From assembly GCA_000999465.1 (NCBI GenBank), contig LCGB01000003.1, positions 4,252 to 68,251 on the forward strand: a stretch of DNA of 64,000 nucleotides, read 5' to 3'. Below are positions 1-64,000 of this stretch, piece after piece. The position numbers and the translations under genes were made by a program. The notes beneath the pieces are model-generated. The model worked only from the letters and a program-made list of their open reading frames with translations, did not search any database and had not been told where the DNA came from. Position 1 is the first letter of the stretch, and every line of letters starts with the position of its first letter. This stretch comes from Candidatus Nomurabacteria bacterium GW2011_GWB1_43_19. Its GTDB lineage: Bacteria > Patescibacteriota > Minisyncoccia > Phycocordibacterales > UBA9973.

Positions 1-170
1 TGCCGTTTCCGGCGCTGGACGGCGGGCGGCTTTTTTTCCTGCTGATTGAAAAAATAAAGGGCTCGCGTATTAATCCGAAAGTCGCCAATACCGCCAACAT
101 GGTCGGCTTCGGGCTTCTGATATTCCTGATGCTCGTCATTACTTATCATGATGTAATAAAACTCCTTTAG
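1..170 (+). CDS. rseP: Site-2 (RIP) metalloprotease RseP family, C-terminal fragment (5' end outside window)
   Basis: Translation in frame from nt 3 reads ...PFPALDGGRLFFLLIEKIKGSRINPKVANTANMVGFGLLIFLMLVITYHDVIKLL*. It matches the conserved RseP C-terminus (P-x-LDGG-h-LhFhhIE motif plus last TM helix). Stop TAG at 168-170. Confidence 0.6.
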   Translation, partial: PFPALDGGRLFFLLIEKIKGSRINPKVANTANMVGFGLLIFLMLVITYHDVIKLL

Positions 171-195
171 TTCCCCTATGTCAGACATAGGGGAA
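171..195. repeat. Palindromic element, ATGTCWGACAT family (single unit TTCCCCTATGTCAGACATAGGGGAA)
   Basis: Perfect 25-nt palindrome immediately after the rseP stop. It overlaps the annotated start of the M24 peptidase ORF. Confidence 0.8.
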
Positions 196-933
196 AACAG
201 TAAATCTATGAAAACTACATTCATCCACGAAATCCGGGCGGTAAAAAATAAAAAAGAACTGGCAAATATAATCAGGGCGCAAAGAATCAGTGAAAAGGTA
301 CTGGGGCGCGTTTTGGCGAATTTAAAGACGGGAGTAAGCGAAATTGAGACAGCCAACCTGATTAAAAAAAGTTTCATTAAAGAAGGCGCCCCGGTGCTGT
401 CTTTTCCTCCGATTGTGGCGTTCGGTAAGAATTCCGCAAATATCCACCACATTCCCGGCAAAACCAAATTGAAAAAAGGGGATATGGTCATGTTTGACTT
501 CGGCTGCGCGGTTAGCCATTATTGTTCCGATATGACCCGGACATATTTCTGGGGTGAACCCTCTTTAAAACAGAAAAAAATTTATTTGGCGGTGCTGGAA
601 GCCCAGAACCGTGTTTTATCCTTGATTAAAAAAGGCGAGCGCCGCGCCGGAGTTATTGACGCAAGCGCGCGGAAATTTCTGGCTAAAAAATACAAAAATA
701 ACTTTAAGCACGGCCTGGGCCACGGGGTTGGCACCGTTATCCACGAATGGCCAAACTTCAAGCCGAAAAGTGAGGATATTCTACCGGTCGGCTCGGTAAT
801 GACCGTGGAACCGGGGCTTTACTTTAAGGATTGGGGCGGGGTGCGGATAGAGGATATGGTCTTGATTGCCCGAAAAGGGTATAAAAATTTAACCAACATC
901 CCCAAGGATTTATCAAGTGCGATTTTGAAATAA
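178..933 (+). CDS. M24 family metallopeptidase (Xaa-Pro aminopeptidase/prolidase-like catalytic domain only)
   Basis: Pita-bread motifs FDFGCAVSHYCSDMTRT, HGLGHGVGTVIHEWP, VEPGLY and GGVRIEDMVLI. Only 251 aa, so it lacks the N-terminal creatinase-like domain. The first 10 codons (MSDIGENSKS) are encoded by a palindromic repeat, so the true start may be M at nt 208. Confidence 0.75.
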   Translation: MSDIGENSKSMKTTFIHEIRAVKNKKELANIIRAQRISEKVLGRVLANLKTGVSEIETANLIKKSFIKEGAPVLSFPPIVAFGKNSANIHHIPGKTKLKKGDMVMFDFGCAVSHYCSDMTRTYFWGEPSLKQKKIYLAVLEAQNRVLSLIKKGERRAGVIDASARKFLAKKYKNNFKHGLGHGVGTVIHEWPNFKPKSEDILPVGSVMTVEPGLYFKDWGGVRIEDMVLIARKGYKNLTNIPKDLSSAILK

Positions 934-953
934 TTGGGGTATACTAGGATGTC

Positions 954-1922
954 ATGACTAGGAAGAAAATCAAAATCGGCGTGCTGTTCGGAGGTAAATC
1001 GGCGGAACATGATGTATCGCTGCAATCGGCTCGAAATGTTATAAATGCCCTTGATAAGAAAAAATATCAGGTGGTTCTCGTTAAAATCAACCGGAACGGA
1101 AAATTTAAATTTGATTCCATTAAAAATTTTGACGTTGTTTTCCCGGTCATGCACGGACCGTTTGGCGAAGACGGCAGTATGCAAGGGCTTTTGAAACTTG
1201 CCGGAGTGCCGTTTGTGGGTCCGAGCGTACTTGGGTCGGCAGTTGGAATGGATAAAGATGTGATGAAACGGCTTTTCCGGGATGCCGGGATTCCTATCGG
1301 CAGATTTATTGTCATCAAAGATAATGAGAAAATTAATTTTAATAAAGTTAAAAAAGAGCTTGGCCTGCCTGTTTTTGTGAAGCCGGTTAATATGGGCTCG
1401 TCGGTGGGGATAAATAAAGTTAGGAATGAAAAAGAGTTTAAAAAAGCGGTTAAAGAAGCCTTTAAGTTTGATACGAAAGTTATCATTGAAGAATTTATTT
1501 CCGGACGCGAGATAGAATGTTCGGTTTTGGGAAATAAAAAACCTACAGCTTCAATTCCCGGTGAAATTATTGCGAATCAGGAATTCTACTCCTATGATGC
1601 CAAATACATAGACGAGGGATCTGTTGCTGTTATTCCGGCCAAAATTGATAAAAAAACTACTAAAAAAATTCAGGAGTTGGCCATTCGGGTATTCAAAGTT
1701 CTTAATTGCGAAGGTATGGGGAGAGTGGATTTTTTTCTTAAAAAGAACGGAAGGGTGGTGGTAAATGAAATAAACACAATACCGGGATTTACAAAAATCA
1801 GCATGTACCCAAAATTATGGGAAGCGAGCGGAATGCCGTTTTCGAAACTTCTGGATAAATTGATAGAGCTTGCGATAGAGCGCTTTAAAAAAGAGCAGAA
1901 ACTAAAAACAACCGTAAATTAA
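954..1922 (+). CDS. ddl: D-alanine--D-alanine ligase
   Basis: N-terminus KIGVLFGGKSAEHDVSLQSA and an ATP-grasp domain with C-terminal NEINTIPGFT. Length 322 aa. Confidence 0.9.
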   Translation: MTRKKIKIGVLFGGKSAEHDVSLQSARNVINALDKKKYQVVLVKINRNGKFKFDSIKNFDVVFPVMHGPFGEDGSMQGLLKLAGVPFVGPSVLGSAVGMDKDVMKRLFRDAGIPIGRFIVIKDNEKINFNKVKKELGLPVFVKPVNMGSSVGINKVRNEKEFKKAVKEAFKFDTKVIIEEFISGREIECSVLGNKKPTASIPGEIIANQEFYSYDAKYIDEGSVAVIPAKIDKKTTKKIQELAIRVFKVLNCEGMGRVDFFLKKNGRVVVNEINTIPGFTKISMYPKLWEASGMPFSKLLDKLIELAIERFKKEQKLKTTVN

Positions 1923-1926
1923 AGTT

Positions 1927-2733
1927 ATGCGGAATACCAAAAACAACAGGCCAATCGGGGTTTTTGATTCAGGGGTAGGCGGGCTTTCGGTGCTTATTGA
2001 ACTCGAGAAGATACTGCCGAGAGAAAACTTTGTATTTTTAGCCGACCAATTACATGTTCCCTACGGCGAAAAAAGCAAAAGCGAACTCGTCGGCTTAGCT
2101 TACCGGATTGTCGATTTTTTTATAAATAAACACGATGCCAAAATGGTTGTTATCGCCTGCAATACCTCCACTTGTTATTCCATTGACGCTCTCCGTAGAA
2201 AATATTCGCTTCCGATTATCGGGACGGTTCCGGCGGTTAAACCGGCAAGTGAAAAAACCAAAAGTGGCGCTATCGCCGTGATTTCCACGCCGGCCACTTC
2301 AAAAAGCAGAGTATTAAAAAAACTGATTGAAGATAATTGCTGGGGGATGGAAGTGTTTAACGTCGGCTGCAAGAATCTGGAAAATGCCGTGGAAAAGGGG
2401 AATATAGATAATCCCCGGGTTCATATTTTACTCAAAAAGTACCTGAAAAAGATAAAAAATTCAAAAATTGATTACCTTGTTTTGGGCTGCACCCATTATC
2501 CGTTTCTTAAAAAATCCATCAGAAAATATGTAAAACCCCCGGTAAAACTTCTGGATGGAGGATTTTCTATCGCCAAAAGAGTCGGATTTTTATTAAAAAC
2601 CAATTTTTTAAAAACCGGCAAAAAAACGAAAGGGAAGACCCTTTATTTAACTACCGGAAATTCCGCCAAATTTTCCAAAGTCGCGGGGAAATTATTGAAT
2701 AAAACCATAAAATCTAAAACCGTTAAAATTTAA
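1927..2733 (+). CDS. murI: Glutamate racemase
   Basis: GVFDSGVGGLSVL, VIACNTS and LGCTHYP motifs. Adjacent to ddl. Confidence 0.9.
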   Translation: MRNTKNNRPIGVFDSGVGGLSVLIELEKILPRENFVFLADQLHVPYGEKSKSELVGLAYRIVDFFINKHDAKMVVIACNTSTCYSIDALRRKYSLPIIGTVPAVKPASEKTKSGAIAVISTPATSKSRVLKKLIEDNCWGMEVFNVGCKNLENAVEKGNIDNPRVHILLKKYLKKIKNSKIDYLVLGCTHYPFLKKSIRKYVKPPVKLLDGGFSIAKRVGFLLKTNFLKTGKKTKGKTLYLTTGNSAKFSKVAGKLLNKTIKSKTVKI

Positions 2734-2746
2734 ATTTTATAAAAAT

Positions 2747-2780
2747 ACTTAAAACTCTGTGATAGCAGAAAATGTAACAA
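2747..2780 (+). promoter_or_regulatory. Conserved promoter/operator-like motif (copy 1), upstream of rpmG
   Basis: ACTTAAAACTCTGTGATAGCAGAAAATGTAACAA. A -35-like TTAAAA, then a conserved 17-nt spacer with a CTGYGATMGCMG dyad, then a -10-like element. Confidence 0.5.
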
Positions 2781-2816
2781 TTTGCTTTTTATAATTTTTT
2801 ATACTAATCTATGCAT

Positions 2817-2975
2817 ATGTCACAAGAAAGATTAATCAAACTGGCCTGCGGAACCTGCAAACGCATCAATTACTGGTCCAGCAAGAACAAAAAACTCGTT
2901 ACCAAGAAAATAGAGCTTAAAAAATTCTGCAAATGGTGCCGCAAGCAGACCAAGCACAAGGAAGTCAAGAAGTAA
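2817..2975 (+). CDS. rpmG: 50S ribosomal protein L33
   Basis: Short ORF missed by the >=60 aa track: MSQERLIKLACGTCKRINYWSSKNKKLVTKKIELKKFCKWCRKQTKHKEVKK (C-x2-C ... C-x2-C zinc ribbon typical of L33). An alternative ATG lies at 2811. Confidence 0.8.
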   Translation: MSQERLIKLACGTCKRINYWSSKNKKLVTKKIELKKFCKWCRKQTKHKEVKK

Positions 2976-2992
2976 ATTTTTCCGCTTCTTTT

Positions 2993-3064
2993 GCGGGCGA
3001 TGAGGGAATCGGACCCCCGACATCGGTTTTGGAGACCGAAGTTATACCACTTAACTAATCGCCC
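2993..3064 (-). tRNA. tRNA-Trp (anticodon CCA)
   Basis: Reverse complement GGGCGATTAGTTAAGTGGTATAACTTCGGTCTCCAAAACCGATGTCGGGGGTCCGATTCCCTCATCGCCCG folds as a cloverleaf. Anticodon loop CTCCAAA; T-arm GGTCCGATTCC. Confidence 0.8.
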
Positions 3065-3147
3065 AACTTTCAAGAACGTAGGCTGATTATAACAAACTGA
3101 ATCAAAAATGGAAGAACACTTCCAAAACCTAGAAAAAGAGATTGAAC

Positions 3148-3969
3148 TCATAAAGCAGACGCATCAAACCACTTTATCTCTTTATCTCTTTTGAACCAAG
3201 TCATCTGCCTTTTGGCGTATTTTAAGGTTTCTTTAATTACTTTTTCCGGCGTCGGATTATTATATTCAAAACCAAACTCTTTTAATCTTTTATCGGACAC
3301 TCCCGCGCGCTTAAGTTTTTCTATTTCTTTCAAGAGTCCGTCTTTAAACATTTTTTTAACTCTTTGCTCCACTTTATTTTTTAGTTTATCAGGAGGCAAA
3401 TACAGCCCGATCTTGATGAATTGATAGGGAAGCGGATTAGCTTTTGGGCGAGGAACCTCGCCGAGATATTTGGCTATTTCAATCGCCCGAACCAGCCGGA
3501 CCTTATTTTTGGTATCGATATTTTTTGCGCGTTCCGGATCCATTTTTTTAAAATACTCAAATAATGCTATCGCTGATTTTGAGTATAATTCTTTACGCAG
3601 TTTAATATTTGGCGGGACCTCAGGGAAAACTATTCCCTTAGTTATGGCGTCAATATAGAAACCCGTTCCTCCGCAGATAATTGGAAACTTTCCTCGTTTT
3701 TGAATCTCCGCTATAACGTAGATTGCTTGCTTTTGATATTCAGCGACTGAAAACTTGGATTTTGGGTTAGCCACATCCAACAAATGGTGCAGCACACCTC
3801 GCATTTCTTTCTTGTCGATTTTACCCGTCCCTATGTTAAGTCCTTTATAAACCTGCCTGGAATCGGCGGAAATTATTTCACCTTTTAGTTTTTTAGCAAT
3901 ACTGACAGCCAAAGTGCTTTTGCCGGTTGCGGTTTGTCCCAGGATAACAATAATTTTCGGCTTAGACAT
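3148..3969 (-). CDS. miaA: tRNA dimethylallyltransferase
   Basis: P-loop ILGQTATGKST plus ISADSRQVYKGLNIGTGK, characteristic of MiaA. Confidence 0.9.
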   Translation of the reverse strand: MSKPKIIVILGQTATGKSTLAVSIAKKLKGEIISADSRQVYKGLNIGTGKIDKKEMRGVLHHLLDVANPKSKFSVAEYQKQAIYVIAEIQKRGKFPIICGGTGFYIDAITKGIVFPEVPPNIKLRKELYSKSAIALFEYFKKMDPERAKNIDTKNKVRLVRAIEIAKYLGEVPRPKANPLPYQFIKIGLYLPPDKLKNKVEQRVKKMFKDGLLKEIEKLKRAGVSDKRLKEFGFEYNNPTPEKVIKETLKYAKRQMTWFKRDKEIKWFDASAL

Positions 3970-5500
3970 ATGTTCCTTTTATTATTTTAATGTCCGCGCC
4001 AATAGAATTCAGCCTTTCCGCAATTTCTTCATAGCCGCGGTTTATCATATAAACATTGCGGAGAATGGAAATTCCGTTCGCTCCCAACATGGAAATGAGT
4101 ATAACCATGGACGGGCGCAGGGCGGGAGGGCAGACAACTTGCGCCGGTTTTAGCATTGTTCCGCCGTTTATATAAAGACGGTGGGGATCAGCAAGCGTTA
4201 TATCCGCTCCCAAGCGATTTAATTCGGTTAAATATATAGCGCGATTCTCATAAACCCAGTCGTGAATCATCGTTTGACCTTTTGCGCGTATTGCAATCGG
4301 AACAAAAAACGGCAAGTTATCAATGTTTATTCCCGGATAGGGGTTGGAGTGCAATTTATCGTGAAGAGCTTTCAGCTTGCTTGGGAGTATTTCCACATCC
4401 GCCAGTTTTGTCCGGCCGTTGAATGAGTTATATATTTTCGATATTTTGTATTTTAAATTCATTCTTTTTAATTTTTCAAGTTCCAGAGACATAAAATCTA
4501 TCGGCACACGGGTGACTTTAAGTCGGGAGTCTGTGACGATACAAGCGGAAATAAACATCATCGATTCTATCGGGTCTTCGCTGTTCCAATATTCGATATT
4601 TTTATTGATTTCTTTTATCCCGTGGACGGTCAGGTTGGCGGTGCCGATGCCGTCAATTTTTACTCCCAGCGCTTCCAGAAAAAAACATACTTCTTGTACC
4701 ATGTAATTGGCGCTGGCAAAACTTATTTTGGTAGTTCCTTCAATCAAGGCGGCGGCCGTGAGGACATTTTCACAGGCGGTATCTCCCGATTCATACATCA
4801 CTACATCTTTCGGCTTCAATTTTTTTGCGGTTATTTCGTAGTTTTTGACGGTCGTTTTTATTTTTACTCCAAATCGCTCAAGCGCGTAAATATGCGCGGC
4901 TATAGTGCGTTTTCCTAAGTGGCAACCATGCGCATGCGGGATAGAAAAGGAAGATAATTTGTGGATAAGAGGACCCATTAGCATAACAACGGAACGTGTT
5001 TTTAGGGCCGATTCTATATTAATATTTTCCAGGTTAAATTTGGCGGGTGGAGTTATTGTCAGTGTGTTTTGGTTAAGCCACTTTACCGCGACTCCGATAC
5101 TTTCCAAGATTTCAATTACCCGAAAAACTTCTTCGATCTTGGCGATGCCGTGCAGGGTCGTCGTCCCGCTGTTTATAAGCGAGGCGCACAGGAGACCGAC
5201 GGAGCCGTTTTTTGAAAAGTTGGTTTTAATCGTTCCGCTTAATTTCTTGCCGCCGTTCACTTGGAAATCAATGGAATCATTTATGGAAATAATCTGGTGG
5301 TCGAGAACATTGCTGATCTTTAAGAGAAGCTCGGTTGTAAAATTTTGTTCGCCTTTTTCCATACGGGGGATGGAGCTCTGTGATGTGTTGAGCGCTTTAG
5401 CGAACTCTGCCTGTGTCATCCCGCGATGTTCACGGAGTTCCCGGATAAAATACCCTATTTTTTCCTGCTCGGTTTGCACCGTTTCTTTTGTTTTAGTCAT
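3962..5500 (-). CDS. murA: UDP-N-acetylglucosamine 1-carboxyvinyltransferase with N-terminal HTH (XRE-type) domain fusion
   Basis: Residues ~15-70 (IRELREHRGMTQAEFAKALNTSQSSIPRMEKGEQNFTTELLLKISNVL) look like HTH_XRE. The rest is the MurA/EPT fold (GGKKLSGTIKT..., C-terminal NRGYEEIAERLNSIGADIKI). Single uninterrupted 512-aa ORF. Confidence 0.8.
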   Translation of the reverse strand: MTKTKETVQTEQEKIGYFIRELREHRGMTQAEFAKALNTSQSSIPRMEKGEQNFTTELLLKISNVLDHQIISINDSIDFQVNGGKKLSGTIKTNFSKNGSVGLLCASLINSGTTTLHGIAKIEEVFRVIEILESIGVAVKWLNQNTLTITPPAKFNLENINIESALKTRSVVMLMGPLIHKLSSFSIPHAHGCHLGKRTIAAHIYALERFGVKIKTTVKNYEITAKKLKPKDVVMYESGDTACENVLTAAALIEGTTKISFASANYMVQEVCFFLEALGVKIDGIGTANLTVHGIKEINKNIEYWNSEDPIESMMFISACIVTDSRLKVTRVPIDFMSLELEKLKRMNLKYKISKIYNSFNGRTKLADVEILPSKLKALHDKLHSNPYPGINIDNLPFFVPIAIRAKGQTMIHDWVYENRAIYLTELNRLGADITLADPHRLYINGGTMLKPAQVVCPPALRPSMVILISMLGANGISILRNVYMINRGYEEIAERLNSIGADIKIIKGTYV

Positions 5501-5513
5501 ATGTCAAATAGTA

Positions 5514-5531
5514 TATCTCATATATGAGATA
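5514..5531. promoter_or_regulatory. Perfect 18-nt palindrome TATCTCATATATGAGATA in the promoter of the HTH-murA fusion gene
   Basis: Located 14 nt upstream of the start codon (minus strand). It overlaps a TATACT -10-like box. A candidate operator for the fused XRE-type HTH. Confidence 0.5.
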
Positions 5532-5591
5532 ATGCAAGCATAGTGTATGATAAATTGATTTCCGCCTGCAATTAAAGTATTATTTGGACAT

Positions 5592-5678
5592 GCCCAGGTG
5601 GCGGAATTGGTAGACGCGATAGACTCAAAATCTATTGATGGCAACATCATGAGAGTTCGATTCTCTCCCTGGGCACCA
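5592..5678 (+). tRNA. tRNA-Leu (anticodon CAA), encoded CCA
   Basis: GCCCAGGTGGCGGAATTGGTAGACGCG...GACTCAAAATC... has a long variable arm. T-arm GGTTCGATTCT; 3' end GGGCACCA. Confidence 0.85.
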
Positions 5679-5756
5679 AAAAACATATTTTGTTTTGCAC
5701 TTGATATAAACATAAATATCGATTTTTATTTTTTGGAAGTGTGCTAAAATGTACTC

Positions 5757-6743
5757 ATGTCCAACTTATATTCCAATTCAATTTTTTGGATTGATACCGA
5801 TAAAATTAAACCGAATCCGCTCCAGCCGAGACGGGATTTTGACGAAGCGCGTTTACAGGACCTGGCTGATTCCATAAAGCAATACGGGGTTCTGCAGCCG
5901 TTGACCGTTTCTCGAATGGAAATGGAAAAAGAAAATGGTGGGCTGGTAACTGAGTATGAACTAATTGCCGGAGAGCGCCGGCTACGGGCTGCCAAGTTGG
6001 CACAAGTATCGCAGGTGCCCGTCATAATTCGCATCGGAGACACGGCCATTATGAAACTTGAACTGGCAATTATTGAGAATCTGCAACGCGAGGACTTAAA
6101 TGCGGTGGACCGCGCCAGAGCTTTTTTCCGGCTGGTCGGTGAATTTAAATTCACCCATAATGAAATTGCAAAAAAAATGGGCCGCAGCCGGGAATATGTT
6201 TCCAATTCTCTGCGTATTTTGACTCTGCCGGAAGAAATTTTAAACGGTCTTTCCGAAGGCAAAATTACCGAAGGGCATACTCGTCCGCTTCTTATGCTGG
6301 CAGACCATCCGGAAGAACAGTTGGTTTTATTCAAGGAAATTTTATACAAGAAAATTACCGTGCGCGAAGCCGAAAGACTGGCAAGAAAAATAGCTTACGA
6401 CCGGGTCCGGAAGAAAGAATTTATGCCCGACCCGGAAATAACCGAATTAGAAGAAGAGTTTCAGGAAAAACTCGGCACCCGGGTGCACATAGACAGAAAG
6501 GAACTGGGTGGACAGATTAAAATTGATTTCTTTTCCACAGAAGACCTGCGAACCATTTTGGATTTAATTCATAAAAGTGAATCCGAGAAAAAACCGGAAC
6601 AAATGCTTGAAAATTTTATCGCCAAGAATAATTCAAAAGAAGAAATTCCGACACTTGAAGAGACACCGGTGGATGACAGGACAAAAGAAGATATAAACAA
6701 GGACGACGCCGATTTATACAACATTTCCAATTTCAGCGTATAA
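5757..6743 (+). CDS. parB: Chromosome partitioning protein ParB/Spo0J
   Basis: ParB box LQPLTV...GERRLRAAKLA and an HTH region. No parA is adjacent. Confidence 0.85.
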   Translation: MSNLYSNSIFWIDTDKIKPNPLQPRRDFDEARLQDLADSIKQYGVLQPLTVSRMEMEKENGGLVTEYELIAGERRLRAAKLAQVSQVPVIIRIGDTAIMKLELAIIENLQREDLNAVDRARAFFRLVGEFKFTHNEIAKKMGRSREYVSNSLRILTLPEEILNGLSEGKITEGHTRPLLMLADHPEEQLVLFKEILYKKITVREAERLARKIAYDRVRKKEFMPDPEITELEEEFQEKLGTRVHIDRKELGGQIKIDFFSTEDLRTILDLIHKSESEKKPEQMLENFIAKNNSKEEIPTLEETPVDDRTKEDINKDDADLYNISNFSV

Positions 6744-6744
6744 A

Positions 6745-8214
6745 TCAGCTTCTTCCGAAGGATTTAAGTCTGGCAAGTAAGCTGTTTTTTTCCAAGTACG
6801 ATCTTATATGTTTTTTAGCAATGGAAGTTTTTACGAATTCCAACCATTTACTGGAAGGTTTGGAGTCCTTTTTGGTTACTATTTCCACGATATCTCCATT
6901 TTTTAACTTTGTGAAAAGTTGCACCATTTTGCCGTTAACTTTTGCGCCGAAAGTATGGTTTCCAATATCGGAATGAATGGAATAGGCAAAATCAAGCGGG
7001 CATGATTCTTCCGGCAGGTCTATAACATCTCCCTTGGGAGTAAAAACGAAAATACGATCATTAAAAAAATCCATTTTCAGGTGGTCAATAAATTTTTTCG
7101 GATCATCGGGTGAATATTTCAATTCCTTTAACTCCTCAACCCATTTAAATTTATTCTTATCATTTTTTACCTTTTTGTCTTTTTGTTCTTTGTAGGCGAA
7201 ATGCGCGGCAATACCGTAAGCGGCTTCGGCGTGCATTTCTTTTGTTTTTATTTGGATTTCCGCGACTCTTCCCAGCCCGGTAAAAATAGTCGTATGAATT
7301 GAACGGTAGCCGTTCGGCTTGGGGACAGCGATGTAGTCCTTAATTCTGCCCGGTAGGGGATTCCAGATGGAATGAATCAGCCCAAGAACCCGATAACACT
7401 CTTCCACAGTATTAACCACGACGCGCAGAGCCACGATGTCATATATTTTATCTATGTCTATGTCGTATTTCAGGAGCTTCTTGTATAAGCTGTATCTGTG
7501 CTTTATACGATAATCAATTTCCACGAATTTAATTTTGTTTTTCTTCAATTCTTTTTCAAGTTCGGTGCGGACTTCGGTCAGGTTTTTCTGGAAAGTGTCT
7601 TTTTTTTCTTTAATTATTTCTTCCACCTGGGCATATTCCGCGGGATAAGCATATGGAAAAGCGGCATCTTCAAGCTCGCCTTTAAGTTTTCCCATTCCAA
7701 GACGGTTCGCCAATGGCGCATAGACTTCAATGGACTCGATGGATATTCTTTCCCTCTTGTCTTCGCGCAAGAATTCAAGCGTGCGCAGATTATGTAGTCG
7801 GTCGGCAAATTTTATAATAACCACGCGCAAATCGTTTGCCATGGCGATAAAAAATTTACGCAGAGATTCCACATGCCTTTCATGCCCGCGGTATTTGAGA
7901 GTTCCCAACTTAGTCACGCCTTTTATCAAGAACAGGATATCGTCGCCGAATTCTCTTTTTATTTCTTCCTCTTTTATCTCGGTGTCTTCCAGTATGTCAT
8001 GCAGAAGCCCGGCGGCGATGGTCTTTGCATCCATTCCAAGCTGGGTCAGGATTTTAGCAGTTTCAAAAACGTGATTAAAATATGGTTCTCCGTTCATCCG
8101 TTTTTGCCCGGCATGCGCTTTTTCGGCAAATGCACAGGCCTTTTCAATGAGAACAGCATCTTTTTTGCATAAATCCCCGGTAATTAGGTCTATCATCTCT
8201 TTAATATTTGCCAT
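6745..8214 (-). CDS. (p)ppGpp synthetase/hydrolase, short Rel/SpoT homolog (HD + synthetase + TGS-like, no ACT)
   Basis: HD motif LLHDILEDT, synthetase region YRSIHTTI and a TGS-like C-terminus. 489 aa. Confidence 0.85.
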   Translation of the reverse strand: MANIKEMIDLITGDLCKKDAVLIEKACAFAEKAHAGQKRMNGEPYFNHVFETAKILTQLGMDAKTIAAGLLHDILEDTEIKEEEIKREFGDDILFLIKGVTKLGTLKYRGHERHVESLRKFFIAMANDLRVVIIKFADRLHNLRTLEFLREDKRERISIESIEVYAPLANRLGMGKLKGELEDAAFPYAYPAEYAQVEEIIKEKKDTFQKNLTEVRTELEKELKKNKIKFVEIDYRIKHRYSLYKKLLKYDIDIDKIYDIVALRVVVNTVEECYRVLGLIHSIWNPLPGRIKDYIAVPKPNGYRSIHTTIFTGLGRVAEIQIKTKEMHAEAAYGIAAHFAYKEQKDKKVKNDKNKFKWVEELKELKYSPDDPKKFIDHLKMDFFNDRIFVFTPKGDVIDLPEESCPLDFAYSIHSDIGNHTFGAKVNGKMVQLFTKLKNGDIVEIVTKKDSKPSSKWLEFVKTSIAKKHIRSYLEKNSLLARLKSFGRS

Positions 8215-8241
8215 CTAAGAATTATACATCCCGATAGAGTT

Positions 8242-10542
8242 TTATTCAATTTTTTTAATTTTATGCGGATTATGCATTGGACAGCTTTTATTTGAGCAAC
8301 GTTCGGGAATTGTTTTTGTGCCTTCCATCATTAAACTGCCACATTTTTCGCATGTTCGGCCCGTCGGCTTGGCTTTGATTGCGAATTTACAGTCCGGATA
8401 GTTAGAGCAGGAATAAAAGATACCGAAACGTCCGCGCCGTTCGGAAATGTCGCCCTTCTTACATAAAGGGCAGGTGACACCAGTGCGTTTCCTCGCTTCC
8501 TCGGCCTCGTCTTTTTTTATGAATTTGCATTTCGGATAGCGCGAGCAAGCGATGAATGTGCCGGAGCCGTCACGCCTCTCTTTGATGACCAGCTTGCCGT
8601 GTTCCTTCTCCTTTTTTCCTCGCCTTGCCGAAGTCTCGGACGAAGGCAGGTCTCCGCACAAAGGGCACACCTCACCAGTTTCTTTGGGTCCCTCTAGTTC
8701 TTTTCCGTCCAGCATCAGCGCGCCGTCACAGTCGGGATATTTGGAGCAAGAGTAAAATTTTCCTCCGCGCGCAAGTTTGATTATCATCAAACTGCCGCAT
8801 TTTGGGCATTTGATGGTTTTTGGGGCGTCGCCCAGATTAGTCGCTTTTTCCAGTTTTTCTTTTGATTTAATGTCTTTGGAAAAAGGAATGTAAAAATCCT
8901 TCAGCGTTTTCTCGTATTCGCGTTCCCCGCGGGAAATTTCGTCAAGTTCGTCTTCCATTTCGGCGGTGAAAGTGTCGGAAATATAATTGGCAAAATGCTT
9001 TTCCAGAAAATCCGAGACCACTTCGCCGACATCAGTGGGAAATAATGTTTTGCTTTCTTTTTTTATATACCCGCGTTCTTCGATTGTCCGCATAATAGAC
9101 GCATAAGTGGAAGGCCGACCGATACCCCGCTGCTCAAGTTCTTTAATCAGTCCCGCTTCGCTGTATCTCTCCGGCGGTTCGGTAAATTTTTCCTCGCTGG
9201 AGAGACCAAGTAGTTTTAATTTTTCTCCCTCTTTACACAAAGGCAGTTCCACGTCATTCCCGCGGGCGCCTTGATCGACAGCCAGCCATCCCGGAAAAAG
9301 CAAGCGTGAGCCGTTGGCCCGGAAGTCCGGGATTTCCCCACATGTCAGACATGTGGGAACCACATGTCTGACATGTGGGAACTCAACACGGGCGGTAATT
9401 TTTGTCTTCAGCAGTTTCGCGTCGGCCATCTGCGAAGACACGGCGCGTTCCCAGATGAGGCGGTAGAGGTGGTCTTGATCGTCGTGGCTCGTGTGCAGTT
9501 TGTCTATATGGGTGGGCCGGATGGCTTCATGCGCTTCTTGGGCGTTTTTTGATTTTGTTTTGTAAATTCTTCCTTCGGCATATTCATTTCCGTATTCCTT
9601 TTTTACGAAAGACAAAATTTGGGCCCGCGCGGCGGCGGATAAATTGGTGCTGTCGGTTCTCATGTAAGTAATGTGTCCCGCCTCATAGAGTTTCTGAGCT
9701 ATCTGCATCGTGCGCGAAGGGGAGTAGCCCAGGCGCGAACTGGCGGTCTGCTGCAGAGTGGAAGTGGTGAAAGGCGCGCGCGGCGAATGTTTCTGTTCCG
9801 ATTCTTTGACTCCGCTTATCAGCCAGGCGCCGGATTTTCCCGCCTCCATTATTTTTTCTACCAGTTTTTCGTCCCGAGGTTCTTCCGAGCATTCTAGAGT
9901 AATTTTTTCTTCTCTTGCTGTTTCAAACAAGCCCAGAATTTTCCAGAATTTTTCCGGAATAAAAGCGCGGATTTCCCGCTCGCGTTCCATTATTATGCGG
10001 AGGGCAGGGGACTGGACTCGTCCGGCCGAGAGCCCGTACCTGACCTTTTTCCAGATAAGTCCCGAAAGGTCGTAGCCGACAAGGCGGTCAAGCACCCGGC
10101 GCGCCTCTTGCGCTTTGCGAAGAGCCGTATCAATTTTCCGCGGATGCTTTAACGCTTCTTCCACCGCTTCTTTGGTAACTTCATAAAAAGTCACCCGTTC
10201 TATCGGGGCCCTGATCTTTTTATCCTGCTTTAAGAGGGTTTCTATATGCCAAGCGATGGCTTCTCCTTCGCGGTCGGGATCGGTTGCCAGGATTATTTCA
10301 CCGGCTTTTTCGGCGAGCATTTGGAGTTCATGCACGATTTTTTCCTTGCCTCTCGAAATCTCATAATGTGGAATAAATCCGCCTTCTATGTCTATGGCTT
10401 TTTTGTTTGACTTCGGCAGGTCGCGGATGTGCCCGACGGATGCGCGCACGGTAAACTTGTCCGCTTTCAGGGCAGACCCGTCATTCAGATATTTTTCAAT
10501 AGTTTTCGCTTTCGACGGCGATTCCACAATCAATAACTTCAT
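8242..10542 (-). CDS. topA: DNA topoisomerase I with C-terminal multiple zinc ribbons
   Basis: Toprim N-terminus MKLLIVESPSKAKTIEKYL, active-site Tyr region GRPSTYAS and four C4 zinc-ribbon repeats. It carries an in-frame palindromic insert at 9334-9382. Confidence 0.95.
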   Translation of the reverse strand: MKLLIVESPSKAKTIEKYLNDGSALKADKFTVRASVGHIRDLPKSNKKAIDIEGGFIPHYEISRGKEKIVHELQMLAEKAGEIILATDPDREGEAIAWHIETLLKQDKKIRAPIERVTFYEVTKEAVEEALKHPRKIDTALRKAQEARRVLDRLVGYDLSGLIWKKVRYGLSAGRVQSPALRIIMEREREIRAFIPEKFWKILGLFETAREEKITLECSEEPRDEKLVEKIMEAGKSGAWLISGVKESEQKHSPRAPFTTSTLQQTASSRLGYSPSRTMQIAQKLYEAGHITYMRTDSTNLSAAARAQILSFVKKEYGNEYAEGRIYKTKSKNAQEAHEAIRPTHIDKLHTSHDDQDHLYRLIWERAVSSQMADAKLLKTKITARVEFPHVRHVVPTCLTCGEIPDFRANGSRLLFPGWLAVDQGARGNDVELPLCKEGEKLKLLGLSSEEKFTEPPERYSEAGLIKELEQRGIGRPSTYASIMRTIEERGYIKKESKTLFPTDVGEVVSDFLEKHFANYISDTFTAEMEDELDEISRGEREYEKTLKDFYIPFSKDIKSKEKLEKATNLGDAPKTIKCPKCGSLMIIKLARGGKFYSCSKYPDCDGALMLDGKELEGPKETGEVCPLCGDLPSSETSARRGKKEKEHGKLVIKERRDGSGTFIACSRYPKCKFIKKDEAEEARKRTGVTCPLCKKGDISERRGRFGIFYSCSNYPDCKFAIKAKPTGRTCEKCGSLMMEGTKTIPERCSNKSCPMHNPHKIKKIE
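9334..9382. repeat. Palindromic element, ATGTCWGACAT family, tandem pair inside topA CDS
   Basis: TTTCCCCACATGTCAGACATGTGGGAACCACATGTCTGACATGTGGGAA. In-frame in topA, where it translates as ...FPHVRHVVPTCLTCGEIP.... Confidence 0.8.
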
Positions 10543-10631
10543 GATAGTGTGCTAAGTATTACATGAAATAGTTTTTTAATGCAAATCCATCCTGCCACAA
10601 CGCCTCGCACCGTCGTGCTCCGGCCTTGCGA

Positions 10632-11495
10632 TTAGGTATTTAATCTAATCTCACCCAATTCTTCCTTAATAAGTTCTTTTATTTCCATCACCGAAAGGAG
10701 CGCGTTTGCCGTAGGGACAGGCATTTTCATCGCGCGAATCAGATCGTCGCGGGGAACCGGTTCACGCAGTAAATTAACCACCGTTTTTTCCTCCGGTGAT
10801 AAATCTAAAAACAATTTCGCCTGTTTCTTTTCATCCTTTTCCATTTCAAAACCAAGCGCCTCCAGGACTTCTTCCGCCGAAGTTACCGGAGTGGCGCCCT
10901 GACGGAGCAGCTTGTTTGTGCCTTTTGAATTGGGGGAGAAAATGGGCCCGGGCACTGCTAAGACATCCCGATTGTATTCCGTGGCCAAGCGGGCGGTTAT
11001 CAGAGTGCCGGATTTCTCGGCCGCTTCTATAATAAGCGTTGCTTTGGAAATTCCCGCCATTAATCTGTTACGCATCGGAAAGCTCCACAGTGTTGCCTTA
11101 AAATCAGGAGCAAATTCGGAAATCAGACAACTTCCGCTTTCTATCAACTCTTCTGCCAGCCGGAGATTGGTTTTAGGGTACATCGCTTCTTTGCCGAGCC
11201 CCGAACCGGGAAAAATCAGAGTTTTTAGTCCGACCGAGAGGGCCTTCCTGTGAGCGATAGCGTCAATGCCCATCGCCAGACCGGAAACTATTACAATCGG
11301 ATAGCCTTTTAGTCCGGCAATAATTTTTTCACAGGCTTCACGCCCGTAAGAAGTGAATTTTCGCGAGCCGACAACACAAAGGTGTATCAAATTTTCGGAA
11401 GGAAGTTCCCCAATAATCCAGAGCTCCTTGGGGGGCTGGGGTATTTCTAAAAGCGCTTTCGGGAACTTTTCTCTCGGCAGTTTCTCAATTTGCAT
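10632..11495 (-). CDS. dprA: DNA processing protein DprA/Smf
   Basis: Rossmann-like core VVGSRKFTSYGREACEKII...IVSGLAMGIDAIAH. Confidence 0.85.
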   Translation of the reverse strand: MQIEKLPREKFPKALLEIPQPPKELWIIGELPSENLIHLCVVGSRKFTSYGREACEKIIAGLKGYPIVIVSGLAMGIDAIAHRKALSVGLKTLIFPGSGLGKEAMYPKTNLRLAEELIESGSCLISEFAPDFKATLWSFPMRNRLMAGISKATLIIEAAEKSGTLITARLATEYNRDVLAVPGPIFSPNSKGTNKLLRQGATPVTSAEEVLEALGFEMEKDEKKQAKLFLDLSPEEKTVVNLLREPVPRDDLIRAMKMPVPTANALLSVMEIKELIKEELGEIRLNT

Positions 11496-11531
11496 TTTGT
11501 AATTATATTAATTTTATTATATAATCACAAT

Positions 11532-12797
11532 ATGCTGGACATTAAATTTATCCGTGAAAATAAGGATGTTGTGCAGTCGGGCGCCAAGAAGAAACACATT
11601 GATGTGGATATTGACGCGCTTATCGGGCTTGATGATGAGCGCTTGAAAATATTGAAGGAAGTGGAAGAATTGAGAAGCGAGGTAAATAGGGTATCGAACG
11701 ACATCGCTCGCGACCAAGACCCGGCGCTTAAAATCCAGTTGATTGAAGAAATGCGCGCGGTTAAAGAAGAGATTAAAGGTAAAGAAGAAAAGCTAAAGGC
11801 AATTATGGATGATTGGCGCAAGTTCATGCTGCAAGTTCCCAATGTGCCGGATATTTCCGTGCCCGAAGGCAATAGTGATGCTGATAATCAGGAAGTAAAA
11901 GTTTGGGGCGATAAACCAGCATTTAATTTTGAACCGAAAGATCATATTGAAATAATGACTGCGCTGAAAATGGCTGACTTTGAGAGAGGCACGAAGGTGC
12001 ACGGATTTCGGGGATATTTTTTAATCAACGACGGGGTCTTGTTGTCTTTTGCCATCTGGAATTACGCAATGGATTTTTTCAGAACCAAAGATTTTTCCCC
12101 GGTTATTCCACCCGTAATCGTCCGTAAAGATTCATTCGTGGGAACCGGATACCTTCCGCAAGGAGAAGAAGATTTATATAAAACACAGGGCGGGGAGTAT
12201 CTGGCCGGTACATCGGAAGTGCCGATTATGGCTATACATGCGGGAGAAATTTTGGACAAGAACTCTTTTCCATTTAAATATCTGGGGTTTTCTCCATGTT
12301 TTAGGCGGGAGGCCGGAAGTCACGGCAAGGACGTCAAAGGCCTTATTCGAGTAAATGAATTTTATAAAGTGGAACAGGTGGTTTTATGCGAAGCCAGCCA
12401 TGAAATTTCGGTAAAATTTCACGAGGAAATAAACAGAAACATGGAAGAATTTATAGAGTCGTTGAAGATTCCATACCATACCGTCATAAATTGCGGAGGC
12501 GATTTAGGATTAGGCCAAGTGAAAAAATATGACGTTGAACTTTGGGTACCGAAAGAAAATAAATATCGGGAAATAGGTTCAGCTTCGTATTTTCATGATT
12601 TTCAAACCAGGCGTTTCGGTATTCGCTATAAAGACGAGGAAGGAAAAATAAATTATGCGCATTCCATGAACGCCACAGCCATAGCCACACCCCGTATTCT
12701 TGTTTCTTTAATTGAGAATTGTCAGCAGGCGGACGGTTCCGTAAAAATTCCGGAAGTTTTGCGTCCATATATGGGCGGAAAGGAAGTAATCAAATAA
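11532..12797 (+). CDS. serS: Seryl-tRNA synthetase
   Basis: MLDIKFIRENKD N-terminus and class II aaRS motifs (FRREAGS, GSASYFHDFQTRR). The track ORF starts at TTG 11490; ATG 11532 is preferred, with TATAAT 7 nt upstream. Confidence 0.9.
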   Translation: MLDIKFIRENKDVVQSGAKKKHIDVDIDALIGLDDERLKILKEVEELRSEVNRVSNDIARDQDPALKIQLIEEMRAVKEEIKGKEEKLKAIMDDWRKFMLQVPNVPDISVPEGNSDADNQEVKVWGDKPAFNFEPKDHIEIMTALKMADFERGTKVHGFRGYFLINDGVLLSFAIWNYAMDFFRTKDFSPVIPPVIVRKDSFVGTGYLPQGEEDLYKTQGGEYLAGTSEVPIMAIHAGEILDKNSFPFKYLGFSPCFRREAGSHGKDVKGLIRVNEFYKVEQVVLCEASHEISVKFHEEINRNMEEFIESLKIPYHTVINCGGDLGLGQVKKYDVELWVPKENKYREIGSASYFHDFQTRRFGIRYKDEEGKINYAHSMNATAIATPRILVSLIENCQQADGSVKIPEVLRPYMGGKEVIK

Positions 12798-12801
12798 AAC
12801 T

Positions 12802-13656
12802 ATGAGAAAAAATGTTTTAAATTCCCCGCGCCTTTCGGAATTAAAAAAGCGCCGTCAAAGGGTTTTTTTTGCTAAGATTTTAATCTCCGGACTGGGATTA
12901 CTGGTGATCTTTTTTTTATTGGCATATCTTTCGCGCCTGGAAAGCCTCAATATCGGTGAAATAAAAGTTTCCGGAAACCAATTCTTGGAAACAGAGACGC
13001 TCCGGGTGGCGATAGAAACAGAATTGGCTGGAAAATACTTGTGGCTTTTTCCAAAAACCAATATATTGTATTACTCCAAGAATAGTATTAAAAAAGGGTT
13101 GCAGGACAGATTTAAAAGGATTGGCGACATGACTTTTTCGATTAATGATAATGAAACTCTTGAAATATCTCTGACGGAAAGAACACCAAAGTATATCTGG
13201 TGCGGCATAGAGCCCAAAGAGACACCGGGCAACAAATGTTATTTTATGGATAAAAATGGATATATTTTTGACGAAGCGCCGTATTTTTCCGGCGAAGTTT
13301 ATTTTAAATTTTATGGCCGGACGGATACAGGCGAACCCCTCGGGGCTTATTTTTTAAAACAAAATTTCCGGCAGCTGGTCTGGTTTAAGGATTTTATGAT
13401 TGAACTCGGAATGAAGCCCACCGTCATTTACGCTACGGGCGAAGGAGATATAGAGATTTTCCTTTCCCGGGGCGGGACGCCGGCCGCGGCCCCCAAAATA
13501 CTTCTTCAGGCGGATGCCGATTTCCAAAATGCGGCGGAAAACCTGGAAACGGCGCTCTCCATCGAACCCCTGCAGTCAAAATTTAAAAAAAATTATTCCT
13601 CCCTGCAATACATTGATCTGCGTTTTGAAAACCGAGTAATTTATAAATTTCAATGA
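12802..13656 (+). CDS. Cell division protein FtsQ/DivIB-like (POTRA domain, single N-terminal TM)
   Basis: A basic N-terminus and a TM helix, followed by a POTRA-like region (IGEIKVSGNQFL...). Weakly conserved. Confidence 0.6.
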   Translation: MRKNVLNSPRLSELKKRRQRVFFAKILISGLGLLVIFFLLAYLSRLESLNIGEIKVSGNQFLETETLRVAIETELAGKYLWLFPKTNILYYSKNSIKKGLQDRFKRIGDMTFSINDNETLEISLTERTPKYIWCGIEPKETPGNKCYFMDKNGYIFDEAPYFSGEVYFKFYGRTDTGEPLGAYFLKQNFRQLVWFKDFMIELGMKPTVIYATGEGDIEIFLSRGGTPAAAPKILLQADADFQNAAENLETALSIEPLQSKFKKNYSSLQYIDLRFENRVIYKFQ

Positions 13657-14858
13657 ATAATTTCGGATTTTGGGAGAAACTAAAAAAACCTATTTTTGCT
13701 TTGGCTCCGATGGCAAATATCACCGACTGCGCTTTCCGGCAAATAATCGCCAAATACGGAAAACCAAATGTATTTTATACAGAGTTCGTTTCAGCCGACG
13801 GCCTGGCGCACCCTGTGGCGCAGGAGAAACTTCTGGTAGATTTGAAATACGGGGAAAACGAGCATCCGATTGTGGCGCAAATTTTCGGCGGAAAATCGGA
13901 GAACATCAAAATTGCTTCCGCCTTGTGCAAGGAACTCGGCTTTGACGGTATAGACATCAATATGGGCTGTCCGGACAGGTCGGTGGAAAAACAATGCGCC
14001 GGGGCGGCGATGATGAAAAATCCGAAACTGGCGCGGGAGGTAATCCGCGCGGCGAAGGAAGGCGCGAGCGGATTGCCTATCTCGGTAAAAACTCGCATCG
14101 GTTACAACCCGCCTCCGCCCAAGGGCTTCGGACGGGCAGGTAAAAACGATTATTTATTGGATAAAGAATGGATAAAAACTTTACTTGAGGAGGACTTGGC
14201 GGCGCTTATCATCCATCTGCGCACCCGTAAGGAAATGTCGGATGCGCCCGCACACTGGGAACTGATGCCGCGGATAGTCGCAATCCGAAATGAAATGAGT
14301 AAGAAAACTTTAATTCTAGGCAACGGCGATGCCGTAGATACTGATGATGCCAGAAAAAAGTGCAAAAAATACGGCTGCGACGGGGTAATGCTCGGCCGAG
14401 CGATTTTCGGCAACCCGTGGCTATTTGCCAATTTGGCTCGTGTGAAACACGATTGCCAAATTGAGCATCCCGTTTCAGATTCGCTAGTAAAAAAATCACA
14501 AATTTTAAATAAATTTAAAAAAATATTTTCTCTCGCAACACAGAGCCGGAATAGTGCCGAGCGGAGCGAGTGTGTTGCTGTTAGTAAAAAAAGCGAATCT
14601 GGGGCTGGGATAAGTATTCAGAAAAAATTAAGCGTCATGGTAGAGCACACCAAACTTTTTGAGAAAATGTTTGTAAGCAACCCCCTTCGCCAAGGCTCCG
14701 GCAGGCCAAGCAAGAACTTTGCCGTGATGAAAAAGCATTACAAGGCGTACGTCAACGGCTTCAATGGCGCCAAGGAGCTCCGTATCAAACTAATGGAAGC
14801 CGACAACGCCGAACAGGTGGAAAAAATAACTAATGATTTTTTAGCAAAAATAGAGTAG
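13653..14858 (+). CDS. tRNA-dihydrouridine synthase (with ~50-aa internal/C-terminal insertion)
   Basis: ALAPMANITDCAFRQI, FGG...DGIDINMGCP, GNGD and GRAIFGNPWLF motifs. 401 aa. Confidence 0.85.
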   Translation: MNNFGFWEKLKKPIFALAPMANITDCAFRQIIAKYGKPNVFYTEFVSADGLAHPVAQEKLLVDLKYGENEHPIVAQIFGGKSENIKIASALCKELGFDGIDINMGCPDRSVEKQCAGAAMMKNPKLAREVIRAAKEGASGLPISVKTRIGYNPPPPKGFGRAGKNDYLLDKEWIKTLLEEDLAALIIHLRTRKEMSDAPAHWELMPRIVAIRNEMSKKTLILGNGDAVDTDDARKKCKKYGCDGVMLGRAIFGNPWLFANLARVKHDCQIEHPVSDSLVKKSQILNKFKKIFSLATQSRNSAERSECVAVSKKSESGAGISIQKKLSVMVEHTKLFEKMFVSNPLRQGSGRPSKNFAVMKKHYKAYVNGFNGAKELRIKLMEADNAEQVEKITNDFLAKIE

Positions 14859-14867
14859 AATAACCGC

Positions 14868-15905
14868 ATGCATGATTTAGCCCTATATAGAAAGTACCGG
14901 CCGAAAAACTTCAGGGAAGTCCTGGGACAGGATCACATCGTCAAGGTGCTGGAAAGTTCGGTGGACACCAATAAGGTCTCGCATGCCTATCTCTTCGTCG
15001 GTTCGCGCGGGACGGGTAAGACAACCGTCGCCCGTATTTTTGCCGCCGAAATCGGCGTATCTGCCAATGATATGTATGAAATTGACGCCGCTTCCAACCG
15101 CGGGATTGAGGATATTAAAGAATTGCGCGAGGGGGCGCGGGTCTTGCCCTTTGATTCAAAATTCAAGGTCTACATTATTGACGAGGTGCATATGCTCTCC
15201 AAGGATGCCTGGGGCGCATTATTGAGGATACTGGAAGAACCTCCGAAGCATGTGATTTTCATTTTGGCGACGACCGAATTCCATAAAGTGCCGGAAACCA
15301 TCATTTCCCGTTGCCAGGTTTTTACTTTCAAGAAGCCAACCGAAGCGGTTTTGCGCAATCTTCTCGGGAGCGTGGCGGAGAAGGAAGAGTTTGAACTGGA
15401 CGCCGGCTCAGCCGAACTCCTGGCGATTTTAGCCGACGGTTCCTTCCGCGACGCGCTGGGAGAACTGCAAAAAATCCTGAATTTCAGCAAAAATAAGAAA
15501 ATAAAAAGAGAGGATGTGGAAAAACTGACCGGCGCGCCGAAAGCGACCCTAGTCAACGATTACATCTCTGCCATCGCCGAGAACGACCTGGAGAAGGGGA
15601 TTAGCGCCGTCCGGGCGGCGGCGGAAACCAATCTGGATATGAAATTGTATTTCAAACTTATAATCCAGAAATTCCGTGCGGCCATCATCTTGCGCTACGC
15701 ACCGAAACTGAAAAATAAAATGACCGGGGACTTAGGCGAAGCCGATTTAAAGTTTTTGGAGGGTCTGGTTAAAGAAGATAAAGACGGCATGCTCCGCTCG
15801 CAGGCGCTGGCGACTCTCCTGGGGTCCTATCAGGACATGGACAACGCCTTTATCGCGGAACTACCGCTAGAACTTGCGCTAGTCCGTATAATAAGTAAGG
15901 AGTAA
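14868..15905 (+). CDS. dnaX: DNA polymerase III subunit gamma/tau (short form)
   Basis: YRPKNFREVLGQDHI, Walker A GSRGTGKTT, DEVHML and SRCQ motifs. 345 aa. Confidence 0.85.
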   Translation: MHDLALYRKYRPKNFREVLGQDHIVKVLESSVDTNKVSHAYLFVGSRGTGKTTVARIFAAEIGVSANDMYEIDAASNRGIEDIKELREGARVLPFDSKFKVYIIDEVHMLSKDAWGALLRILEEPPKHVIFILATTEFHKVPETIISRCQVFTFKKPTEAVLRNLLGSVAEKEEFELDAGSAELLAILADGSFRDALGELQKILNFSKNKKIKREDVEKLTGAPKATLVNDYISAIAENDLEKGISAVRAAAETNLDMKLYFKLIIQKFRAAIILRYAPKLKNKMTGDLGEADLKFLEGLVKEDKDGMLRSQALATLLGSYQDMDNAFIAELPLELALVRIISKE

Positions 15906-15919
15906 AATACTTAATTAAA

Positions 15920-16312
15920 TTATTCTTTGACTTCTTTAAAAGGATAGACACATGCGTGCATATGCCAGTGTTTAGGGTAAGTGCCCAGTGTTACAAAAAA
16001 ATCGTAATCTCTCTTCCACACCAAAGAATACTTTCTTAATAAAAATTCTTTGAAGGTTTTTCTCATCATTGCCAATAAATAGGGGCTTGGTTCTTTTATG
16101 TGATTATGAGCAGAAACCGAGAATCTCTTTTTTACCTTGAATTTTTTTCCTTTAATTTTAATAAAACAAATAGGGTTAAGAACAAAAAAACCGTACCTAT
16201 TTTCAAAAAGAAAAGTATTTCTGAGTAAATTCCTTCTTTCACATAAATCGCAATTTTTCTTCTTCATAATAAAACTCCACTGTATTATTTCATGGGGCGG
16301 GGAATAAAACAA
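15920..16312 (-). CDS. HIT (histidine triad) family protein
   Basis: CDLCE zinc-binding N-terminal region and the histidine triad HWHMH near the C-terminus. The true start may be the internal Met (MKKKNCD). Confidence 0.6.
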   Translation of the reverse strand: MFYSPPHEIIQWSFIMKKKNCDLCERRNLLRNTFLFENRYGFFVLNPICFIKIKGKKFKVKKRFSVSAHNHIKEPSPYLLAMMRKTFKEFLLRKYSLVWKRDYDFFVTLGTYPKHWHMHACVYPFKEVKE

Positions 16313-16327
16313 TTCAACCCTTCAACT

Positions 16328-16366
16328 TAATAGTATAATAGATACGGCCGCTACCATTATACTATT
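16328..16366. repeat. AT-flanked GCGGCCGC-core palindromic element (copy 1)
   Basis: AATAGTATAATAGATACGGCCGCTACCATTATACTATTA. Lies between the HIT gene and tRNA-Gln. Confidence 0.7.
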
Positions 16367-16449
16367 ACTAGCAAAATGCTGAATTATTCAAGAAAATATG
16401 TTAATCTGGAATTATCAAGTTTGAAAAGTAAATGATTTGTCCGTAAAGC

Positions 16450-16520
16450 TGGGAGATCGTCTAATGGTAGGACTCCTCCCTTTGAAGGAGGCTATTTTGG
16501 TTCGAATCCAAATCTCCCAG
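16450..16520 (+). tRNA. tRNA-Gln (anticodon TTG)
   Basis: TGGGAGATCGTCTAATGGTAGGACTCCTCCCTTTGAAGGAGGCTATTTGGTTCGAATCCAAATCTCCCAG. Anticodon loop CTTTGAA; T-loop TTCGAAT. Confidence 0.75.
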
Positions 16521-16735
16521 CTTTGCGGATGAGTTGAAACTGTGAATCTTAGTTCGCCTGCCCGAAATGAATTTCATTAAACTTTTATTTTTAGTTCAAC
16601 TACAAAAGATTATTAAATTCCGAAGCGTTGAAGAAGGATAAGTTTGGGGTATAATATGGGTGCTCCGTAGTCTTGACGAAGGACACCAAGTCTTCCAGCC
16701 AGGTTTAAAAACTATATTTTTGATATAATTGCATC

Positions 16736-17194
16736 ATGGATAATTTTTTGTCCAAAATTTTAGAAGCGATTAAAAAGTTGGGAATAAAACCTATTATTTA
16801 TGGTTCATTTGGAGTAGTTAATTATCTCGGAAATTTTAAAAAATTTGAAGACATAGATATTTTAATTGATGATGAGTTTGTAAATAAAAGATGGGAAGAA
16901 TTTAAAAAACTTCTTGAGGGTAGTAATTTTAATTTAGTTGATGAAAATGAACATGAATTTGAGTTGGATAATAAAAAAGTAGGATTTGCTTCAAAAAATA
17001 TATTAATAAGAGATAAAATAATAAATGATTACTCAGAATTAATTCAATACAAAAATACCAATGCTTTGACTTTAAAGCCAGAAGATTTTCTAGTAGCATA
17101 TAAATTTAGTATAAAAGATGGTTATCGTATTAATACGAGGGAAAAGAAAGATAAAGATATCATAAATATGTTAGAAGCTTATCTTGTTCGTTAA
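16736..17194 (+). CDS. Minimal nucleotidyltransferase, Lnu(A)/LinA-like architecture (possible lincosamide/antibiotic nucleotidyltransferase)
   Basis: IIYGSFGVVNYLGNFKKFEDIDILID resembles a Pol-beta-type NTase GS...[DE]x[DE] motif. The ~150-aa size and C-terminal region parallel Lnu(A). It sits in the AT-rich islet. Leaderless promoter TTTGATATAAT lies 6 nt upstream. Confidence 0.55.
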   Translation: MDNFLSKILEAIKKLGIKPIIYGSFGVVNYLGNFKKFEDIDILIDDEFVNKRWEEFKKLLEGSNFNLVDENEHEFELDNKKVGFASKNILIRDKIINDYSELIQYKNTNALTLKPEDFLVAYKFSIKDGYRINTREKKDKDIINMLEAYLVR

Positions 17195-17249
17195 ATAAGT
17201 TCAAACTTCGCACCACACGCCCAACCAATGAATTTGATATAATCTAAAC

Positions 17250-17720
17250 ATGAAAGAGTCTAAGAAAAACTTCCATAACGCCGAAATATTATCAGTGATT
17301 TCTCGTGCAGTTGAATGGGCGGAGAAACAAGCGGATAGAATACTAAAAGAGGGAGAACCACTAAATCCATCAGAGGTTGAACTCGCTAGAATAGCCGGGG
17401 TCCGATGCCCAGAAAGAGTACGCATTCTTAAGGTCTCAAACATGCCGACACCCGAGGACCCTAAGTTTGCTGAAGCAGCTAAAGCAAATGGTTTCCTTTG
17501 GGAACAGATAAAAGGGTTAACGCTAGGATACGGAATTTATATTATGGAAGAGTATAAATCAGCCCGATTGGTATCTCACGAACTTCGTCATGTTTTTCAA
17601 TTTGAGCAGACAGGGTCACTCTCTATCTTTTTGCAAAAATACCTCCAACAACTTATATCATTTGGGTATGACAATGCACCCTTTGAAATAGATGCCCGGA
17701 AACACGAACAAGGTCACTAA
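17250..17720 (+). CDS. DUF4157-like HExxH zinc-metallopeptidase-domain protein
   Basis: SHELRHVFQFEQ matches the HExxHxxQ signature of DUF4157. An identical TTTGATATAAT box lies 7 nt upstream of the ATG. Confidence 0.5.
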   Translation: MKESKKNFHNAEILSVISRAVEWAEKQADRILKEGEPLNPSEVELARIAGVRCPERVRILKVSNMPTPEDPKFAEAAKANGFLWEQIKGLTLGYGIYIMEEYKSARLVSHELRHVFQFEQTGSLSIFLQKYLQQLISFGYDNAPFEIDARKHEQGH

Positions 17721-17743
17721 ACTATATTAATACGGTTATTAAA

Positions 17744-17786
17744 TGTTATAAATTCTGCGATAGCAGAAATTGTAACAAAAAAATTA
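17744..17786 (+). promoter_or_regulatory. Conserved promoter/operator-like motif (copy 2), upstream of GNAT gene
   Basis: GTTATAAATTCTGCGATAGCAGAAATTGTAACAAAAAAATTA. Confidence 0.45.
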
Positions 17787-17914
17787 TGTTAAGAGTGCAA
17801 TGAACCAAGCATATGCCCCCAATTACTTACGAAGATTTTACAAAGGAAAATATACGTATTCGTATACGTATATGAGTACGTATCTAAATATTTTTTGGTA
17901 TAATCAATTCCACA

Positions 17915-18430
17915 ATGGAAACAAAAATAATAATAGCCGGGCCGGAACATTGGCAGGAATACAAGACAATCAGGTTGAAGGCGCTAAAGGCCGACCCGAT
18001 TGCCTTCGGTGTTACATATGAGCAGGATGTTTTGCTGTCCGAAGAAGAATGGAAGGAAAGATTGTTCAACCCGTTTAGCCAGACCTACCTTGCCATGGCG
18101 AACGACAAGCCGGTAGCTCTAGCCACCGTGCGGCGCGAGAAAGCAAAAAATGTTGAACACCTGGCCACAATCAATTCCGTGTTCACTGATCCGGAATTTC
18201 GCCAACATGGGATTAGCTCCAAGATCCTTAAGAATATTCTTGATGACCTGCATGCCAACGATAAGACGGTGAAAGTCCGGCTCAGCGTGAATGTAGCCCA
18301 GGAATCTGCCCGAAAAATGTATGAAAAGAGTGGATTTTTCAAAGTGGCGATCCTGCCAAAAGAAATGAAAGTAAACGAAAAATACTACGACCAAATAGAA
18401 ATGGCGTATATATTTAAAGACAAGCTATAA
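17915..18430 (+). CDS. GNAT family N-acetyltransferase
   Basis: Acetyl-CoA binding motif region FRQHGISSKILKNILDD, and the 171-aa size. Confidence 0.8.
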   Translation: METKIIIAGPEHWQEYKTIRLKALKADPIAFGVTYEQDVLLSEEEWKERLFNPFSQTYLAMANDKPVALATVRREKAKNVEHLATINSVFTDPEFRQHGISSKILKNILDDLHANDKTVKVRLSVNVAQESARKMYEKSGFFKVAILPKEMKVNEKYYDQIEMAYIFKDKL

Positions 18431-18671
18431 AAATTATATATTTTAATACGTATTGGCGGGTTTTTACCCGGTATGGTAAAATAAGGTATGGCTTTTTTGG
18501 AATACATTAAAACACCGGAAGGATTTTTAAGTTTAAGCGGAGTTGTTCTTTCGTTGGTTACTATTTTAACCAGAATATTTGTTGGATTTAAATCTGACAA
18601 ATAATTTTTATTAGAAGAGAATGGCCTTATTGGCGCTTTCTTATGGTTGATAAAATGGTATAATTATTGTA

Positions 18672-18908
18672 ATGAAACATAAATACAAAATTCGTTTAAT
18701 TGAATTTTTTATTGTGGGTGTTTTGTTCGGCATTATCGAAGACTTAATTGCTATTACCATGGCGACAGAAGGAGTGTTTGAATGGAGATATCTTAGCACC
18801 GCCGCTATTGTCGCTATTCCTTTCGCCTTCATAAGTGAAATCGTAGTTGACCATCCTAATTTTTGGAAATATTTTCTACCAAAACATTGGTTCGTTACAG
18901 ATGATTAA
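18672..18908 (+). CDS. Hypothetical small membrane protein
   Basis: Two predicted TM helices. TGGTATAAT extended -10 lies 7 nt upstream of the ATG. Confidence 0.4.
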   Translation: MKHKYKIRLIEFFIVGVLFGIIEDLIAITMATEGVFEWRYLSTAAIVAIPFAFISEIVVDHPNFWKYFLPKHWFVTDD

Positions 18909-18927
18909 AATTTAATATACTATAAAA

Positions 18928-19074
18928 ATGAGTGTAAATAAAACTTTAAATAAATTTTCCGGCTATGCCCCGGTGGTCCTCCGCGTGGGACTCTCTTTAG
19001 TGTTTTTGTGGTTCGGTTCGGAGCAAATATGGAAGCGATGCCTGGTGCCTGGACAGATTTTTAAGCAAAATTGA
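18928..19074 (+). pseudogene. DoxX-family membrane protein, N-terminal fragment (truncated)
   Basis: MSVNKTLNKFSGYAPVVLRVGLSLVFLWFGSEQIW resembles a DoxX N-terminus. It terminates after 48 aa and overlaps the guaB start. Confidence 0.35.
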
Positions 19075-19106
19075 CTGATATAATTTTTCCGTGTATATTT
19101 GAGTTA

Positions 19107-20585
19107 ATGAAAAGAAATACTTCAATACCTAAAAATTTAGGACAGGGGCTGACTTTTGACGATGTATTACTCGTGCCGAATTACAGCGAAGTCCTGCCAA
19201 AAAACGTAATAACCGAAACCCGCCTGACCAAGAATATAAATCTCCATATTCCGTTCATGTCGGCGGCCATGGACACGGTCACCGAAGCCAGGATGGCGAT
19301 AGCCATAGCGGAGCAGGGCGGCATCGGCATCATTCATAAAAATCTTTCCATCGCCGACCAGGCGCGCGAAGTGGAAAAAGTCAAAAGATACGAATCCGGC
19401 CGGATTACCAATCCGGTGACAGTTTCGGCCGACGCGACAGCCGGCGACGTGTTTGCTATCCAGAAAAAATATCATTTCGGCGGCTTTCCGGTTTTGGATA
19501 AAAACGGATTTTTGGTGGGCATCGTTACCAACCGGGACATGCGCTTCCAGAAAGACGCTTTCGCTCCGATAGCGAAAATAATGACGACCAAACTCATAAC
19601 CGGCGGACCGCACACCACGGTAGAGGAAGCGAATAATTTATTCAACAAGCACGGCATAGAAAAGCTTCCATTGGTGGACAAAAACAACAAGTTGGTCGGA
19701 ATGATTACTTACCGGGATATCGCCAAAAGCAAGGAATACCCGAATGCCACCAAGGACAAGCTGGGCCGGCTCCGGGTCGGAGCCGCCATCGGCACGGGAG
19801 CCGACGCGCTCATCCAGGTGGACGCGCTGGTTAAGAACGACGTTGACGTGGTATGCGTGGATACCGCCCACGGGCATTCCAAAGGGGTGCTGGATGTGGT
19901 GAAAAAAATCCGCCGGGCCTACCCGAAGCTTGATATTATCGCCGGAAACGTGGCCACCGAAGAAGCGGCCCTGGCTCTGATTAAAGCGGGGGCTAACGCC
20001 ATTAAGGTCGGTATCGGCCCGGGTTCAATCTGCACCACCCGCATCGTTTCGGGAGTCGGCGTGCCGCAACTTTCAGCCGTGTCCACGGTCTACCGGGCCT
20101 GTAAAAATTTGAATATTCCGGTCATCGCCGACGGAGGTATCAAGCATAGCGGCGACGTGGTCAAGGCGCTGGCTTTCGGGGCCGATGCGGTTATGTCCGG
20201 GTCAATGTTTGCCGGCACCGATGAGTCCCCCGGTGACACGATTATAATAAATGACCAGAAATTCAAAAAGTACCGCGGGATGGGTTCGCTCGGAGCCATG
20301 CAAAGGGGCTCTAAAGACCGTTATTTCCAGGAAGACCAACATGATTTAACCAAGCTCGTTCCAGAAGGAGTTTCTGGACATGTGACCTACAAAGGCGCGC
20401 TTTCGGAAATTATCCATCAACATATCGGAGGGCTCCGCGCCGGCATGGGCTATCTGGGAGCATCCAATATTTCAAAATTACGCAATGCTTCTTTTTATAC
20501 CATTACCGGAGCGGGCTTAAATGAAAGTCATGTGCATGACATTTTTATGGTCAGCCCCGCTCCGAATTACAAAAAACAACATTAA
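19107..20585 (+). CDS. guaB: IMP dehydrogenase
   Basis: [13 protein letters not shown] pair, catalytic [11 protein letters not shown] loop and GGLRAGMGY. The track ORF starts at 19071; Met 19107 is preferred. Confidence 0.9.
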
Positions 20586-20589
20586 AAGG

Positions 20590-21453
20590 ATGCCTAACCC
20601 GGATAAAAACGCTAAAATTACCCCTCTTATCGGATTGCAATGGGGAGACGAAGGAAAGGGCAAGGGCGTGGCCCGCATCGCTTCCGGCTTAACGAAAAAT
20701 GATTTAATTGTCCGGTTCCAGGGAGGGAACAACGCCGGACACACCATCTGGCGGAGGGAAAAGGGCAAGGTGAAATGCTATGTTTTCCATCTTATTCCGT
20801 CCGGGGTCTTCGGCTCCGCCCAAATTCATCTGGGCGCCGGCATGGGCATTCCGCCGTCCCTAATCGGCTCCAGCATTGGAATTTTCAAGGCCTATGTGAC
20901 CAAAGTCGGCGAAGGGCCATTCCCGACCGAACTCGGAGGTGAACAATCCGCTCACTGGTGCCGGGACAAGAAATTTGCGGAAGAAAAAGCCAGATTTCCG
21001 AATCCCGACCCGAATAGTAAAAGCGAGTTTGAGCGGGGGATAGCGCTCCGCCGACTGGGAAGTGAAATCGGCGCGACAACCGGGCGCTTGCGCCGCACCG
21101 GCTGGCTGGACATCCCGCTCTTAAAATACGCCATCCGGATGAACGACGCGGACAAATTGGTGCTGACCAAGCTGGACATCCTGGATAATTTCAAGAAAAT
21201 AAAGGCGTGTACGCATTACCTTATCGGTAGTAAAAAAACTTCGGATATTCCTTTTGACCTGTCGCGAGAAAAAATAAAATGCGTTTATAAGTCCTTTCCT
21301 CTTTGGCAGGGGAAACTTTCCGACTACGGCCGTAAATTGCCGAAAGAGGCCCTGAACTACGTCAAATTTTTGGAAAAAGAACTGGGCGCCAAAATTATCT
21401 ATGTCGGCACCGGCCCGGAAGAACAGCACGTAGTGGAACGCTACTGGAGATAG
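20590..21453 (+). CDS. Adenylosuccinate synthetase-like protein, unusually short (288 aa)
   Basis: N-terminal GDEGKGK...GGNNAGHT and C-terminal GATTGRLRRTGWLD, LTKLDILD motifs of PurA are present. The central ~140 aa of canonical PurA are missing or diverged. Confidence 0.65.
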   Translation: MPNPDKNAKITPLIGLQWGDEGKGKGVARIASGLTKNDLIVRFQGGNNAGHTIWRREKGKVKCYVFHLIPSGVFGSAQIHLGAGMGIPPSLIGSSIGIFKAYVTKVGEGPFPTELGGEQSAHWCRDKKFAEEKARFPNPDPNSKSEFERGIALRRLGSEIGATTGRLRRTGWLDIPLLKYAIRMNDADKLVLTKLDILDNFKKIKACTHYLIGSKKTSDIPFDLSREKIKCVYKSFPLWQGKLSDYGRKLPKEALNYVKFLEKELGAKIIYVGTGPEEQHVVERYWR

Positions 21454-21968
21454 GGTTCTAAATTTTGTCCCGTATAAAGAATTGTTTTTAAGTTGGGAAA
21501 TTTTTTAAAATCCAGATCTGCGAAACGATCAGCCCTATCATCAATAAAAATCACTTCCTCGCCCTTATGTTTGGCGCATACTCTTTCTACGGCTTCTTTC
21601 TTGCTTCCTTGTATCACAATAATTTCGGAAAACAAGGGGGTTATCCCTGTTTTTTTTATTTTATCCAACTGATATTCTTTCTCTCCATGGGTTATCATGT
21701 AACAATTTTCCTTTCTTATTTTTTTTATTATTTCCAGCAACTCCGTATTTAAAAAATCGGGGCATTTGGACATAATTTTTTCATATATATGTTCTTTGCC
21801 AAAATGAGTCAAAAAATTTCTCAAGGAAAATTCATGGCGCACTTTTTTATAATACTCTACCGCGACATGAGAGGGCACCCCGGCATCTTCCAAGCATTCA
21901 TACATGTATTTCTTGAACTGTTCCGTGTTGTTAAACAAAACATCGTCAAAATCAAATATGTATTTCAT
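21441..21968 (-). CDS. HAD superfamily hydrolase
   Basis: DFDDVLF (DxD motif I) at the N-terminus and a C-terminal IFIDDR motif IV. Confidence 0.7.
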   Translation of the reverse strand: MKYIFDFDDVLFNNTEQFKKYMYECLEDAGVPSHVAVEYYKKVRHEFSLRNFLTHFGKEHIYEKIMSKCPDFLNTELLEIIKKIRKENCYMITHGEKEYQLDKIKKTGITPLFSEIIVIQGSKKEAVERVCAKHKGEEVIFIDDRADRFADLDFKKFPNLKTILYTGQNLEPYLQ

Positions 21969-22915
21969 GTTATTATTTTTGCGATAACTTTCGCTAATTT
22001 AAGCGAATCATGACGAATAAGGCTCCGCTTGACGCTGTCGTTATTATTCTGGGTGGAAATTTTATTTGACAGCAAATCCTCCCGGATTACCCGCGGACTA
22101 CCATATTCGTTTTTGATAAACACTTCCTCTCCGGCGTCCTTAAGATACCTCTCTTTCTGCTCTCCTGAAAACTCTCCCTTGTTTATTAAAATAAAATCCG
22201 CCTTCCTGCCTAAATATTTTTCAACAGTACTGATATATCTTTCTGTATTCCAGCCCATCGTATGTCCTTGTTTATTCACGAGATTTACCAGAAAAATTAT
22301 CTTCGCCTTGCTTGCTTGGATGGTTTCCTGGAAATTTTCGGCAATTAAATTAGGAATAATGGAACAATAAATATTGCCGGGGCCGATGATTATATAGTCG
22401 GCGGCTAAAATTGCGTCTCTCCCTAAGGGATTCAGTATGGTGTTTCTTTCATAAAAAATTCTTTCCAAGTTGTCTCCGCCATTTTCCGTTTGCAGGTCCG
22501 CCGTATCTATTTTGCTTTCTCCGGTAATTACTTCGCCGCCTTTGAGTTCCGCGCATAAAACAGCTGCGTCTTTTGTTATCGGTATGATTTTTCCCTTGGC
22601 ATTAAATACAAAAGAGAGGATTTTAAGGCCTCGGCTGAAGTCCCCGGTAATTTTTTCCATCACCGCCAAAAGAATATTGCCCAATTTGTGCCTTCCGACT
22701 CTCCGGTTGAGAAATTCTTTTCCGGAGAGGGCGACCAGGCATTGTCTGACGTCTCCCGGCGGCATAACACCCCATTTTCTCCGGAGAACTCCGGTTGACC
22801 CTCCGTCATCCGCCATAGAGACAAGAGCCGTCAAAAAAACATCCGGAAACGTTTTAAGCCCGGAGAGTACGGTATAGCTGCCTGTTCCGCCGCCCACCGT
22901 TACAATGTGTTTCAT
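21965..22915 (-). CDS. YvcK/CofD-family gluconeogenesis factor (UPF0052)
   Basis: VTVGGGTGSYTVLSGLK...DDGGSTGVLR signature. Confidence 0.8.
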   Translation of the reverse strand: MKHIVTVGGGTGSYTVLSGLKTFPDVFLTALVSMADDGGSTGVLRRKWGVMPPGDVRQCLVALSGKEFLNRRVGRHKLGNILLAVMEKITGDFSRGLKILSFVFNAKGKIIPITKDAAVLCAELKGGEVITGESKIDTADLQTENGGDNLERIFYERNTILNPLGRDAILAADYIIIGPGNIYCSIIPNLIAENFQETIQASKAKIIFLVNLVNKQGHTMGWNTERYISTVEKYLGRKADFILINKGEFSGEQKERYLKDAGEEVFIKNEYGSPRVIREDLLSNKISTQNNNDSVKRSLIRHDSLKLAKVIAKIIT

Positions 22916-22979
22916 AAAAGTGATTCTAGCAAATAAAGCGCCATTTGTCTTTAACTCCTTTATATTATATATTTACTAT

Positions 22980-25900
22980 ATGATTTCAAGGATATATGTG
23001 ACGCCCAAAGGCAAGGCAGATTTCATCAATTCCTACCTGATTGCGCACAAATTCTCAAAAGAGCGGATAGAAAAAATCGCCCAAGCTCTGACGAATCCCG
23101 TCCTTGAAAACTACTCCATAAACGAGTTCCCGAAAACAGAAAAGTTTTCGTATGCTATTGAGATCGGATTTAAGCCGGGGGTCACGGACAACGCCGGGCA
23201 TACGGCGGAAGAAACAATTTACGATTTATTTCATATTCCGTCGGGTGTTGGACACCGGGATTTCGGGTGTCCAACACCCGACGGAACTCTGGCGGTGTAC
23301 ACTTCCAAAATATTTTTAATACACGAAGCGGACCGCAAAGAGGCGGAACAAATCGCCCTTTCACTTCACAATCCGCTAATTGAACGCTCTTACATCGTCA
23401 GTCGGAAAGATTTGCAGAAAAATAAAAATTTGTTTTTAGAAGCGCCGCGGGTCATCTTGGAAAAACGCGTTCCGGTAATTAACATTTCGCTTGATGTGCT
23501 CGATGACGAACTCGTTAAAATCGGCCAGGAGGGGATAAGGGACGAGAAAGGCGACCGGCGGGGACCTTTGGCGCTGGACCTTGCGTCCATGAAAGCAATT
23601 CAGGAACATTTCCGGAAATTAAAAAGAAATCCGACGGATATTGAACTGGAGTCCTTGGCCCAAACCTGGTCCGAGCATTGCAAACACACCATTTTTGCCA
23701 ATCCGATAGACGACATACATGACGGTTTGTATAAAACTTACATCAAAGGAGCCACTAATTTAATTAGGAAAAATAAGGGCCGCCGCCTGGGCGGGGCAAG
23801 TAAAAACGACTTCTGCGTATCGGTATTTTCCGACAATTCCGGCGGCATAGTTTTTGACAAGAATTATCTCATAACCCACAAAGTGGAAACGCACAATAGC
23901 CCGTCCGCCCTGGACCCCTTCGGCGGGGCCATTACCGGTATCGTCGGAGTCAACCGCGACACCATTGGCTTCGGTCTGGGCGCCAAGCCGGTGGCGAATG
24001 TTTACGGCTTTTGTTTTGGCTATCCAGAGGACGAGCAAAAATTTTTTAAAGACAAAAACATGACACAATTAATGCTTCCGCCGAAAAGAATTATGAAAGG
24101 TGTAATTAAGGGAATCAATGTCGGGGGAAATTGTTCCGGCATTCCGACTCTTTCCGGTTTTTTGAAATTTGACGATAGATACCGCGCCAAGCCTTTGGTT
24201 TTCGCCGGCACCGTCGGAATTATCCCAAGGAAAATTAACGGTAAATTCTTACACACCAAAGAGGCAAAGGCGGGTGACTATATAGTAATGGTCGGAGGCA
24301 GAGTGGGTTTGGACGGTATCCACGGAGCGACTTTTTCTTCGGTAGCGATGGATGCGAATTCCCCGGCCACCGCAGTGCAAATCGGCGACCCGATAACCCA
24401 GAAAAAATTAAGCGACGCGATTGTCAAAGAAGCGCGAGACATGGGCTTATACAACAGCATCACCGACAACGGCGCCGGCGGGCTTTCCTGTTCGGTGGCG
24501 GAAATGGCCAAGGAGTGCGGCGGAGCGAAGGTGGCATTGGAAAAAGTTCCGTTAAAATATCCGGGGTTGTGCCCCTGGGAAATATGGATTTCCGAATCAC
24601 AAGAGCGCATGACTCTCTCTGTGCCAAAAAGTAAATGGAAAAAATTTGAAAATCTTATGGAAAGCCGAGGAGTGGAAGCGACGGTTATTGGCGAATTTAC
24701 CAAGGCGGAAAAATGCGTAGTCAAATACAAAGGAAAAAAAATAATGGATATTCCGATGGATTTCCTGCATAACGGACTGCCTAAGCATCATTTATACACC
24801 TCACCCCCAGCCTCTCTCCTTGAACCCCCTTACTCCCCCTTATCAGGGGGAAACCATTTGCCTCCCCTGATAAGGGGAGGTCGGGAGGGGTTGGAGGGGA
24901 TGGCCGAAAGGCCGGGTGAGATCTACACTAAAGATTTAGAGAATCTGCTTGGCAATAAAAATATCAGCGGATTTTCTTTTGTTTCGGAACAATACGACCA
25001 TGAAGTCCAAGCATCTTCCGTATTAAAGCCCCTCTCCGGAGCAGGGCGCATCAACACCGACGCGCAGATTTTCCGCCCGGTTTTGGACTCGCCCAAGGGA
25101 GTTGTGCTGACTTCCAGCGCTTATCCGTCATATGGAGACATCAGCGCTTACAATATGGCCGCCTGCGCGATTGATACGGCGGTCAGGAACATAATTTCGG
25201 CCGGCGGAACACTCTCGCACCTGGCCATCTTGGACAACTTTTGCTGGTGCTCATCCAATGACCCGAAACGCCTTGGCCAACTTGTAGGCGCGGTCAAGGC
25301 CTGTTATGACTGCGCGGTGGGATATGGAACTCCCTTTATCTCCGGCAAGGACAGCATGTTCAACGATTTCAAAGGATATGATGAAAGGGGAAACCCGGTG
25401 GATATTTCCATTCCGCCGACATTGCTAATTTCCGCTATCAGCGTAATGCCGGATTTGTATAAGGCCGTTTCGCCTGAATTCAAAAAAACCGGAGACATTA
25501 TTTACTTGCTGGGAGAAACGAACGACGAGATGGGAGGAGGGGAGTATTTAAAGTCGTTGGGCTTCGTAGGCAATAACACCCCGAAAGTTGATGTGAAAAA
25601 AAATATGAGAACTTATCTAGCGCTGGAGAAAGCGATTCAAGAAGGATTAGTATCGTCTTCGCTTTCGGTAACTTCTGGCGGGCTGGGCATCGCCCTGGCC
25701 AAAGCCGCTGTTGGGGGGATGATGGGGTGCAATATTTCTCTAAGCCCCATAGGCAAGACCTATGGGGTAGATGTAAAGCTTTTCTCCGAAAGCCAGGGCA
25801 GAATTCTTGTTTCGGTGCCGTCTAAAAATGTTTCCGCTTTTGAAAAAATAATCAAAAATATCTCTTTCGCTAAGTTGGGCAGAGTTGTCGGAGGCGGAAA

Positions 25901-25994
25901 GGTAGTTATTATGGACAAAAGCAAGATAGTTGAGACCAATGTGAAAAAATTACACAAAATTTATCATAAATTTTCAAATGAAAACCGAAACTAA
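22980..25994 (+). CDS. purL: Phosphoribosylformylglycinamidine synthase, PurS-PurL fusion with in-frame Pro/Gly-rich insertion
   Basis: N-terminal PurS-like region (RIYVTPKGKADF...KPGVTDNAGHT), then PurL AIRS domains (VETHNSPSALDPFGGAITG, GKDSM). Residues ~606-640 are encoded by a GC-rich palindromic element. Confidence 0.85.
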   Translation: MISRIYVTPKGKADFINSYLIAHKFSKERIEKIAQALTNPVLENYSINEFPKTEKFSYAIEIGFKPGVTDNAGHTAEETIYDLFHIPSGVGHRDFGCPTPDGTLAVYTSKIFLIHEADRKEAEQIALSLHNPLIERSYIVSRKDLQKNKNLFLEAPRVILEKRVPVINISLDVLDDELVKIGQEGIRDEKGDRRGPLALDLASMKAIQEHFRKLKRNPTDIELESLAQTWSEHCKHTIFANPIDDIHDGLYKTYIKGATNLIRKNKGRRLGGASKNDFCVSVFSDNSGGIVFDKNYLITHKVETHNSPSALDPFGGAITGIVGVNRDTIGFGLGAKPVANVYGFCFGYPEDEQKFFKDKNMTQLMLPPKRIMKGVIKGINVGGNCSGIPTLSGFLKFDDRYRAKPLVFAGTVGIIPRKINGKFLHTKEAKAGDYIVMVGGRVGLDGIHGATFSSVAMDANSPATAVQIGDPITQKKLSDAIVKEARDMGLYNSITDNGAGGLSCSVAEMAKECGGAKVALEKVPLKYPGLCPWEIWISESQERMTLSVPKSKWKKFENLMESRGVEATVIGEFTKAEKCVVKYKGKKIMDIPMDFLHNGLPKHHLYTSPPASLLEPPYSPLSGGNHLPPLIRGGREGLEGMAERPGEIYTKDLENLLGNKNISGFSFVSEQYDHEVQASSVLKPLSGAGRINTDAQIFRPVLDSPKGVVLTSSAYPSYGDISAYNMAACAIDTAVRNIISAGGTLSHLAILDNFCWCSSNDPKRLGQLVGAVKACYDCAVGYGTPFISGKDSMFNDFKGYDERGNPVDISIPPTLLISAISVMPDLYKAVSPEFKKTGDIIYLLGETNDEMGGGEYLKSLGFVGNNTPKVDVKKNMRTYLALEKAIQEGLVSSSLSVTSGGLGIALAKAAVGGMMGCNISLSPIGKTYGVDVKLFSESQGRILVSVPSKNVSAFEKIIKNISFAKLGRVVGGGKVVIMDKSKIVETNVKKLHKIYHKFSNENRN
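24796..24900. repeat. GC-rich nested palindromic element inserted in frame in purL
   Basis: Core CCCCCTTATCAGGGGG...CCCCTGATAAGGGG, flanked by CCTCTCTCC.../...GGAGGTCGGGAGGGG. About 65% GC. Encodes TSPPASLLEPPYSPLSGGNHLPPLIRGGREGLEG within PurL. Confidence 0.7.
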
Positions 25995-26625
25995 ACAATG
26001 CCAAAACTGTCCCGATTTCTTAAATTTCAAGCAACAACTTCGCGGCTGCTATGGACTTCGTAAAAAGTCTTACTGCATTTTGAATAAACAATACAGTAAG
26101 GAAACATATGAGAATTTGAAAGAAAAAATAATTGAAAGGATGAGAGCTGGCAGAGAATGGGGACAATTCTTCCCCAAAAGCATGAGTCCTTTCGCTTACA
26201 ACGAAGCAATTGCGAATGAATATATGCCGCTTTCTAAAGAGAAAGCTGCTGTTCAGGGTTTTCGCTGGCAAGACGATATACCGAGCACCAAAGGGCAGGG
26301 AACTATGGATAATTCAAAATTACCCGAAAATCCTAATGAATATAATGATAATTTAACACAGGAGATATTAACTTGTGAAAAATGCGAAAAAAACTATAAA
26401 CTCATAAAAAGAGAGATTGGTTTTTACAAGAAGAATAAATTACTTCCTCCCCGTCAATGTTTCAATTGCCGGCACGCCCTGCGGATGAGCAAGCGCAATT
26501 CCAGAAATCTTTGGGAGGGTGTTTGCGCTAAATGTGGTAATGTAATACTTACCTCTTACAAACCTGAAGATCAAAAGATTTATAAACTTTACTGCGAAAA
26601 ATGTTATCAGCAAGAAGTATATTAA
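25978..26625 (+). CDS. Cysteine-rich multi-zinc-ribbon protein, short paralog (family member D)
   Basis: It shares CILNKQY[ST]KE.Y, SPFAYNE, the C-terminal zinc-ribbon module (CEKC..Y..I..E..FYKK...P.RQCFNCR) and the terminal YCEKCYQQEVY with the 34811, 50052 and 51402 ORFs. Confidence 0.6.
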   Translation: MKTETKQCQNCPDFLNFKQQLRGCYGLRKKSYCILNKQYSKETYENLKEKIIERMRAGREWGQFFPKSMSPFAYNEAIANEYMPLSKEKAAVQGFRWQDDIPSTKGQGTMDNSKLPENPNEYNDNLTQEILTCEKCEKNYKLIKREIGFYKKNKLLPPRQCFNCRHALRMSKRNSRNLWEGVCAKCGNVILTSYKPEDQKIYKLYCEKCYQQEVY

Positions 26626-26670
26626 TTATCTATACTTAAAACTTAGCCATGGCATAAATTTGAGTATATT

Positions 26671-27492
26671 ATGAAAAAAAAGAAAAAATTAAAATTAAAA
26701 AAACCAAGAGTGATAATAATGTCCGGTTACGGGCTTAACTGCGAAGAGGAAACAAAATTCGCTTTTGAGAAAGCGGGAGCAAAAGAAAAGGTCAGCGCGG
26801 ACATCGTGCACATTAACGACCTGATAAAGAAGCCAAAAATGCTCTCGGAATACCAGATACTCGCTTTCCCGGGAGGATTTTCCTATGGTGACGATACGGG
26901 AAGCGGAAAGGCCTATGCTAATAAATTCAAGAATCATTTGTTAAAAGAACTGAAAGAATTTTTGTCCAGGGACACCCTAGCGATTGGCATTTGCAACGGA
27001 TTCCAAATTATGACGAATCTAGGTATTCTGCCGGGAGCTCTTTCCCAAAATAAGGGCGGAAAATATCTGGACAGATGGGTAGACCTGAAAGTTACGGGTC
27101 GGAGCCCTTGGCTCTCGGGCATTAAAAAAATCTCGGTTCCAATAGCCCACGGGGAGGGGTGCTATGTAATAAGAAAAAAGGAATATAAAAAAATGTCCGC
27201 CAAAGGCGGATCCGCCTCTGGCGGAAAAAACAATGGAGAAATTGCCCTCACTTACACCAAGGGAGATATTTGCCGTTTTCAAAATCTTGAAAAAAACCCG
27301 AACGGGTCGGCTTATGACATTGCCGGCGTGAACGCCTATAACGGCAGAGTCCTGGGGCTGATGCCCCATCCGGAACGGGCAATGTTTGTTTATCAAAGCC
27401 CTTTGTGGTATAAAAATAAAAAGGGCGATAAATCGGAAATGGGTCCCAGTTTGCGGATTTTTAAAAACGCAATCAAATACTTTATTAAATGA
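26671..27492 (+). CDS. purQ: Phosphoribosylformylglycinamidine synthase glutaminase subunit
   Basis: Class I GATase: FPGGFSYGDD, GICNGFQ and the HPE catalytic triad region. Confidence 0.85.
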   Translation: MKKKKKLKLKKPRVIIMSGYGLNCEEETKFAFEKAGAKEKVSADIVHINDLIKKPKMLSEYQILAFPGGFSYGDDTGSGKAYANKFKNHLLKELKEFLSRDTLAIGICNGFQIMTNLGILPGALSQNKGGKYLDRWVDLKVTGRSPWLSGIKKISVPIAHGEGCYVIRKKEYKKMSAKGGSASGGKNNGEIALTYTKGDICRFQNLEKNPNGSAYDIAGVNAYNGRVLGLMPHPERAMFVYQSPLWYKNKKGDKSEMGPSLRIFKNAIKYFIK

Positions 27493-28886
27493 GCGAAATT
27501 AAAGAAAAATGCGGAATAGTCGGTATATACGGCACCGGATTACCTATTGCCCGTTTAGCTTTTTTCGCTCTATTTGCGCTCCAACATAGAGGACAGGAAG
27601 CATCCGGCATCACTACCAACGACGGGAAAAAATTCCGTACTCACAAGGGCGCCGGGCTAGTATCCCAGGTTTACAAGGAAAAAGACATAAAAAAACTAAC
27701 GGGGCACATAGTCATAGGACACAACAGGTATTCAACATCAGGTGGTGGAGCCCTTAATCATGCCCAGCCGGTTGTGAATAACAATGCGTCTTTCGCTTTG
27801 GCACACAACGGAAATTTGCCAAGCGTAAAGGCTTTGAAAAAATTCCTTGCTTTAAACAAAGCGCTGCGCAAAAACCACTCGGACTCGGAACTAATAACCG
27901 ACGCCATTGATTTTTATATTAAAAAAGGCAACTCAATGGAGGCGGCGGTTATAAAAGTTTTTCCGCTCATGACCGGCGCCTTTTCCCTGGTAATGATGGA
28001 CAAGCATAATTTAATCGCTCTGCGTGATGCTTGTGGAATGCGTCCGCTGGCGCTCGGAAAAATCAAAAATGGCTATGTTGTCGCTTCGGAAACCTGCGCC
28101 CTTCAAACCATCGGCGCATCTTTCAAAAGGGAAGTGAGGCCCGGGGAAATGATTGTAATAAACAAAAAGGGACTAAAAAGCGTAAAACTGGCCAAGGCCA
28201 ACCCGAAACACGACATATTTGAATACGTTTATTTTTCCCGACCGGACAGTGTGCTTGCGGGTAAGCTAATTTATAATGTTAGGAAGAATTTCGGCAAGGC
28301 CCTGGCTCGCGAATGTAAATTAAAAATTGATGCGATAGTGCCGGTGCCCGATACGGCGACACCCGTCGCTTTAGGATACAGCCAGGTCTCCGGTATTCCA
28401 ATTGAAATGGCTTTAGTCAAAAATCGCTACGTGCATAGAACTTTCATAGAACCGGACCAAAAATCTCGCCGACGTAGCGTGGCTCTTAAACTCATACCTC
28501 TCCCGCAGGTCTTAAAAGGCAAAAAAATAGCGCTCATTGATGACTCTATAGTTAGAGGACATACATGTAAAAGATTGGTAAAAAGACTTTTTAAGGCAGG
28601 GGCTAAAGAAGTGCATCTATTAATCTCTTCTCCGCCCATACGTTTTCCGGACTTTTATGGCATGGATACTCCAAACCAAAATGAATTGATTGCATCTTTT
28701 AAAACCGTAGAAGAAATCCGTAAATTTATGGAAGCTACATCGTTACACTATCTTTCGCTTGAGGGGCTGATAAAATCCGTCGGCCTGCCGAAGACGCATC
28801 TTTCCACTTCATGCTTTACGGGTGTTTTTCCTATTGATTTAAAAGAAAGAAAAAATGAAGTAGATTATAATGTTTCAAGAAAATAA
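27489..28886 (+). CDS. purF: Amidophosphoribosyltransferase
   Basis: N-terminal nucleophile CGIVGIYG and a PRTase motif VPVPDTATP. Confidence 0.9.
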   Translation: MSEIKEKCGIVGIYGTGLPIARLAFFALFALQHRGQEASGITTNDGKKFRTHKGAGLVSQVYKEKDIKKLTGHIVIGHNRYSTSGGGALNHAQPVVNNNASFALAHNGNLPSVKALKKFLALNKALRKNHSDSELITDAIDFYIKKGNSMEAAVIKVFPLMTGAFSLVMMDKHNLIALRDACGMRPLALGKIKNGYVVASETCALQTIGASFKREVRPGEMIVINKKGLKSVKLAKANPKHDIFEYVYFSRPDSVLAGKLIYNVRKNFGKALARECKLKIDAIVPVPDTATPVALGYSQVSGIPIEMALVKNRYVHRTFIEPDQKSRRRSVALKLIPLPQVLKGKKIALIDDSIVRGHTCKRLVKRLFKAGAKEVHLLISSPPIRFPDFYGMDTPNQNELIASFKTVEEIRKFMEATSLHYLSLEGLIKSVGLPKTHLSTSCFTGVFPIDLKERKNEVDYNVSRK

Positions 28887-29487
28887 ATTAAAATTAACGG
28901 TCCTTATTTCCAATACCGGCATCGGCACCAACCTAAGGGCGATAATTGACGGAGTTGCTAAAGGCAAGATAAAAGCAGAGATTGTGGCGGTGATTTCCGA
29001 TACGACCGAAGCGCTTGGGCTGGAACACGCCAGAAAACATAATTTGGAAATTGAAATATGCGAAAAAAAAGAGAATTTGTTGCCGCTTTTACAAAAATTA
29101 AATCCGGATTATGTGTGTTTAGCCGGCTGGAAGCAAATTATTCTGGATGAAGTTATCTTGACATATCCCAATAAAATTTTAAACCTGCATCCGGGACTGG
29201 TTCCGAACACCACAGACGGAAGCGTTGAAAATCCTGATGAAACAGAAGGACTTTGGAATAAGGGCATGTTGACCGATAAAGCGATTCAAAACTTTTTAAA
29301 TAAAAAAAACACTTTTGCTGGCTCTTCTATCCATTTTCTCACTTTAAATTTTGATTTTGGGCCGGTTTTAGGAAGAACTTTTGAAAAAATTAAAGTCAGT
29401 GATACAATTGCATCGTTGTATGGAAGGTTGAAGAAAAAAGAAAATCAATTATATGTGGAAGTTTTAGAAAAACTGACTAATACTTAA
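28870..29487 (+). CDS. purN: Phosphoribosylglycinamide formyltransferase
   Basis: VLISNTGIGTNLRAII and NLHPGL motifs. It has a longer C-terminal half than E. coli PurN. Confidence 0.85.
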   Translation: MFQENKLKLTVLISNTGIGTNLRAIIDGVAKGKIKAEIVAVISDTTEALGLEHARKHNLEIEICEKKENLLPLLQKLNPDYVCLAGWKQIILDEVILTYPNKILNLHPGLVPNTTDGSVENPDETEGLWNKGMLTDKAIQNFLNKKNTFAGSSIHFLTLNFDFGPVLGRTFEKIKVSDTIASLYGRLKKKENQLYVEVLEKLTNT

Positions 29488-29518
29488 AACTCTGCAATCG
29501 CCGAAATTTAAGTAAAAT
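29483..29518 (+). promoter_or_regulatory. Conserved promoter/operator-like motif (copy 3), 5 nt upstream of purD ATG
   Basis: ACTTAAAACTCTGCAATCGCCGAAATTTAAGTAAAAT. Confidence 0.5.
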
Positions 29519-29522
29519 ATTT

Positions 29523-30809
29523 ATGCAGAAACAAAGAATTTTAATTATCGGAAGTGGAGGCAGAGAACACGCGATAGGATGGAAAATAAAGCAGTCTATT
29601 CGCGCTGAGCAGATATTTTTCGCGCCCGGAAATGGGGGTACAGGTAGAATCGGCATAAATATACCAATTAAAGCAACAGACATCCCCGCGCTACTTGATT
29701 TCGCAAAAAAAGAAAATATCACCTTGACACTAGCTCTGCCGGATGACCCGCTTGCGCTTGGAATAGTGAACGAATTTCAAAAAAAAGGCCTGCGCATTTG
29801 GGGCCCCACTAAGGAGGCGGCGCAGATTGAATGGTCAAAAACATTCTCCAAAGATTTCATGCGCAGGCACAATCTGCCTACCGCCAAATTTATGACCTTT
29901 TCTGACTACAAAATGGCTAAAAAATATATTACCGACCAAATATTTCCGATTGTCATTAAAGCGGACGGTCTGGCGCTCGGAAAAGGAGTAATCATCTGCG
30001 AAACGCGCGAGCAGGCATATGAAGCCCTGGAAAATATATTCATAAAGAAAATATTCGGGGAAGCGGGCAATGAAATAGTGGTGGAAAAATTTTTGGCCGG
30101 CCCGGAAATATCAATTCATGCTTTTTCTGACGGAAAAAATTATAAAATATTCCCGCCGTCGCAGGATCATAAAAAAATAGGCGAAGAAGACATCGGTCCC
30201 AATACCGGAGGAATGGGCACTATTGCGCCTCTTCCTTTTGTTTCCAATAATCTTTTCAAGGAAATCGAAAAAAACATTGTGGCACCGACTTTATCCGCGA
30301 TGAATTCTGATGGATATCCCTTTGTCGGTGTTATTTATCCCGGACTGGTCTTGCACAAAGACGGTCTGAAAATTTTGGAATACAACGCGCGCTTCGGCGA
30401 CCCGGAGACGCAAACCTACATGCGGCTTCTTGATACCGATATACTGGATATTTTTGACGCCTGCCTGGACGGAAAATTGAATGAAATAGAAATCATATGG
30501 AGAAACGCTTATGCCTGCACAATAATTCTCGCTTCGGGAGGCTACCCGGGAAATTACGAAAAAGGAAAAGTAGTTTCCGGCATCGACGACGCAGAAAGGG
30601 AGCTCGACATAATTGTATTTCATGCCGGCACGGCCGCGAAAGATGACAAATTTGTTACAAATGGAGGAAGAGTGCTCGGAGTTTCCGCCATCGGCATTAC
30701 TTTGGAAGAAACTCTCGCTAAAGCATATAAAGCCATAGAAAAAATTTCGTTTGAAGGTATGCAATACCGCAAAGACATCGGGAAATCCGCCCTTTTACTT
30801 TCAAAATAA
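29523..30809 (+). CDS. purD: Phosphoribosylamine--glycine ligase
   Basis: ILIIGSGGREHAIGWK N-terminus and an ATP-grasp domain. Confidence 0.9.
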   Translation: MQKQRILIIGSGGREHAIGWKIKQSIRAEQIFFAPGNGGTGRIGINIPIKATDIPALLDFAKKENITLTLALPDDPLALGIVNEFQKKGLRIWGPTKEAAQIEWSKTFSKDFMRRHNLPTAKFMTFSDYKMAKKYITDQIFPIVIKADGLALGKGVIICETREQAYEALENIFIKKIFGEAGNEIVVEKFLAGPEISIHAFSDGKNYKIFPPSQDHKKIGEEDIGPNTGGMGTIAPLPFVSNNLFKEIEKNIVAPTLSAMNSDGYPFVGVIYPGLVLHKDGLKILEYNARFGDPETQTYMRLLDTDILDIFDACLDGKLNEIEIIWRNAYACTIILASGGYPGNYEKGKVVSGIDDAERELDIIVFHAGTAAKDDKFVTNGGRVLGVSAIGITLEETLAKAYKAIEKISFEGMQYRKDIGKSALLLSK

Positions 30810-30897
30810 AGAGTACTTTGATGCGATGTCATTCAGATGTTGTCTGTAAGAATACTTACAGACACATCTTCGCTAATCGCAAAAAAAATGCTAAAAT

Positions 30898-31422
30898 ATG
30901 CCTATGAAAAATAACCCAAAAGTGGGCATAATTATGGGCTCGGACTCGGATTTGGAGGTAATGGCGGAAGCGGCAAAAATCCTTGAAGAATTCGGCGTAG
31001 GATACGAAATTACGGTGGGCTCCGCTCACCGTAGCCCCGAATTGATACACAAATACATAACAACTATACAAAAACAGGGAATCAAAATTATTATCGCGGG
31101 TGCTGGAGGCGCGGCGCATCTGGCTGGAGTAGCGGCTTCTTTAGCCACCTTGCCGGTCATAGGCATTCCAATCAAAGCCAAAACCCTGGATGGCTTGGAT
31201 TCGCTCCTTTCTACTGTCAATATGCCTCCGGGCGTGCCGGTGGCAACCGTCGGCATAAACGCCGGAAAAAACGCCGGACTGCTGGCCGTGCAGATGCTGG
31301 CCATATCGGACAAAGGCCTGGAAAATAAGCTGGCTGCTTATAAAAATAAATTAGCCAAGGATACGCAAGCCAAAGGGGAAAAACTCCTGAAAATCGGGTA
31401 TAAAAAATATCTGGGAAAATAA
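30898..31422 (+). CDS. purE: N5-carboxyaminoimidazole ribonucleotide mutase
   Basis: VGIIMGSDSDLEVM and AGGAAHLAGV motifs. Confidence 0.9.
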   Translation: MPMKNNPKVGIIMGSDSDLEVMAEAAKILEEFGVGYEITVGSAHRSPELIHKYITTIQKQGIKIIIAGAGGAAHLAGVAASLATLPVIGIPIKAKTLDGLDSLLSTVNMPPGVPVATVGINAGKNAGLLAVQMLAISDKGLENKLAAYKNKLAKDTQAKGEKLLKIGYKKYLGK

Positions 31423-32442
31423 ATGCAAAAATTATCATACAAAAACTCAGGGGTAAACATTGACGTTGCTAATAATACAAAAAGCGGCATAGCAAAAGTT
31501 TTGGATGGGCAAAACAAGAATGTGCTTAATAGAGTTGGGGCCTTTGCGACATTATATGACGGCACTTTTCCGGGGTATAAAAACCCTATTTTGGTTTTTA
31601 AAACAGAGGAGCCGGGAACCAAACAAAAATTGGCTATAGAAAATAACAGCCTGGAAACGATCGCCTATGATTTAATCGGCCATTTGATAAATGACACGGT
31701 TGTCATGGGAGCCAAACCGCTTTCCGTGCAGGATTGCATTGTTTGCGGAAAAATGGAAAAGAAAGTAATTTTAAAAATAGTTTCTTCTTTAGCGAAGGCC
31801 TGTAAAGAAAACGGCTGTCTGCTGACCGGAGGAGAAACATCCGAACAACCCGGAGTGGTTCCAAAAGGGATTTATATTCTTACAGCAAGCATTACTGGAG
31901 TAGTTGAAAAAGATTCAATCATTGACGGCTCAAAAATAAAAGAAGGGGATACGGTACTTGCTTTGGCTTCAAATGGCTTGCACACTAATGGCATTTCTTT
32001 AGTCAGGAAAATCATGGAACAAAACCCAAAAATCCTCAAAGAAAAAATAGGCGGGAAGTCATTTATTGAAAATGTTTTAACGCCGCATAGATGCTATTAT
32101 AACAGCTTGAAGGGCCTATTCAGAAATAAAGAATTAGTCGGCTTAGCACACATCACGGGTGGCGGCATTAAAGAAAATCTTAATCGGATCTTGCCCAAAA
32201 ATCTAGATGCAGTCATTGATGTAAACAAAATAAGGATTTTAAAGATATTTAAAACTTTGAAAAAATTTGGTAAACTGGAAGACGAGGAGATGTTCCGGGC
32301 ATTCAATATGGGAGTGGGCATAGCCGCCGTAGTTAAGAAAAACTTTGCTGGTAAAGCAAAAAAACATCTAAGGAAATTTGGGATAGATACTTATGAAATT
32401 GGTAAAATTATTAAAGGTAAGGGCAAAGTAATTTTAAAATAA
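31423..32442 (+). CDS. purM: Phosphoribosylformylglycinamidine cyclo-ligase
   Basis: AIRS N- and C-domains (DLIGHLINDTVVMGAKP, HITGGG). Confidence 0.9.
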   Translation: MQKLSYKNSGVNIDVANNTKSGIAKVLDGQNKNVLNRVGAFATLYDGTFPGYKNPILVFKTEEPGTKQKLAIENNSLETIAYDLIGHLINDTVVMGAKPLSVQDCIVCGKMEKKVILKIVSSLAKACKENGCLLTGGETSEQPGVVPKGIYILTASITGVVEKDSIIDGSKIKEGDTVLALASNGLHTNGISLVRKIMEQNPKILKEKIGGKSFIENVLTPHRCYYNSLKGLFRNKELVGLAHITGGGIKENLNRILPKNLDAVIDVNKIRILKIFKTLKKFGKLEDEEMFRAFNMGVGIAAVVKKNFAGKAKKHLRKFGIDTYEIGKIIKGKGKVILK

Positions 32443-32443
32443 A

Positions 32444-33376
32444 ATGAATATTTTAGAAAAAACGGATTTCAAGAACTTGGGGGAGAAATACACGGGGAAG
32501 GTAAGGGACGTTTACACCCAGAAAAACAAAGTTATTTTAATCTCCACCGACCGGTATTCCGCCTTTGACCGCAACCTGGCGCTGATACCCTGTAAAGGCC
32601 AAGTGTTGACACAAGTCAGTAAATTTTGGTTTGAGAACACAAAAGACATAGTCCAAAATCATGTGATAGATTTTCCCGACCCGAACGTAGTAGTGGGTAA
32701 AAAATGTGAAGTTCTGCCGATAGAAGTTGTACCCCGAGCATATATTACCGGAGTAACCGGAACTTCTTTATGGACTTTATACCAGAAGGGTCAGAGAGAT
32801 TTCGGAGATTTTACCCTGCCTGATGGCATGCATAAAAATCAAAAACCGGACAAAGTCGTGCTGACACCCACCACCAAGCGCGAGGAGCACGACCGGCCGC
32901 TCTCGGGCAAAGAGATAGTCGAAGGCGGCTACATGACCAAAGAGCAGTGGGAAAAAGTTGCGGACATTTCACTCAAACTATTCAAGCGCGGACAGGAAAT
33001 CGCTTTGCAAAAAGGCTTGATTCTGGTGGACTGCAAGTACGAATTCGGTTTGGATGAAAACGGGGAACTAACTCTGGTTGACGAAATTCATACTCCCGAT
33101 TCTTCGCGCTACTGGCAGGCAAATTCATACGAGGAACGGATTAATCAGGGACTGGAACCGGAAAACTTTGACAAGGAATTTCTGCGCCTATGGTTCAAAG
33201 AGCACTGCGACCCCTATAAGGACAAAGTGTTGCCGCCGGCCCCGCCGGAAATGATTGCGGAATTATCAAGGCGCTATGTGCAAATCTGCGAGCAAATTAC
33301 CGGGATTCCTTTCACCGTTGAAACGGGAGATATCGGAAAAAGGATAGAAAATAATCTTAAAAAATATCAAATATAA
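32444..33376 (+). CDS. purC: Phosphoribosylaminoimidazole-succinocarboxamide synthase (long form)
   Basis: GKVRDVY, STDRYSAFD and DCKYEFG motifs. 310 aa. Confidence 0.85.
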   Translation: MNILEKTDFKNLGEKYTGKVRDVYTQKNKVILISTDRYSAFDRNLALIPCKGQVLTQVSKFWFENTKDIVQNHVIDFPDPNVVVGKKCEVLPIEVVPRAYITGVTGTSLWTLYQKGQRDFGDFTLPDGMHKNQKPDKVVLTPTTKREEHDRPLSGKEIVEGGYMTKEQWEKVADISLKLFKRGQEIALQKGLILVDCKYEFGLDENGELTLVDEIHTPDSSRYWQANSYEERINQGLEPENFDKEFLRLWFKEHCDPYKDKVLPPAPPEMIAELSRRYVQICEQITGIPFTVETGDIGKRIENNLKKYQI

Positions 33377-33377
33377 T

Positions 33378-34766
33378 ATGCCTTTGAACTCAATTTCCCC
33401 AATAGACGGAAGATATGAAAAGTATACCAAGGATTTGGCTCCGTATTTCAGTGAAGCCGCCTCCATGAAGTATAAAGTCCTGATGGAATGCGAGTATCTG
33501 ATAGCGTTGTCGGAAACGGCCGGTATCGGAATGCGGAAGTTGAATACCCGAGAAAAAGCTTCAATAAGAAATTTGTATGCAAAATTTTCGCTTGAAGACG
33601 CGGAGACGATTAGTAATATTGAATTGAAGGGGTATAAAGGCATAAAAGCCACCAATCACGATTTCAAGGCGATTGAATATTTCATCAAGGATAAAATGGC
33701 GAAAACCGGCCTGAAGGATGTGCTGGAATTCGCGCATTTCGGCCTGACCAGCGAAGATGCCAGCAATATTGCCTACGCGTTGATGTTGTCGGATGCTTTG
33801 GAATATGTACTTATCCCTGAAATCAAAAAAATAGTGGAAGAATTGGACACTCTTGCGAAAAAATATAAAAATTTGCCGATGCTGGCCAGGACCCATGGAC
33901 AACCTGCTTCTCCGACCACTTTCGGCAAGGAAATGAAGGTTTTTGTTGCCAGAATTGAAAAAAGAATTGAGGGTCTTGAGAGTATAAAAATAGAAGTAAA
34001 GTTAAATGGAGCCACCGGTAACTATAATGCTCTTTATGTTGCATATCCCAAAATTGACTGGACGAAGTTTAGCCAAAAATTTATTGAAGGTTTTAATAAA
34101 AATCGTTCTCAAAAATTAAAAACAAACTTGATTACTACTCAGATAGAATGTCATGACAGTTATGTGGCTATCTTTGATACTTTAAGACAAATCAATACGA
34201 TTCTCTTGGGTTTCAATCAAGACATGTGGAGGTATGTTTCTGATGGCTGGGTTAGCCAAAGGCCGGTGGAAGGGGAGGTGGGTTCATCCACCATGCCGCA
34301 TAAAATTAATCCTTGGTTTCTGGAAAACAGCGAAGGCAATTTGGGAATGGCCAACGCCATGTTTGAATTTTTCGCGCGAAAGCTTCCCGTTTCCCGCCTG
34401 CAGAGGGACTTATCGGATTCCACCGTTTTACGCAATATTGGAACGGCCTTTGGTCACAGCTTGATTGGCTTCAAATACTTAAATAATCAGCTTGGCAGAG
34501 TTATTGTAAATAAGGAAAAAACGCTGGAGGACCTTAAAAACCATCCGGAAGTAATTACCGAGGCCATCCAGACAATCCTGCGGCGGGAAGGGGTAGCTAT
34601 GCCCTATGAAAAGTTAAAAGAACTGACTCGCGGTAAAAAAGTCACTCTTCAGGATATCCGTAAATTTATCAATGACCTGAAAGTCAGCGAAAAAGTAAAA
34701 AAGGAGCTCTTAAAGATTACTCCGGAAAATTATACCGGCCTGGCTTCCAAACTTGCTTCCAAATAA
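33378..34766 (+). CDS. purB: Adenylosuccinate lyase
   Basis: Fumarate lyase signature GSSTMPHKINP. 462 aa. Confidence 0.9.
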   Translation: MPLNSISPIDGRYEKYTKDLAPYFSEAASMKYKVLMECEYLIALSETAGIGMRKLNTREKASIRNLYAKFSLEDAETISNIELKGYKGIKATNHDFKAIEYFIKDKMAKTGLKDVLEFAHFGLTSEDASNIAYALMLSDALEYVLIPEIKKIVEELDTLAKKYKNLPMLARTHGQPASPTTFGKEMKVFVARIEKRIEGLESIKIEVKLNGATGNYNALYVAYPKIDWTKFSQKFIEGFNKNRSQKLKTNLITTQIECHDSYVAIFDTLRQINTILLGFNQDMWRYVSDGWVSQRPVEGEVGSSTMPHKINPWFLENSEGNLGMANAMFEFFARKLPVSRLQRDLSDSTVLRNIGTAFGHSLIGFKYLNNQLGRVIVNKEKTLEDLKNHPEVITEAIQTILRREGVAMPYEKLKELTRGKKVTLQDIRKFINDLKVSEKVKKELLKITPENYTGLASKLASK

Positions 34767-34768
34767 AA

Positions 34769-34807
34769 ACTTATAACTCCGCTATCGCAGAAATATAAGT
34801 AAGTAAT
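34769..34807 (+). promoter_or_regulatory. Conserved promoter/operator-like motif (copy 4), upstream of Cys-rich gene A
   Basis: ACTTATAACTCCGCTATCGCAGAAATATAAGTAAGTAAT. Ends 3 nt before the ATG. Confidence 0.5.
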
Positions 34808-34810
34808 AAA

Positions 34811-36583
34811 ATGAAAGGGGAAAGCGAAAATAGAATACATTCAGTAGACTCAGTATCTACGACGTGCCAGAACTGCAAGGGTTCATTCACGATTGAGCCG
34901 GACGATTTCGGATTCTATGAAAAGATCAAGGTTCCGCCGCCAACTTTTTGTTTTGATTGCCGGCTACAAAGAAAACTAACTTTCGTCAACGAACGGGCGC
35001 TTTTTAAAAGAAAATGCGATAATTGCGGCAAAGACACCATAACAATGTATTCACCCAGAAACCCTTTTAGAGTTTTCTGCACTAGTTGTTACAATGATAG
35101 GAGAAACTGCCTGGAATACGGGATAGATTTAGATTTCTCAAAACATTTTCTCGCGCAATTTTATGAGCTTTTTAAAAAGGTCCCGCGGCTTCATTTGATG
35201 CACAAAAACAACAACGGCGAAGGGTGCGAGTATGCTAACCATATTTACCGCAGTCGTAGAGTTTATCTATCTTATACGATAGTAAAATCCGAAGACATTT
35301 ATTACTCCAAACAAGGCCTAGAGGGAAATAAAATTTGCTTAGATAGCTTTAATATGAAACATAGCGAGAGGGGTTATGAATTGGTCTATGTTTCAAGGGC
35401 CTATAATTCAAGATTTCTAATCCATTCTAGCCGTTGCATTGATAGTCAGTATCTTTTGCATTGCGGTGATTGTAATAATTGCTTCATGTCTCATAATCTC
35501 CGACATAAAAGCTATGTTTTTAGAAATCAACAATTGACTAGAGAAGAGTATTTCAAGGAGATGAAAAAAATTAAACTTGATTCCTATACCGAACAAGAAA
35601 AGTTAAAAAAAGAATTTTCTGAATTACCTAGAATGACAGGCCCAGCCCAAGTCAAGGCGGTTGTAAATGTAACCGGCGACTTTATTGGTCATTCAAAAAA
35701 CGCTAAATACTGTTTTAGCAATGTTGATACAGAAAATTCTAAATATATTGTTTTTGGTGTAAATACTATTCGAGATTGTTATGATCTAATGTTTGCTGGC
35801 CGGAGTGAACTTTGTTACGAATGTGCTGGTAGCGGCGCTCAAAATAATAATGTTTCTTTCTCTCTTGATATAGGAGCAAATCATGAGATTAATTATTGTA
35901 TTTCTACTAACAATTGCGGATACTGTTTTGGTTGTGTCGGTATAACCAATCAAAATTATTGCATTCTCAATAAACAGTACACCAAAGAAGAATACGAAAA
36001 GCTGGTGCCGAAAATTATTAAGCACATGAATCAAATGCCCTATGTGAGCAAAATAGGGAGGGTGTATAAATACGGCGAATTTTTTCCAGAAGAATTCTCA
36101 CCTTTCGCTTATAATGAAAGTTTGGCCTACGAAGAATTTTCAATGACGAAAGAAGAAGTTTTAAAAGAGGGCTACGAGTGGCGGGACTTGGAGGAGAAGC
36201 AGTATAAAACCACTATTGATAATAGAGATTTACCTGATAGTGTTAATGATGTCAAGGACAGTATTCTTGAAGAAGTAATTGCTTGTCCCAATCAGGGTCA
36301 GACCGAGACCAAGTGCACCTACGGCTTTAGAATTGTGCCAGATGAACTTAGATTTTATCGTTTAATGAAGATACCACTGCCTAGACTTTGTCCAAACTGC
36401 CGCTATTATGAACGTCGTAAGTGGCTTAACCCGTGGAAACTCTGGCATCGGCAATGTATGTGCAGTAAAAAGAATCACTTTCACGGAGTGGAAAAGTGTG
36501 AGGTGGAATTTGAGACGTCATACGCCCCGGAGAGGCCGGAAATTGTTTACTGCGAAAAATGCTACCAGGCGGAGATGTATTAA
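34811..36583 (+). CDS. Cysteine-rich multi-zinc-ribbon protein, long paralog (family member A)
   Basis: N-terminal CQNCKGSFTIEPDDFGFYEKIKVPPPTFCFDCRLQR, a second ribbon KRKCDNCGK...FCTSCY, a Cys-rich core (CIDSQYLLHCGDCNNC..., CYECAGSG...CGYCFGCVGITNQNYCILNKQYTKEEY), SPFAYNES, a C-terminal ribbon CPNCRYYERRKWLNPWKLWHRQCMC and terminal ETSYAPERPEIVYCEKCYQAEMY. No signal peptide or TM. Confidence 0.7.
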   Translation: MKGESENRIHSVDSVSTTCQNCKGSFTIEPDDFGFYEKIKVPPPTFCFDCRLQRKLTFVNERALFKRKCDNCGKDTITMYSPRNPFRVFCTSCYNDRRNCLEYGIDLDFSKHFLAQFYELFKKVPRLHLMHKNNNGEGCEYANHIYRSRRVYLSYTIVKSEDIYYSKQGLEGNKICLDSFNMKHSERGYELVYVSRAYNSRFLIHSSRCIDSQYLLHCGDCNNCFMSHNLRHKSYVFRNQQLTREEYFKEMKKIKLDSYTEQEKLKKEFSELPRMTGPAQVKAVVNVTGDFIGHSKNAKYCFSNVDTENSKYIVFGVNTIRDCYDLMFAGRSELCYECAGSGAQNNNVSFSLDIGANHEINYCISTNNCGYCFGCVGITNQNYCILNKQYTKEEYEKLVPKIIKHMNQMPYVSKIGRVYKYGEFFPEEFSPFAYNESLAYEEFSMTKEEVLKEGYEWRDLEEKQYKTTIDNRDLPDSVNDVKDSILEEVIACPNQGQTETKCTYGFRIVPDELRFYRLMKIPLPRLCPNCRYYERRKWLNPWKLWHRQCMCSKKNHFHGVEKCEVEFETSYAPERPEIVYCEKCYQAEMY

Positions 36584-36587
36584 CATA

Positions 36588-36626
36588 ACACAATTTCGCG
36601 ATCGCGAAATTGTGTTAAAAAATTAC
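36588..36626 (+). promoter_or_regulatory. Variant of the conserved motif as a perfect 28-nt palindrome downstream of Cys-rich gene A
   Basis: ACACAATTTCGCGATCGCGAAATTGTGTTAAAAAATTA. Compare copy 2: TCTGCGATAGCAGAAATTGTAACAAAAAAATTA. Confidence 0.45.
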
Positions 36627-36663
36627 ATCTACGTTAAAGTGTAGATACAAAAAACTGAAATAA

Positions 36664-36697
36664 CGCTATGGTAGCGGCCGCTACTATTGTATTATTA
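36664..36697. repeat. AT-flanked GCGGCCGC-core palindromic element (copy 2)
   Basis: CGCTATGGTAGCGGCCGCTACTATTGTATTATT. Lies downstream of Cys-rich gene A. Confidence 0.7.
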
Positions 36698-36738
36698 TGT
36701 GTTTTTTTATTTCAACTATAATCTGCTATAATTGTTCT

Positions 36739-37599
36739 ATGAACTTTAAGAAAATCGGAATTGTCTTATTTTTGATACTTTTTTTGTTTCCAATAAATAG
36801 AATATTAGCCCAAACGACGAATGCTGGCTTTGTGCCAGCTAATATCTGGTATTCGCAGGACCCGTTTGAAGAAGGGGATAAGGTAAAAATATATACGGTA
36901 ATTTTCAACCCCGATTCCAGGCAATTATCGGGAAGCGTGATTTTTTTTGATAACAGCGTTTTTTTGGGCAAAAAGGACTTTACGGCCGAAACGAAAAGCG
37001 TCAAGGATGTATATCTGGACTGGACGGCCACCGTCGGAGAGCATAGTATTTTCGGCAAAATTGAAAATGCTAAATTCTTGGTCTCCCTGGGAAAATATGA
37101 GGAAGTTTATCTGGCGGAAAACGAAACGAGCAAAAGTTTGCGTACGGTAAGCAAAAAAATAATCACGGTAGCCGACACGACTGACCCAAGCGCAATTACA
37201 AATCCAATATTGAATATTGTAAATGCTGTCAGTTTCGAGCCGATTAAAAATATTGGGAAAATAATAGGAGATAACACGCCGGAGTTTATAGCCCAACCCA
37301 CAATTTCAACCGCCAATATGGTTGAAGAGTTGCGCATTAATGCAGGCATCGTCCTAGAAACCAAAAGAAAAGAAGTCAAAGAAAACATCCGGGCGCTGGA
37401 TCCAAGCACGGAAGAAGCAGCTCCGGGGTCAAATTCTCCCGAGGCAGAGCCGAGTAAATTCTTAAAACCTTTTAAATATGCGGAGCTTTTTGCCTTGGCC
37501 CTGTTTTCGACCACTTTTAATAATAAACTCATTTTCTATACGGTCCTCATTTTGATTATTTTCTTTTTGTTGCGTTATATAATGAAGCGTGTAAGATAA
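36739..37599 (+). CDS. Hypothetical secreted/membrane-anchored protein (signal peptide + C-terminal TM)
   Basis: Hydrophobic N-terminus MNFKKIGIVLFLILFLFPINRILAQ and C-terminal helix LIFYTVLILIIFFLL. No recognisable domain. The track ORF starts at 36697. Confidence 0.5.
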   Translation: MNFKKIGIVLFLILFLFPINRILAQTTNAGFVPANIWYSQDPFEEGDKVKIYTVIFNPDSRQLSGSVIFFDNSVFLGKKDFTAETKSVKDVYLDWTATVGEHSIFGKIENAKFLVSLGKYEEVYLAENETSKSLRTVSKKIITVADTTDPSAITNPILNIVNAVSFEPIKNIGKIIGDNTPEFIAQPTISTANMVEELRINAGIVLETKRKEVKENIRALDPSTEEAAPGSNSPEAEPSKFLKPFKYAELFALALFSTTFNNKLIFYTVLILIIFFLLRYIMKRVR

Positions 37600-37603
37600 A
37601 GTT

Positions 37604-37867
37604 ATGATGTTTAGAATTTTGGCTTCTGTTTTGTTATTATTTTCAATACTTTTTATGCCTTTTTGGGTGTCGGTTATCTTAGCGCTCGGAGCAATGATTT
37701 ATTTTAACGTTTTTTGGGAAGCGATTTTTTTATTTCTTTTGTCGGATTTGCTCTATGGAGTAAAAGGGGGGAAATTTTTTAGTATAATTTTTCTTTCCTT
37801 TGTCGTGTCAGCCGTCGTTTTGGTTTTGCTAGAATTTACAAAAAGAAAACTGAAGTTCTACAAATAA
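37604..37867 (+). CDS. Hypothetical small membrane protein (possibly MreD-like)
   Basis: 87 aa, three hydrophobic segments, located immediately upstream of PBP2. Confidence 0.4.
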   Translation: MMFRILASVLLLFSILFMPFWVSVILALGAMIYFNVFWEAIFLFLLSDLLYGVKGGKFFSIIFLSFVVSAVVLVLLEFTKRKLKFYK

Positions 37868-39610
37868 ATGATTATTAGAATAATTAAAAAAAATAAAACA
37901 AAAAACGGGAGTTTTTTCGTGGAACCGGACGAGATTTTTCTGGACTCCAAAAATCTGCAAAACTTTAACCGTCAACAGTTTGAAGGACGAATAGAAAGGC
38001 CGATTTCCAAAAAAACAATTTATTTTCTTGGTTTCTTGTTTTTGTTTTTTATTGGAATTTTTGGAATCCGCCTGGTCTATCTTCAAATCCAAAAAGGCGA
38101 GACATATTTTGCACGAAGCCAAAATAATTTTTTGGAAAAAGCGATTATTTTTACCAACAGGGGAATAATTTATGACCGTAACAAGATAGAGTTGGCCTGG
38201 AATAAACCTGCCCGCGATGCTACACAAACCGTAGCAGATGAAAAGACGGAAGAAAAAACAGACGAGACGACAATTCCAATACGCGCATATTTATCGTCCG
38301 GATTTTCGCATTTATTGGGTTATATCAGCTATCCGACCCGAGACAAAGGAGGTAATTATTGGCAAAGTGAATTTATAGGCATAAATGGACTGGAAAAAGA
38401 ATATAACGAAAAACTTAAAGGAGAAAATGGGTCAAAAATAATAGAAACGGATGCGTTGGGAAAAATATATTCGGAAAATATTGTGAATGCTCCCAAACAG
38501 GGGACTGACTTAATAACAACTATTGACGTGCGAATACAAAAAGAACTTTTTGATTTTATAAAAAATTTATCGGAAAATAATTCTTTTGTAGGCGGAGGAG
38601 GTGTGCTTCTTGATGTTCGAAATGGAGAAGTGATAGCTTCTACCAATTTTCCGGAATATAATTCCGAAATTTTATCTCTGGGAAAAGATAGTGAGAAAAT
38701 TAACGGCTATATAAATGATAAAAGAAAATTTTTCCTGGATAGAGTTGTTTCGGGGCTCTATACTCCGGGTTCAATTGTTAAGCCATTTTTTGCCTTGGGC
38801 GCTTTGACGGAAGGTGTGATCGACCCGTATAAAAAAATTCTTTCAATCGGCTCTATTTCAATCCCGAATCCTTATTTTCCGGATCAAAAAACCATTTTTA
38901 AAGATTGGAAAATTCACGGTTGGACCGATATGGCGCAAGCGCTGGCTGTCTCTTCAGATGTATATTTTTATTCAATCGGAGGGGGATATGAAGAACAAAA
39001 TGGACTTGGTATCGTAAAATTGGAAAAATACGTCAGGCTTTTTGGTATTGGAGAGAAAACCGAAATTGACCTGCCAAATGAAACACGAGGTGTAATTCCA
39101 AGTCCGGAATGGAAGATAAAAAACTTTCCGGACGATCCATGGCGCATCGGGAACACTTACCATACCGCTATCGGACAGTATGGATTTCAAGTCACTCCGA
39201 TGGAAATGGTGCGCGCAATAGGAGCTATCGCAAATAACGGCAAATTACTGACTCCGCATTTAATATTGGGTGATGTTGAAAAAGAAAATAAAGTTTCTAT
39301 GATAGATATAGAGAAAGAATATTTTGATGTGGTGCATAAAGGAATGAGACAAGCCGTGACTTACGGTACGGCTGTGGCGCTTGATGTGCCATATGTGCAA
39401 GTTGCTGCTAAAACCGGTACGGCCCAACTGGGTGTCGCAAAAAATAAAGTAAACTCATGGGTAATTGGTTTCTTTCCATACGAAAATCCCAAATATGCAT
39501 TTGTGGTAATGATGGAATCCGGTCCCGCCTCGGGTAATGTCGGCGCAACTTCCGTTATGCGAGCGCTTCTGGATTGGATGTCCATCAACACACCGGAATA
39601 TTTTGAATAA
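37868..39610 (+). CDS. Penicillin-binding protein 2 / peptidoglycan D,D-transpeptidase
   Basis: N-terminal TM and the transpeptidase motifs SIVKP (SxxK), SSD (SxN) and KTGTA (KTG). Confidence 0.85.
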   Translation: MIIRIIKKNKTKNGSFFVEPDEIFLDSKNLQNFNRQQFEGRIERPISKKTIYFLGFLFLFFIGIFGIRLVYLQIQKGETYFARSQNNFLEKAIIFTNRGIIYDRNKIELAWNKPARDATQTVADEKTEEKTDETTIPIRAYLSSGFSHLLGYISYPTRDKGGNYWQSEFIGINGLEKEYNEKLKGENGSKIIETDALGKIYSENIVNAPKQGTDLITTIDVRIQKELFDFIKNLSENNSFVGGGGVLLDVRNGEVIASTNFPEYNSEILSLGKDSEKINGYINDKRKFFLDRVVSGLYTPGSIVKPFFALGALTEGVIDPYKKILSIGSISIPNPYFPDQKTIFKDWKIHGWTDMAQALAVSSDVYFYSIGGGYEEQNGLGIVKLEKYVRLFGIGEKTEIDLPNETRGVIPSPEWKIKNFPDDPWRIGNTYHTAIGQYGFQVTPMEMVRAIGAIANNGKLLTPHLILGDVEKENKVSMIDIEKEYFDVVHKGMRQAVTYGTAVALDVPYVQVAAKTGTAQLGVAKNKVNSWVIGFFPYENPKYAFVVMMESGPASGNVGATSVMRALLDWMSINTPEYFE

Positions 39611-39636
39611 GCGTATTTGTTGCGTTTTATCCGTTT

Positions 39637-39918
39637 TTGGAATACAATATGTGTATGCGTAAAGCAAGAATACTTTTGATTTTGGGAATTTGGATTGCAG
39701 TATTGCCATATTTGGGTTTTCCGTATTCATGGAAAGATGTTCTGTTTACTCTTTCCGGATTGGGGCTCATTTGGTTTAGTTATATGTTATATAGAGGACA
39801 CAAAAAGGAAGAAGGTCAGGGAGAAACCTTCGATAATTTTAAAGAAAATGGCGCTTTTGGCAACAACGAAAACAAAAATGACGTGGCGACGGGAGAATCG
39901 CAAGAACACATAAAATAA
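39637..39918 (+). CDS. Hypothetical small membrane protein
   Basis: Two TM helices followed by a charged tail. No known domain. Confidence 0.4.
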   Translation: MEYNMCMRKARILLILGIWIAVLPYLGFPYSWKDVLFTLSGLGLIWFSYMLYRGHKKEEGQGETFDNFKENGAFGNNENKNDVATGESQEHIK

Positions 39919-39931
39919 AAAATCTAAAAAT

Positions 39932-41143
39932 ATGGAACATTTTTCTAAAACAAAGTATGTTGCGGCTACTGTTTTGTTTATAGCTTTATTTTTTATTTTC
40001 GGCGTCTATGTCGGAGACCAAAATCGCCCGGCAATAGATAAAGTTCTTGGTATTTCCGGCAAAGAAACGGCTGTTGAGACCCAAACGGATTTTTCCCCGT
40101 TTTGGAAAGTTTGGAATACCATTAATGAAAAACACCCAACCGCGAGCAAAACAACCGATCAAGACAGGGTTTATGGGGCAATTTCAGGGTTGGTAGGCTC
40201 GCTAAACGACCCATATAGCGTGTTTTTAACCCCAGAAGAGGCAAAATCATTTGGAGACGAAATAGCCGGCAACTTTGACGGAATTGGCATGGAAATCGGC
40301 ATAAAAAATAAAGTGCTCACCGTCATCGCTCCGCTTAAAGACACTCCCGCCTATAGGGCCGACATTAAATCCGGTGATAAAATTATTAGAATTGATAAAA
40401 CAGACACAATAGATTTAAGCGTTGAAGAGGCAATTAAGTTAATTCGGGGACCAAAAGGAACAGTTGTTACTCTTACCATTCTCCGCGAAGGAACAGAGCA
40501 ACCAAAAGAAATAAAAATTACCAGAGACACTATAAATATACCGACTTTAGACACAGAGTTGAGAGAAGACGGTATTTTTGTAATCAAACTTTATAGTTTT
40601 TCCGCCAATTCCGCCGGTCTTTTCCGTAATGCGATAGAACAATTTGCAGAGGCAAAAACAGACAAACTTCTCCTTGATTTGCGGGGCAACCCGGGCGGAT
40701 ATCTGGAAGCATCCGTAAACATGGCCAGTTGGTTTCTGGAAGGAGGGAAAGTCGTTGTGACCGAGGACTACGGTAACGGCAGGAAGGCGCACGTTTACCG
40801 AAGCAAAGGCTATGATATATTCAATGACAAATTAAAATTCGTAGTTCTGATAGACGGCGGCTCCGCTTCGGCTTCGGAGATACTAGCTGGTGCCCTGCAG
40901 GACCACAGACGCGCTAAACTGGTGGGGGAGAACAGCTTCGGCAAAGGTTCCGTCCAGCAAGTGGTGGATATAACTTCGGATACTATCCTTAAAATCACTG
41001 TCGCTAAATGGCTGACTCCGAACGGAATTTCCATTTCGGAAAAAGGCCTGACTCCGGACTACTTCGTTGAAATAACGGAAAAAGACATCAAGGCGAAAAG
41101 AGATCCGCAAATGGATAAAGCGGTGGAGTTATTATTAAAATAG
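39932..41143 (+). CDS. ctpA: Carboxy-terminal processing protease (S41 family, PDZ domain)
   Basis: A PDZ region, LDLRGNPGG and the catalytic GSASASEI...K arrangement. Confidence 0.85.
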   Translation: MEHFSKTKYVAATVLFIALFFIFGVYVGDQNRPAIDKVLGISGKETAVETQTDFSPFWKVWNTINEKHPTASKTTDQDRVYGAISGLVGSLNDPYSVFLTPEEAKSFGDEIAGNFDGIGMEIGIKNKVLTVIAPLKDTPAYRADIKSGDKIIRIDKTDTIDLSVEEAIKLIRGPKGTVVTLTILREGTEQPKEIKITRDTINIPTLDTELREDGIFVIKLYSFSANSAGLFRNAIEQFAEAKTDKLLLDLRGNPGGYLEASVNMASWFLEGGKVVVTEDYGNGRKAHVYRSKGYDIFNDKLKFVVLIDGGSASASEILAGALQDHRRAKLVGENSFGKGSVQQVVDITSDTILKITVAKWLTPNGISISEKGLTPDYFVEITEKDIKAKRDPQMDKAVELLLK

Positions 41144-41144
41144 G

Positions 41145-41192
41145 TCCATAAGTCAGACATATAGGGATTCCCACATGTCTGACTTATGGGAA
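41145..41192. repeat. Palindromic element, ATGTCWGACAT family, composite tandem pair upstream of rplI
   Basis: TCCATAAGTCAGACATATAGGGATTCCCACATGTCTGACTTATGGGAA. Lies between the ctpA stop and the rplI start. Confidence 0.75.
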
Positions 41193-41198
41193 ATAAAG

Positions 41199-41663
41199 AT
41201 GAAAGTAATATTTTTACAAGACGTAGTACGGGTAGGAAAGAGGCACGACATAAAGGAAGTCAACGACGGCTACGCTATGAATTTTTTGATTCCAAGAAAA
41301 TTAGCCGAACTTGCCACCCCGAGAGCGACCGCCGAACTGGAAAAGAGAATGAAAAATATAACTATTGAAAAAGAAGTGCAGGAAGACCTTTTGATGAAAA
41401 ATCTGGAAGAAATAAAAGGTAAAATTGTTCATATTCAGGCCAAAACGGACGAAAAAGGGCATCTGTTTTCTAAAATTCACGACAAAGACATCGTAGAAGC
41501 GATGAAAAACGAACATCATGCTGATATTAGTAAAGAATTTATCGTTCTAGAAAAGCCAATTAAAGAAATAGGGGAGTTCGATATCCCGATTGAAATACCT
41601 GCCCCGTCCGTGGCGGGGAAGGGCAAAAAATCATCATTCAAGCTTATCATTGAGAAAGAATAG
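41199..41663 (+). CDS. rplI: 50S ribosomal protein L9
   Basis: MKVIFLQDVVRVGKRHDIKEVNDGYAMNFLIPRKLA matches the L9 N-domain. The track ORF starts at 41175 inside a palindromic repeat (MSDLWEIK). Confidence 0.85.
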   Translation: MKVIFLQDVVRVGKRHDIKEVNDGYAMNFLIPRKLAELATPRATAELEKRMKNITIEKEVQEDLLMKNLEEIKGKIVHIQAKTDEKGHLFSKIHDKDIVEAMKNEHHADISKEFIVLEKPIKEIGEFDIPIEIPAPSVAGKGKKSSFKLIIEKE

Positions 41664-41672
41664 ACGATGAAT

Positions 41673-41698
41673 AAAAAATCCCCATTCGGGGATTTTTT
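41673..41698. terminator. Bidirectional rho-independent terminator between rplI and rpmA
   Basis: AAAAAATCCCCATTCGGGGATTTTTT: a GC stem flanked by an A-run on one side and a T-run on the other. The flanking genes are convergent. Confidence 0.8.
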
Positions 41699-41700
41699 AT

Positions 41701-41973
41701 TCATATTATGTTTACTGTTTTTTTGACTATAATTCTGCCATGGAAGGAGGTCTTGCGCTTGGAACCGAATTTGACGGTGCCATCTTTTAGGGAAAAAAGG
41801 GTATGGTCCCGGCCGGTTGATACGTTATTACCCGCCATAATGGGCGTTCCGCGCTGGCGGACGATAATAGACCCGGACTGGGCCTTTTGGCCGTCGGCCA
41901 GCTTAATACCGAGGTATTTTGGGTTTGAGTCCCTTAAGTTTTTGGCGGTACCGCCGGCTTTTCTATGTGCCAT
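41701..41973 (-). CDS. rpmA: 50S ribosomal protein L27
   Basis: [24 protein letters not shown]...GRDHTLF is the L27 signature. Confidence 0.9.
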
Positions 41974-42041
41974 ATTGTTTTTATGTTAAAATAAAATGCA
42001 ATAGATGAGTAATCTATTACTTAATAAGTATATATCGATAT

Positions 42042-42401
42042 ATGCAAAAAATCAAGCGATTTTGGGAAAGCGAGAAGGGGAAGGATATTCTGATAGTTAT
42101 TATCGTGATTTTAGTAGGCCTGGGATCGTTTGAACTGGGTCGGCTATCCAAAGAAAGCGCCCAGGGAGGCCTAAAAATAGAGTATCCGGGCCTAAATGGG
42201 GCTCAAGAGGCCAATGTGATTTCGACGGCCGCACCCGCAGAAAGATTCGGAAAAAATTTCTTCGCTTCAAATCGGGGAACTAAATATTACTCAATCGGCT
42301 GTTCCGGCGGCAAAACCATCAAAGAAGAAAATAGGGTTTGGTTTTGGACAGGGGAGGAAGCCGAAGAGGCCGGATATGCGCTTTCCGCCTCGTGTCAGTA
42401 A
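42042..42401 (+). CDS. Hypothetical membrane-anchored protein with Ada-type metal-binding-like C-terminal motif
   Basis: N-terminal TM. The C-terminal YYSIGCSGGKTIKEENRVWFWTGEEAEEAGYALSASC resembles the Ada_Zn_binding pattern (F..seeEA..AGYRPC). Confidence 0.45.
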   Translation: MQKIKRFWESEKGKDILIVIIVILVGLGSFELGRLSKESAQGGLKIEYPGLNGAQEANVISTAAPAERFGKNFFASNRGTKYYSIGCSGGKTIKEENRVWFWTGEEAEEAGYALSASCQ

Positions 42402-42559
42402 TCTATATCCACGTCGCACAATATATGTTTGCGGCCACCTTTAGTGTATCTCAAACATTACGTAGATTGTACGTACGTTAAAACGTCGTACAATCTACTT
42501 CAATAATTCATTATTTATTCACAATATGCTGCTCTGCGGCCTATGTGTGCCTCCTTAAT

Positions 42560-42886
42560 TCACTGCGGAAGTTTCAGAGCGTCGCCCGCTTTATCAAAAT
42601 CCGTAGGTTGGCCGTCGCGGATGCGCTCCATGTTGGAAATGAATCCTTTCCAAAAAATATCTATCCAAACATCATTCCAGAGATATGAGACCGGCTCGGC
42701 CAAATAGGCCGTCCATAAGCTTTTAGTGCCTCCGGCGACATAATTTATGTTTTCCTGCCCTGTGGGGCTCTCCACGACGGCTTTGATGCTGATATTGAAA
42801 TAGCTAAGCACTAAAATGATTATAACGGCTAAGACCAGAACTCCAATGATGCTTATCCCCTTTTGGTTGTTGTCCAATTTTTTCAT
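42560..42886 (-). CDS. Hypothetical small membrane protein
   Basis: N-terminal hydrophobic helix GISIIGVLVLAVIIILVL. No classic prepilin G-F-T-L-E motif. Confidence 0.4.
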   Translation of the reverse strand: MKKLDNNQKGISIIGVLVLAVIIILVLSYFNISIKAVVESPTGQENINYVAGGTKSLWTAYLAEPVSYLWNDVWIDIFWKGFISNMERIRDGQPTDFDKAGDALKLPQ

Positions 42887-42923
42887 TTGATTTTAAAAAA
42901 TCACCTACTGGGTCGGGTTATTT

Positions 42924-43073
42924 TTATTGAAAAACTCCGCTAAAAAATGACACAAACCAATTCCAAACTCCGGAAACGGTTACTCCCAAGAATTTCATTA
43001 TGAGTAAAGCAATGATAATGAAAATAATTATTTGCAAAAATCCTTTTTCTTTGTTTTTCATTTTATTTATCAT
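42924..43073 (-). CDS. Possible 49-aa membrane peptide
   Basis: MINKMKNKEKGFLQIIIFIIIALLIMKFLGVTVSGVWNWFVSFFSGVFQ. Below the ORF-track cutoff, with no homology support. Confidence 0.25.
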   Translation of the reverse strand: MINKMKNKEKGFLQIIIFIIIALLIMKFLGVTVSGVWNWFVSFFSGVFQ

Positions 43074-43116
43074 ATGTATATTTTACCACAAATTACCAAA
43101 TCAGGGCAATATTATC

Positions 43117-44394
43117 TTAGCGGAGTGAATAAAGAGGCAAGTAAAGCATTGGATCAAGATGTGCATTGATTGCTGACACTCTAGGTTGAACTAAAGTTTT
43201 ACCGGGATAAGCCCTACTCTCAAAAGAATCCACCTGGACCCCGCTCGATACATACAGCGAAACGTGCAAATGAGGCCCCGTAGAAGAGCCGGTATTGCCA
43301 CTGTAGCCCACCACCTCTCCTCTTCCGACTTTTTGTCCTTCTCTCACGCTAATTAGCGAAAGATGCCCGTAAGCGCTGGAAAGGCCGTTATTGTATTCTA
43401 TAAATATCCACTTGCCGAAAGACGCGCCGGGACAACATATATCCGTATCCCCTATTCCTCTGACCGTACCCTCCGCCATAGCTTTTACCGGAGTTCCAAC
43501 CGCCGCGCGAAAATCAGTACCACGATGAAATCCTCCCCACCTAGGAGCATAAGGCGAAGTAACATAGATACTATCAAGAGGCCAACTCAATAATCGACCT
43601 TTTGGTATTTGTGAAGGGTCTAGAATAAGTTGAAGCTGGGCTTCGTAATCCTGCAATTCTTTTTCAAAAGCGTCCCTTTGGGCGATCCGGTCTTTTAATA
43701 ATTTTTGGTAATTGGCTTCGTTATTTTTTGTCTGCGTTAAAAGCTTATTCTTTTCATTTGTGTTTTGCACGACTATCTTCTGTTGGTCTGAAAGCTGGGA
43801 CTTGAGCTTGGTTAGTTCGTTTTTTGCGTCAATGGTCACCTTTCTGGTATCTTCCAACGCGCCCTTCATTTGTTTCAACTCAACTATATCTGCCCTGATT
43901 CTCTCGCGCACCGCAATCATACTATCTATATCATTCCAAATAACAGAAAAATCATTGTCGGATAATATGGTTTCCACAATGCCTGCCTGTTCAAATTCAT
44001 TGATGTTTTTAATTCCAAGTTTAATGGAATCTATATTGTTTCCTATGGAATTTTCTTTACTGTTTATATCCGAACTCAGGCTTTGTATTTTGAGATTGGT
44101 TTTATCTATTTTGTTTTGCGTTATGGAAATATCCGCATTTAATTTTTTTTTGGTTATATCCAGTTCTTTCAAAGATTTACTTAAAGAACTTTTTTGTTGT
44201 TCTAGACCGTTAAGTTGCGTTTGGTAAGCGGCAATTTCCTGCTCCAACTTCCGGATGTCAGAATCTTTTTCCGATATTTTATTCCGTATCTCGGTGGCCG
44301 TCTGCGCATGGGAAAAAACAACGGGCACCGCCAAAAGAACTGCCAGTAAAACAACAATATTAAACAGCTTTTTGTAGTCGGGATATGGTTTCAT
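43117..44394 (-). CDS. M23 family peptidoglycan DD-metalloendopeptidase with N-terminal coiled coil (EnvC-like)
   Basis: A long coiled-coil region followed by HRGTDF...GNTGSSTGPHLHVSLY (LytM/M23 motifs). Confidence 0.85.
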   Translation of the reverse strand: MKPYPDYKKLFNIVVLLAVLLAVPVVFSHAQTATEIRNKISEKDSDIRKLEQEIAAYQTQLNGLEQQKSSLSKSLKELDITKKKLNADISITQNKIDKTNLKIQSLSSDINSKENSIGNNIDSIKLGIKNINEFEQAGIVETILSDNDFSVIWNDIDSMIAVRERIRADIVELKQMKGALEDTRKVTIDAKNELTKLKSQLSDQQKIVVQNTNEKNKLLTQTKNNEANYQKLLKDRIAQRDAFEKELQDYEAQLQLILDPSQIPKGRLLSWPLDSIYVTSPYAPRWGGFHRGTDFRAAVGTPVKAMAEGTVRGIGDTDICCPGASFGKWIFIEYNNGLSSAYGHLSLISVREGQKVGRGEVVGYSGNTGSSTGPHLHVSLYVSSGVQVDSFESRAYPGKTLVQPRVSAINAHLDPMLYLPLYSLR

Positions 44395-45778
44395 TTTTTC
44401 CTAAAATCTCAGCGATAATAAAAGGGTCCGGGGATTTATCAAGACCCGATAACGCGAAACGGAGAGGGTGTAACAGTCCTCCCCTGCTCTCCAGTTTGTC
44501 CGCAAGAACCATTAACGCTGTTTTAATTTTCTCCTGTTTGAAATCTTTCTCATCCAAAACTTGGAGAATATCTATCGCTTGTTTTAAATTCTCCGATATT
44601 TTTTGAGGTGAAGCATTTTTAAAAATCAGTTTTTCTTTTCCGTATTTCGGCTGCTTGAAAAAGAAATCTAGCTCTCCTTTCCCAGTCATGTCTTTAACAT
44701 CTCCCCACTTGGAAATTCTTTCCAAAATTACCGGAACCAGTTTGGAGTTTTGCATTTCTTTCGGTAAATATTCTAAAATATTTTTTTCTACCTCTTTCGG
44801 CGGGAGCAGTTTGATATGTTCCTTGTTCATCCAATCCAATTTCTCGTCATTCCACTGCGCGCCGGAGCGTTGGATTTTGGCAAGGTCAAAAACTTTAATC
44901 AGTTCCCCGCGGGTGTATATTTCTTTTTCCCCGCCCGGGTTAAAGCCGAGAAATGCCAAATAATTTATCATTGTGTCCGGCAAATATCCTTCCTTCTTGT
45001 ATTCCAAAATATCTTTCGCGCCGTCTCGCTTGCTTAATTTCTTTTTCCCGTCGGCCGCCATAATCGGAGGCGTGGTGACGAAAAAAGGCGGCAGAACACC
45101 GAATGCTTCGTATAAAGACAGGAATTTCGGAGTAGAAGCGATGAATTCCTGCCCCCGCACCACATGGGTCACTTTCATTTCTATGTCGTCCACCACATGC
45201 GCGAAATTATAGGTCGGGTAGCCGTCGCTTTTTATTAAAATAAAATCTTCCAGCGCTTCCTCGCCGGCGGAAAGCTCTCCCCAGACAATATCGTTCCAGA
45301 CCGTGCGCTTGAGTTCCGCTATTTTGAACCGAAGCGGCCGAGTCCCGTCCCAGGCGGGAGGATTCTCCGGCCGGTGTTTCCGGTATAAAAACGGCTTTTT
45401 TTCTTCCTCCGCTTTTTTCCGGAATTCCTCAATCTCATTCTCCGCGTAAGGATCCGCGTAAGCCAGGCCTTTTTGAATGAGCGTCTCCGCGTATTTTTTA
45501 TATAGTTCTAGGCGCTCCGACTGGACATAGGGCGCGTGGGGCCCTCCGATGTCCGGACCCTGGTCCCAATCCAAACCAAGCCATTTGAGCGATTCCTGGA
45601 TGTGTAGAATTGAGCCCTCCACTTCCCTCTCCTTGTCCGTGTCCTCAATCCGCAGGACAAATTGGCCGTTATTTTTCCTGGCGAAAAGCCACGCATAGAG
45701 CGCGGTCCTGACCCCGCCCACATGCATAAACCCTGTCGGCGAAGGCGCAAATCTGGTTACGACTTTTTTATCGGGCAT
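44360..45778 (-). CDS. gltX: Glutamyl-tRNA synthetase
   Basis: HVGG motif region RFAPSPTGFMHVGGVRTALY and KMSKR-like KLSKR. Confidence 0.9.
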   Translation of the reverse strand: MPDKKVVTRFAPSPTGFMHVGGVRTALYAWLFARKNNGQFVLRIEDTDKEREVEGSILHIQESLKWLGLDWDQGPDIGGPHAPYVQSERLELYKKYAETLIQKGLAYADPYAENEIEEFRKKAEEEKKPFLYRKHRPENPPAWDGTRPLRFKIAELKRTVWNDIVWGELSAGEEALEDFILIKSDGYPTYNFAHVVDDIEMKVTHVVRGQEFIASTPKFLSLYEAFGVLPPFFVTTPPIMAADGKKKLSKRDGAKDILEYKKEGYLPDTMINYLAFLGFNPGGEKEIYTRGELIKVFDLAKIQRSGAQWNDEKLDWMNKEHIKLLPPKEVEKNILEYLPKEMQNSKLVPVILERISKWGDVKDMTGKGELDFFFKQPKYGKEKLIFKNASPQKISENLKQAIDILQVLDEKDFKQEKIKTALMVLADKLESRGGLLHPLRFALSGLDKSPDPFIIAEILGKNETISRLQKAV

Positions 45779-45821
45779 AGTGCCATTTTAGCACTTATTT
45801 CCTTATTTTGAAAATTAAAAA

Positions 45822-46952
45822 TTATTTCTCGTGGCTCAAGGCCATATCCACCAACTCTTGGGCGATTTTCTCGGCTGCGCCGCTCTTGCTAAAAGCCTTG
45901 GCATTTTGCGACATTTTTTCATAGTCCGTTTTGTTTTCCGTTATTCTTTCAATTTCCGAACTAAGAATATTGGCGGTCATGTTCATTTCTTCCACGACGC
46001 TGCAGGCGCCCGCCCGCGCGTAATTGAAAGCATTTTTTCTGGAATGGTCGGCATTTGAATTGGTAAAAGGAACCAAAATTGACGGCACTCCCCAGCCGGC
46101 TATCTCAAACAAAGTTGAACCGGCGCGGGAAACAATGACGGTCGCCGCCCCGGCCGCCATTTTCATTTGTAACGAATTTAAATAAGCAACGGGTCGATAT
46201 CTTGGCTTATATTTATCAACAGTAAGCGCAACCTCGGCTTGTCCGGAAACAACTCTAAAGTTTTTTATGCCGGTTTGATGAATGATTTGGTAATTTTTCG
46301 TCAACCTCGGCAACGCGTCAAGAACGGTATTGTTTATCAATTCCGCGCCTTGAGAGCCCCCTAAAATTAAAATTACAGGCACTTTCGGTTCCATTTTAAA
46401 ATACTCCAGCGCTTCTTCGCGTGTTGCCTTATGTTCTATTTCAGCCATTATTGGTTGACCCGTCCAGGCAACAACTTTTTTTGGAAAGTAAGCAGCCGCC
46501 TCGGGAAAAGAAACAGCGACTTTTTTGGCAAAATGTCCGGCCCATTTATTCACCCGCCCGGGAACGGAATCAGATTCGTGAATTATCACGGGAATGCGCA
46601 AAATCCTGGCGGCAAAAATCGTGGGAAACGACGCATATCCCCCTTTACCGAAAACGACATCGGGGTAAATTGAAAACAATTTAAAAATTGCGTTAATAAC
46701 GCCAAAAAAAACTTTCAAGCCATCGGAAAAATTTTTAAATGAAAAATAGGTGCGCATTTTCCCGGTTTTTATTTTTTCAAAATGAAGCCCGTTTTCAATA
46801 AGTATTTCTTTGTCGTAAGGATCGTCGGAAATATAGAAGAGTTTGGCTCCGATGATATGTTCTTTGTCTATTGTCTGATTCACTTTCTGAGCAACGGCGA
46901 TAAGCGGGTAAAAATGTCCGCCTGTTCCGCCGCCCGTAAAAACTATTTTCAT
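45822..46952 (-). CDS. murG: Undecaprenyldiphospho-muramoylpentapeptide beta-N-acetylglucosaminyltransferase
   Basis: MKIVFTGGGTGGHFYPLIAV N-terminus, GT28 fold. Confidence 0.9.
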   Translation of the reverse strand: MKIVFTGGGTGGHFYPLIAVAQKVNQTIDKEHIIGAKLFYISDDPYDKEILIENGLHFEKIKTGKMRTYFSFKNFSDGLKVFFGVINAIFKLFSIYPDVVFGKGGYASFPTIFAARILRIPVIIHESDSVPGRVNKWAGHFAKKVAVSFPEAAAYFPKKVVAWTGQPIMAEIEHKATREEALEYFKMEPKVPVILILGGSQGAELINNTVLDALPRLTKNYQIIHQTGIKNFRVVSGQAEVALTVDKYKPRYRPVAYLNSLQMKMAAGAATVIVSRAGSTLFEIAGWGVPSILVPFTNSNADHSRKNAFNYARAGACSVVEEMNMTANILSSEIERITENKTDYEKMSQNAKAFSKSGAAEKIAQELVDMALSHEK

Positions 46953-48049
46953 ATATGTTTTTGGAATTTAGATATGTTAAGCACTATGCCCACGGCCATC
47001 AGATATACCATAAGCGAGGTTCCCCCTTGGCTCATAAACACCAGCGGAACACCTGTTAACGGAAAAACTCCGGTAACGGAGGCAATATGCATAAATGATT
47101 GCGCCGTAATGAGTATAACAATTCCATAGACTAAAAGTCCACTAAAATTATCGGGAGTCCGACCGGCAATCCGAAATCCGCGCAGAATAAAAAGAATATA
47201 AAGAAAGATGGTAACAAAGGCACCCGCGAAACCCAATTCCTCTCCTAAAACAGCAAAAATGGAGTCGCCTTGCGGTTCCGGAAGATAACTGAATTTCTGA
47301 ACGCTTTGTCCGAACCCCCGACCAAAGACCCCGCCGGAACCGAGCGTAATAAGTGATTGTTGAATTTGATAAGAAGCCCCCTGCGCGTCTTGGGATGGAT
47401 TAATAAAAGTTTCCACCCGTTTTTGAAGATAAGGCGTAGAATAAACCAGAGCTCCGAGTAAAATTGCCAGCCCGAGACCGGCACCTAAAATATATCTAAT
47501 GGGAACACCGGAAACAAAAAGCATTGATACGCCGGTAACAGCAATTAAAATGAAGTTTTTAGTATCGGGTTGTTTGAGTAAAATTAAAGCGATAACCGCA
47601 AGCATTATCCCAAGCGGCAAAATACCGAATCTAAAATCTTGCACTTTATTTTTTACCCAAGACAACCACGCCGCAAAATAAATCACGAATCCGAATTTTA
47701 AGAATTCTACCGGTTGAAATCTGGCAAAACCAAGATCTATCCATCTTTCCGCCCCGCCATGACTCCATCCTAGAGAAGGGATAAAAACCGCCGCCGTCAA
47801 TAATATTGATCCGAAAAAAATCAAAAAAGAATATTTGCGCCAGAATTTATAATCAATTTTTAGGCATAAATACATTCCTACAAGACCTAACCCAAGTCCC
47901 AAAATTAATTGGCTAAAAAGTATTGAGTAAAAAGTTTTTTCATTTTTAGCCAGGACTCCGAGCGACGCCGAAATAAACATGGCAACTCCGACGGCCAGCA
48001 AGAGACCGACAATTATCAGAAAAAACTTATCTACTTTTTTTTCTTTCAT
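46949..48049 (-). CDS. SEDS family peptidoglycan glycosyltransferase FtsW/RodA
   Basis: Ten-TM SEDS protein carrying the PEPQGDSIFA and GGTS motifs. Confidence 0.85.
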   Translation of the reverse strand: MKEKKVDKFFLIIVGLLLAVGVAMFISASLGVLAKNEKTFYSILFSQLILGLGLGLVGMYLCLKIDYKFWRKYSFLIFFGSILLTAAVFIPSLGWSHGGAERWIDLGFARFQPVEFLKFGFVIYFAAWLSWVKNKVQDFRFGILPLGIMLAVIALILLKQPDTKNFILIAVTGVSMLFVSGVPIRYILGAGLGLAILLGALVYSTPYLQKRVETFINPSQDAQGASYQIQQSLITLGSGGVFGRGFGQSVQKFSYLPEPQGDSIFAVLGEELGFAGAFVTIFLYILFILRGFRIAGRTPDNFSGLLVYGIVILITAQSFMHIASVTGVFPLTGVPLVFMSQGGTSLMVYLMAVGIVLNISKFQKHI

Positions 48050-48065
48050 TGCTTTTTCCCGTCTT

Positions 48066-49121
48066 CTATCTGCTGATAATGGCTAAAATTATGCCGATAA
48101 TGGCAAAAACCACCGAGAGAATCCAGAAACGCATTGTTACTTTGTATGGTGACCAGCCGATGGCTTCAAAATGGTGGTGTATGGGCGCTAACCTAAAAAT
48201 TCTTTTACCTCCACGTAATTTCTTTGAAACAAGTTGTAAAATAACCGAACCGGATGTAATAACGAGTGGTAGAGCGACAACGGGAAGGATTAGGACCGAA
48301 TCGGTAAGGAATGCTAAGGTCGCCAGGGTGATAGTGAGCCCCATGACACCCGTCTCTCCCATATAAAATCTAGCCGGCGGAATATTGAACCAAAGAAAGG
48401 CTAGGATGGCGCCGGTTATAACTCCAGAAAAGGCGGCAATGTCTATTTGGTTGTTGGCATAAGCTATCGCCGAATAAGCGGTAAATATGGCGGCCAGCAC
48501 TCCGCCCGAGAGCCCGTCAATGCCGTCAATAACCCCGCCGGAAAAAGTGGCAAGCGCAACAATCATGAAAAACGGAATAATCAGAATGTCCAGGTAAATT
48601 TCCCCGCCGAAAGGAATATGGAGAGAAGTCATGCCCAGCTTATAGAAAAACCAGAGGCCTATCAAAAAAGAAATCAGAGCGATGAGAAAGGCCTTCCATT
48701 TGCGCCAGGATTTGTCGTCGCGAGCAAATTTTCCAGTACCATAAATTTGAATCAAGTCATCCCATAGACCTATCAATGAACCGACTAAAAGTGTGAAAAG
48801 TGGTATGAATGTCTGATTACGGCTCAAAAAATTCATTTTCTCCGTATAGAGAGTTGGAAACATTATTGAAACGAGATAAAAAATAAGCGTGGTGAAGAGA
48901 ACACCCATCCAGATTATTATTCCGCCTGCGCGAGGAGTTCGGAGTTCCGCTTCCTCGTTGTGAATTTTCGGAAAGTCGGAAGTGTTTATATTGGTGTTCC
49001 GGGAATACTTCTTCCACATCCTGTATTTGTAGAAAAAATGCGTCGCAACCGGGGTCAATAAAAGGCCCATAAAAAAGGCCACAGTCGTCGGCAGAAAGAT
49101 TTTAATCAGGTCCAAATACAT
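48066..49121 (-). CDS. mraY: Phospho-N-acetylmuramoyl-pentapeptide transferase
   Basis: GLWDD and the DGIDGL motif (as VIDGIDGLSGG). Confidence 0.9.
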   Translation of the reverse strand: MYLDLIKIFLPTTVAFFMGLLLTPVATHFFYKYRMWKKYSRNTNINTSDFPKIHNEEAELRTPRAGGIIIWMGVLFTTLIFYLVSIMFPTLYTEKMNFLSRNQTFIPLFTLLVGSLIGLWDDLIQIYGTGKFARDDKSWRKWKAFLIALISFLIGLWFFYKLGMTSLHIPFGGEIYLDILIIPFFMIVALATFSGGVIDGIDGLSGGVLAAIFTAYSAIAYANNQIDIAAFSGVITGAILAFLWFNIPPARFYMGETGVMGLTITLATLAFLTDSVLILPVVALPLVITSGSVILQLVSKKLRGGKRIFRLAPIHHHFEAIGWSPYKVTMRFWILSVVFAIIGIILAIISR

Positions 49122-49175
49122 AGGATGAGTATAGCATTTTTTGATTAAAATGCATCCGTGTGTTATTGTCTTTAA

Positions 49176-49988
49176 GTGAATAATCTAACTTTCAAACACA
49201 TATTGCCGGTCGCCGTATTAATCCTGCTATGTATTCCGATAGCGACTTCTTCGCTTCTGGACTTGGAGCAAAAAAGAGAAAATGAATTGCTTTTGGAGCA
49301 AGAGCGGATTCAAAAAGAGGCCGAATTGAAAATTTACCTGATGGGTAAATTTGAACCGGCAGAAAGGAAGGATTTTTCCTTGATACCCGAGAAATACAAT
49401 GTCGGAGGATACGGGATGTATTTACGGACGGAAACCCTGGATGCATTCTCGCAGATGGCGAACCAAGCGGAGCAAGACGGGGTAAATTTAAGAATCGCTT
49501 CCGCCACCCGGAACTTTACCTATCAAAAAAGCATCTGGGAAAACAAGTGGACCGGTGTGGCCTATGTGGACGGAGAAAATCTTACGAAAAGCATTCCGAA
49601 TGGACTGGAAAGGTTCAAAAAGATATTGGAATATAACTCCGTTCCGGGCATTTCGCGCCATCATTGGGGTACCGATATAGATATCAATAACGCGAACCTC
49701 TCGTATTTCGGGACGAAAGAAGGTAAAAAGGTGTATGAGTGGCTGGTAAATAATGCTTGGATGTTCGGCTTTTGCCAGCCCTATAATTTAAAAGGGAGCG
49801 AACGGCTGACCGGCTACAATGAAGAAAAATGGCATTGGTCCTATCTTCCACTTGCCCAAAATTTTACGCAAGAATATAAAAATTTAATCAAGACAGAAGA
49901 CATCAACGGCTTCCTGGGCGCTGAATATGGTCCGGGAATAAATTTAATCAGCGACTACGTCCTCGGAATTAATCCGGAGTGCCTCTAA
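49176..49988 (+). CDS. M15 family D-alanyl-D-alanine carboxypeptidase (VanY-like)
   Basis: Signal peptide plus SRHHWGTDIDI and a W..NAW.FGF tail, typical of M15B peptidases. Confidence 0.75.
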   Translation: MNNLTFKHILPVAVLILLCIPIATSSLLDLEQKRENELLLEQERIQKEAELKIYLMGKFEPAERKDFSLIPEKYNVGGYGMYLRTETLDAFSQMANQAEQDGVNLRIASATRNFTYQKSIWENKWTGVAYVDGENLTKSIPNGLERFKKILEYNSVPGISRHHWGTDIDINNANLSYFGTKEGKKVYEWLVNNAWMFGFCQPYNLKGSERLTGYNEEKWHWSYLPLAQNFTQEYKNLIKTEDINGFLGAEYGPGINLISDYVLGINPECL

Positions 49989-50008
49989 TCTACGCTATGG
50001 CGTAGATT
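49987..50008 (+). terminator. Hairpin after M15 peptidase gene
   Basis: AATCTACGCTATGGCGTAGATT is followed by a T-rich tract. Confidence 0.5.
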
Positions 50009-50012
50009 GATT

Positions 50013-50051
50013 TATGTTATCACTTTTGGACGGCCGTCAAATTTGATAACA
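50013..50051. repeat. Conserved 3' block of Cys-rich paralogs (copy at gene B) containing palindrome TTTGACGGCCGTCAAA
   Basis: TTATCACTTTTGGACGGCCGTCAAATTTGATAACATTAA is near-identical to 51362-51401 downstream of gene C. Confidence 0.75.
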
Positions 50052-51356
50052 TTAATACATCTCTGCCTGGTAGCACTTTTCGCAATATACAATTTCCGGC
50101 CTATCCGGAGCATAAGAGGTCTCAAATTCCACCGGGCACCTTGCCCCGCCCTGGCGCGGGTCCCCCGCCCCGTGGAAATGATTTTCTTTCTTACACATAC
50201 ATGAACGGTGCCAAAGTTTGAAAGGGTTGGTTCGTTTAACCCGCGCCTGGTGCCGGCAATGAAAACATCTCCTCGGAATAGGTATGTTCATTTTCTTATA
50301 AAAATTCAGTTCGTTCGAGACAATCTTGTAATTTCTCTTGCAGTTTGTGCACGCCAAAATTTCTTCCAGAATTGAATCGCCGACATCATCGATTGATTCG
50401 GGAATTTTTCCCGGCAATAAAGTTTCTTTGCCGGTAGTTTTTTGTATGTTGTTTTGCCAATTATACCCCGCTTCATTTGCTTCTTTTTTCGCAAGCGGAA
50501 ATTGTTCCATAGCGCAAGATTCGTTATAGCCGAAATATGAAAGTTCTACCGGAAAATATTCCCCGTATGAATACTTATTACCTTTTTTATCTAAAAAAGG
50601 CATGGTATCCATGTGCTCCATAATTTTAGGCATAAGTTCCCCATATTGTTCTTTGGTATATTGTTTATTAAAAATGCAATAATTCGTATTGCGTAGCCCC
50701 ACACAGCCGAAAACATGCTTGCAGTTGTGGCAATCGTAAAGAAATTGCGAGTCAACGCAGGCCAAGCAGATTTCCGAATATTTGGTCTGATATGACTTAC
50801 TACAAAGAATGCATTCATATATCCAATTGCTCTCTGACCGGATATTCATGCAGTCCACAATATCTTTGCCTTTCAATATGAAGAAGCTGTACATGACATT
50901 TTCCACGTACCATCCGGAAAAGCACATATAGCAATTCTTGGAAAACCACCAGTCGTGGGTGTATTCGCAGTTCAAGCTGGCAATCCCGTCGTCATTAACA
51001 ATTGCCATGTGCGGGACTCTTTTCATCAACTCAATGAATTGGGCAAAAAATGGCTTTGAAAAATCATAGTCAACCCCGTAACTTTTCGGATCCCATTTAT
51101 CACTCCACCAGCATTTATTGCAGTACACAATAATCCCGGAATCCGGATGGTAAATGGAAATAATTCCTTTGCCGCACAGGTCACATTTGCGATTATAAAG
51201 GGACATATTGTTCCTCCAGGCCCAACGCCTCTGCCTCCGGCAGTCCGGACAAAAGGTTGGCGGGGGAACCTTTATTTTCTCGTAAAATCCGAAATCATCC
51301 GGTTCTATAGTAAAATTCTTTTTGCAATTAACACAATTTTTTATATCCTGTTTCAT
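50052..51356 (-). CDS. Cysteine-rich multi-zinc-ribbon protein, paralog (family member B)
   Basis: Same modules as the 34811 ORF: CVNCKKNFTIEPDDFGFYEKIKVPPPTFCPDCRRQRR ... CVDSQFLYDCHNCKHVFGCVGLRNTNYCIFNKQYTKEQY ... CTNCKRNYKIV..FYKKMNIPIPRRCFHCR ... ETSYAPDRPEIVYCEKCYQAEMY. Confidence 0.7.
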   Translation of the reverse strand: MKQDIKNCVNCKKNFTIEPDDFGFYEKIKVPPPTFCPDCRRQRRWAWRNNMSLYNRKCDLCGKGIISIYHPDSGIIVYCNKCWWSDKWDPKSYGVDYDFSKPFFAQFIELMKRVPHMAIVNDDGIASLNCEYTHDWWFSKNCYMCFSGWYVENVMYSFFILKGKDIVDCMNIRSESNWIYECILCSKSYQTKYSEICLACVDSQFLYDCHNCKHVFGCVGLRNTNYCIFNKQYTKEQYGELMPKIMEHMDTMPFLDKKGNKYSYGEYFPVELSYFGYNESCAMEQFPLAKKEANEAGYNWQNNIQKTTGKETLLPGKIPESIDDVGDSILEEILACTNCKRNYKIVSNELNFYKKMNIPIPRRCFHCRHQARVKRTNPFKLWHRSCMCKKENHFHGAGDPRQGGARCPVEFETSYAPDRPEIVYCEKCYQAEMY

Positions 51357-51361
51357 TTTAT

Positions 51362-51401
51362 TTATATTATCACTTTTGGACGGCCGTCAAATTTGATAAC
51401 A
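51362..51401. repeat. Conserved 3' block of Cys-rich paralogs (copy at gene C) containing palindrome TTTGACGGCCGTCAAA
   Basis: Same sequence as 50013-50051. It directly abuts the start codon of gene B. Confidence 0.75.
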
Positions 51402-53132
51402 TTAATACACTTCTGCCTGATAGCATTTCTCGCAGTATATGATTTCCGGTCGGTTGGGGGCGTAGGATGTTTCAAATTTGTTAAGGCAACCCTTTTTCAT
51501 ACATTTGCGGTGCCAGAGTTTACGTGGGTTACGCAAGACAAACCTGTCTTGTCTGCGACATGAAAAACATTTTTCTGGAATAGGTAGGTTGAGTATTTTG
51601 CATAATGAAAGTTCTAAAGGAATAATTTTGAAAGCGGTTATGCATAAGGGATATTTTTCTTTTTCACTGGAGGAGTTTTGTGAAGAGCATTGAATTGTTT
51701 CTTTTGCAAGATTTTCCTTTATATCGCTAAAAGTTTTCGGCAGATTTTTAGTCAGAAGCGTTATTTGATAATCGCGGGGTGGCCGGTCATACCAGGTGTA
51801 ACCCTTTTTAAGGACTTCATTTTTGGTTAGGGGGAAATAATCTTGCGCCATTGACTCGTTGTAGGCAAACGGTGAGACCCGCGCCGGGAAATATTCCCCC
51901 CATTCCTTTGTCTTCCTCATGTGCTCAATTATCTCACTTTTGAGTTTGGTATATTGCTCCTTTGTGTATTGCTTGTTTAATATGCAGTATTGCCCTTTTT
52001 TAAGACCAAAACATCCAAAACAATTATCCGTTGTAAAGCACATATCGCAGTAACATGAATCCGTTATGCTGTTAAAACAACTTCTGATAAACATTGACCG
52101 GTGCGGCGACTCAACCCCTTGAACTTCATACGATAATTCACCAATAATTACTTCCGTGCAATCCTGACAATCAGCCGTCTTAAACCACACATCTTGCATA
52201 TACGCAGTATCTTTAAGAAGATGACAATTAAATACACGTCGTGCTCGTTGCGTACTTCCTATATAATCTCCTGTCGAATTTTGAATTTTTGAACCATGAT
52301 AATATTTTACCGGAGTACTAATGTTAAGTTCCATAACTTTTTTTTTCGATTCTTCTATGGAACTCCTATTAAATGAAAATTTTTTTAATTTTTCTTCATA
52401 TTGCGTTTTTGTAAGAGCTTTATTAAACCAATAATACTGCCTCTTGCGGAGACCCACACATCCAAAACAATTCAAACATCCCCTACAATCAATACAAAAT
52501 TCAAGTCCGACAGAATCAAAACAATCTTGACACCATACACATTTAGAACACCTTGCAATATTCATACATTCATAACAAAACTCACTTTTAAAGGCCATGT
52601 AGCAGTCGCTTAAAAAGTGACTGTCATGACACCAGCTTCCATACATACACTTTTCATTTGAGCCGCTGGTAACCAGCATATAACACTCCTTGTTGTCCTG
52701 AGACTGGTTTGTGTACTCGCTGTTAACGCTGTTTGAATTAACCATCGCCAGATGTGGCACTTCACGGCGAAGCTCTTCATACTGTTCAAAAAAGGACCGG
52801 CTAAAATCAAAGTCTCGCCCGTAATCCTTGGCATCAAAGGCGTCGGATTTCCAATATTCCTGCTCATACACCGAGAATGGAGCATCTGGGCGATAAATAG
52901 AAATAATGTCTTTTCCTGTAGCGTCGCATTTTCTTTTATAAAAGTTATATTCGTTTCTGTCTAACAAGCGCCTGATGTATCGACAATCCGGGCAAAAGGT
53001 TGGCGGGGGAACCTTTATTTTCTCGTAAAATCCGAAATCATCCGGCTCGATTATAAAATTGCCCTTACAATTCTGACACACCACATTTTGTGATTTATAT
53101 TCCATAACTTTTTTGTCCCGATTCTGATTCAT
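51402..53132 (-). CDS. Cysteine-rich multi-zinc-ribbon protein, paralog (family member C)
   Basis: N-terminal CQNCKGNFIIEPDDFGFYEKIKVPPPTFCPDCRYIRR. The core is richer in CxxC (CSKCVWCQDCFDSVGLEFCIDCRGCLNCFGCVGL; CYCDMCFTTDNCFGCFGL...CILNKQYTKEQY). Also SPFAYNES and C-terminal ETSYAPNRPEIIYCEKCYQAEVY. Confidence 0.7.
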   Translation of the reverse strand: MNQNRDKKVMEYKSQNVVCQNCKGNFIIEPDDFGFYEKIKVPPPTFCPDCRYIRRLLDRNEYNFYKRKCDATGKDIISIYRPDAPFSVYEQEYWKSDAFDAKDYGRDFDFSRSFFEQYEELRREVPHLAMVNSNSVNSEYTNQSQDNKECYMLVTSGSNEKCMYGSWCHDSHFLSDCYMAFKSEFCYECMNIARCSKCVWCQDCFDSVGLEFCIDCRGCLNCFGCVGLRKRQYYWFNKALTKTQYEEKLKKFSFNRSSIEESKKKVMELNISTPVKYYHGSKIQNSTGDYIGSTQRARRVFNCHLLKDTAYMQDVWFKTADCQDCTEVIIGELSYEVQGVESPHRSMFIRSCFNSITDSCYCDMCFTTDNCFGCFGLKKGQYCILNKQYTKEQYTKLKSEIIEHMRKTKEWGEYFPARVSPFAYNESMAQDYFPLTKNEVLKKGYTWYDRPPRDYQITLLTKNLPKTFSDIKENLAKETIQCSSQNSSSEKEKYPLCITAFKIIPLELSLCKILNLPIPEKCFSCRRQDRFVLRNPRKLWHRKCMKKGCLNKFETSYAPNRPEIIYCEKCYQAEVY

Positions 53133-53258
53133 CAGAATCGTGGATCCTCGATTTTTTAAATTTCAAGAAATCGGGACAATTCTGGCATATTTTTGTTTCA
53201 CTTTGCATATTTTTCTATTCTATAATTCTATAGAATATTAGAATACCGAGCAATGTAA

Positions 53259-53846
53259 TTAATTTTCTTCTTTGCTTTCTTCTTCCAAATTTTTGGCGGC
53301 GATTTCTATGGAACCGTTCACTTCTGCCCAGTCCGGCAGTTCTTCCAAAGATTTTATTCCCATATACGACATCAGCTCAAAGCTTGGCTTGTAGATATAC
53401 CGCCGGTTGTCTTTCGGGTCCGTTTCCCTTTCCACCAGTCCGCGCACCGAAAGAGCCCGTAAAATAAAGCTTGAATTGACTCCCCGGATATAGTCAATTT
53501 CCGACCGGCTGATGCCGTTCTTGTAAAGAATGATTGACAGGGTCTCCAAACTGGCCTTGGAAAGTTCTTTATTTAACTCTTCCTTTTGCAGTTTTTCAAT
53601 CAGCGGGCTCAATTCCGGGGCGGTGCCGAGCGTGATTTCGTCGTCCTTTTCAATCAGGACTATTCCCCTATTCTTCAAATTCTCTTTCAATTTTTCTATC
53701 GCTTCGTTTATCTCTAACTGCCCTATCCTTCCTTGTCCGTCCGAAGCCTTAGCGGAGGAGGATAAAATCTCCGCCAGCCTTTTCCGCGACATGGGCTCCC
53801 CTTTCCAGAACAATATGGCTTCAATTTTATTTTGTAAATTACTCAT
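53259..53846 (-). CDS. scpB: Segregation and condensation protein B
   Basis: Winged-helix pair KIEAILFWKGEPMSRKRLAEIL... The track ORF starts at 53894; Met 53846 avoids overlap with scpA. Confidence 0.8.
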   Translation of the reverse strand: MSNLQNKIEAILFWKGEPMSRKRLAEILSSSAKASDGQGRIGQLEINEAIEKLKENLKNRGIVLIEKDDEITLGTAPELSPLIEKLQKEELNKELSKASLETLSIILYKNGISRSEIDYIRGVNSSFILRALSVRGLVERETDPKDNRRYIYKPSFELMSYMGIKSLEELPDWAEVNGSIEIAAKNLEEESKEEN

Positions 53847-54570
53847 TATTTTTACTAATAATAATATCTCCCGCGTGCATTTCCTGGGTCGCATCCACTA
53901 TTCCCTGCCGGATAAGTTCCAACATGGCCAGGAATCCCACAATCATGACTATCTTTTCTTCGCGCGTAGCCGAGGCGACCAGCTGTCCGTTGAAATCTTT
54001 GAAATTCATTTTTAAAGAATTTTTTATCCGATCCGTCAGTTTGTTTATCATCTCTTCAATGCTTACCACTTTTCTCACTTCCACTTCCGGCATTAAAATC
54101 TTTTTCGGCATTGCCCCCAAGACATTCCGGGCAAAAGTCATTATGCTTTTTTTGGTGATTTGTTCATCCGGTAAGAATATCAGGAAATTATTTTTCCGTT
54201 CCAAAGGCGCGAAGATTATTCTCCTGCCGAATTGGCTTTTTATATTTCCTCCCAATTTGGTAAAAAGTTCGTATAAACGCAGCCGCTCTTCTAAATTTTT
54301 TATGTCGCCCTCTTCTTCCCCGGTCAGATCCAGATTGGGCAGGAGCGACTTGGACTTGATTAAAAGCAGGGTGGAGGCCACTAGAATAAAACTGGCAATC
54401 TCGGCCGGGGGCAATCCCCCTAATTTATTCATGTATTTCAAATAGTCCTCGGTAACGGCCGCCAGAGACACGTCGTTGATGAAAAGCTTGCGCTTCTCCA
54501 CCAGTTCTAACAACAGGGCAAACGGACCCTCAAATCCGGAGGTCTTTATTTTATAACTTTGGGTTTCCAC
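53839..54570 (-). CDS. scpA: Segregation and condensation protein A
   Basis: FEGPFALLLELVEKRKLFINDVSL kleisin N-terminus. It lies upstream of scpB. Confidence 0.8.
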   Translation of the reverse strand: METQSYKIKTSGFEGPFALLLELVEKRKLFINDVSLAAVTEDYLKYMNKLGGLPPAEIASFILVASTLLLIKSKSLLPNLDLTGEEEGDIKNLEERLRLYELFTKLGGNIKSQFGRRIIFAPLERKNNFLIFLPDEQITKKSIMTFARNVLGAMPKKILMPEVEVRKVVSIEEMINKLTDRIKNSLKMNFKDFNGQLVASATREEKIVMIVGFLAMLELIRQGIVDATQEMHAGDIIISKNNE

Positions 54571-54615
54571 CCTTGTATATTAGCATTTTTTAAGGAAAAA
54601 GATATAATAAAACTC

Positions 54616-55956
54616 ATGAAAAGAAAATCCACTGCAAAAAGAACCACACGCTCTGCCGCCTACGAACCCAGTAAAATAATCCTTGACCGCTACGCTAAAG
54701 TCCTGGTCCGTTTCGCTCTGGGCGGCGGCAAAGGCATAAAGAAGGGTGATGTCGTCCAGGTCAGCAGTTCCGAGTCCGCCCGCAGGCTTTATTTTGCCGT
54801 ATGTAATGCCATTATTGATGCCGGTGGCCATGTATTGCCGAACTATTCGCCTGACGCAGAACGGGGGGATCGCCGTCGCAGTGAGAGTTTTACCAGATAT
54901 TTTTACGAACACGCGCAGGACCACCAGATGGACCACTTTCCCCATAAATATCTTAAGGGGTTAGTGGACCAGATGGACCATTCTGTTTTTATTCTGGCGG
55001 ATGCCGACCCTCATGCGCTCCGGGGTGTGAACCCAAAAAAAATCATGCGCCGCGGCGTCGCACTCAAGCGCTTTATGGACTGGCGTCATGAGAAGGAATG
55101 GCAGGGTAAATTTACCTGGACCATCGCCTTGTACGGCACATCGGCAATGGCCCGTGAGGCAGGACTGGGCGAGCGCGAATACTGGAGACAAATTATCAAG
55201 GCCTGTTTTCTGGACGAAAAAGACCCAATCAAAAAATGGAAAGATGTGTATCGTAAAATGGAGCACTACCGCACTCGCCTAAACCGGCTGGCTCCAAAGA
55301 CCGACCGGATTTATGTCGTCGGCCCGGATGTGAATCTCTGGGTAAAGCTCGGAGAAAAACGAAACTGGCTTGGGGGCAGCGGCCGCAATATTCCTTCCTT
55401 TGAATTGTTTACTTCGCCGGACTGGCGCGGGACTTCCGGCTGGATTCGCTTCAATCAGCCCCTTTATCGGTATAGTAATAAAATAATCGGCATTGAACTC
55501 GTGTTTGAAAATGGCAGAGTCGTTAAATCCAAGGCCAAAACTAATGAAAAGTTGCTAAAAGAAATGATCGCCACAAAGGGCGCAGATAAGATCGGAGAAT
55601 TTTCTTTGACTGACCGTAGATTTTCGCGCATTACTAAATTCATGGCTGAAACCCTTTTCGACGAGAACATGGGCGGCCCGCACGGCAATACCCACATTGC
55701 AGTAGGTATGTCTTATCGCGACACCTACGCCGGCGATGCCTCCAAACTTTCTAAAAAAGAGGCCGAGGCCTTGGGCTTTAATGATTCCTCAGTGCATACG
55801 GATATGATTTCAACCGCGCCCCGCACCGTTACCGCCCACCTCAAAAACGGCCCCGGCGCCTCTCGGGTTATCTCCCAGGTCCTGGAACGCCTGGAAGGTA
55901 ATATTGCATGGCTGAAAAAGGATGAGAAAAAAATTGAGGGGTTTTTAGAAAAATAA
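54616..55956 (+). CDS. M29 family aminopeptidase (AmpS/PepS-like)
   Basis: N-terminal region YAKVLVRFALGGGKGIKKGDVVQV and overall length are consistent with thermophilic metalloprotease M29. The assignment is moderate. Confidence 0.6.
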   Translation: MKRKSTAKRTTRSAAYEPSKIILDRYAKVLVRFALGGGKGIKKGDVVQVSSSESARRLYFAVCNAIIDAGGHVLPNYSPDAERGDRRRSESFTRYFYEHAQDHQMDHFPHKYLKGLVDQMDHSVFILADADPHALRGVNPKKIMRRGVALKRFMDWRHEKEWQGKFTWTIALYGTSAMAREAGLGEREYWRQIIKACFLDEKDPIKKWKDVYRKMEHYRTRLNRLAPKTDRIYVVGPDVNLWVKLGEKRNWLGGSGRNIPSFELFTSPDWRGTSGWIRFNQPLYRYSNKIIGIELVFENGRVVKSKAKTNEKLLKEMIATKGADKIGEFSLTDRRFSRITKFMAETLFDENMGGPHGNTHIAVGMSYRDTYAGDASKLSKKEAEALGFNDSSVHTDMISTAPRTVTAHLKNGPGASRVISQVLERLEGNIAWLKKDEKKIEGFLEK

Positions 55957-55957
55957 T

Positions 55958-56290
55958 TTAATTGCGCGCGTCTACTTTCGCCGCAACGATAAAATCATTC
56001 TCGGAGAGTCCGCCGATGGCGTGGGTGGAAAGCGAAAGCAGCACTTTGCTGTAGTTTATTTTTATGTCCGGGTGGTGGCCTTCGGATTCGGCGATTTCGG
56101 CCACATTGTTGACGAAATTGATCGCTCCGATGAAATCCTTGAATTTGAATTGTTTGGAAATTTGTTTCGCCCCTTCGTTCAATTCCCAATCCGGTACATC
56201 CCCCATATATTTTAACGCCTCATCTTTGGAGAGCGGCACCGCTCCCCCTTCGCACGGCACGCATTTTTTCTTTAGTAAATCCATTTGCAA
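55958..56290 (-). CDS. Pterin-4-alpha-carbinolamine dehydratase
   Basis: EGHHPD signature (EGHHPDIKINYSKV). 110 aa. Confidence 0.8.
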   Translation of the reverse strand: MQMDLLKKKCVPCEGGAVPLSKDEALKYMGDVPDWELNEGAKQISKQFKFKDFIGAINFVNNVAEIAESEGHHPDIKINYSKVLLSLSTHAIGGLSENDFIVAAKVDARN

Positions 56291-56321
56291 TAATTATACC
56301 ATAAATAAGTGACAAAGAATT

Positions 56322-57560
56322 CTAAAGCTCGTCTAAATTTAGAAATATGTGCCCCATTTTATTACGCTTTGTGATAAGGTAATTTTTATTATATTCGTTT
56401 GATTTTATTTCTATCGGAACATTCTCTACAATTTCAAAACCATATCCCGTAAGACCAGCGCGTTTTTTGGGATTGTTTGTCAAGAGACGAATTTTAGAAA
56501 CACCCAGATCCCTCAAAATCTGCGCCCCAATGCCGTAGTCCCTTTCATCCATTTTGAAACCAAGTTTCAAATTTGCTTCTACCGTGTCAAAACCTTGTTC
56601 TTGTAGTTTGTAAGCTTTTAATTTATTTAAAAGACCTATTCCTCTGCCTTCTTGATTCATATATACAATCACACCCTTACCTGCAATACTTATGAGCTCC
56701 ATCGCCCTCTCAAGCTGAGGTCCGCAGTCGCACCTAAAAGACCCAAAAACATCTCCAGTAATGCAAGAAGAATGCATCCGCACCAAAATAGGTTCGTTTT
56801 CCCCCCAGACACCTTTAACCAAAGCCAGATTTTCTTCGCCCGTATTTTGGTGGCGATAGATGTAAAGATTAAAATCTCCCCATTTTGTTGGCAATTTTAC
56901 TTGTACTTCTTTTTTTATAAGAGTCTCTTTCTTTAATCTATAACGTATTAAATCTTCTATGCTAATTATTTTTAATTTAAATTTTTTTGCGATTTTAAAT
57001 AATTCCGGCAGCCGCGCCATCGCGCCATCTTTCTTCATAATCTCTACCAGAATACCTGCCGGCTCCATACCCGCCAAGCGCGCCAAATCTACAGCCGCCT
57101 CCGTATGCCCGGCTCTTCTTAAAATTCCACCGTCCATGGCTTGAATAGGGAAAATATGCCCTGGTCGGCCAAGATTGTTGGGTTTTATTGAAGGATCAAC
57201 TAAAGCTTGTATTGTCTTTGCTCTATCATGAGCAGAAATACCTGTTGTACAACCGTGTCCAAGCAGGTCAACTGAAATAGTGAAAGATGTGGAATGAAAA
57301 GACGTATTTTTAGAAGACATCATAGGAAGCTCCAGCTCTCTACACCTCTCTTCTGTAAGAGATACACAAACGAGGCCACGCCCATGGGTTGTCATAAAAT
57401 TGATTATTTCGGGTGTCGCATTTTTAGCAGCCGTTACAAAATCTCCTTCATTTTCGCGATTTGCGTCATCCACTACGATTACAATTTTGCTGGACTTTAT
57501 GTCTGAAATAGCGTCTTCTATAGAATTTAATTTAAATTCAGTTTTTTGATTTTTTTTCAT
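56322..57560 (-). CDS. ribBA: Bifunctional 3,4-dihydroxy-2-butanone-4-phosphate synthase / GTP cyclohydrolase II
   Basis: [12 protein letters not shown] (DHBP synthase) and [20 protein letters not shown] (GTP cyclohydrolase II zinc site). Confidence 0.9.
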
Positions 57561-58003
57561 CTTAATAAAACAAGTTCAAGCGCAGCCAAGGATGCTTCAC
57601 CTCCGACGTGAATTCTTTTTCGGGCTTGTTTGATATTGTTTACTGTAAGCACTCCGAAGCCAACAGGAATGCTATCTTCAATCATAACCTTCAAAACGCC
57701 TTCTTGTGCCATTTTGCAAACATAATCAAAGTGTGGCGTTTCTCCACGAATTACGCACCCAAGCACCACTAGAAAATCATATTTATTAGTTAATGCCAGT
57801 TTGTGTAAAGCAAAAGGAAGTTCAACCGAACCGGCAACATGTACTGTTCTTATATTTTTTTCAACCACTCCGCTTTTCTTTAAGGCAGACAAAGCAGACT
57901 TTAAAAGTTTTTCAGTAACTTCACTATTCCAACGAGCCAGCACAATCCCAGCTTTCAACTCTTTGCCATTTAAATATTTAATCTTTGTATTTTTTACTTG
58001 CAT
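57557..58003 (-). CDS. ribH: 6,7-dimethyl-8-ribityllumazine synthase
   Basis: GIVLARWN and a GETPHFDYV-like motif. Confidence 0.9.
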
Positions 58004-58565
58004 GCGCGTATTTGGCTAGTATATCAAATTCTAAATTAACAAAATCACCCTTTCTTTTATGTTTAATATTTGTATATTTCAAGGTATGTGGAATAATTTT
58101 GACAAAAAAAGAATTTTTTGAAATTCTTGTAACGGTTAAACTGACCCCTTCTACTGTGACTGCTCCCTTGTAAACTAAAAATTGTCTGAAATTTTTAGCG
58201 GGTATTTTTATTTCAAATACTTGTGAATTTCCCTCTTTTCTTATATTTAGTATTTCACCCTTTCCATCAACATGTCCAAGCACTATATGCCCGCTTATGC
58301 TGTCACCCAGGCGCATTGATGGTTCAATATTTACTGTATCACCTTTCTTTAAAAAACTTAAATTGGTAAGACTGAGAGTTTCTGGCATATATTCAAAAGA
58401 AATATTTTTATTTAACTTTTTAACAGTAGAACAGACACCATTTACGGAAATACTTTCTCCTAATTTTACCTTTCCCAGAGTATTTGCAATATCCAAAGAC
58501 ATTCCGCCATGGGCGGATTTTATGTTTTTAACTTTTGCAGTTTTAGAAATTATACCTGTGAACAT
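57978..58565 (-). CDS. ribE: Riboflavin synthase alpha subunit
   Basis: MFTGII...G.SI.V.GVCST N-barrel, duplicated in the C-barrel (GHIVLGHVDG). Confidence 0.85.
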   Translation of the reverse strand: MFTGIISKTAKVKNIKSAHGGMSLDIANTLGKVKLGESISVNGVCSTVKKLNKNISFEYMPETLSLTNLSFLKKGDTVNIEPSMRLGDSISGHIVLGHVDGKGEILNIRKEGNSQVFEIKIPAKNFRQFLVYKGAVTVEGVSLTVTRISKNSFFVKIIPHTLKYTNIKHKRKGDFVNLEFDILAKYAHASKKYKD

Positions 58566-58885
58566 ATTTTTAAATCTTCCTCAATCTGTCTTATTAACTC
58601 TTCTTCAGTATTAAATTTTTTATAATTTCGTAAAAATTCTTTAGTTTCGAGTATAACTGTATTGCCGTAAGCATCTCCACTATATCCAAGCAAATGCACT
58701 TCCACTTTACCGCTAGGGTTTATGAGAATACCCGCTCTGTAACTTTTATTGTTCATTATCGCATTTCCGGTATACACCCCAGCAGGAGGCAATGTGTCGC
58801 TAGTTTCTAAATTCACCGTCGGAAAACCAAGCTTCTTGCCATAGCCATCCCCTTTTATCACCTTCCCAGAAAGTATATAGTGCAT
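58550..58885 (-). CDS. Riboflavin kinase domain protein (monofunctional flavokinase-like)
   Basis: GDGYGKKLGFPTVN matches the RibF C-terminal kinase motif (G.G.G..LGFPTAN). There is no FAD-synthetase domain. Confidence 0.65.
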   Translation of the reverse strand: MHYILSGKVIKGDGYGKKLGFPTVNLETSDTLPPAGVYTGNAIMNNKSYRAGILINPSGKVEVHLLGYSGDAYGNTVILETKEFLRNYKKFNTEEELIRQIEEDLKICSQV

Positions 58886-58888
58886 TTA

Positions 58889-60331
58889 TTATTTACCCAA
58901 TTTTATACCAAGCTCTTTCAGCTGTTTTTCGGAGACTTCGGCCGGTGAATTCATCATTAAGTCCTTGCCTTCGCCGGTCTTCGGGAAAGCGATAACTTCG
59001 CGGATATTCGGCTCGTTTTCCAGGAGCATCATCAGGCGGTCAAAGCCCCAGGCAATGCCTCCGTGCGGCGGACAGCCGGAGCCGAGCGCTTCCAGCATAT
59101 GCCCGAAGTTTTTCTCAATTCGCTCGGATGCATAGCCCATAATTTCAAAGACCTTCCGAAGTGCCTCCGGCTGGTGGTTGCGGATACTACCTCCGCCTAT
59201 CTCCGAGCCGTTTAAGACCACGTCGTATTGGGTGGTCAGAATGTTCCCGATATCTTTCTTATTCATCAGCATTTCCATATGCTCGTCCTGCGGGCGGGAA
59301 AAAGGATTGTGGGTGAAGGTCCACTCGCCTTCGGCCAGCGGATTATCGGATTTGTCGGTTCTTTCAAAGAAAGGAAAATCTACCACCCAGACGAAGGCGA
59401 GCAAATTTTTGTTTTCTTTGTCTTTGCGGAGGTCCGGCCGGTCAGTGCCGTATTTCTCCATCACTTCTTTGTAAGAAATCCGCGGGAACGGAATTTCCTG
59501 AATCTTTTTCTCCGGATACAAATTTTCTACAATACTGATAAGCAACGCCTCGTTAAGCGCCATCACGTCCTCGCGCTTTACGAAACTCATTTCCAGGTCC
59601 AACTGGGTAAATTCCGGCTGGCGGTCGCCGCGGGTGTCTTCGTCGCGCATGCAACGAGCAATTTGGAAATACTTTTCCGCGCCGGCAGCCATCAAGAGTT
59701 GTTTGTATTGCTGGGGCGACTGCGGCAGAGCGTAAAAAGTCCCCGGCCAGATGCGGGACGGCACGATATAGTCGCGGGCGCCTTCGGGGGTGGATTTGGT
59801 CAGTATCGGGGTTTCAACCTCAATAAAATTTTCCTTATCCAGATAGTCCCGGATAAATTTAACCACTTTGTGCCGGTAGCGGATATTTTTTTGCATTCGC
59901 GTCCGGCGCAAATCAATATATCGGTACTTTAAGCGGTGCTCTTCGCCTATTTCATATCCGTCGGTGGTTACCTCTATCGGCGGGGTCTCCGCTTTGTTCA
60001 AAATTTCAATATTTAAGACCTCCAGTTCCACATCTCCATTTAAGACCCCCTCCTTTACATTTTTGTCCGGACGCTTATTGACGACACCGGAAATTTTTAG
60101 GACCCATTCGGGGCGGATTTTCCCGGCAATCTCCGTTGCCGAGGATCCGCGACCTTCGGTCGGGACTTTTTCCTTACCTGGTAAGGCCACGCACTGCACC
60201 CGGCCGGTCATATCCCGCATATCAAAAAATATCATTTTCCCCTGGTCGCGCCGGACATCCACCCATCCAGCCAAAATTACTTCCTTTCCGATATTGTCTT
60301 TCAAATCTTTGATATAAATGCGGTTTTTCAT
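58889..60331 (-). CDS. aspS: Aspartyl-tRNA synthetase (compact, no GAD insertion)
   Basis: N-terminal OB fold (GWVDVRRDQGKMIFFDMRD) and class II motifs (FRDEDTRGDRQPEFTQLD, GGGSIR). Confidence 0.9.
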   Translation of the reverse strand: MKNRIYIKDLKDNIGKEVILAGWVDVRRDQGKMIFFDMRDMTGRVQCVALPGKEKVPTEGRGSSATEIAGKIRPEWVLKISGVVNKRPDKNVKEGVLNGDVELEVLNIEILNKAETPPIEVTTDGYEIGEEHRLKYRYIDLRRTRMQKNIRYRHKVVKFIRDYLDKENFIEVETPILTKSTPEGARDYIVPSRIWPGTFYALPQSPQQYKQLLMAAGAEKYFQIARCMRDEDTRGDRQPEFTQLDLEMSFVKREDVMALNEALLISIVENLYPEKKIQEIPFPRISYKEVMEKYGTDRPDLRKDKENKNLLAFVWVVDFPFFERTDKSDNPLAEGEWTFTHNPFSRPQDEHMEMLMNKKDIGNILTTQYDVVLNGSEIGGGSIRNHQPEALRKVFEIMGYASERIEKNFGHMLEALGSGCPPHGGIAWGFDRLMMLLENEPNIREVIAFPKTGEGKDLMMNSPAEVSEKQLKELGIKLGK

Positions 60332-60574
60332 CCCATTAGAAAATTTAAATAATAAAACTTATTTTTATACAAGTCCGCTGATTTTCTAACGGGACAAGTA
60401 TTGAAATATTTTAGCACAAAATCAAAAGAAAAACAGCCTAAATAAAGGTGGGGCTGATCGCGATAGTCCGCGAACAGCCCCAAAAACGATGCGGTGGGCC
60501 AAGTCGCACTACCTTTCAAGCCCTAACTAAACTAAACCATTCCCCACACGGGCATCACCTCCCTTCAAGGTGAT

Positions 60575-60625
60575 AAAAAGAACAAACACCAGCTAGAGGG
60601 CTGGTGTTTGGGTTGTAGTTTATTT
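60575..60625. terminator. Bidirectional terminator-like hairpin
   Basis: CACCAGCTAGAGGGCTGGTG is followed by TTTGGGTTGTAGTTTATTTT on the plus strand. On the minus strand it is followed by TTTGTTCTTTTTATC. Confidence 0.55.
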
Positions 60626-60745
60626 TAGTTAGTTTTTACAGCGCAAAGATCAGCTCTCTAATTTGAGGGCTGAAAAAGAAAACATTGCTGATTTGCATTA
60701 TATTTTTGTTCACTTGCACCTTTTGTTTCATTGCTTCAAATCATA

Positions 60746-60780
60746 ATAATATAATAGCAGCGGCCGCTTTTATTATACTA
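60746..60780. repeat. AT-flanked GCGGCCGC-core palindromic element (copy 3)
   Basis: ATAATATAATAGCAGCGGCCGCTTTTATTATACTA, immediately after the trpA stop. Confidence 0.7.
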
Positions 60781-60788
60781 TTTAGGTA

Positions 60789-61568
60789 TTAATAATTTAA
60801 GTTCTTTAAGAAATTAATCAGGGTTTGGGGATTGTTTGTGTTTGATTTTTGAATCAGCTTAATTAAGCTGCTCCCGATGATTACCCCGTCAGCCCCGTTT
60901 ATTTTTAGTTTTTTAACTTGAGATAAATTTGATATTCCGAATCCCACGGCAATAGGTAGCCTGGTCTGCCGTTTTATTTGTTTAATATATTGCAATGTCT
61001 TTCTGGGTATATCCTTCTGAGTCCCTGTAATTCCCACCACAGAGGTCAGATAAAGATATCCTTGAGCAACTTTGGTAATTTTATTTAGCCGGCGCGGAGT
61101 AGTCGTAGTTGCAATCAAATAAATATTATCAATATTGTATTTCTTAGCTGCTTTCAAAAATATGCTTATTTCTTCAAAAGGCACATCGGGAATTAAGACG
61201 CCGTCTATACCAGCATTACGCGCATCGCGGTAGAATTTTTCTATTCCACGCTGATATACTAAATTTGCATACACTAAGACCGTAATGGGGATTTCGGTGG
61301 TTAGTCTAAGATTTTTAATGAGTTCAAATACTTTGCTTGTTGTTGAACCGGCTTTAAGGGCAACCTGATCCGCTTTTTGTATTACGGGTCCATCCGCCAA
61401 AGGATCGGAATAAGGAAAACCGATTTCCAACAGGTCGGAATGTTGAGAAAGAACTTTTAATATTTTTAACGACTGGCTAAAATTAGGAAATCCCGCAACT
61501 AAAAATGGCATCATGGCCAGTTTCCCTTCTTTTTTTATATGTGTAAATGCGGTTTCGATTCTGTTCAT
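60789..61568 (-). CDS. trpA: Tryptophan synthase alpha chain
   Basis: FLVAGFP, the active-site region [13 protein letters not shown] and the GFGIS phosphate loop. Confidence 0.9.
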
Positions 61569-62731
61569 ATTTTCAGTCCTTTTTCCATTTCCGGCAAATC
61601 TTTATCGCCTCTGCCGGATAAATTTATTATTATTAATTTTTTATTTGGAAGTTTTTTTGCCAACTTAAGCGCATAGGCTACCGCATGGGCCGATTCAAGC
61701 GCCGGGATAATCCCTTCTGTTTCGGATAGGTAGCGGAATGCGGAAAGGGCTTCTTCATCTGTCGCAGAAACGTATTTAATGCGTCCCAACTCGCGCAGGA
61801 AAACATGCTCGGGACCGATGCTCGGGTAGTCTAGGCCCGCAGAAATGCTGTGCGTTTCGGTAATTTGGCCGTCGGCATTCTGTAAAACAAATGACTTCGT
61901 GCCGTGCAAAATGCCTTCCCGCCCCCCGGCAAACCTAGCCGCATGTTTTCCGCTCCGAATTCCATATCCACCAGCTTCTACGCCAATCATTTTTACTTTT
62001 GAATCATTGATAAATTGATGGAATAATCCTACAGAGTTACTGCCGCCGCCGACACAAGCTACCAAGTAATCCGGCAGCCTGCCTTCCGATGATAAAATTT
62101 GGGATCGAGCTTCCCGCCCGATTACTGCTTGGAAATCTCTGACGATTGTCGGGTAAGGATGCGGACCCAGAACCGAACCTATCATGTAATGAGTGGTTTC
62201 AATATTCGTAATCCAGTCACGGATAGCTTCATTAATCGCATCTTTAAGGGTTCGGCTCCCTGATGTAACCGGGACAACTTTTGCTCCTAGCAATCTCATG
62301 CGTATTACATTGGGTTGCTGCCGCTCCATATCTACCTCGCCCATATAAACAACGCACTCCAGTCCCAGCTTTGCACAGGCCGCAGCGGTGGCAACCCCGT
62401 GTTGTCCAGCACCTGTTTCCGCAATTATTCGGCTCTTCCCCATAAATTTTGCCAAAAGACCCTGGCCAATCGCGTTATTGATTTTGTGCGCGCCGGTATG
62501 GGCCAGGTCTTCTCGTTTCAAATAAATTTTTTGGCCGGTGGCTTTGGACATTCTTTCGGCAAAATATAAGGAAGTGGGCCGTCCAATAAAATCCCTCTGT
62601 AATTTTTTTAACTCAGCCTGCATTGATTCATTCTTTTTAAATCTTTCATAAGCTTTTTCCAACTCTAAAAGAGAAGGCATTAATGTCTCCGGTACGAACT
62701 GTCCGCCAAATTTTCCAAAATATGATTTCAT
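61565..62731 (-). CDS. trpB: Tryptophan synthase beta chain
   Basis: GRPT..Y.AE...[19 protein letters not shown]-lysine region and GGGSN. Confidence 0.9.
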
Positions 62732-62811
62732 GTGTATGTAATCTTAAAATAAATATAGCGGGTAGGCAACAATTCGGATTCCTCCGCCCTGTTGCCTGCC
62801 GCTTGAGATGA

Positions 62812-62976
62812 TCACAGTCCGTTCGGACTGTTGAAGATCAGCGTATACTGACCTTCCTTCCATGGAACGACGAGCATCACGCCCACCGCGACCCAGCCCT
62901 TCACTTTCTCTGGATCTTCTCCGGTAGCTTGTGCATGGTCGGCCACCGCTTTTGCCACCTGTACGTCCTTGCTCAT
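62812..62976 (-). CDS. Hypothetical 54-aa GC-rich small ORF between trp leader and trpB
   Basis: MSKDVQVAKAVADHAQATGEDPEKVKGWVAVGVMLVVPWKEGQYTLIFNSPNGL. The RBS AAAAGGGGTG is spaced 5 nt from the ATG. It is in the same frame as the upstream small ORF, separated by one TGA plus one codon. About 55% GC versus ~40% in the surroundings. Confidence 0.35.
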   Translation of the reverse strand: MSKDVQVAKAVADHAQATGEDPEKVKGWVAVGVMLVVPWKEGQYTLIFNSPNGL

Positions 62977-62979
62977 CTG

Positions 62980-63180
62980 TCACCCCTTTTCTGATTTGGT
63001 CGCCAGGAGGATTTCACCGTCCCTGACCCTGATGGGGACGAGTTGCCCTTCAGCTACCATGCTGAAGATAACCTCGATTTTCGTTCCAGTGGATGCGCTG
63101 TGACGTTTGATCGCCCCAGCCAGATCCTTTGCGGTAACAGGTTCCCCCGTAGTCGCAACTTGGAGTTTAACGATTTGCAT
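62980..63180 (-). CDS. Hypothetical 66-aa GC-rich small ORF, first gene after trp leader
   Basis: MQIVKLQVATTGEPVTAKDLAGAIKRHSASTGTKIEVIFSMVAEGQLVPIRVRDGEILLATKSEKG. There is no confident homology. The faint TRAP/dodecin-like beta-rich pattern is speculative. Confidence 0.35.
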   Translation of the reverse strand: MQIVKLQVATTGEPVTAKDLAGAIKRHSASTGTKIEVIFSMVAEGQLVPIRVRDGEILLATKSEKG

Positions 63181-63392
63181 GGTTTTTTCTCAAAGAACGA
63201 CCGGCAATTTGGTTGCGCCGGTACAATGAACAAACAGCGCACTTTATGTGCGCTGTTTGGTGGATTCCTTGGAATTAGTTTCTAGTGATTAGTTGTTAGG
63301 GGTTGGTAGAAATCAATGAAAGAGCGCACAAGAGAATTTGCGCTCCACCAATAGTTTAATAATTTATTTGTTTGTAAATTTCTCAATATCAT

Positions 63393-63414
63393 CATACTAG
63401 TATGCTAGTATATG
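63393..63414. promoter_or_regulatory. TrpR-type operator-like site (CATACTAGTATGCTAGTATATG) upstream of trp leader/trpBA
   Basis: It contains two CTAG cores 8 bp apart, as in the E. coli trp operator (ACTAGTtaACTAGT), and embeds the perfect palindrome CATACTAGTATG. Confidence 0.55.
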
Positions 63415-63443
63415 TAAAAATAAAAAGCAAGGGCACTATTTGC

Positions 63444-63731
63444 TTATCTGTGGATAACTTTTAAAGCCCTTCTAAAACCGCCTTCTTTCTTCCGCATTTC
63501 ACGGGAACCTCTGGTAATCGTAGCCACCCCCACATGCAAATTCTCCGCAATGGCTATGTGGTGCTCCCCTTTCCCGAGACGTTTGACTATTTGCCACCTG
63601 ACTCCCACATTTTCAAATTCCCTTGGCGTCAATATGTCCCTGATAAAATCGGCAAGGAGTTGCTTGTCTTTCGCGATTTTATGAATCACTTCAATTACTT
63701 CTTTTTTATATTGATCAATATTATTTTTCAT
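63444..63731 (-). CDS. Trp-repressor-like DNA-binding protein (TrpR/YerC/YecD family)
   Basis: LTPREFENVGVRWQIVKRL...HHIAIAENLHVGVATITRGSREM matches the Trp_repressor fold pattern. CTAG-containing palindromes flank it on both sides. Confidence 0.7.
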   Translation of the reverse strand: MKNNIDQYKKEVIEVIHKIAKDKQLLADFIRDILTPREFENVGVRWQIVKRLGKGEHHIAIAENLHVGVATITRGSREMRKKEGGFRRALKVIHR

Positions 63732-63752
63732 AATATTCTCTATATTATACTA

Positions 63753-63774
63753 CCATACTAGTATGCTGACATAT
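63753..63774. promoter_or_regulatory. Second TrpR-type operator-like site (CCATACTAGTATGCTGACATAT) in the trpR-like gene promoter
   Basis: It shares the 14-mer CATACTAGTATGCT with the site at 63393. It lies between the trpS stop and the trpR-like start. Confidence 0.55.
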
Positions 63775-63788
63775 TTGCTTGTAAAATT

Positions 63789-64000
63789 TTAATACACATC
63801 CACCCCAATTTTTTCCCGGACTTCTTCCATCTTTGCATTAGCGACTTTTTTAGCTTTTTCGCCACCTTCTTTTAAGATTTGCAGGGCTCGCGGAATATCT
63901 TTTTCAAATTTTTTCCGGCGTTCGCGGAGCGGCGCGATGAATTTTTCCAGATCTTCAATCAGAAGTTCTTTCAGTTCTTTATATTTTCCCGCCTTGCTTT
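63789..64000 (-). CDS. trpS: Tryptophanyl-tRNA synthetase, C-terminal fragment (5' part beyond window)
   Basis: The minus-strand translation ...ELKELLIEDLEKFIAPLRERRKKFEKDIPRALQILKEGGEKAKKVANAKMEEVREKIGVDVY* matches the TrpRS C-terminal anticodon-binding helix region. Confidence 0.7.
   Translation of the reverse strand, partial: SKAGKYKELKELLIEDLEKFIAPLRERRKKFEKDIPRALQILKEGGEKAKKVANAKMEEVREKIGVDVY

Follow-up and report, generated by a model that had tools for sequence, protein, structure and literature searches.

A conserved intergenic palindrome of Candidatus Nomurabacteria as the putative operator of a small PaaX-like regulator

The E. coli regulator PaaX, whose binding site is the widely spaced inverted repeat TGATTC-N27-GAATCA, acts as a repressor of its own promoter (PMC9493321). 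Gene regulation in the Patescibacteria (CPR) is almost unstudied, and we found no paper tying PaaX-like proteins to this group or describing leaderless promoters in it. The window analysed here is a stretch of 64,000 nt of contig LCGB01000003.1 (GCA_000999465.1; contig positions 4,252 to 68,251, forward strand) from the uncultured patescibacterium Candidatus Nomurabacteria bacterium GW2011_GWB1_43_19. It contains copies of a palindromic element which probably serves a CPR-specific mini-PaaX regulator as operator, both for its own gene and for a regulon, binding being inferred. As a type the element is conventional, namely a palindromic operator of the ordinary kind in a little-studied lineage. 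The outcome is a testable candidate regulator-operator pair, widespread in Nomurabacteria/Paceibacterota, whose candidate controlled genes include those of an expanded Cys-rich protein family, of L33 and of purine metabolism. A by-product is sequence evidence for TGnTAnnWT-N6-ATG leaderless promoters in the lineage.

Copies of the element in the window and in metagenomes

An earlier note on this DNA had described a recurrent sequence at five intergenic sites, and all five stretches are indeed present (Table 1). The core proposed for them, YTGCGATMGCMGAAATWKT, has five matches with at most 3 mismatches against 0.59 expected, a number reached in 0 of 100 shuffles; these matches lie at 2757, 17755, 17748 (the reverse of the 17755 match), 29492 and 34779. 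A 33-mer consensus, again allowing 3 mismatches, matches the whole of sites 3 and 4, with 0.00 expected. The dyad which the sites were said to share was found, but not its extent: each site is a palindrome of 32-34 nt and not a 12-nt dyad alone, and the outer arms of this palindrome coincide with the hexamers formerly called '-35-like' and '-10-like'. Beyond the five sites there is a sixth member, and there are two looser relatives.

Table 1. Positions of the element copies and associated features in the window
Feature	Position	Strand	Sequence	Context
Site 1	2747..2779	+	ACTTAAAACTCTGTGATAGCAGAAAATGTAACA	14 nt past the stop of a murI-like gene, 31 nt before the rpmG ATG (2811)
Likely rpmG leaderless promoter	2800..2813	+	TATACT-N5-ATG	separate from the element, ~20 nt downstream of it
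Site 2	17744..17777	+	TGTTATAAATTCTGCGATAGCAGAAATTGTAACA	inner core unchanged, arms TGTTA/TAACA
Additional (sixth) member	26632..26667	+	ATACTTAAAACTTAGCCATGGCATAAATTTGAGTAT	gap from a 215-aa zinc-ribbon gene to purQ
Site 3	29482..29514	+	ACTTAAAACTCTGCAATCGCCGAAATTTAAGTA	purN/purD gap, 8 nt from its end to the purD ATG
Site 4	34769..34801	+	ACTTATAACTCCGCTATCGCAGAAATATAAGTA	gap between purB and the Cys-rich gene, ends 9 nt before ATG 34811
Cys-rich gene, 590 aa	34811..36583	+		commonest neighbour of the element, on both element sides
Site 5	36586..36617	.	TAACACAATTTCGCGA|TCGCGAAATTGTGTTA	perfect 32-nt palindrome
Looser relative	50015..50051	-	TGTTATCAAATTTGACGGCCGTCCAAAAGTGATAACA	directly at the stop codon of a Cys-rich paralog, convergent gap
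Cys-rich paralog	50052-51356	-
Looser relative, second copy	51365..51401	-		near-identical to the 50015-50051 palindrome, after the next Cys-rich paralog
Cys-rich paralog	51402-53132	-

Site 1 combines a standard left arm with a divergent right one, and its outer stem does not fold; the element upstream of rpmG is kept in other species (L102, L114, L116), where it has a normal right arm. The arm type of site 2 is also found around regulator genes in L091 and L131. The 34 nt of site 4 recur identically in a different species (L036), in which the gap orthologous to that of the sixth member holds the site-4 sequence. In 80 relatives the purN/purD gap mostly shows overlapping genes or unrelated palindromes, so that site 3 is not conserved there.

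Site 5, which begins 2 nt past the stop codon of the Cys-rich gene and ends 79 nt ahead of the next gene, is a perfect palindrome as had been reported, but it is doubtful that it is a version of the same sequence. It misses the core YTGCGATMGCMGAAATWKT at 3 mismatches or fewer, yet has TTTCGCGATCGCGAAA in common, and in its own core it is similar to the sites which a second PaaX_M subfamily has upstream; it probably belongs to a paralogous regulator subfamily. No such paralogous regulator was found in the 84 kb of LCGB01000003.1 that were covered. Membership of the first looser relative in the motif family is uncertain, and model R1 does not pick it up.

A metagenome scan, whose search pattern left positions 1-2 and 27-33 free, yielded 48 loci with the near-invariant consensus ACTTATAACTCTGC[TATC/GATA]GCAGAAATATAAGTA. 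The unfixed positions are 83-95% conserved over 42 distinct metagenome contexts, which indicates that the sequence itself is kept and not pairing alone. The architecture is that of a 33-bp inverted repeat with 7-bp outer arms and a conserved inner dyad, TCTGC-N4-GCAGA. The outer arms read ATACTYAAA in the window's genome and ACTTAWA in many relatives. The central 4 nt are TATC in 28 metagenome sites and GATA in 11, and their presence in both orientations fits an uncontacted spacer beneath a symmetric dimer.

The majority of the metagenome copies lie between genes of the same direction, in a preferred orientation, and end 6-12 nt before an ATG, while others stand ~20-50 nt ahead of start codons. 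In tandem contexts 22 copies run along the genes vs 6 against them according to automatic gene calls, and ~25 vs 3 when the flanks are read. The genes with a copy ahead of the start include those of Cys-rich proteins, rpmG, purD, purQ and others, and the neighbours of the element are functionally heterogeneous. Some copies stand where a promoter is not expected: in gaps between convergent genes, behind the regulator gene at its 3' end and, for site 5, past a stop codon. Most relatives have few copies, as model R1 has matches in ~12 of the 80 related loci scanned (~20 kb each). The distances from site to ATG (~8.5, 19, 31-37 and 48-52 nt) are suggestive of a helical-phase periodicity, for which the sites are too few.

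The regulator gene and its predicted operator

The element is present on both flanks of a gene encoding a PaaX-like protein of ~160 aa in 13 of 13 distinct loci examined (L025, L082, L091, L099, L101/L107, L104, L105/L118, L120, L130, L131, L132, L134 and L137). The last of these is the window's own contig, on which the regulator locus lies ~3.2 kb beyond the window end; the protein encoded there, at L137:5052-5555, has 167 aa. Five loci (L130, L131, L132, L134 and L137; ~99 kb in all) were fetched through the regulator protein, and of the 11 distinct R1 sites in them 10 flank the regulator gene. The upstream geometry is fixed, with the element followed by 5 nt, TGnTATAMT, 6-8 nt and the ATG; where the 5' flank of a regulator locus is present, the element either precedes TGnTATAMT-N6-8-ATG by 5 nt or overlaps with it, and the window's genome has TGCTATACT-N6-ATG in the left arm itself. 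A second copy follows the stop codon of the regulator in all loci examined. The chromosomal neighbourhood is kept, with tsaD (leftward), the regulator (rightward) and either gdh or an NTP-transferase gene (leftward), which rules out a mobile cassette composed of element, regulator and element.

The arm type follows the recognition-helix region of the protein, SG occurring with ACTTA, RA with TGYTA and NA with ATACT arms; the exception is one regulator sharing a helix motif which has ACTAGA arms. More distant PaaX_M subfamilies have flanking or upstream palindromes of their own. A 156-aa ORF upstream of site 2 was also considered as the regulator and was rejected, as it has no similarity to the L025 protein.

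The regulator is 155-167 aa long and is composed of an N-terminal winged helix and a Cas2-like domain, right past which it ends. It matches Pfam PF20803 (PaaX_M) at 3.4e-12, and this family is precomputed for 120 of 120 homologs among the matches listed. A total of 1752 homologs was obtained at E <= 1e-5, and they are widespread in Nomurabacteria/Paceibacterota. The predicted structure is moderate (pLDDT 66, N-terminal domain poorly defined), and with this model Foldseek returned Cas2 (probability 1.0), Rv0674 and E. coli PaaX 8a39, at weak E-values. A PDB sequence search with the regulator gave no significant match.

On balance we favour the motif as the predicted double-stranded DNA operator of the mini-PaaX regulator, the link between protein and site coming from gene neighbourhood. 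A dimer of the ~160-aa protein would bind the 33-bp inverted repeat, with the Cas2-like domain serving dimerisation and the C-terminal ligand domain of PaaX absent. By analogy with E. coli PaaX, occupancy would hinder RNA polymerase; one site on the regulator's own promoter suggests autorepression by such steric hindrance. The genes with copies ahead of their starts (Cys-rich, rpmG, purD, purQ and others) may come under the same regulator, through promoter occlusion or through a roadblock inside operons. The earlier suggestion that the conserved 'spacer' points to a regulator site is supported.

Alternative readings

The element could instead act as an RNA hairpin in polycistronic transcripts, being a stabiliser, a processing site or a weak terminator and possibly bound by the wHTH/Cas2-like protein, and we consider this unlikely. 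The consensus does fold (-13.7 kcal/mol, z = -6.2), and in an 18-member alignment 83% of cells pair vs 60% in shuffles, with 14 of 16 pairs changing on both sides. This covariation is partly circular because the members were picked for being palindromic, and the check that the earlier note had proposed, strong on this set, turns weak on an unbiased one, where a compensating T at position 27 is found in 4 of the 15 metagenome sites having A at position 6. A transcript element would suit the position of sites 0-25 nt past stop codons, the lack of a canonical promoter at sites near an ATG and the general distribution of palindromes, densest in convergent gaps (2.78/kb) and rarest in divergent gaps (0.68/kb). 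It would not suit the preferred orientation, which gives the sense strand the weaker fold (A.A and C.A mismatches; antisense -16.6 kcal/mol), nor the loop found in both orientations. Counted by hand, T.G and C.A mismatches occur there in about equal numbers on the sense strand, with no G.U bias. Moreover, the upstream copy of the regulator is outside the regulator mRNA, because it lies upstream of a leaderless start in a divergent gap. An Rfam scan of the window returned three tRNAs only and no match to the element. There is no T-run after the stem, and this feature, together with the A+T-rich stem base and the A-rich sense-strand flanks, speaks against an intrinsic terminator; the G+C core of the element has TTT before it and AAA after it, and true terminators in the same genomes (e.g. 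41667-41704) differ in look.

The earlier note had read the sites as self-contained promoters, with TTAWAA as -35, a conserved spacer of 17-18 nt and TATAAG/TAAGTA as -10, giving short-leader or leaderless mRNAs. Leaderless transcription as such is borne out as the lineage norm. Among 374 genes preceded by a gap of 40 nt or more, 81 have a TAnWWT hexamer whose end is exactly 6 nt from the ATG (background ~12), and the extended TGnTAnnWT occurs 39 times at 6 nt vs 1-2 times at other distances; on this sequence evidence TGnTAnnWT-N6-ATG leaderless promoters appear clearly dominant in the lineage. The right arm TATAAG/TAAGTA does not agree with them, as it lacks the final T and stands 8-12 nt from the ATG instead of the canonical 6, so that the supposed hexamers, being the two arms of one palindrome, are better read as outer operator half-sites. 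The sites near an ATG are mostly without a canonical -10 at the usual distance, and at rpmG and at the regulator gene separate canonical -10 boxes are placed downstream of the element. The TTATAA-N17-TATAAG geometry, the bias along genes (22 vs 6), the clustering of ATG distances at 6-12 nt and the pur operon, whose gaps >30 nt hold the element while the remaining genes are coupled (gaps <=4 nt), would all agree with a promoter; nevertheless, arms in relatives (TGCTACA, GTGACA, ACTAGA) are not promoter-like and copies occur in convergent gaps, which makes this reading quite improbable.

There is also little probability that the element is a REP-like or selfish palindromic repeat spreading between genes without a specific regulatory role. 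Such a repeat could explain why the palindromes form an intergenic family, with several copies in a genome that are nearly identical and with arms particular to each genome, as well as the identical 34-mer at non-orthologous places in two species and the inversion of the loop. It is difficult to reconcile with the low copy number given by model R1 (~12 of 80 related loci), with its retention at orthologous places in different species (ahead of rpmG and on the two regulator flanks), with the biased orientation and with the gene lists of the fetched loci, in which no RAYT or transposase gene was present.

Very unlikely, in our opinion, is that the wHTH/Cas2-like protein recognises the element as a nucleic-acid hairpin and cuts or marks the transcript, making 5' ends just before the AUG, even if this would explain why the orientation is fixed, why the ATG follows at 6-12 nt and why a canonical -10 is missing, and even if nuclease activity is conceivable given the Asp of the Cas2 beta1 motif (MFDIP), invariant in 28 homologs. 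If true, operon-internal genes could be translated from leaderless mRNAs; most genes of this lineage have their start at a 5'-terminal AUG. PurR/PurBox, Zur-box, NrdR-box, parS and CIRCE sites were rejected for mismatch in sequence, spacing or neighbour genes.

Comparison with described systems

The predicted mini-PaaX operator resembles the REP/BIME elements of Proteobacteria in being a short imperfect intergenic palindrome, often right past stop codons and with family resemblance within a genome, but it is low-copy in most genomes, keeps orthologous positions, is biased in orientation and has no RAYT gene seen with it. With the CIRCE operator of HrcA (TTAGCACTC-N9-GAGTGCTAA) it shares a conserved inverted repeat between or beside promoter and start codon, which allows a reading as DNA operator as well as one as mRNA hairpin; its sequence is however unrelated, it has no chaperone genes as neighbours and the candidate regulator is of another family.

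PaaX of E. coli and Pseudomonas has a GntR-like wHTH and a Cas2-like central domain, and the candidate regulator likewise combines an N-terminal wHTH with PF20803. The putative operator, too, is a long inverted repeat whose arms stand far apart. The candidate differs in its length (~160 aa vs ~305 aa) and in being without PaaX_C, the C-terminal domain that binds phenylacetyl-CoA, and the genes near it are tsaD, gdh and the NTP-transferase gene instead of paa genes. Moreover, the 7-bp arms are 19 bp apart here and enclose a conserved inner dyad, in contrast with TGATTC-N27-GAATCA, and a second copy is always placed past the stop codon of the gene.

The palindromic element and its gene neighbours

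A palindrome of 32-34 nt recurs at each of the five intergenic sites that the earlier note had described as a promoter- or operator-like motif, and all five were found where it had placed them. The motif is genuine, and its conservation is wide. Allowing at most 3 mismatches, its core has 5 matches in the window (four of the sites, plus site 2 on the reverse strand) against 0.59 expected, and none of 100 shuffles reached 5. The hexamers read as -35-like and -10-like boxes do exist, but they are the two outer arms of one palindrome. The fifth copy is a perfect palindrome as claimed, but its core resembles TTTCGYGRYCRCGAAA, the core of palindromes upstream of genes of a second PaaX_M subfamily. 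At site 1 the left arm is standard, the right arm is divergent and the outer stem does not fold. We also identified a sixth member, absent from the earlier list, and two looser relatives. Compared over the 37-nt palindrome and its flanks, these last two show 1 difference in 47 nt. The adjoining 3' coding stretches of the paralogs show about 4 in 24 nt, so the non-coding copy is better kept than the genes.

Features of the window and of related loci (L numbers; L137 lies on the contig of the window)
Feature	Location	Remarks
Site 1	2747-2779	
Site 2	17744-17777	arms TGTTA...TAACA
Site 3	29482-29514	arms ACTTAAA...TTTAAGT
Site 4	34769-34801	arms ACTTATA...TATAAGT
Site 5	36586-36617	perfect 32-nt palindrome
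Sixth member	26632-26667	between 215-aa zinc-ribbon gene and purQ
Looser relatives	50015-50051; 51365-51401	each after the stop of a Cys-rich gene paralog
Cys-rich paralogs	34811-36583 (+); 50052-51356 (-); 51402-53132 (-); 25978-26625 (+)	
Putative leaderless promoters (examples)	8215-8241; 45779-45821; 49122-49175	
Long near-perfect palindromes	9337-9379; 41146-41189; 23236-23286	CCCACATGTCAGACATGTGG gaa CCACATGTCTGACATGTGGG, plus one of similar sequence
Palindrome TATTCTATAATTCTA/TAGAATATTAGAATA	53216-53245; L009:1937; L016:1409; L019:1965; L059:6946	in the window, upstream of a Cys-rich paralog
Short hairpins	49987-50008; ~36620-36650; ~42470-42510; L049:5521; L009:11923	arms ATCTACGC...GCGTAGAT or GTAGAT
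Bidirectional intrinsic terminator	41667-41704	A-run, GGGG/CCCC stem, T-run
Candidate regulator gene of this genome	L137:5052-5555	3.2-3.7 kb past the window end

The window is bacterial, encoding L33 and three tRNAs, and its source genome belongs to the Patescibacteria (CPR); its purD shares 74% identity with the best reference, and the relatives carry the labels Nomurabacteria or Paceibacterota. Sites 3 and 4 and the sixth site fall within the purL-to-purB gene string, the remaining junctions of which are all coupled, with gaps of at most 4 nt. The commonest neighbour of the element, on either side, is a family of Cys-rich paralogs. These proteins (430-590 aa) present an N-terminal motif CQNCK..F.IE.DDF.FYEKIKVPPPTFC, a C-terminal end YCEKCYQAEMY and weak matches to treble-clef zinc fingers.

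Other repeats are also present. Of a different family of palindromes, long and near-perfect, two members fall within coding sequence (topA-like and purL). The TATTCTATAATTCTA/TAGAATATTAGAATA palindrome, with TAGAAT boxes, occurs in apparently orthologous gaps of four relatives and may be another operator or promoter class. Short hairpins recur in post-gene gaps.

Probable leaderless promoters, and the element in relatives

Promoter statistics cover the 374 genes of the window and of 80 related purD loci that are preceded by a gap of 40 nt or longer. Of these genes, 81 have a TAnWWT box ending exactly 6 nt before the ATG (background, about 12), and the extended -10 form TGnTAnnWT is found 39 times at this distance and only 1-2 times at others. 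Because this -10 peak is so sharp, leaderless transcription is, as judged from the sequences, the norm in this lineage, and no Shine-Dalgarno-like sequence was visible in short gaps. The promoter reading of the element is thus only partly right: leaderless transcription is upheld, but its TATAAG/TAAGTA lacks the final T and lies 8-12 nt from the ATG, and both rpmG and the regulator gene have a canonical -10 of their own downstream of it. Most sites ending 6-12 nt before an ATG have no canonical -10. Site 5 and the convergent-gap copies occupy places that need no promoter.

Relatives collected by hand from the 80 purD loci share the inner core AAAYTCTGC-N4-GCAGARTTT, with outer arms varying by genome (TGCTACA, GTGACA, ATACTCAAA); with a covariance model, no more than about 12 of these loci showed the family. 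Searching metagenomes with a pattern yielded 48 loci with the consensus ACTTATAACTCTGC-(TATC or GATA)-GCAGAAATATAAGTA, where positions 1-2 and 27-33 are 83-95% conserved though the search pattern left them free. The central four bases occur in either orientation (TATC 28, GATA 11). Orientation relative to the genes is skewed: in tandem contexts the AACTC arm is upstream in 22 cases and reversed in 6 by automatic gene calls, and reading of the flanks gave about 25 in gene direction and 3 opposed to it. A convergent gap holds six orthologous sites, and one further site is in a divergent gap; the distance from the 3' end to the ATG is most often 6-12 nt. Neighbours are heterogeneous, including rpmG (kept in four species), purD, purQ and genes for a VirD4-like ATPase, a patatin, an alpha/beta hydrolase, a NUDIX protein, an M24 peptidase and DUF5674.

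A probable regulator gene bracketed by the element

The suggestion that a conserved spacer marks a regulator site is supported by a gene of about 160 aa, whose product combines a winged helix with the central Cas2-like domain of PaaX (PF20803, E = 3.4e-12). This gene has the element on both flanks in 13 of 13 distinct loci examined, including four (L130, L131, L132, L134) fetched via the regulator protein itself. In those four and L137, 10 of 11 model matches adjoin the regulator gene. The upstream spacing is constant (element, 5 nt ATTTA, TGnTATAMT, 6-8 nt, ATG) and the second copy always lies 10-25 nt 3' of the stop. In the genome of the window the two flanking copies are ATACTCAAATTATGCTATCGCGGAATTTGAGTAT and ATACTCAAACTTAGCGATAGCATAATTTGAGTA; TGCTATACT-N6-ATG falls in the left arm of the upstream one, and therefore the predicted operator covers part of the -10 box and of the start region. 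Arm type follows the residues of the recognition-helix region (SG with ACTTA, RA with TGYTA, NA with ATACT), the single exception being an SG helix with ACTAGA arms.

We consider the best explanation, and a reasonably probable one from sequence comparison, to be that a CPR-specific mini-PaaX regulator uses the element as its operator. Its interest lies mainly in the scant knowledge of regulation in the phylum Patescibacteria.

Recognition of the element and comparison with other PaaX proteins

Less probably, the element acts at the RNA level. The consensus folds well, at -13.7 kcal/mol (sense) and -16.6 kcal/mol (antisense). Pairing statistics were strong on the hand-picked alignment, a set chosen for palindromy, but in the unbiased metagenome set the compensating T at position 27 accompanies A at position 6 in only 4 of 15 sites, a weak covariation. 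Conserved A.A and C.A mismatches fall on the sense strand, the loop occurs flipped, the copy upstream of the regulator gene precedes the leaderless start of that gene, in a divergent gap, and no T-run follows the stem. These observations favour recognition of duplex DNA by a predicted symmetric dimer. True terminators in these genomes look canonical; the example at 41667-41704, distinct from the element, indicates that ordinary terminators are used. The second copy after the regulator gene, site 5, the convergent-gap copies and the sites close to an ATG may work through looping, a roadblock or antisense control, or at the RNA level, where the Cas2-like domain might cleave; the beta1 Asp of this domain is invariant. 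A mobile element-regulator-element cassette is disfavoured by the conserved chromosomal context (tsaD leftward, regulator rightward, gdh or an NTP-transferase gene leftward).

Distant PaaX_M subfamilies possess palindromes of their own. The L035 gene has one per flank (core GCATATGC), while the PaaX_M genes of L089, L098 and L117 (168-192 aa) have only an upstream palindrome, just before a TGTATAAT box; the core of this palindrome, TTTCGYGRYCRCGAAA, is identical to that of site 5 at 14 of 16 positions; a regulator gene of this second subfamily was not found within 84 kb of the 136.8-kb contig of the window. The structure model of the mini-PaaX regulator is moderate (pLDDT 66), with weak matches to Cas2, Rv0674 and E. 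coli PaaX. For this last protein the binding site is TGATTC-N27-GAATCA, and it is a repressor of its own promoter (PMC9493321).

What the first reader, a model, noticed from the sequence alone, without database searches (positions are those of the whole stretch)
3962..5531. MurA fused to an N-terminal XRE-type HTH domain, with a perfect 18-nt palindrome in its own promoter
The first committed enzyme of peptidoglycan synthesis carries an extra 70-aa N-terminal domain of about the same length as a helix-turn-helix (XRE/Cro-like) fold. It is continuous with the EPT catalytic domain. Immediately upstream of the start codon lies TATCTCATATATGAGATA (5514-5531), overlapping a -10-like box. That is the arrangement expected for an autoregulatory operator. 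Such a fusion would couple a cell-wall enzyme to DNA binding.
Basis: partly seen in the sequence, partly recalled or inferred. Interest (0 to 1): 0.6.

Follow-up and report, generated by a model that had tools for sequence, protein, structure and literature searches.

The report
MurA enzyme fused to its own repressor
The first enzyme of bacterial cell-wall precursor synthesis (MurA) here carries a DNA-binding domain whose conserved palindromic target sits inside the gene's own promoter, so the enzyme very probably switches off its own transcription; this arrangement is widespread in the tiny-genome Patescibacteria and appears undescribed.

Summary
ORF 3962-5500(-) encodes 512 aa: an XRE-type HTH (Pfam HTH_3, E 4e-13), an approximately 10-residue flexible linker, and a full-length MurA with every catalytic residue checked intact. 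The 18-nt palindrome at 5514-5531 is unique in the 64 kb.

The palindrome fills the 16-nt spacer between TTGCAT (-35-like) and TATACT (-10-like). The ATG lies 9 nt after the -10, so the transcript is probably leaderless or nearly so.

Comparative evidence supports autoregulation:
- All 64 HTH-fused orthologue loci with readable upstream DNA carry the same site.
- None of 15 close orthologues that lost the HTH carry it. These share 80-87% identity and the same relA-parB-murA-miaA synteny.
- The same operator and recognition helix (TSQSAV.R.E.G.QN) persist down to 31% protein identity.
- They also persist in a 69%-GC Nonomuraea locus.
- They persist in catalytically dead HTH-EPT paralogues wedged between murA-murB and ddl/Mur-ligase operons.

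Best reading: a bifunctional "trigger enzyme" that is both MurA and its own autorepressor. DNA binding, the direction of regulation and any ligand control remain untested. Seven literature searches found no description. I rate it a new variant of a known kind, of moderately high interest.

The parts
3962..5500 (-). HTH-murA coding sequence (512 aa, stop included)
   Evidence: ORF list and sequence. Pfam HTH_3 plus EPSP_synthase. NCBIfam MurA subfamily score above its cut-off.
5300..5470 (-). XRE-type helix-turn-helix domain (residues approximately 11-67)
   Evidence: Pfam HTH_3 at residues 19-67, E 4.4e-13. The AlphaFold model has helices at 11-25, 30-36, 43-48 and 56-66. The nearest solved relatives are DNA-binding XRE repressors such as PezA, ImmR, ClgR, C.AhdI, HipB, SinR and 434.
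5357..5386 (-). Predicted recognition helix and following turn, TSQSSIPRME (residues 39-48)
   Evidence: T39, R46 and E48 are invariant, and Q41 and S42 are at least 90% conserved, across 138 fused proteins. The motif TSQSAV.R.E.G.QN is kept in Nonomuraea and in the pseudoenzyme members.
5270..5302 (-). Linker between the HTH and the enzyme (residues 67-77)
   Evidence: This segment has low model confidence. The 61-80 blocks average pLDDT 75 and 65, and residues 71-74 are below 50. It lies between two confidently folded domains.
3977..5269 (-). MurA (enolpyruvyl transferase) domain, residues 78-508
   Evidence: End-to-end alignment to solved MurA proteins. Foldseek target-normalised TM-score 0.86-0.94 to MurA structures. 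K97, N98, C193, R198 and D309, together with the equivalents of R91, R371 and R397, are all present.
4922..4924 (-). Codon of the catalytic cysteine (Cys193, equivalent to E. coli Cys115)
   Evidence: TGC is read directly from the sequence. It aligns with the GGC of the MurA catalytic loop.
5514..5531 (.). Operator: perfect palindrome TATCTCATATATGAGATA
   Evidence: Unique in the window. Present at 64 of 64 fused orthologue loci and 0 of 15 unfused loci. Conserved in distant family members.
5532..5537 (-). -35-like hexamer TTGCAT, abutting the operator
   Evidence: Read from the sequence. TTGC is conserved at a fixed distance in 63 aligned sites. It matches only 3 of 6 positions of TTGACA, so the consensus scan did not call it.
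5510..5515 (-). -10-like hexamer TATACT, whose first two bases are the last two of the palindrome
   Evidence: Read from the sequence. The family consensus is TAtAaT at the same position, with a spacer of 16-17 nt.
5501..5509 (-). 9 nt between the -10 and the ATG, with no Shine-Dalgarno sequence: a leaderless or near-leaderless start
   Evidence: Read from the sequence. In 41 of 63 orthologous loci the ATG lies 10-13 nt after the palindrome, which is 6-9 nt after the -10.
3148..3969 (-). miaA, overlapping the murA stop by 8 nt and probably co-transcribed from the regulated promoter
   Evidence: ORF coordinates. miaA lies downstream on the same strand in 25 fused and all 15 unfused loci.

Best explanation
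The gene encodes a bifunctional "trigger enzyme". The C-terminal 435 residues are the cell's working MurA (UDP-GlcNAc 1-carboxyvinyltransferase). The N-terminal XRE-type helix-turn-helix, tethered by a flexible linker of about 10 residues, binds as a dimer to the 18-bp palindrome.

That palindrome occupies the whole spacer between the -35 (TTGCAT) and -10 (TATACT) elements of the gene's own promoter. Occupancy would exclude RNA polymerase, so MurA represses transcription of the murA(-miaA) operon and holds its own level constant.

What is shown:
- the two-domain architecture and the intact catalytic residues;
- the geometry of the site within the promoter;
- the strict evolutionary coupling of the HTH and the site.

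What is inferred:
- DNA binding itself;
- dimerisation;
- repression rather than activation;
- the leaderless transcript.

What is speculative: that substrate or product binding (UDP-GlcNAc, PEP, UDP-MurNAc), which opens and closes the MurA fold, modulates DNA binding.
For: Architecture:
- HTH_3 plus a full EPT domain.
- MurA subfamily score above its cut-off.
- Model pLDDT 91, with a four-helix HTH, a low-confidence linker and a MurA fold at TM 0.9.
- The equivalents of K22, N23, R91, C115, R120, D305, R371 and R397 are all kept.

It is the housekeeping locus:
- The 15 unfused orthologues share 80-87% identity and the same relA-parB-murA-miaA synteny.
- There is no second murA in the 64-kb window.

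Coupling of operator and HTH:
- 64 of 64 fused loci carry the site. In 60 it is within 200 nt of the start. In 4 it lies behind an inserted gene.
- 0 of 15 unfused loci carry it.
- There are no extra copies in 545 kb of orthologous loci.
- The unfused genes are nested among the fused ones, and at least 3 have a fused nearest relative. This indicates repeated joint loss of the HTH and the site.

Selection on the HTH:
- Mean identity is 76% in the HTH against 78% in the enzyme domain.
- The recognition helix is near-invariant across 138 proteins.

Deep conservation of the pair:
- The same ATMTCATATRTGAKAT core sits at the promoter in members with 31-50% identity (L081, L083, L086, L088, L209).
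- It also sits there in a 69%-GC Nonomuraea locus (L082).

Position:
- The site fills the 16-17-nt spacer and overlaps the -10.
- It is the only site in the window.

Family context:
- Catalytically dead HTH-EPT members sit between the murA-murB and ddl/Mur-ligase operons, with the operator in the 60-nt shared intergenic region.
Against: - No binding, footprint or expression data exist. Everything here is comparative.
- MurA enzymes are generally monomers (my own knowledge), so the dimer needed for a palindrome is unexplained. The model gives no fixed orientation between the HTH and the enzyme.
- The -35 matches only 3 of 6 positions of TTGACA, and the consensus scan did not call a minus-strand promoter.
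- The protein scores below the strict TIGR01072 equivalog cut-off, 294 against 392.7.
- The rest of the genome could not be searched, so neither a second murA nor further operator copies can be ruled out.
- The exact 18-mer also occurs in many metagenome contigs with no HTH-murA nearby.
- Repeated loss of the HTH shows that the regulatory function is dispensable.
Confidence: 0.75

Rival explanations
1. The fused protein is mainly a transcription factor. Its MurA-like domain serves only as a ligand sensor, and a separate canonical MurA elsewhere in the genome does the enzymatic work.
For: Relatives of exactly this kind exist. P0129, P0132, P0135, P0141, P0142, P0183 and P0208 have lost C115, R120, R91 and R397. 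P0129 and P0132 sit next to a separate MurA that passes the NCBIfam cut-off. The window protein scores below the TIGR01072 equivalog cut-off. Only 64 kb of the genome is visible.
Against: All eight catalytic or substrate-binding residues checked are intact, and the NF006873 cut-off is passed. Orthologues that lost the HTH keep the enzyme domain at 80-87% identity in the same locus. That pattern is hard to explain if the domain were only a sensor for the HTH. No second murA lies in the window. 113 of the 118 new hits to P0129 (P0290-P0407), all fused, keep the full catalytic set.
Confidence: 0.1
2. The HTH binds the palindrome but activates transcription, or acts as a dual regulator, rather than repressing.
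For: The -35 is imperfect (TTGCAT), so the promoter could need assistance. Some regulators, such as the MerR type, act from the spacer (my own knowledge).
Against: The spacer is 16-17 nt, which is the optimal length and not the over-long 19-20 nt of MerR-type promoters. The site also overlaps the -10. The closest solved homologues are repressors or autorepressors. Orthologues without the HTH and site evidently still express murA.
Confidence: 0.08
3. The HTH is a protein-protein interaction module, as in RodZ where an XRE-type HTH binds MreB, or is otherwise not DNA-binding. The palindrome would then be a promoter feature or the site of another factor.
For: RodZ shows that an XRE-fold domain can serve cell-wall machinery without binding DNA (my own knowledge; RodZ biology in PMC9804626). 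In one distant fused locus mreB is the divergent neighbour.
Against: HTH and palindrome co-occur and are lost together without exception. The palindrome persists in a 69%-GC genome and across 31-50% protein identity together with an invariant recognition helix. No RodZ structure appears among PDB sequence matches at E<=0.1, whereas many DNA-binding repressors do. Pfam and the structure model show nothing between the HTH and the enzyme domain beyond the short linker, so there is no room for a RodZ-like membrane segment.
Confidence: 0.04
4. The palindrome acts at the RNA level, as a hairpin affecting stability, termination or translation, rather than as a DNA operator.
For: It can form a 7-bp A/U-rich hairpin.
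Against: The fold is unremarkable, at -6.9 kcal/mol with z = -1.0, and 32 of 200 shuffles fold at least as well. The palindrome lies upstream of and within the -10, so it would not be transcribed from this promoter. No Rfam family matches there.
Confidence: 0.02
5. The fusion is an assembly or frameshift artefact joining two separate genes.
For: None was found.
Against: The same continuous frame appears in all 120 listed protein clusters and in 65 of the 80 best-matching GTDB species-representative genome loci, from many independent assemblies. These include isolate genomes of Nonomuraea.
Confidence: 0.01

Closest known systems
Trifunctional PutA (proline utilisation A)
   Same: A metabolic enzyme with an N-terminal DNA-binding domain that acts as an autogenous repressor of its own regulon (abstract of PMC5293562). 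This matches the logic proposed here: enzyme and its own repressor in one polypeptide.
   Different: PutA uses a ribbon-helix-helix domain, not an XRE HTH. Its switch is redox- and membrane-driven, and its pathway is proline catabolism. No switch is known for HTH-MurA.
BirA (biotin protein ligase and bio repressor) and NadR (my own knowledge)
   Same: An N-terminal HTH is fused to an enzyme of the pathway it regulates. In BirA the reaction intermediate acts as corepressor by promoting dimerisation on a palindromic operator. That is a plausible template for ligand control here.
   Different: BirA has a winged-helix HTH. These are different enzymes and pathways. For HTH-MurA, neither a corepressor nor dimerisation has been shown.
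Canonical MurA (for example E. coli 1UAE, C. jejuni 5UJS)
   Same: The fold is the same (TM about 0.9) and so is the catalytic set: K22, N23, R91, C115, R120, D305, R371 and R397.
   Different: Canonical MurA has no DNA-binding domain. Sequence identity is only 23-28%. The known transcriptional control of murA is by separate regulators such as CodY or VxrAB (PMC13204101).
Small XRE-family autorepressors (restriction-modification controller C proteins such as C.AhdI, PezA and HipB antitoxins, ImmR, SinR, 434 repressor)
   Same: The HTH class is the same and these are the closest solved sequences. They are dimers that bind palindromic operators overlapping their own promoters (my own knowledge).
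   Different: Those are stand-alone proteins of 65-160 aa, or are paired with a toxin or nuclease. Here the HTH is covalently joined to an essential biosynthetic enzyme, and no toxin gene is adjacent in the window.
XRE-HTH fused to a shikimate-kinase-like domain (NCBIfam PRK08154, 'anaerobic benzoate catabolism transcriptional regulator')
   Same: An XRE-type HTH sits at the N-terminus of an enzyme-family domain. The window's N-terminus matches the HTH part of this model (E 5e-7).
   Different: The partner domain and pathway differ. This is only an architectural analogy, and the score is far below that family's cut-off (29 against 204).

Membership tests
MurA (UDP-N-acetylglucosamine 1-carboxyvinyltransferase, EPT fold) | Full-length two-domain enolpyruvyl-transferase fold | tested here: met
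   Pfam EPSP_synthase matches profile positions 1-417 of 417. The alignment to solved MurA runs end to end. Foldseek target-normalised TM-score is 0.86-0.94 to MurA structures.
MurA (UDP-N-acetylglucosamine 1-carboxyvinyltransferase, EPT fold) | Catalytic loop Cys115 (or Asp) plus K22, R120, D305 and R397 | tested here: met
   The window pattern is KNRCRDRR, identical to C. jejuni MurA. This corresponds to K97, N98, C193, R198 and D309.
MurA (UDP-N-acetylglucosamine 1-carboxyvinyltransferase, EPT fold) | Score above curated family cut-offs | tested here: inconclusive
   The NF006873 subfamily model scores 306.1 against 297, which passes. The TIGR01072 equivalog scores 294.2 against 392.7, which fails. 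The unfused orthologue L035 behaves the same way.
MurA (UDP-N-acetylglucosamine 1-carboxyvinyltransferase, EPT fold) | Enolpyruvyl transfer from PEP to UDP-GlcNAc | not testable with these tools
   This needs an enzyme assay or genetic complementation.
XRE / Cro-C1 helix-turn-helix DNA-binding domain (Pfam HTH_3) | Sequence match above the gathering score | tested here: met
   HTH_3 scores 49.5 bits against 23. HTH_31 scores 37 against 27.
XRE / Cro-C1 helix-turn-helix DNA-binding domain (Pfam HTH_3) | Compact helical fold containing a helix-turn-helix | tested here: met
   The model has helices at 11-25, 30-36, 43-48 and 56-66, with pLDDT of about 80-92.
XRE / Cro-C1 helix-turn-helix DNA-binding domain (Pfam HTH_3) | Sequence-specific binding of a (pseudo)palindromic operator as a dimer | not testable with these tools
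   Only comparative support is available: 64 of 64 against 0 of 15 co-occurrence and deep conservation of the pair.
Trigger enzymes (enzyme that is also a transcription factor for its own pathway) | Catalytic domain and DNA-binding domain in one active polypeptide | tested here: inconclusive
   Both domains are present and look functional by sequence. Neither activity has been measured.
Trigger enzymes (enzyme that is also a transcription factor for its own pathway) | Regulatory target lies in the enzyme's own pathway or gene | tested here: met
   The only site in the window lies in the gene's own promoter. In the pseudoenzyme relatives the site lies between murA-murB and ddl/Mur-ligase operons.
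Trigger enzymes (enzyme that is also a transcription factor for its own pathway) | DNA binding modulated by substrate or product | not testable with these tools
   This needs gel shifts with and without UDP-GlcNAc, PEP, UDP-MurNAc and fosfomycin.
RodZ-like HTH (protein-interaction module of the cell-wall elongasome) | HTH followed by a transmembrane segment and a periplasmic domain, and binding to MreB | tested here: not met
   After a 10-residue linker the HTH is followed directly by the cytoplasmic MurA fold. No RodZ appears among PDB sequence matches.
Type II toxin-antitoxin antitoxin (PezA/HipB/HigA type) | Small HTH antitoxin encoded beside its toxin | tested here: not met
   The HTH is fused to MurA, and the neighbouring genes are miaA and tRNA-Leu/parB. 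Antitoxin models score far below their cut-offs.

The most novel reading that the evidence does not exclude
HTH-EPT proteins form a previously unrecognised family of metabolite-sensing transcription factors built on the MurA fold.

Binding of UDP-GlcNAc or PEP, or of the feedback ligand UDP-MurNAc, drives the open-to-closed movement of the enzyme domain. That movement sets the dimer geometry of the tethered HTHs on a conserved palindrome. The result would be a one-protein feedback loop that matches transcription of peptidoglycan-precursor genes to precursor pools in much of the Patescibacteria.

The catalytically dead members would be the end point of this trajectory. They would be pure UDP-sugar sensors controlling divergent murA-murB and ddl/Mur-ligase operons. 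The Nonomuraea copy would be a horizontally transferred, experimentally tractable representative.
Probability: 0.3. Interest if true: 0.8.

Novelty: new variant of a known kind. Interest (0 to 1): 0.62.

Why it matters
**A gap in what is known about murA regulation.** How the first committed step of cell-wall synthesis is regulated is known only for a few model bacteria. There, separate regulators or proteolysis do the job (PMC13204101). Nothing is known for Patescibacteria, a very large group of uncultivated bacteria with few regulators.

**A candidate mechanism.** An enzyme that represses its own gene through a fused HTH would be a minimal homeostatic circuit for an essential pathway. It would also be the first case of MurA acting on DNA.

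**Practical consequences.**
- Some proteins automatically named "MurA" in these genomes lack the catalytic residues and are probably regulators. This affects metabolic reconstructions.
- The operator is short and highly conserved, and the fused gene occurs in cultivable Nonomuraea. The hypothesis can therefore be tested directly.
- A ligand-responsive HTH-MurA would be a ready-made sensor for UDP-sugar or fosfomycin-target occupancy.

Tried and rejected
- **RNA-structure reading of the palindrome.** The fold is -6.9 kcal/mol with z = -1.0, there is no Rfam hit, and the palindrome lies upstream of the likely start site. Rejected.
- **Consensus promoter scan.** It found nothing on the minus strand because TTGCAT matches only 3 of 6 positions of TTGACA. 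I based the promoter assignment on the conserved TTGC...TAtAaT frame across 63 loci instead.
- **Other targets of the HTH.** No second site exists in the 64-kb window or in 545 kb of orthologous loci.
- **Metagenome scan for the exact 18-mer.**
  - 17 loci had a fused HTH-murA within 27-201 nt.
  - 7 had a stand-alone related HTH.
  - About 56 had neither.
  - These contigs cannot be tied to genomes and the chance expectation is unknown, so the scan was inconclusive about extra targets.
- **Second murA.** None lies in the window.
- **Toxin-antitoxin reading.** PezA is the closest natural solved HTH (E 3e-4), but many other XRE repressors score similarly. No toxin gene is adjacent in the window. 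Rejected for this locus.
- **RodZ-like reading.** Rejected.
- **Literature.** Seven full-text searches found no description of an HTH-MurA fusion. This is absence within that library only.
- **Operator and helix co-variation.** One Doudnabacteria locus has a different palindrome and TTQS instead of TSQS. A single case is too few to draw a conclusion.
Full report
**1. What is in the window**

On the minus strand an ORF runs from the ATG at 5500 to a stop at 3962-3964 and encodes 512 aa. An in-frame TGA lies two codons upstream of the ATG, so the frame cannot start earlier.

- Pfam finds an XRE-type helix-turn-helix: HTH_3 at residues 19-67, E 4.4e-13, 49.5 bits against a gathering score of 23.
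- Pfam also finds a complete enolpyruvyl-transferase domain: EPSP_synthase at residues 81-497, matching profile positions 1-417 of 417.
- NCBIfam places the enzyme part in the MurA subfamily model NF006873, with 306 bits against a cut-off of 297.
- It scores below the stricter TIGR01072 equivalog, with 294 against 392.7.

The palindrome TATCTCATATATGAGATA lies exactly at 5514-5531. It is the only match in 64 kb even with three mismatches, where 0.01 is expected by chance. A weight matrix built from orthologous sites scores it at 30.6 bits. The next best position scores 3.0, and shuffled sequence reaches a mean maximum of 5.5.

**2. Anatomy of the promoter region**

Read on the coding strand, the region is TTGCAT (5537-5532), then the 18-nt palindrome (5531-5514), whose last two bases begin TATACT (5515-5510). 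Nine further bases follow (ATTTGACAT), and then the ATG.

The palindrome therefore fills the whole 16-nt spacer of a sigma-70-like promoter and overlaps its -10. There is no Shine-Dalgarno sequence and almost no room for a leader.

The consensus scanner did not call this promoter, because TTGCAT matches TTGACA at only 3 of 6 positions. The assignment rests on conservation instead (see section 4).

miaA starts 8 nt before the murA stop, so it is probably co-transcribed. A tRNA-Leu gene (5592-5678, plus strand) and parB lie divergently upstream.

**3. The protein**

The enzyme domain aligns end to end with solved MurA proteins. In a multiple alignment it keeps the equivalents of E. coli K22, N23, R91, C115, R120, D305, R371 and R397. 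In the window protein these include K97, N98, C193, R198 and D309.

An AlphaFold model built on 138 fused homologues is confident, with mean pLDDT 91 and pTM 0.83.

- The HTH has four helices, at 11-25, 30-36, 43-48 and 56-66.
- A low-confidence linker spans about 67-77.
- A MurA fold follows.

Foldseek matches the model to MurA structures with target-normalised TM-scores of 0.86-0.94.

The closest solved relatives of the HTH are all DNA-binding XRE proteins: a designed binder (DBP48), PezA, ImmR, ClgR, C.AhdI, HipB, SinR and 434 repressor.

**4. Is the fusion real, and is the palindrome linked to it?**

The 120 best hits in the 5.8-billion-protein collection are all about 500-520 aa. All carry both domains and share 80-100% identity with the window protein. 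They come from Nomurabacteria, Paceibacteria and other Patescibacteria.

Among the 80 best loci from GTDB species-representative genomes, 65 are fused. In the other 15 the match starts only at query residues 56-77. Reading the frames confirms that these 15 have a short N-terminus and no HTH.

I searched every locus for TATMTCATATATGAKATA, allowing up to 2 mismatches.

- Of 66 fused loci (window included), two have less than 30 nt of upstream sequence and cannot be judged.
- The other 64 all carry one site.
- In 60 of these the site is within 200 nt of the start.
- In 4 it is 580-1300 nt upstream, behind an inserted gene that itself starts 10-11 nt (three loci) or about 23 nt (L072) after the site.
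- None of the 15 unfused loci has a site anywhere within 3 kb on either side.
- No locus has an extra full site away from its murA promoter, across 545 kb in total.

The aligned sites give the consensus TTGCaATTATaTCATATATGAgATAtAaT. TTGC and TAnAnT sit at fixed positions, and the spacer is 16-17 nt. In 41 of 63 loci the ATG lies 10-13 nt after the palindrome.

The unfused genes are positional orthologues. All 15 have parB upstream on the opposite strand and miaA downstream on the same strand, as the fused genes of the same clade do.

In a neighbour-joining tree of the enzyme domain the unfused genes are scattered within the fused clade. Four of them (L035, L065, L068, L070) are closer to a fused gene than to any other unfused one. 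The HTH and the operator have therefore been lost together at least three times.

Within the fused genes the HTH is as conserved as the enzyme, at 76% against 78% mean identity.

**5. The wider family**

A search of 1.84 billion representatives at 50% identity shows fused proteins down to 31% identity, interleaved with unfused MurA. Three findings follow.

*(a) The fusion with an intact enzyme is widespread.* A second search seeded with a distant member returned 120 fused proteins. Those with a source name are labelled Liptonbacteria, Taylorbacteria, Colwellbacteria, Doudnabacteria and others. Of the 118 new hits (P0290-P0407), all fused, 113 keep the full catalytic pattern.

*(b) Some lineages have lost the catalytic residues.* P0129, P0132, P0135, P0141, P0142, P0183 and P0208 lack C115 and R91, and most also lack R120 and R397. 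Most keep D305 and R371. P0129 falls below the MurA family cut-off, at 235 against 297. The contexts are telling.

- P0129 is transcribed divergently from a separate 438-aa MurA, which scores 325 bits and passes the cut-off, followed by MurB. P0129 itself is followed by Ddl and a Mur ligase.
- P0132 lies between Mur-ligase genes, with a separate MurA nearby.

*(c) The operator travels with the HTH.*

| Locus | Protein | Sequence | Position |
|---|---|---|---|
| L083 | P0129 | TTGACAATATATCATATATGATATTAAAT | in the 60-nt intergenic region, 12 nt from the HTH-EPT start and 32 nt from the divergent murA start |
| L086 | P0132 | ATATCATATATGATAT | abuts the start codon |
| L088 | P0183 (31% identity) | ATATCAGATATGATAT | 5 nt before the ATG |
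| L081 | P0135 | TTGCAATATATCATATAGGATATATAAT | precedes a NUDIX / NTP-transferase / HTH-EPT operon |
| L209 | P0403 | ATATCACATATGATAT | 7 nt before the ATG |

Most strikingly, P0121 belongs to a cluster of 246 proteins from cultured Nonomuraea species (Actinomycetota). Its locus is 69% G+C, yet it carries GCATCTCATATGTGAGATATG 13 nt before the start.

The recognition-helix motif TSQSAV.R.E.G.QN is shared by all of these. One Doudnabacteria locus (L208) has a different near-palindrome, ATATAGCATATACGCTATAT, together with TTQS in the helix. This hints at co-variation, but it is a single case.

**6. Most likely mechanism**

A DNA-binding domain and a palindrome that are always gained, kept and lost together are best explained as a repressor and its operator. 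That holds here across phyla and across a 27-percentage-point difference in G+C content.

The position of the site fits repression by exclusion of RNA polymerase. It fills an optimally spaced -35/-10 spacer and overlaps the -10. This is how the closest solved homologues act (my own knowledge of the C-protein, antitoxin and phage-repressor families listed).

The enzyme domain is intact, and it is retained at 80-87% identity even where the HTH is gone. It is therefore almost certainly the working MurA.

The protein thus fits the "trigger enzyme" class. Trifunctional PutA, an enzyme with an N-terminal DNA-binding domain that represses its own regulon, is the clearest precedent (PMC5293562). BirA and NadR are others (my own knowledge).

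The catalytically dead relatives sit between peptidoglycan-precursor operons and carry the same operator. This suggests that the MurA fold can serve as the sensing part of a regulator, which makes ligand-modulated DNA binding plausible for the active enzymes too. PDB entries show MurA with tightly bound UDP-MurNAc and a PEP adduct (for example 3SU9 and 3SWD), so a feedback ligand exists in principle.

These last steps are inference. Dimerisation, the direction of regulation and any ligand effect are untested.

**7. Rivals**

- *A pure regulator with another murA elsewhere.* This cannot be fully excluded because only 64 kb is visible. The intact catalytic set, the positional orthology with HTH-less genes and the absence of a second copy in the window argue against it.
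- *Activation rather than repression.* This is possible but disfavoured by the geometry.
- *A RodZ-like protein-interaction role.* This is disfavoured by the perfect coupling to a DNA site and by the homologue list.
- *An RNA hairpin role.* Not supported.
- *An assembly artefact.* Excluded.

**8. Novelty**

Public databases hold these proteins under automatic names such as "UDP-N-acetylglucosamine 1-carboxyvinyltransferase", "helix-turn-helix domain-containing protein" and "Transcriptional regulator, XRE family".

Seven full-text searches found no paper that describes the fusion, its operator or the pseudoenzyme relatives. A 2026 review of peptidoglycan regulation lists only separate regulators acting on murA, namely CodY and VxrAB.

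Enzymes fused to DNA-binding domains are a known kind, so I rate this a new variant of a known kind. It is not a new category.

**9. Limits**

- All functional claims are comparative.
- The exact 18-mer also occurs in metagenome contigs without HTH-murA: about 56 of 80 returned loci. Seven of the 80 carry a stand-alone HTH with the same recognition helix. The site is therefore not exclusive to the fusion, and extra genomic targets cannot be ruled out.
- The tree is a simple neighbour-joining tree without support values.

Noticed in passing
L083:2624-7082 (also L084, L085) and L086:95-6201: HTH-EPT proteins that have lost the MurA catalytic residues (P0129, P0132) sit between a separate intact murA(-murB) and ddl/Mur-ligase genes. 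The family operator lies in the shared intergenic region. They are probably dedicated regulators that are mis-annotated as MurA.
   Followed up: partly
L082:3972-5530 (Nonomuraea sp. NEAU-A123, JAHFZZ010000002.1): A catalytically intact HTH-MurA, 50% identical to the window protein, occurs in cultured Nonomuraea (a cluster of 246 proteins). It lies next to a phage-type integrase in 69%-GC DNA, yet keeps the AT-rich operator ATCTCATATGTGAGAT. This suggests horizontal transfer between Patescibacteria and Actinomycetota and offers a cultivable test system.
   Followed up: partly
L039:2870-2990 and L049:2855-2995: An insert of about 125 nt with terminal inverted repeats (CTCCCGTTAGAGAT ... ATCTCTAACGGGA in L039) lies between the operator and the HTH-murA start codon. 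The ATG appears to be duplicated at both ends, which is reminiscent of a miniature transposable element. L028, L044, L057 and L060 also have inserts of 110-150 nt at this point.
   Followed up: no
L029:2292-2867, L040:710-1288, L024:2421-2981, L072:1718-2230, L081:1735-2996: In a few genomes another gene has been inserted between the operator/promoter and HTH-murA, and so comes under the same operator. In L029 and L040 it is an AAA_33 P-loop kinase with a weak, sub-threshold Zeta_toxin match. Zeta toxins phosphorylate UDP-GlcNAc and thereby poison MurA (PMC3062530). L024 has a histidine phosphatase. L072 and L081 have NUDIX hydrolases, and L081 also has a sugar nucleotidyltransferase.
   Followed up: partly
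L133:5865-6176 (site at 6150-6167); also L090, L103, L109, L102, L119, L167: Stand-alone small XRE proteins with the same recognition helix (TSQSAVARMESGKQN in L133) lie next to the same 18-mer, with no MurA domain nearby. They may represent the kind of free-standing autorepressor from which the fusion arose.
   Followed up: partly
L208:2960-2990: A Doudnabacteria HTH-MurA (P0395) has a different near-palindrome, ATATAGCATATACGCTATAT, at the same promoter position, and TTQS instead of TSQS at the start of the recognition helix. This may be operator/helix co-variation, but it is a single case.
   Followed up: partly
window 3962-3969: The murA stop and the miaA start overlap by 8 nt (ATGTCTAA). 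The tRNA-modification gene miaA is therefore probably co-transcribed, and perhaps translationally coupled, with the cell-wall enzyme. The murA-miaA order is kept in 40 of the 80 related loci.
   Followed up: partly
window 5592-5678 compared with L007, L069 and the unfused loci: tRNA-Leu(CAA) is divergent from murA in the window but co-directional and immediately upstream of murA in L007, L069 and most unfused orthologues. In the unfused genes the ATG follows the tRNA 3' end by only a few to about a dozen nt, as if the promoter, operator and HTH had been removed by a single deletion.
   Followed up: no
L126 (three copies), L121 and L168 (two copies each), and about 50 other loci: The exact 18-mer also occurs in metagenome contigs without any HTH-murA or related HTH, sometimes in several copies in very AT-rich DNA (21-27% GC). 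These may be chance matches, repeats or operators of unrelated regulators. They were not examined.
   Followed up: no

What the first reader, a model, noticed from the sequence alone, without database searches (positions are those of the whole stretch)
9334..9382. GC-rich palindromic element family (ATGTCWGACAT core) with a copy inserted in frame inside topA
A palindromic unit of about 22-25 nt, TTCCC(C)nnATGTC[A/T]GACATnnGGGAA, occurs at 171-195 as a single unit. It also occurs at 9334-9382 and 41145-41192 as tandem inverted pairs. The topA copy lies inside the coding sequence and is translated in frame (FPHVRHVVPTCLTCGEIP) between conserved topoisomerase blocks (RVEFP ... ANGSRLLFPGWL). This resembles the in-frame Rickettsia palindromic elements. 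The other two copies overlap the 5' ends of the M24 peptidase and rplI ORFs, and each creates an apparent MSD... start.
Basis: partly seen in the sequence, partly recalled or inferred. Interest (0 to 1): 0.65.

Follow-up and report, generated by a model that had tools for sequence, protein, structure and literature searches.

The report
Mobile DNA hairpin inside topoisomerase gene
A 48-base palindromic repeat of a REP-type mobile-element family, which in related ultra-small (CPR) bacteria has its own hairpin-cutting transposase, sits in frame inside the essential topoisomerase I gene and adds a 16-codon loop at a site hit by such elements in about 30% of relatives.

Summary
The window holds three loci (five units) of a 25-nt palindrome, TTC-CCACATGTC-N-GACATGTGG-GAA. 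One locus is a perfect 48-nt inverted doublet, in frame inside topA (8242-10542, minus strand). It encodes FPHVRHVVPTCLTCGE in a strand-loop-strand that is 15 residues shorter in E. coli TopA and 12 residues shorter in 85 of 120 close relatives.

The family is not Rickettsia RPE. It is a REP/REPIN-type family of Patescibacteria (Paceibacterota/Nomurabacteria). It occurs in many copies per genome, as singles and hairpin-forming doublets, and shows no target-site duplications. In related genomes a Y1 HUH transposase gene is flanked by the same units. That gene's best fold match is the E. coli REP-associated transposase 4ER8, and its HUH motif and tyrosine are conserved. No such gene lies in the window.

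About a quarter of sampled units are in frame inside housekeeping genes. Carriers of the topA insert are not each other's closest relatives. The insert is 84-100% identical between them against 66-75% for the flanking topA DNA. Other REP subfamilies occupy the same codon position in other lineages, and purL has similar hot spots.

Verdict: a real new member of a known kind. The mobilisation mechanism is inferred, not shown.

The parts
9334..9381 (-). 48-nt inverted doublet (REPIN-like) of the REP unit, in frame in topA. On the coding strand it reads TTCCCACATGTCAGACATGTGG-TTC-CCACATGTCTGACATGTGGGGAA and encodes FPHVRHVVPTCLTCGE (TopA residues 388-403).
   Evidence: arms 100% complementary; long hairpin, -25.6 kcal/mol, z -7.8; 16 codons; open in 4 of 6 frames.
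9334..9359 (.). Unit 1 of the doublet (plus strand TTCCCCACATGTCAGACATGTGGGAA; centre base A at 9347).
9360..9381 (.). Unit 2 of the doublet (plus strand CCACATGTCTGACATGTGGGAA; centre base T at 9369). Its centre base is complementary to that of unit 1.
   Evidence: The same purine/pyrimidine centre pairing (G/C) is seen in L001, L003 and L016.
8242..10542 (-). topA (DNA topoisomerase I, 766 aa), the host gene. The insert lies in a loop between two beta strands, at the position equivalent to E. coli TopA G418/A419.
   Evidence: One search gives strand 376-387, a loop with pLDDT below 50 at 389-402, and strand 407-414, but the overall model is poor.
171..195 (.). Single REP unit of a variant subtype (TTCCCCTATGTC-A-GACATAGGGGAA). 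It lies in the 37-nt spacer between the M50 peptidase stop (168-170) and the M24 peptidase ATG (208).
   Evidence: The empty-site comparison is L126, which has only 2 nt between the same two genes.
41144..41192 (.). Degenerate REP doublet between the S41 peptidase stop (41141-41143) and the likely rplI start (ATG at 41199). The outer half-arms CCATAAGTC/GACTTATGG carry two compensatory changes relative to the consensus, so the long hairpin is preserved.
   Evidence: The subtype CCATAAGTC-N-GACTTATGG corresponds to the RAYT-internal peptide SHKSDLW.

Best explanation
The 48-nt palindrome in topA is a REPIN-like inverted doublet of a REP (repetitive extragenic palindrome) family that is widespread in Patescibacteria of the Paceibacterota/Nomurabacteria group.

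**Inferred mechanism.** The units form hairpins in single-stranded DNA. I infer that they are copied or moved by a REP-associated tyrosine transposase (RAYT, a Y1 HUH enzyme). In related genomes the RAYT gene is flanked by the same units. This class of enzyme leaves no target-site duplication.

**Why the topA copy survives.** The doublet is exactly 16 codons. It has no stop codon in the frame used. It lies in a loop between two beta strands of TopA, which I assign to domain II from memory of the E. coli structure. The most likely status of the encoded peptide (FPHVRHVVPTCLTCGE) is a tolerated passenger rather than an adaptation.

**Recurrence.** The same loop has been filled repeatedly, or re-seeded, by different REP subfamilies in different lineages. 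Comparable hot spots exist in other housekeeping proteins.

**Shown:** the family, its copy number and taxonomic range, hairpin covariation, the association with RAYT, in-frame tolerance, and recurrence at the site.

**Inferred:** that RAYT moves the units, and that the insert is selectively neutral.
For: **Family**
About 108 stretches come from Patescibacteria genomes, with up to 11 stretches per genome. About 9 are from other phyla, close to my rough estimate of the number of chance matches.
- 159 units lie in 109 Patescibacteria loci. The consensus is TTC-CCACATGTC-N-GACATGTGG-GAA. Ten doublets have 22-27 nt unit spacing.
- Flank positions 2-4 beyond the 19-mer covary as base pairs (0, 0 and 4 of 2000 shuffles reach the observed counts).
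- There are no target-site duplications.

**Transposase**
- The L065 ORF 1410-2105 matches NCBIfam REP_Tyr_transpos (E 9e-11, below the curated cut-off).
- All 19 homologs in the element loci match Pfam Y1_Tnp (best E 8e-9).
- The histidines of MPNHFH (the HUH motif) and the tyrosine of YIHLNP are invariant.
- The AlphaFold model has pLDDT 89 and pTM 0.88. Its best PDB fold match is 4er8_A, the E. coli RAYT bound to a REP hairpin (E 6e-7), followed by the ISDra2, IS608 and IS200 transposases.
- JGI names several members 'REP element-mobilizing transposase RayT'.
- 12 of the 19 genes have a unit about 40 nt upstream and a unit at the stop codon. Ten of these also carry an in-frame internal unit.
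- Three further RAYT subtypes are flanked by, and contain, their own REP subtype.

**The topA insert**
- There is a 15-aa gap against E. coli TopA.
- 85 of 120 relatives have the short form and 35 of 120 carry inserts at this site.
- Same-family carriers (P0001, P0029, P0042, P0066, P0090) are not each other's nearest neighbours.
- The insert is 84-100% identical between carriers, against 66-75% for the flanking 300 nt.
- The 766-aa form with the identical insert occurs in at least 8 cluster members from independent assemblies, one of them seen on 37 contigs.

**Generality**
- 48 of 159 units lie in long ORFs, in three frames: PHVGHVE, SHMSDMW and TCPTCG.
- The purL gene of the window carries two in-frame palindromes of other families.
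- purL relatives show hot spots of the same kind.
Against: - No RAYT gene lies in the 64-kb window. Whether this genome has one was not determined.
- The classical RAYT-associated REP feature, a conserved GTAG tetranucleotide 5' of the hairpin, is absent. Only A/T tracts flank the units.
- RAYT matches to curated sequence models fall below their cut-offs. The PDB profile search was not significant (E 0.49).
- Filled and empty topA alleles differ by replacement rather than clean insertion: 21 nt replaced by 63 nt in L124 versus L123. The insertion event itself is therefore not reconstructed.
- All same-family topA inserts share the same position and frame. A single old insertion kept uniform by conversion would also produce this pattern.
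- No transposition of any REP by a RAYT has been demonstrated here.
Confidence: 0.75

Rival explanations
1. A single ancient insertion in an ancestral topA was inherited vertically and kept palindromic and uniform by gene conversion from the genomic REP pool, or was precisely excised in most lineages. On this view there were no repeated independent insertions.
For: - All five same-family carriers have the doublet at the same codon position, in the same frame and with the purine-centred unit first.
- The in-frame REP inside the RAYT gene always matches the subtype of that gene's flanking REPs. This shows that local concerted change of resident copies does happen.
- IS200/IS605-type enzymes excise precisely (my knowledge), so loss is plausible.
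Against: - Carriers are scattered among non-carriers in nearest-neighbour analysis. P0036 (filled) is 98.7% identical to P0057 (empty).
- At least four different element families occupy the site.
- The purL sites show the same patchy pattern.
Confidence: 0.25
2. The insert has been exapted. HVRH...CLTC (HxxH-x4-CxxC) forms a small zinc-binding knuckle that adds a DNA-contacting or stabilising element to TopA domain II.
For: - The frame used in all five carriers yields HxxH followed by CxxC.
- TopA already uses CxxC zinc ribbons at its C-terminus.
- The sequence TCPTCG also occurs as a CxxC motif at conserved positions of long ORFs. I read these from memory as native zinc motifs of LeuRS and other proteins.
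Against: - The peptide follows directly from translating the palindrome.
- Other lineages carry unrelated peptides at the same site, and most carry none.
- The segment is modelled with pLDDT below 50.
- The same element is translated in other frames in other proteins.
Confidence: 0.05
3. The palindrome is kept in topA as a nucleic-acid signal. It could be a cruciform that senses negative supercoiling and modulates topA expression, or an mRNA hairpin that affects translation or decay.
For: - The arms are a perfect 20-nt match with a 3-nt spacer, and the predicted hairpin is very stable.
- The insert is conserved well above the flanking DNA.
- Site occupancy is highest in TopA (35/120) among the sites examined.
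Against: - The same kinds of inserts occur in purL, in the RAYT gene and at orthologous sites of other long ORFs (two of which I read from their motifs as TsaD-like and KsgA-like), with no link to supercoiling.
- Most relatives lack any insert.
- Some occupants of the site are not palindromic, for example L128.
Confidence: 0.04
4. It is a member of the Rickettsia palindromic element (RPE) family, or a conventional MITE derived from a DDE transposon.
For: Some short RPEs (RPE-4 and RPE-6) were reclassified as CGTC-type REPs (PMC3733652).
Against: - The unit is 25 nt, not 100-150 bp.
- The host phylum is different.
- There are no terminal inverted repeats around a distinct core, and no target-site duplications.
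- The associated enzyme is a Y1 HUH transposase.
Confidence: 0.02
5. Assembly or sequencing artefact at a palindrome.
For: Palindromes can cause chimeric joins. Some cluster members are truncated near the insert, for example P0242, which begins at TARVEFPHV.
Against: - The identical 766-aa protein with the insert is found in many independent assemblies and samples.
- Related inserts are found in four other lineages.
- The ORF is intact, with all domains present.
Confidence: 0.01

Closest known systems
REP/REPIN-RAYT systems of Proteobacteria (E. coli REP/BIME with TnpA-REP, PDB 4ER8; Pseudomonas REPINs; PMC3116915, PMC3479197)
   Same: - Short palindromic units occur in many copies, as singles and as inverted doublets that fold into one long hairpin.
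- Most copies lie just after stop codons.
- There are no target-site duplications.
- A Y1 HUH transposase gene is flanked by the cognate units, at most one per subtype in each sampled genome.
- REP subtype and transposase subtype covary.
   Different: - There is no GTAG or CGTC tag.
- Each unit is itself an almost perfect 25-nt palindrome with a conserved GTC-N-GAC apex.
- The doublet spacer is only 3-8 nt.
- The transposase is about 230 aa, with a C-terminal extension, and carries an in-frame cognate REP in the loop after the HUH strand.
- About a quarter of sampled copies are intragenic.
- The host is Patescibacteria. I found no paper that links RAYTs or REPs to this group.
Intragenic GTAG/CGTC REPs (Di Nocera et al. 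2013, PMC3733652), including Rickettsia RPE-4 and RPE-6
   Same: REP singles and dimers are translated in frame inside known proteins, including DNA-metabolism genes such as uvrA and uvrB. Dimers encode about 20-30 aa. Some families sit inside target palindromes.
   Different: The sequence family, the tag and the phylum all differ. topA is not mentioned in that paper's main text. Here there is also a documented recurrent site shared by several subfamilies.
Rickettsia palindromic elements, RPE-1 type (Ogata et al. 2000; my knowledge)
   Same: They are selfish palindromic repeats tolerated in frame in housekeeping proteins of small genomes, typically at surface positions.
   Different: RPE-1 is 100-150 bp and encodes about 30-50 aa, no dedicated transposase is known for it, and it is restricted to Rickettsia. 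The unit here is 25 nt and is associated with a RAYT.
IS200/IS605 insertion sequences and their hairpin-bearing miniature derivatives
   Same: They use a Y1 HUH enzyme fold, recognise hairpins, are expected to use single-stranded DNA chemistry, and leave no target-site duplications.
   Different: Here the gene is flanked by identical palindromes rather than distinct left and right ends. The gene appears at most once per subtype in each sampled genome, while the hairpins are dispersed on their own. No conserved target tetranucleotide was found.

Membership tests
REP/REPIN-RAYT system | Short (20-40 nt) palindromic unit repeated many times per genome | tested here: met
   There are 5 units in the window.
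REP/REPIN-RAYT system | Inverted doublets (REPINs) able to form one long hairpin | tested here: met
   Window doublets lie at 9334-9381 and 41144-41192. Ten more doublets have 22-27 nt spacing. Compensatory changes between the arms are seen at 41144-41192 and in L003.
REP/REPIN-RAYT system | A Y1 HUH tyrosine transposase (RAYT) gene flanked by the cognate REPs | tested here: met
   The feature is met in related genomes. 12 of 19 RAYT genes have units on both sides, and 3 other subtypes are flanked by their own REP subtype. The fold matches 4er8. It is not testable for the window's own genome, because the window holds no RAYT gene.
REP/REPIN-RAYT system | Conserved GTAG (or CGTC) tetranucleotide at the foot of the hairpin | tested here: not met
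   The consensus is TTC-CCACATGTC-N-GACATGTGG-GAA. No position-specific TAG or GTAG was found, only A/T tracts.
REP/REPIN-RAYT system | Predominantly extragenic location | tested here: inconclusive
   111 of 159 sampled units are outside long ORFs. About 36 appear to be true in-frame copies. The sample is biased to exact 19-mer matches, and gene calls were ORF-based.
REP/REPIN-RAYT system | RAYT single-copy per genome while REPs are multi-copy | tested here: inconclusive
   In the sampled stretches each genome shows at most one RAYT of a given subtype against 8-11 REP-bearing stretches. Whole genomes were not examined.
Rickettsia palindromic elements (RPE) | 100-150 bp palindromic element of Rickettsia inserted in frame in protein genes | tested here: not met
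   In-frame insertion is met. The length (25 or 48 nt) and the host (Nomurabacteria) are not.
MITE (DDE-transposon derived) | Terminal inverted repeats plus target-site duplications | tested here: not met
   No direct repeats of 2-6 nt exceed the shuffled expectation at three candidate boundaries.
Y1 HUH transposase (IS200/IS605/RAYT superfamily), for the associated protein | HUH motif, catalytic tyrosine and the alpha/beta HUH fold | tested here: met
   H83 and H85 of the MPNHFH (HUH) motif and Y153 are invariant in 63 sequences. All 19 members match Pfam Y1_Tnp weakly. The model has pLDDT 89, and the top Foldseek hits are 4er8, 2xm3, 2a6m and 2f4f.

The most novel reading that the evidence does not exclude
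Resident REP copies may act as landing pads or conversion targets. Permissive protein loops (TopA domain II, purL, the RAYT loop after the HUH strand) would then be serially re-seeded with whichever REP subtype the genome's RAYT currently recognises.

On this reading the in-frame REP inside the RAYT gene always matches the subtype of its flanking REPs. It would be a functional cis element, either an autoregulatory site or a master copy, rather than a passenger. REP/RAYT systems would be a steady generator of loop diversity in the proteins of ultra-small CPR bacteria.
Probability: 0.2. Interest if true: 0.75.

Novelty: new member of a known kind. Interest (0 to 1): 0.55.

Why it matters
- **New host range.** REP/RAYT systems have been studied mainly in Proteobacteria. 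This case places one in Patescibacteria, organisms with sub-megabase genomes and very short intergenic spacers.
- **Annotation.** With so little spacer available, a large share of copies appears to end up inside essential genes. This bears on annotation in three ways: false MSD... start codons, spurious 'lineage-specific inserts', and contig breaks at repeats.
- **Alignment and phylogeny.** CPR marker proteins can carry patchy, non-homologous loop inserts at the same column, which can mislead alignment-based phylogeny.
- **Protein evolution.** It bears on how selfish DNA contributes new loops to proteins.
- **A testable system.** A small RAYT and a 25-nt hairpin form a compact system for studying REP mobilisation.

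Tried and rejected
- **Rfam.** At gathering thresholds only three tRNAs were found and nothing at the elements.
- **TopA structure.** The AlphaFold model from a shallow alignment was poor (pLDDT 59.7, pTM 0.35). I used only its local strand-loop-strand pattern and relied on the sequence alignment to E. coli TopA for position.
- **RAYT sequence searches.** The profile search of RAYT homologs against PDB sequences was not significant (4er8 top hit, E 0.49). Pfam on a single sequence gave nothing at E 0.01. The fold comparison settled the question.
- **Target-site duplications.** None were found.
- **Conserved tag.** There is no GTAG-like or TAG tag, and no link to stop codons beyond proximity.
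- **L127 Y1_Tnp gene.** This gene lies 8 kb from a topA that carries a family-2 insert. It is a different RAYT type and has no matching palindromes at its ends. It is not evidence for a cognate pair.
- **L128 occupant.** The sequence occupying the TopA site in L128 is not clearly palindromic. Not every insert at the site can be assigned to an element.
- **Coincidental matches.** Seven exact 19-mer matches lie at one conserved position of long ORFs and encode TTCPTCGG(K/M)AKRETDTM. Three to five further matches encode CxxC motifs. I treat these as coincidences. I attribute them to LeuRS and to ligase-like and DnaJ-like proteins from memory, and did not test this with tools.
- **Insertion boundaries.** I tried to define a clean boundary from the 98.7%-identical pair L123/L124 and found a 21-nt to 63-nt replacement instead.
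- **Topoisomerase-specific role.** I considered one and rejected it as the main reading, because purL shows the same kind of hot spots.
Full report
**1. The observation**

The three sites exist as described.
- Position 171-195 is a perfect 25-nt palindrome, TTCCCCTATGTC-A-GACATAGGGGAA.
- Position 9334-9381 is an inverted doublet whose 20-nt arms (9337-9356 and 9360-9379) are 100% complementary, with 3 nt between them.
- Position 41144-41192 is a degenerate doublet, with arms 90% complementary.

The exact core ATGTCWGACAT occurs three times against 0.02 expected. The third locus has one mismatch per unit. A relaxed scan finds no other copies in the 64 kb.

As single-stranded DNA the doublets fold into one long hairpin. 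The topA doublet gives -25.6 kcal/mol (z -7.8) and the rplI-upstream doublet -16.2 (z -6.8). The single unit folds at -10.5 (z -4.4).

In the rplI-upstream doublet the outer half-arms CCATAAGTC and GACTTATGG differ from the consensus at two positions each. They remain complementary to each other. The long hairpin is therefore what is conserved.

**2. The host gene and the insert**

topA is the minus-strand ORF 8242-10542. It is 766 aa, with Toprim, Topoisom_bac and three zinc ribbons.

On the coding strand the doublet reads TTCCCACATGTCAGACATGTGG-TTC-CCACATGTCTGACATGTGGGGAA. That is 48 nt, or 16 codons, encoding FPHVRHVVPTCLTCGE.

Against E. coli TopA (4RUL) the alignment has a 15-residue gap exactly there, between E. 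coli G418 and A419. From my knowledge of the E. coli structure this is a beta-hairpin turn of domain II. I did not verify that with a structure comparison. The AlphaFold model of the window protein is poor overall (pLDDT 59.7). Locally it shows strand 376-387, a low-confidence loop at 389-402, and strand 407-414.

The organism is a Nomurabacteria/Paceibacterota member of the CPR. Among the 120 closest TopA proteins, 85 have an 8-residue segment (typically IEGHEDL) where the window has 20.

The insert is not an assembly artefact. The same 766-aa protein with the identical insert occurs in at least eight cluster members from independent assemblies, one of which was seen on 37 contigs.

**3. What the element is**

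- About 108 stretches are from Patescibacteria, labelled Paceibacterota, Nomurabacteria, Zambryskibacteria, Azambacteria, Magasanikiibacteriota, Minisyncoccia or 'Saccharibacteria'.
- Up to 11 stretches come from one genome.
- Nine stretches are from other phyla, close to my rough estimate of the number of chance matches.

In the Patescibacteria loci there are 159 units with at most 2 mismatches. The consensus is TTC-CCACATGTC-N-GACATGTGG-GAA. The centre base is G in 64 units, C in 49, T in 30 and A in 16. Ten doublets have 22-27 nt unit spacing.

The three to four positions outside the 19-mer covary as base pairs: TTC/GAA, TCC/GGA, ATC/GAT, CTC/GAG and CCC/GGG. For positions 2, 3 and 4, only 0, 0 and 4 of 2000 shuffles reach the observed complementarity. 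There are no target-site duplications. There is no GTAG-like tag, only A-tracts and T-tracts.

**4. The associated enzyme**

In L065 a 231-aa ORF lies between two units and contains a third in frame. Several lines identify the enzyme.
- It matches NCBIfam 'REP-associated tyrosine transposase' (E 9e-11, below the curated cut-off).
- Homologs occur in 19 of the element-bearing loci but not in the window.
- All 19 match Pfam Y1_Tnp weakly.
- The HUH motif (MPNHFH) and the tyrosine of YIHLNP are invariant.
- The family has more than 4000 members, and JGI names some of them RayT.
- A confident AlphaFold model (pLDDT 89.3, pTM 0.88) has as its best PDB match 4er8_A, the E. coli REP-associated tyrosine transposase bound to a REP hairpin (E 6e-7). 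The ISDra2, IS608 and IS200 transposases follow.

Twelve of the 19 genes have a unit about 40 nt upstream of the ATG and one at or over the stop codon. Ten of these also have an in-frame unit at nt 276-318. That unit lies in the low-confidence loop after the HUH strand.

Three other subtypes of the enzyme (L040, L015, L018) carry their own palindrome subtype at the same three positions. The subtypes are CCCCTATCCC-N-GGGATAGGGG, TCCCCTAAACC-N-GGTTTAGGGGA and TCCCATAGGTC-N-GACCTATGGGA.

A Y1 transposase gene flanked by its cognate repeats, with dispersed single and doubled hairpins, is the defining arrangement of REP/REPIN-RAYT systems (PMC3116915, PMC3337134). I therefore classify the element as a REP family. 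The classical GTAG tag is absent, and RAYT-driven movement is inferred, not shown.

**5. Tolerance in genes**

The unit has no stop codon in two frames: SHMSDMWE and PTC(P/L/Q/R)TCG. In the third frame (FPHV-x-HVG) a stop appears only when the centre base is T. The window's doublet is open in 4 of 6 frames.

Of the 159 sampled units, 48 lie inside ORFs of at least 150 aa. About 12 of these are coincidental matches to CxxC motifs. Seven lie at one conserved position of long ORFs and read TTCPTCGG(K/M)AKRETDTM, a motif I recognise from memory as LeuRS and did not test. The remaining roughly 36 include:
- TopA;
- the RAYT gene itself;
- a site shared by L055 and L099 in an ORF that I read from its motifs as TsaD-like (not tested);
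- two other orthologous sites each shared by three genomes;
- three more doublets in long ORFs.

In-frame REPs are already documented in other phyla, including in uvrA and uvrB. Some short Rickettsia RPEs have been equated with CGTC-type REPs (PMC3733652). I found no paper linking RAYTs or REPs to Patescibacteria.

**6. The TopA site is a recurrent target**

Thirty-five of 120 relatives have inserts at this codon position.
- Five carry the same family: P0001, P0029, P0042, P0066 and P0090. All are in the same frame, giving PHV(G/R)HV..TC(P/L)TCGE.
- These five are not each other's nearest neighbours. Their nearest neighbours are empty or carry other inserts.
- Between carriers the 45-nt insert is 84-100% identical (45/45 for L001 versus L016). 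The 300 nt on either side are 66-75% identical.

Other occupants of the site are palindromic doublets of other subfamilies:
- TCGGACGTTGGACGTCC...GGACGTCCAACGTCCGA in L126;
- TCGGGTGTTGGACACCC...GGGTGTCCAACACCCGA in L127;
- CTCCCCCTTAGCAGGGGGAG in L123.

The occupant in L128 is not clearly palindromic.

In the closest filled/empty pair (L123 and L124, proteins 98.7% identical), 21 nt are replaced by 63 nt. The events are therefore not simple insertions.

The pattern fits two models. One is repeated acquisition from each genome's REP pool. The other is one old copy repeatedly converted or replaced. I favour recurrent seeding but cannot exclude the second.

TopA is not unique. The window's purL (22905-25994) carries two in-frame palindromes of other families. 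purL relatives show hot spots at residues 48 (22/120), 84 (6/120) and 607 (at least 16/120).

**7. The two intergenic copies**

Both copies start 1-2 nt after the upstream stop codon and lie 6-12 nt before the likely true start of the next gene. Each provides an in-frame upstream ATG, which makes ORF callers extend the M24 peptidase and rplI genes by MSD....

In L126 the same M50 and M24 genes are separated by 2 nt, against 37 nt in the window. This serves as an empty-site comparison for the unit at 171-195.

**8. Verdict**

The better name is a REP/REPIN-type element with a RAYT partner, not an RPE.

It is a new member of a known kind. The noteworthy features are the CPR host, the high intragenic fraction, recurrent occupation of the same protein loops by several subfamilies, and a RAYT gene that carries its own cognate REP in frame.

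The functional readings (zinc knuckle, supercoiling-sensitive cruciform) are not excluded, but nothing here supports them specifically.

Noticed in passing
window 23236-23286 (inside purL ORF 22905-25994, + strand): A perfect 21-nt-arm palindromic doublet of another family, TTCCGTCGGGTGTTGGACACC-GGGATTTCG-GGTGTCCAACACCCGACGGAA, is translated in frame as IPSGVGHRDFGCPTPDGT. The same family occupies the TopA hot spot in P0043/L127. Only 6 of 120 purL relatives have an insert at this position.
   Followed up: partly
window 24825-24888 (inside purL): A third palindromic family (CCCCCTTACTCCCCCTTATCAGGGG ... CCCCTGATAAGGGGAGGTCGGGAGG) is translated in frame as EPPYSPLSGGNHLPPLIRGGREG. Related CCCCTTANCAGGGG and CCCCTGNTAAGGGG units occur in at least 9 other fetched loci and in the TopA site of L123.
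   Followed up: partly
window 27196-27225: Two adjacent small hairpins, TCCGCCAAAGGCGGA and TCCGCCTCTGGCGGA, lie in frame (SAKGGSASGGK) in a 281-aa ORF. This may be a fourth short palindromic family. A degenerate hairpin of similar type underlies the 7-residue TopA insert SALKADK (about 10456-10476), which only 37 of 120 relatives have.
   Followed up: no
L065 1410-2105 and homologs in L098, L066, L085, L072, L094, L097, L086, L046, L110, L040, L015, L018: The RAYT-like gene carries an in-frame copy of its own cognate REP in the loop after the HUH strand. The subtype of this internal copy always matches the REPs flanking that gene (4 subtypes). More distant RAYT homologs (L080, L119, L071, L074) lack the insert.
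   Followed up: partly
L012, L049, L071, L090, L092, L101, L107 (and L021, Nitrospirota): The exact 19-mer also occurs in long ORFs at one conserved position, encoding TTCPTCGG(K/M)AKRETDTM. I recognise this from memory as a LeuRS zinc motif and did not test it with tools. It appears to be a coincidence between a native CxxC motif and one reading frame of the element, and it is a source of false positives in element counts.
   Followed up: partly
window 36570-36633 and 49999-50067: Two long AT-rich imperfect palindromes (30-32 nt arms, 77-81% complementary) resemble each other (GATGTATTAACAT...). They may belong to another repeat family.
   Followed up: no
P0242, P0251 (TopA cluster members) and many RAYT contigs of 1-2 kb: Several public contigs begin or end at or near the topA insert. 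Many RAYT genes sit on very short contigs. This suggests that these repeats break CPR metagenome assemblies.
   Followed up: no
L013 38-56, 191-209, 1805-1823, 1958-1976: Units are embedded in a larger repeated block together with a second palindrome (TTGAGTAGTC-G-GACTACTCAA). This suggests composite arrays of different REP subtypes.
   Followed up: no
window 41667-41704: A perfect 17-nt-arm hairpin, ATGAATAAAAAATCCCC/GGGGATTTTTTATTCAT, lies between the convergent rplI ORF (ends 41663) and a 90-aa minus-strand ORF that I did not identify. It looks like a bidirectional terminator.
   Followed up: no
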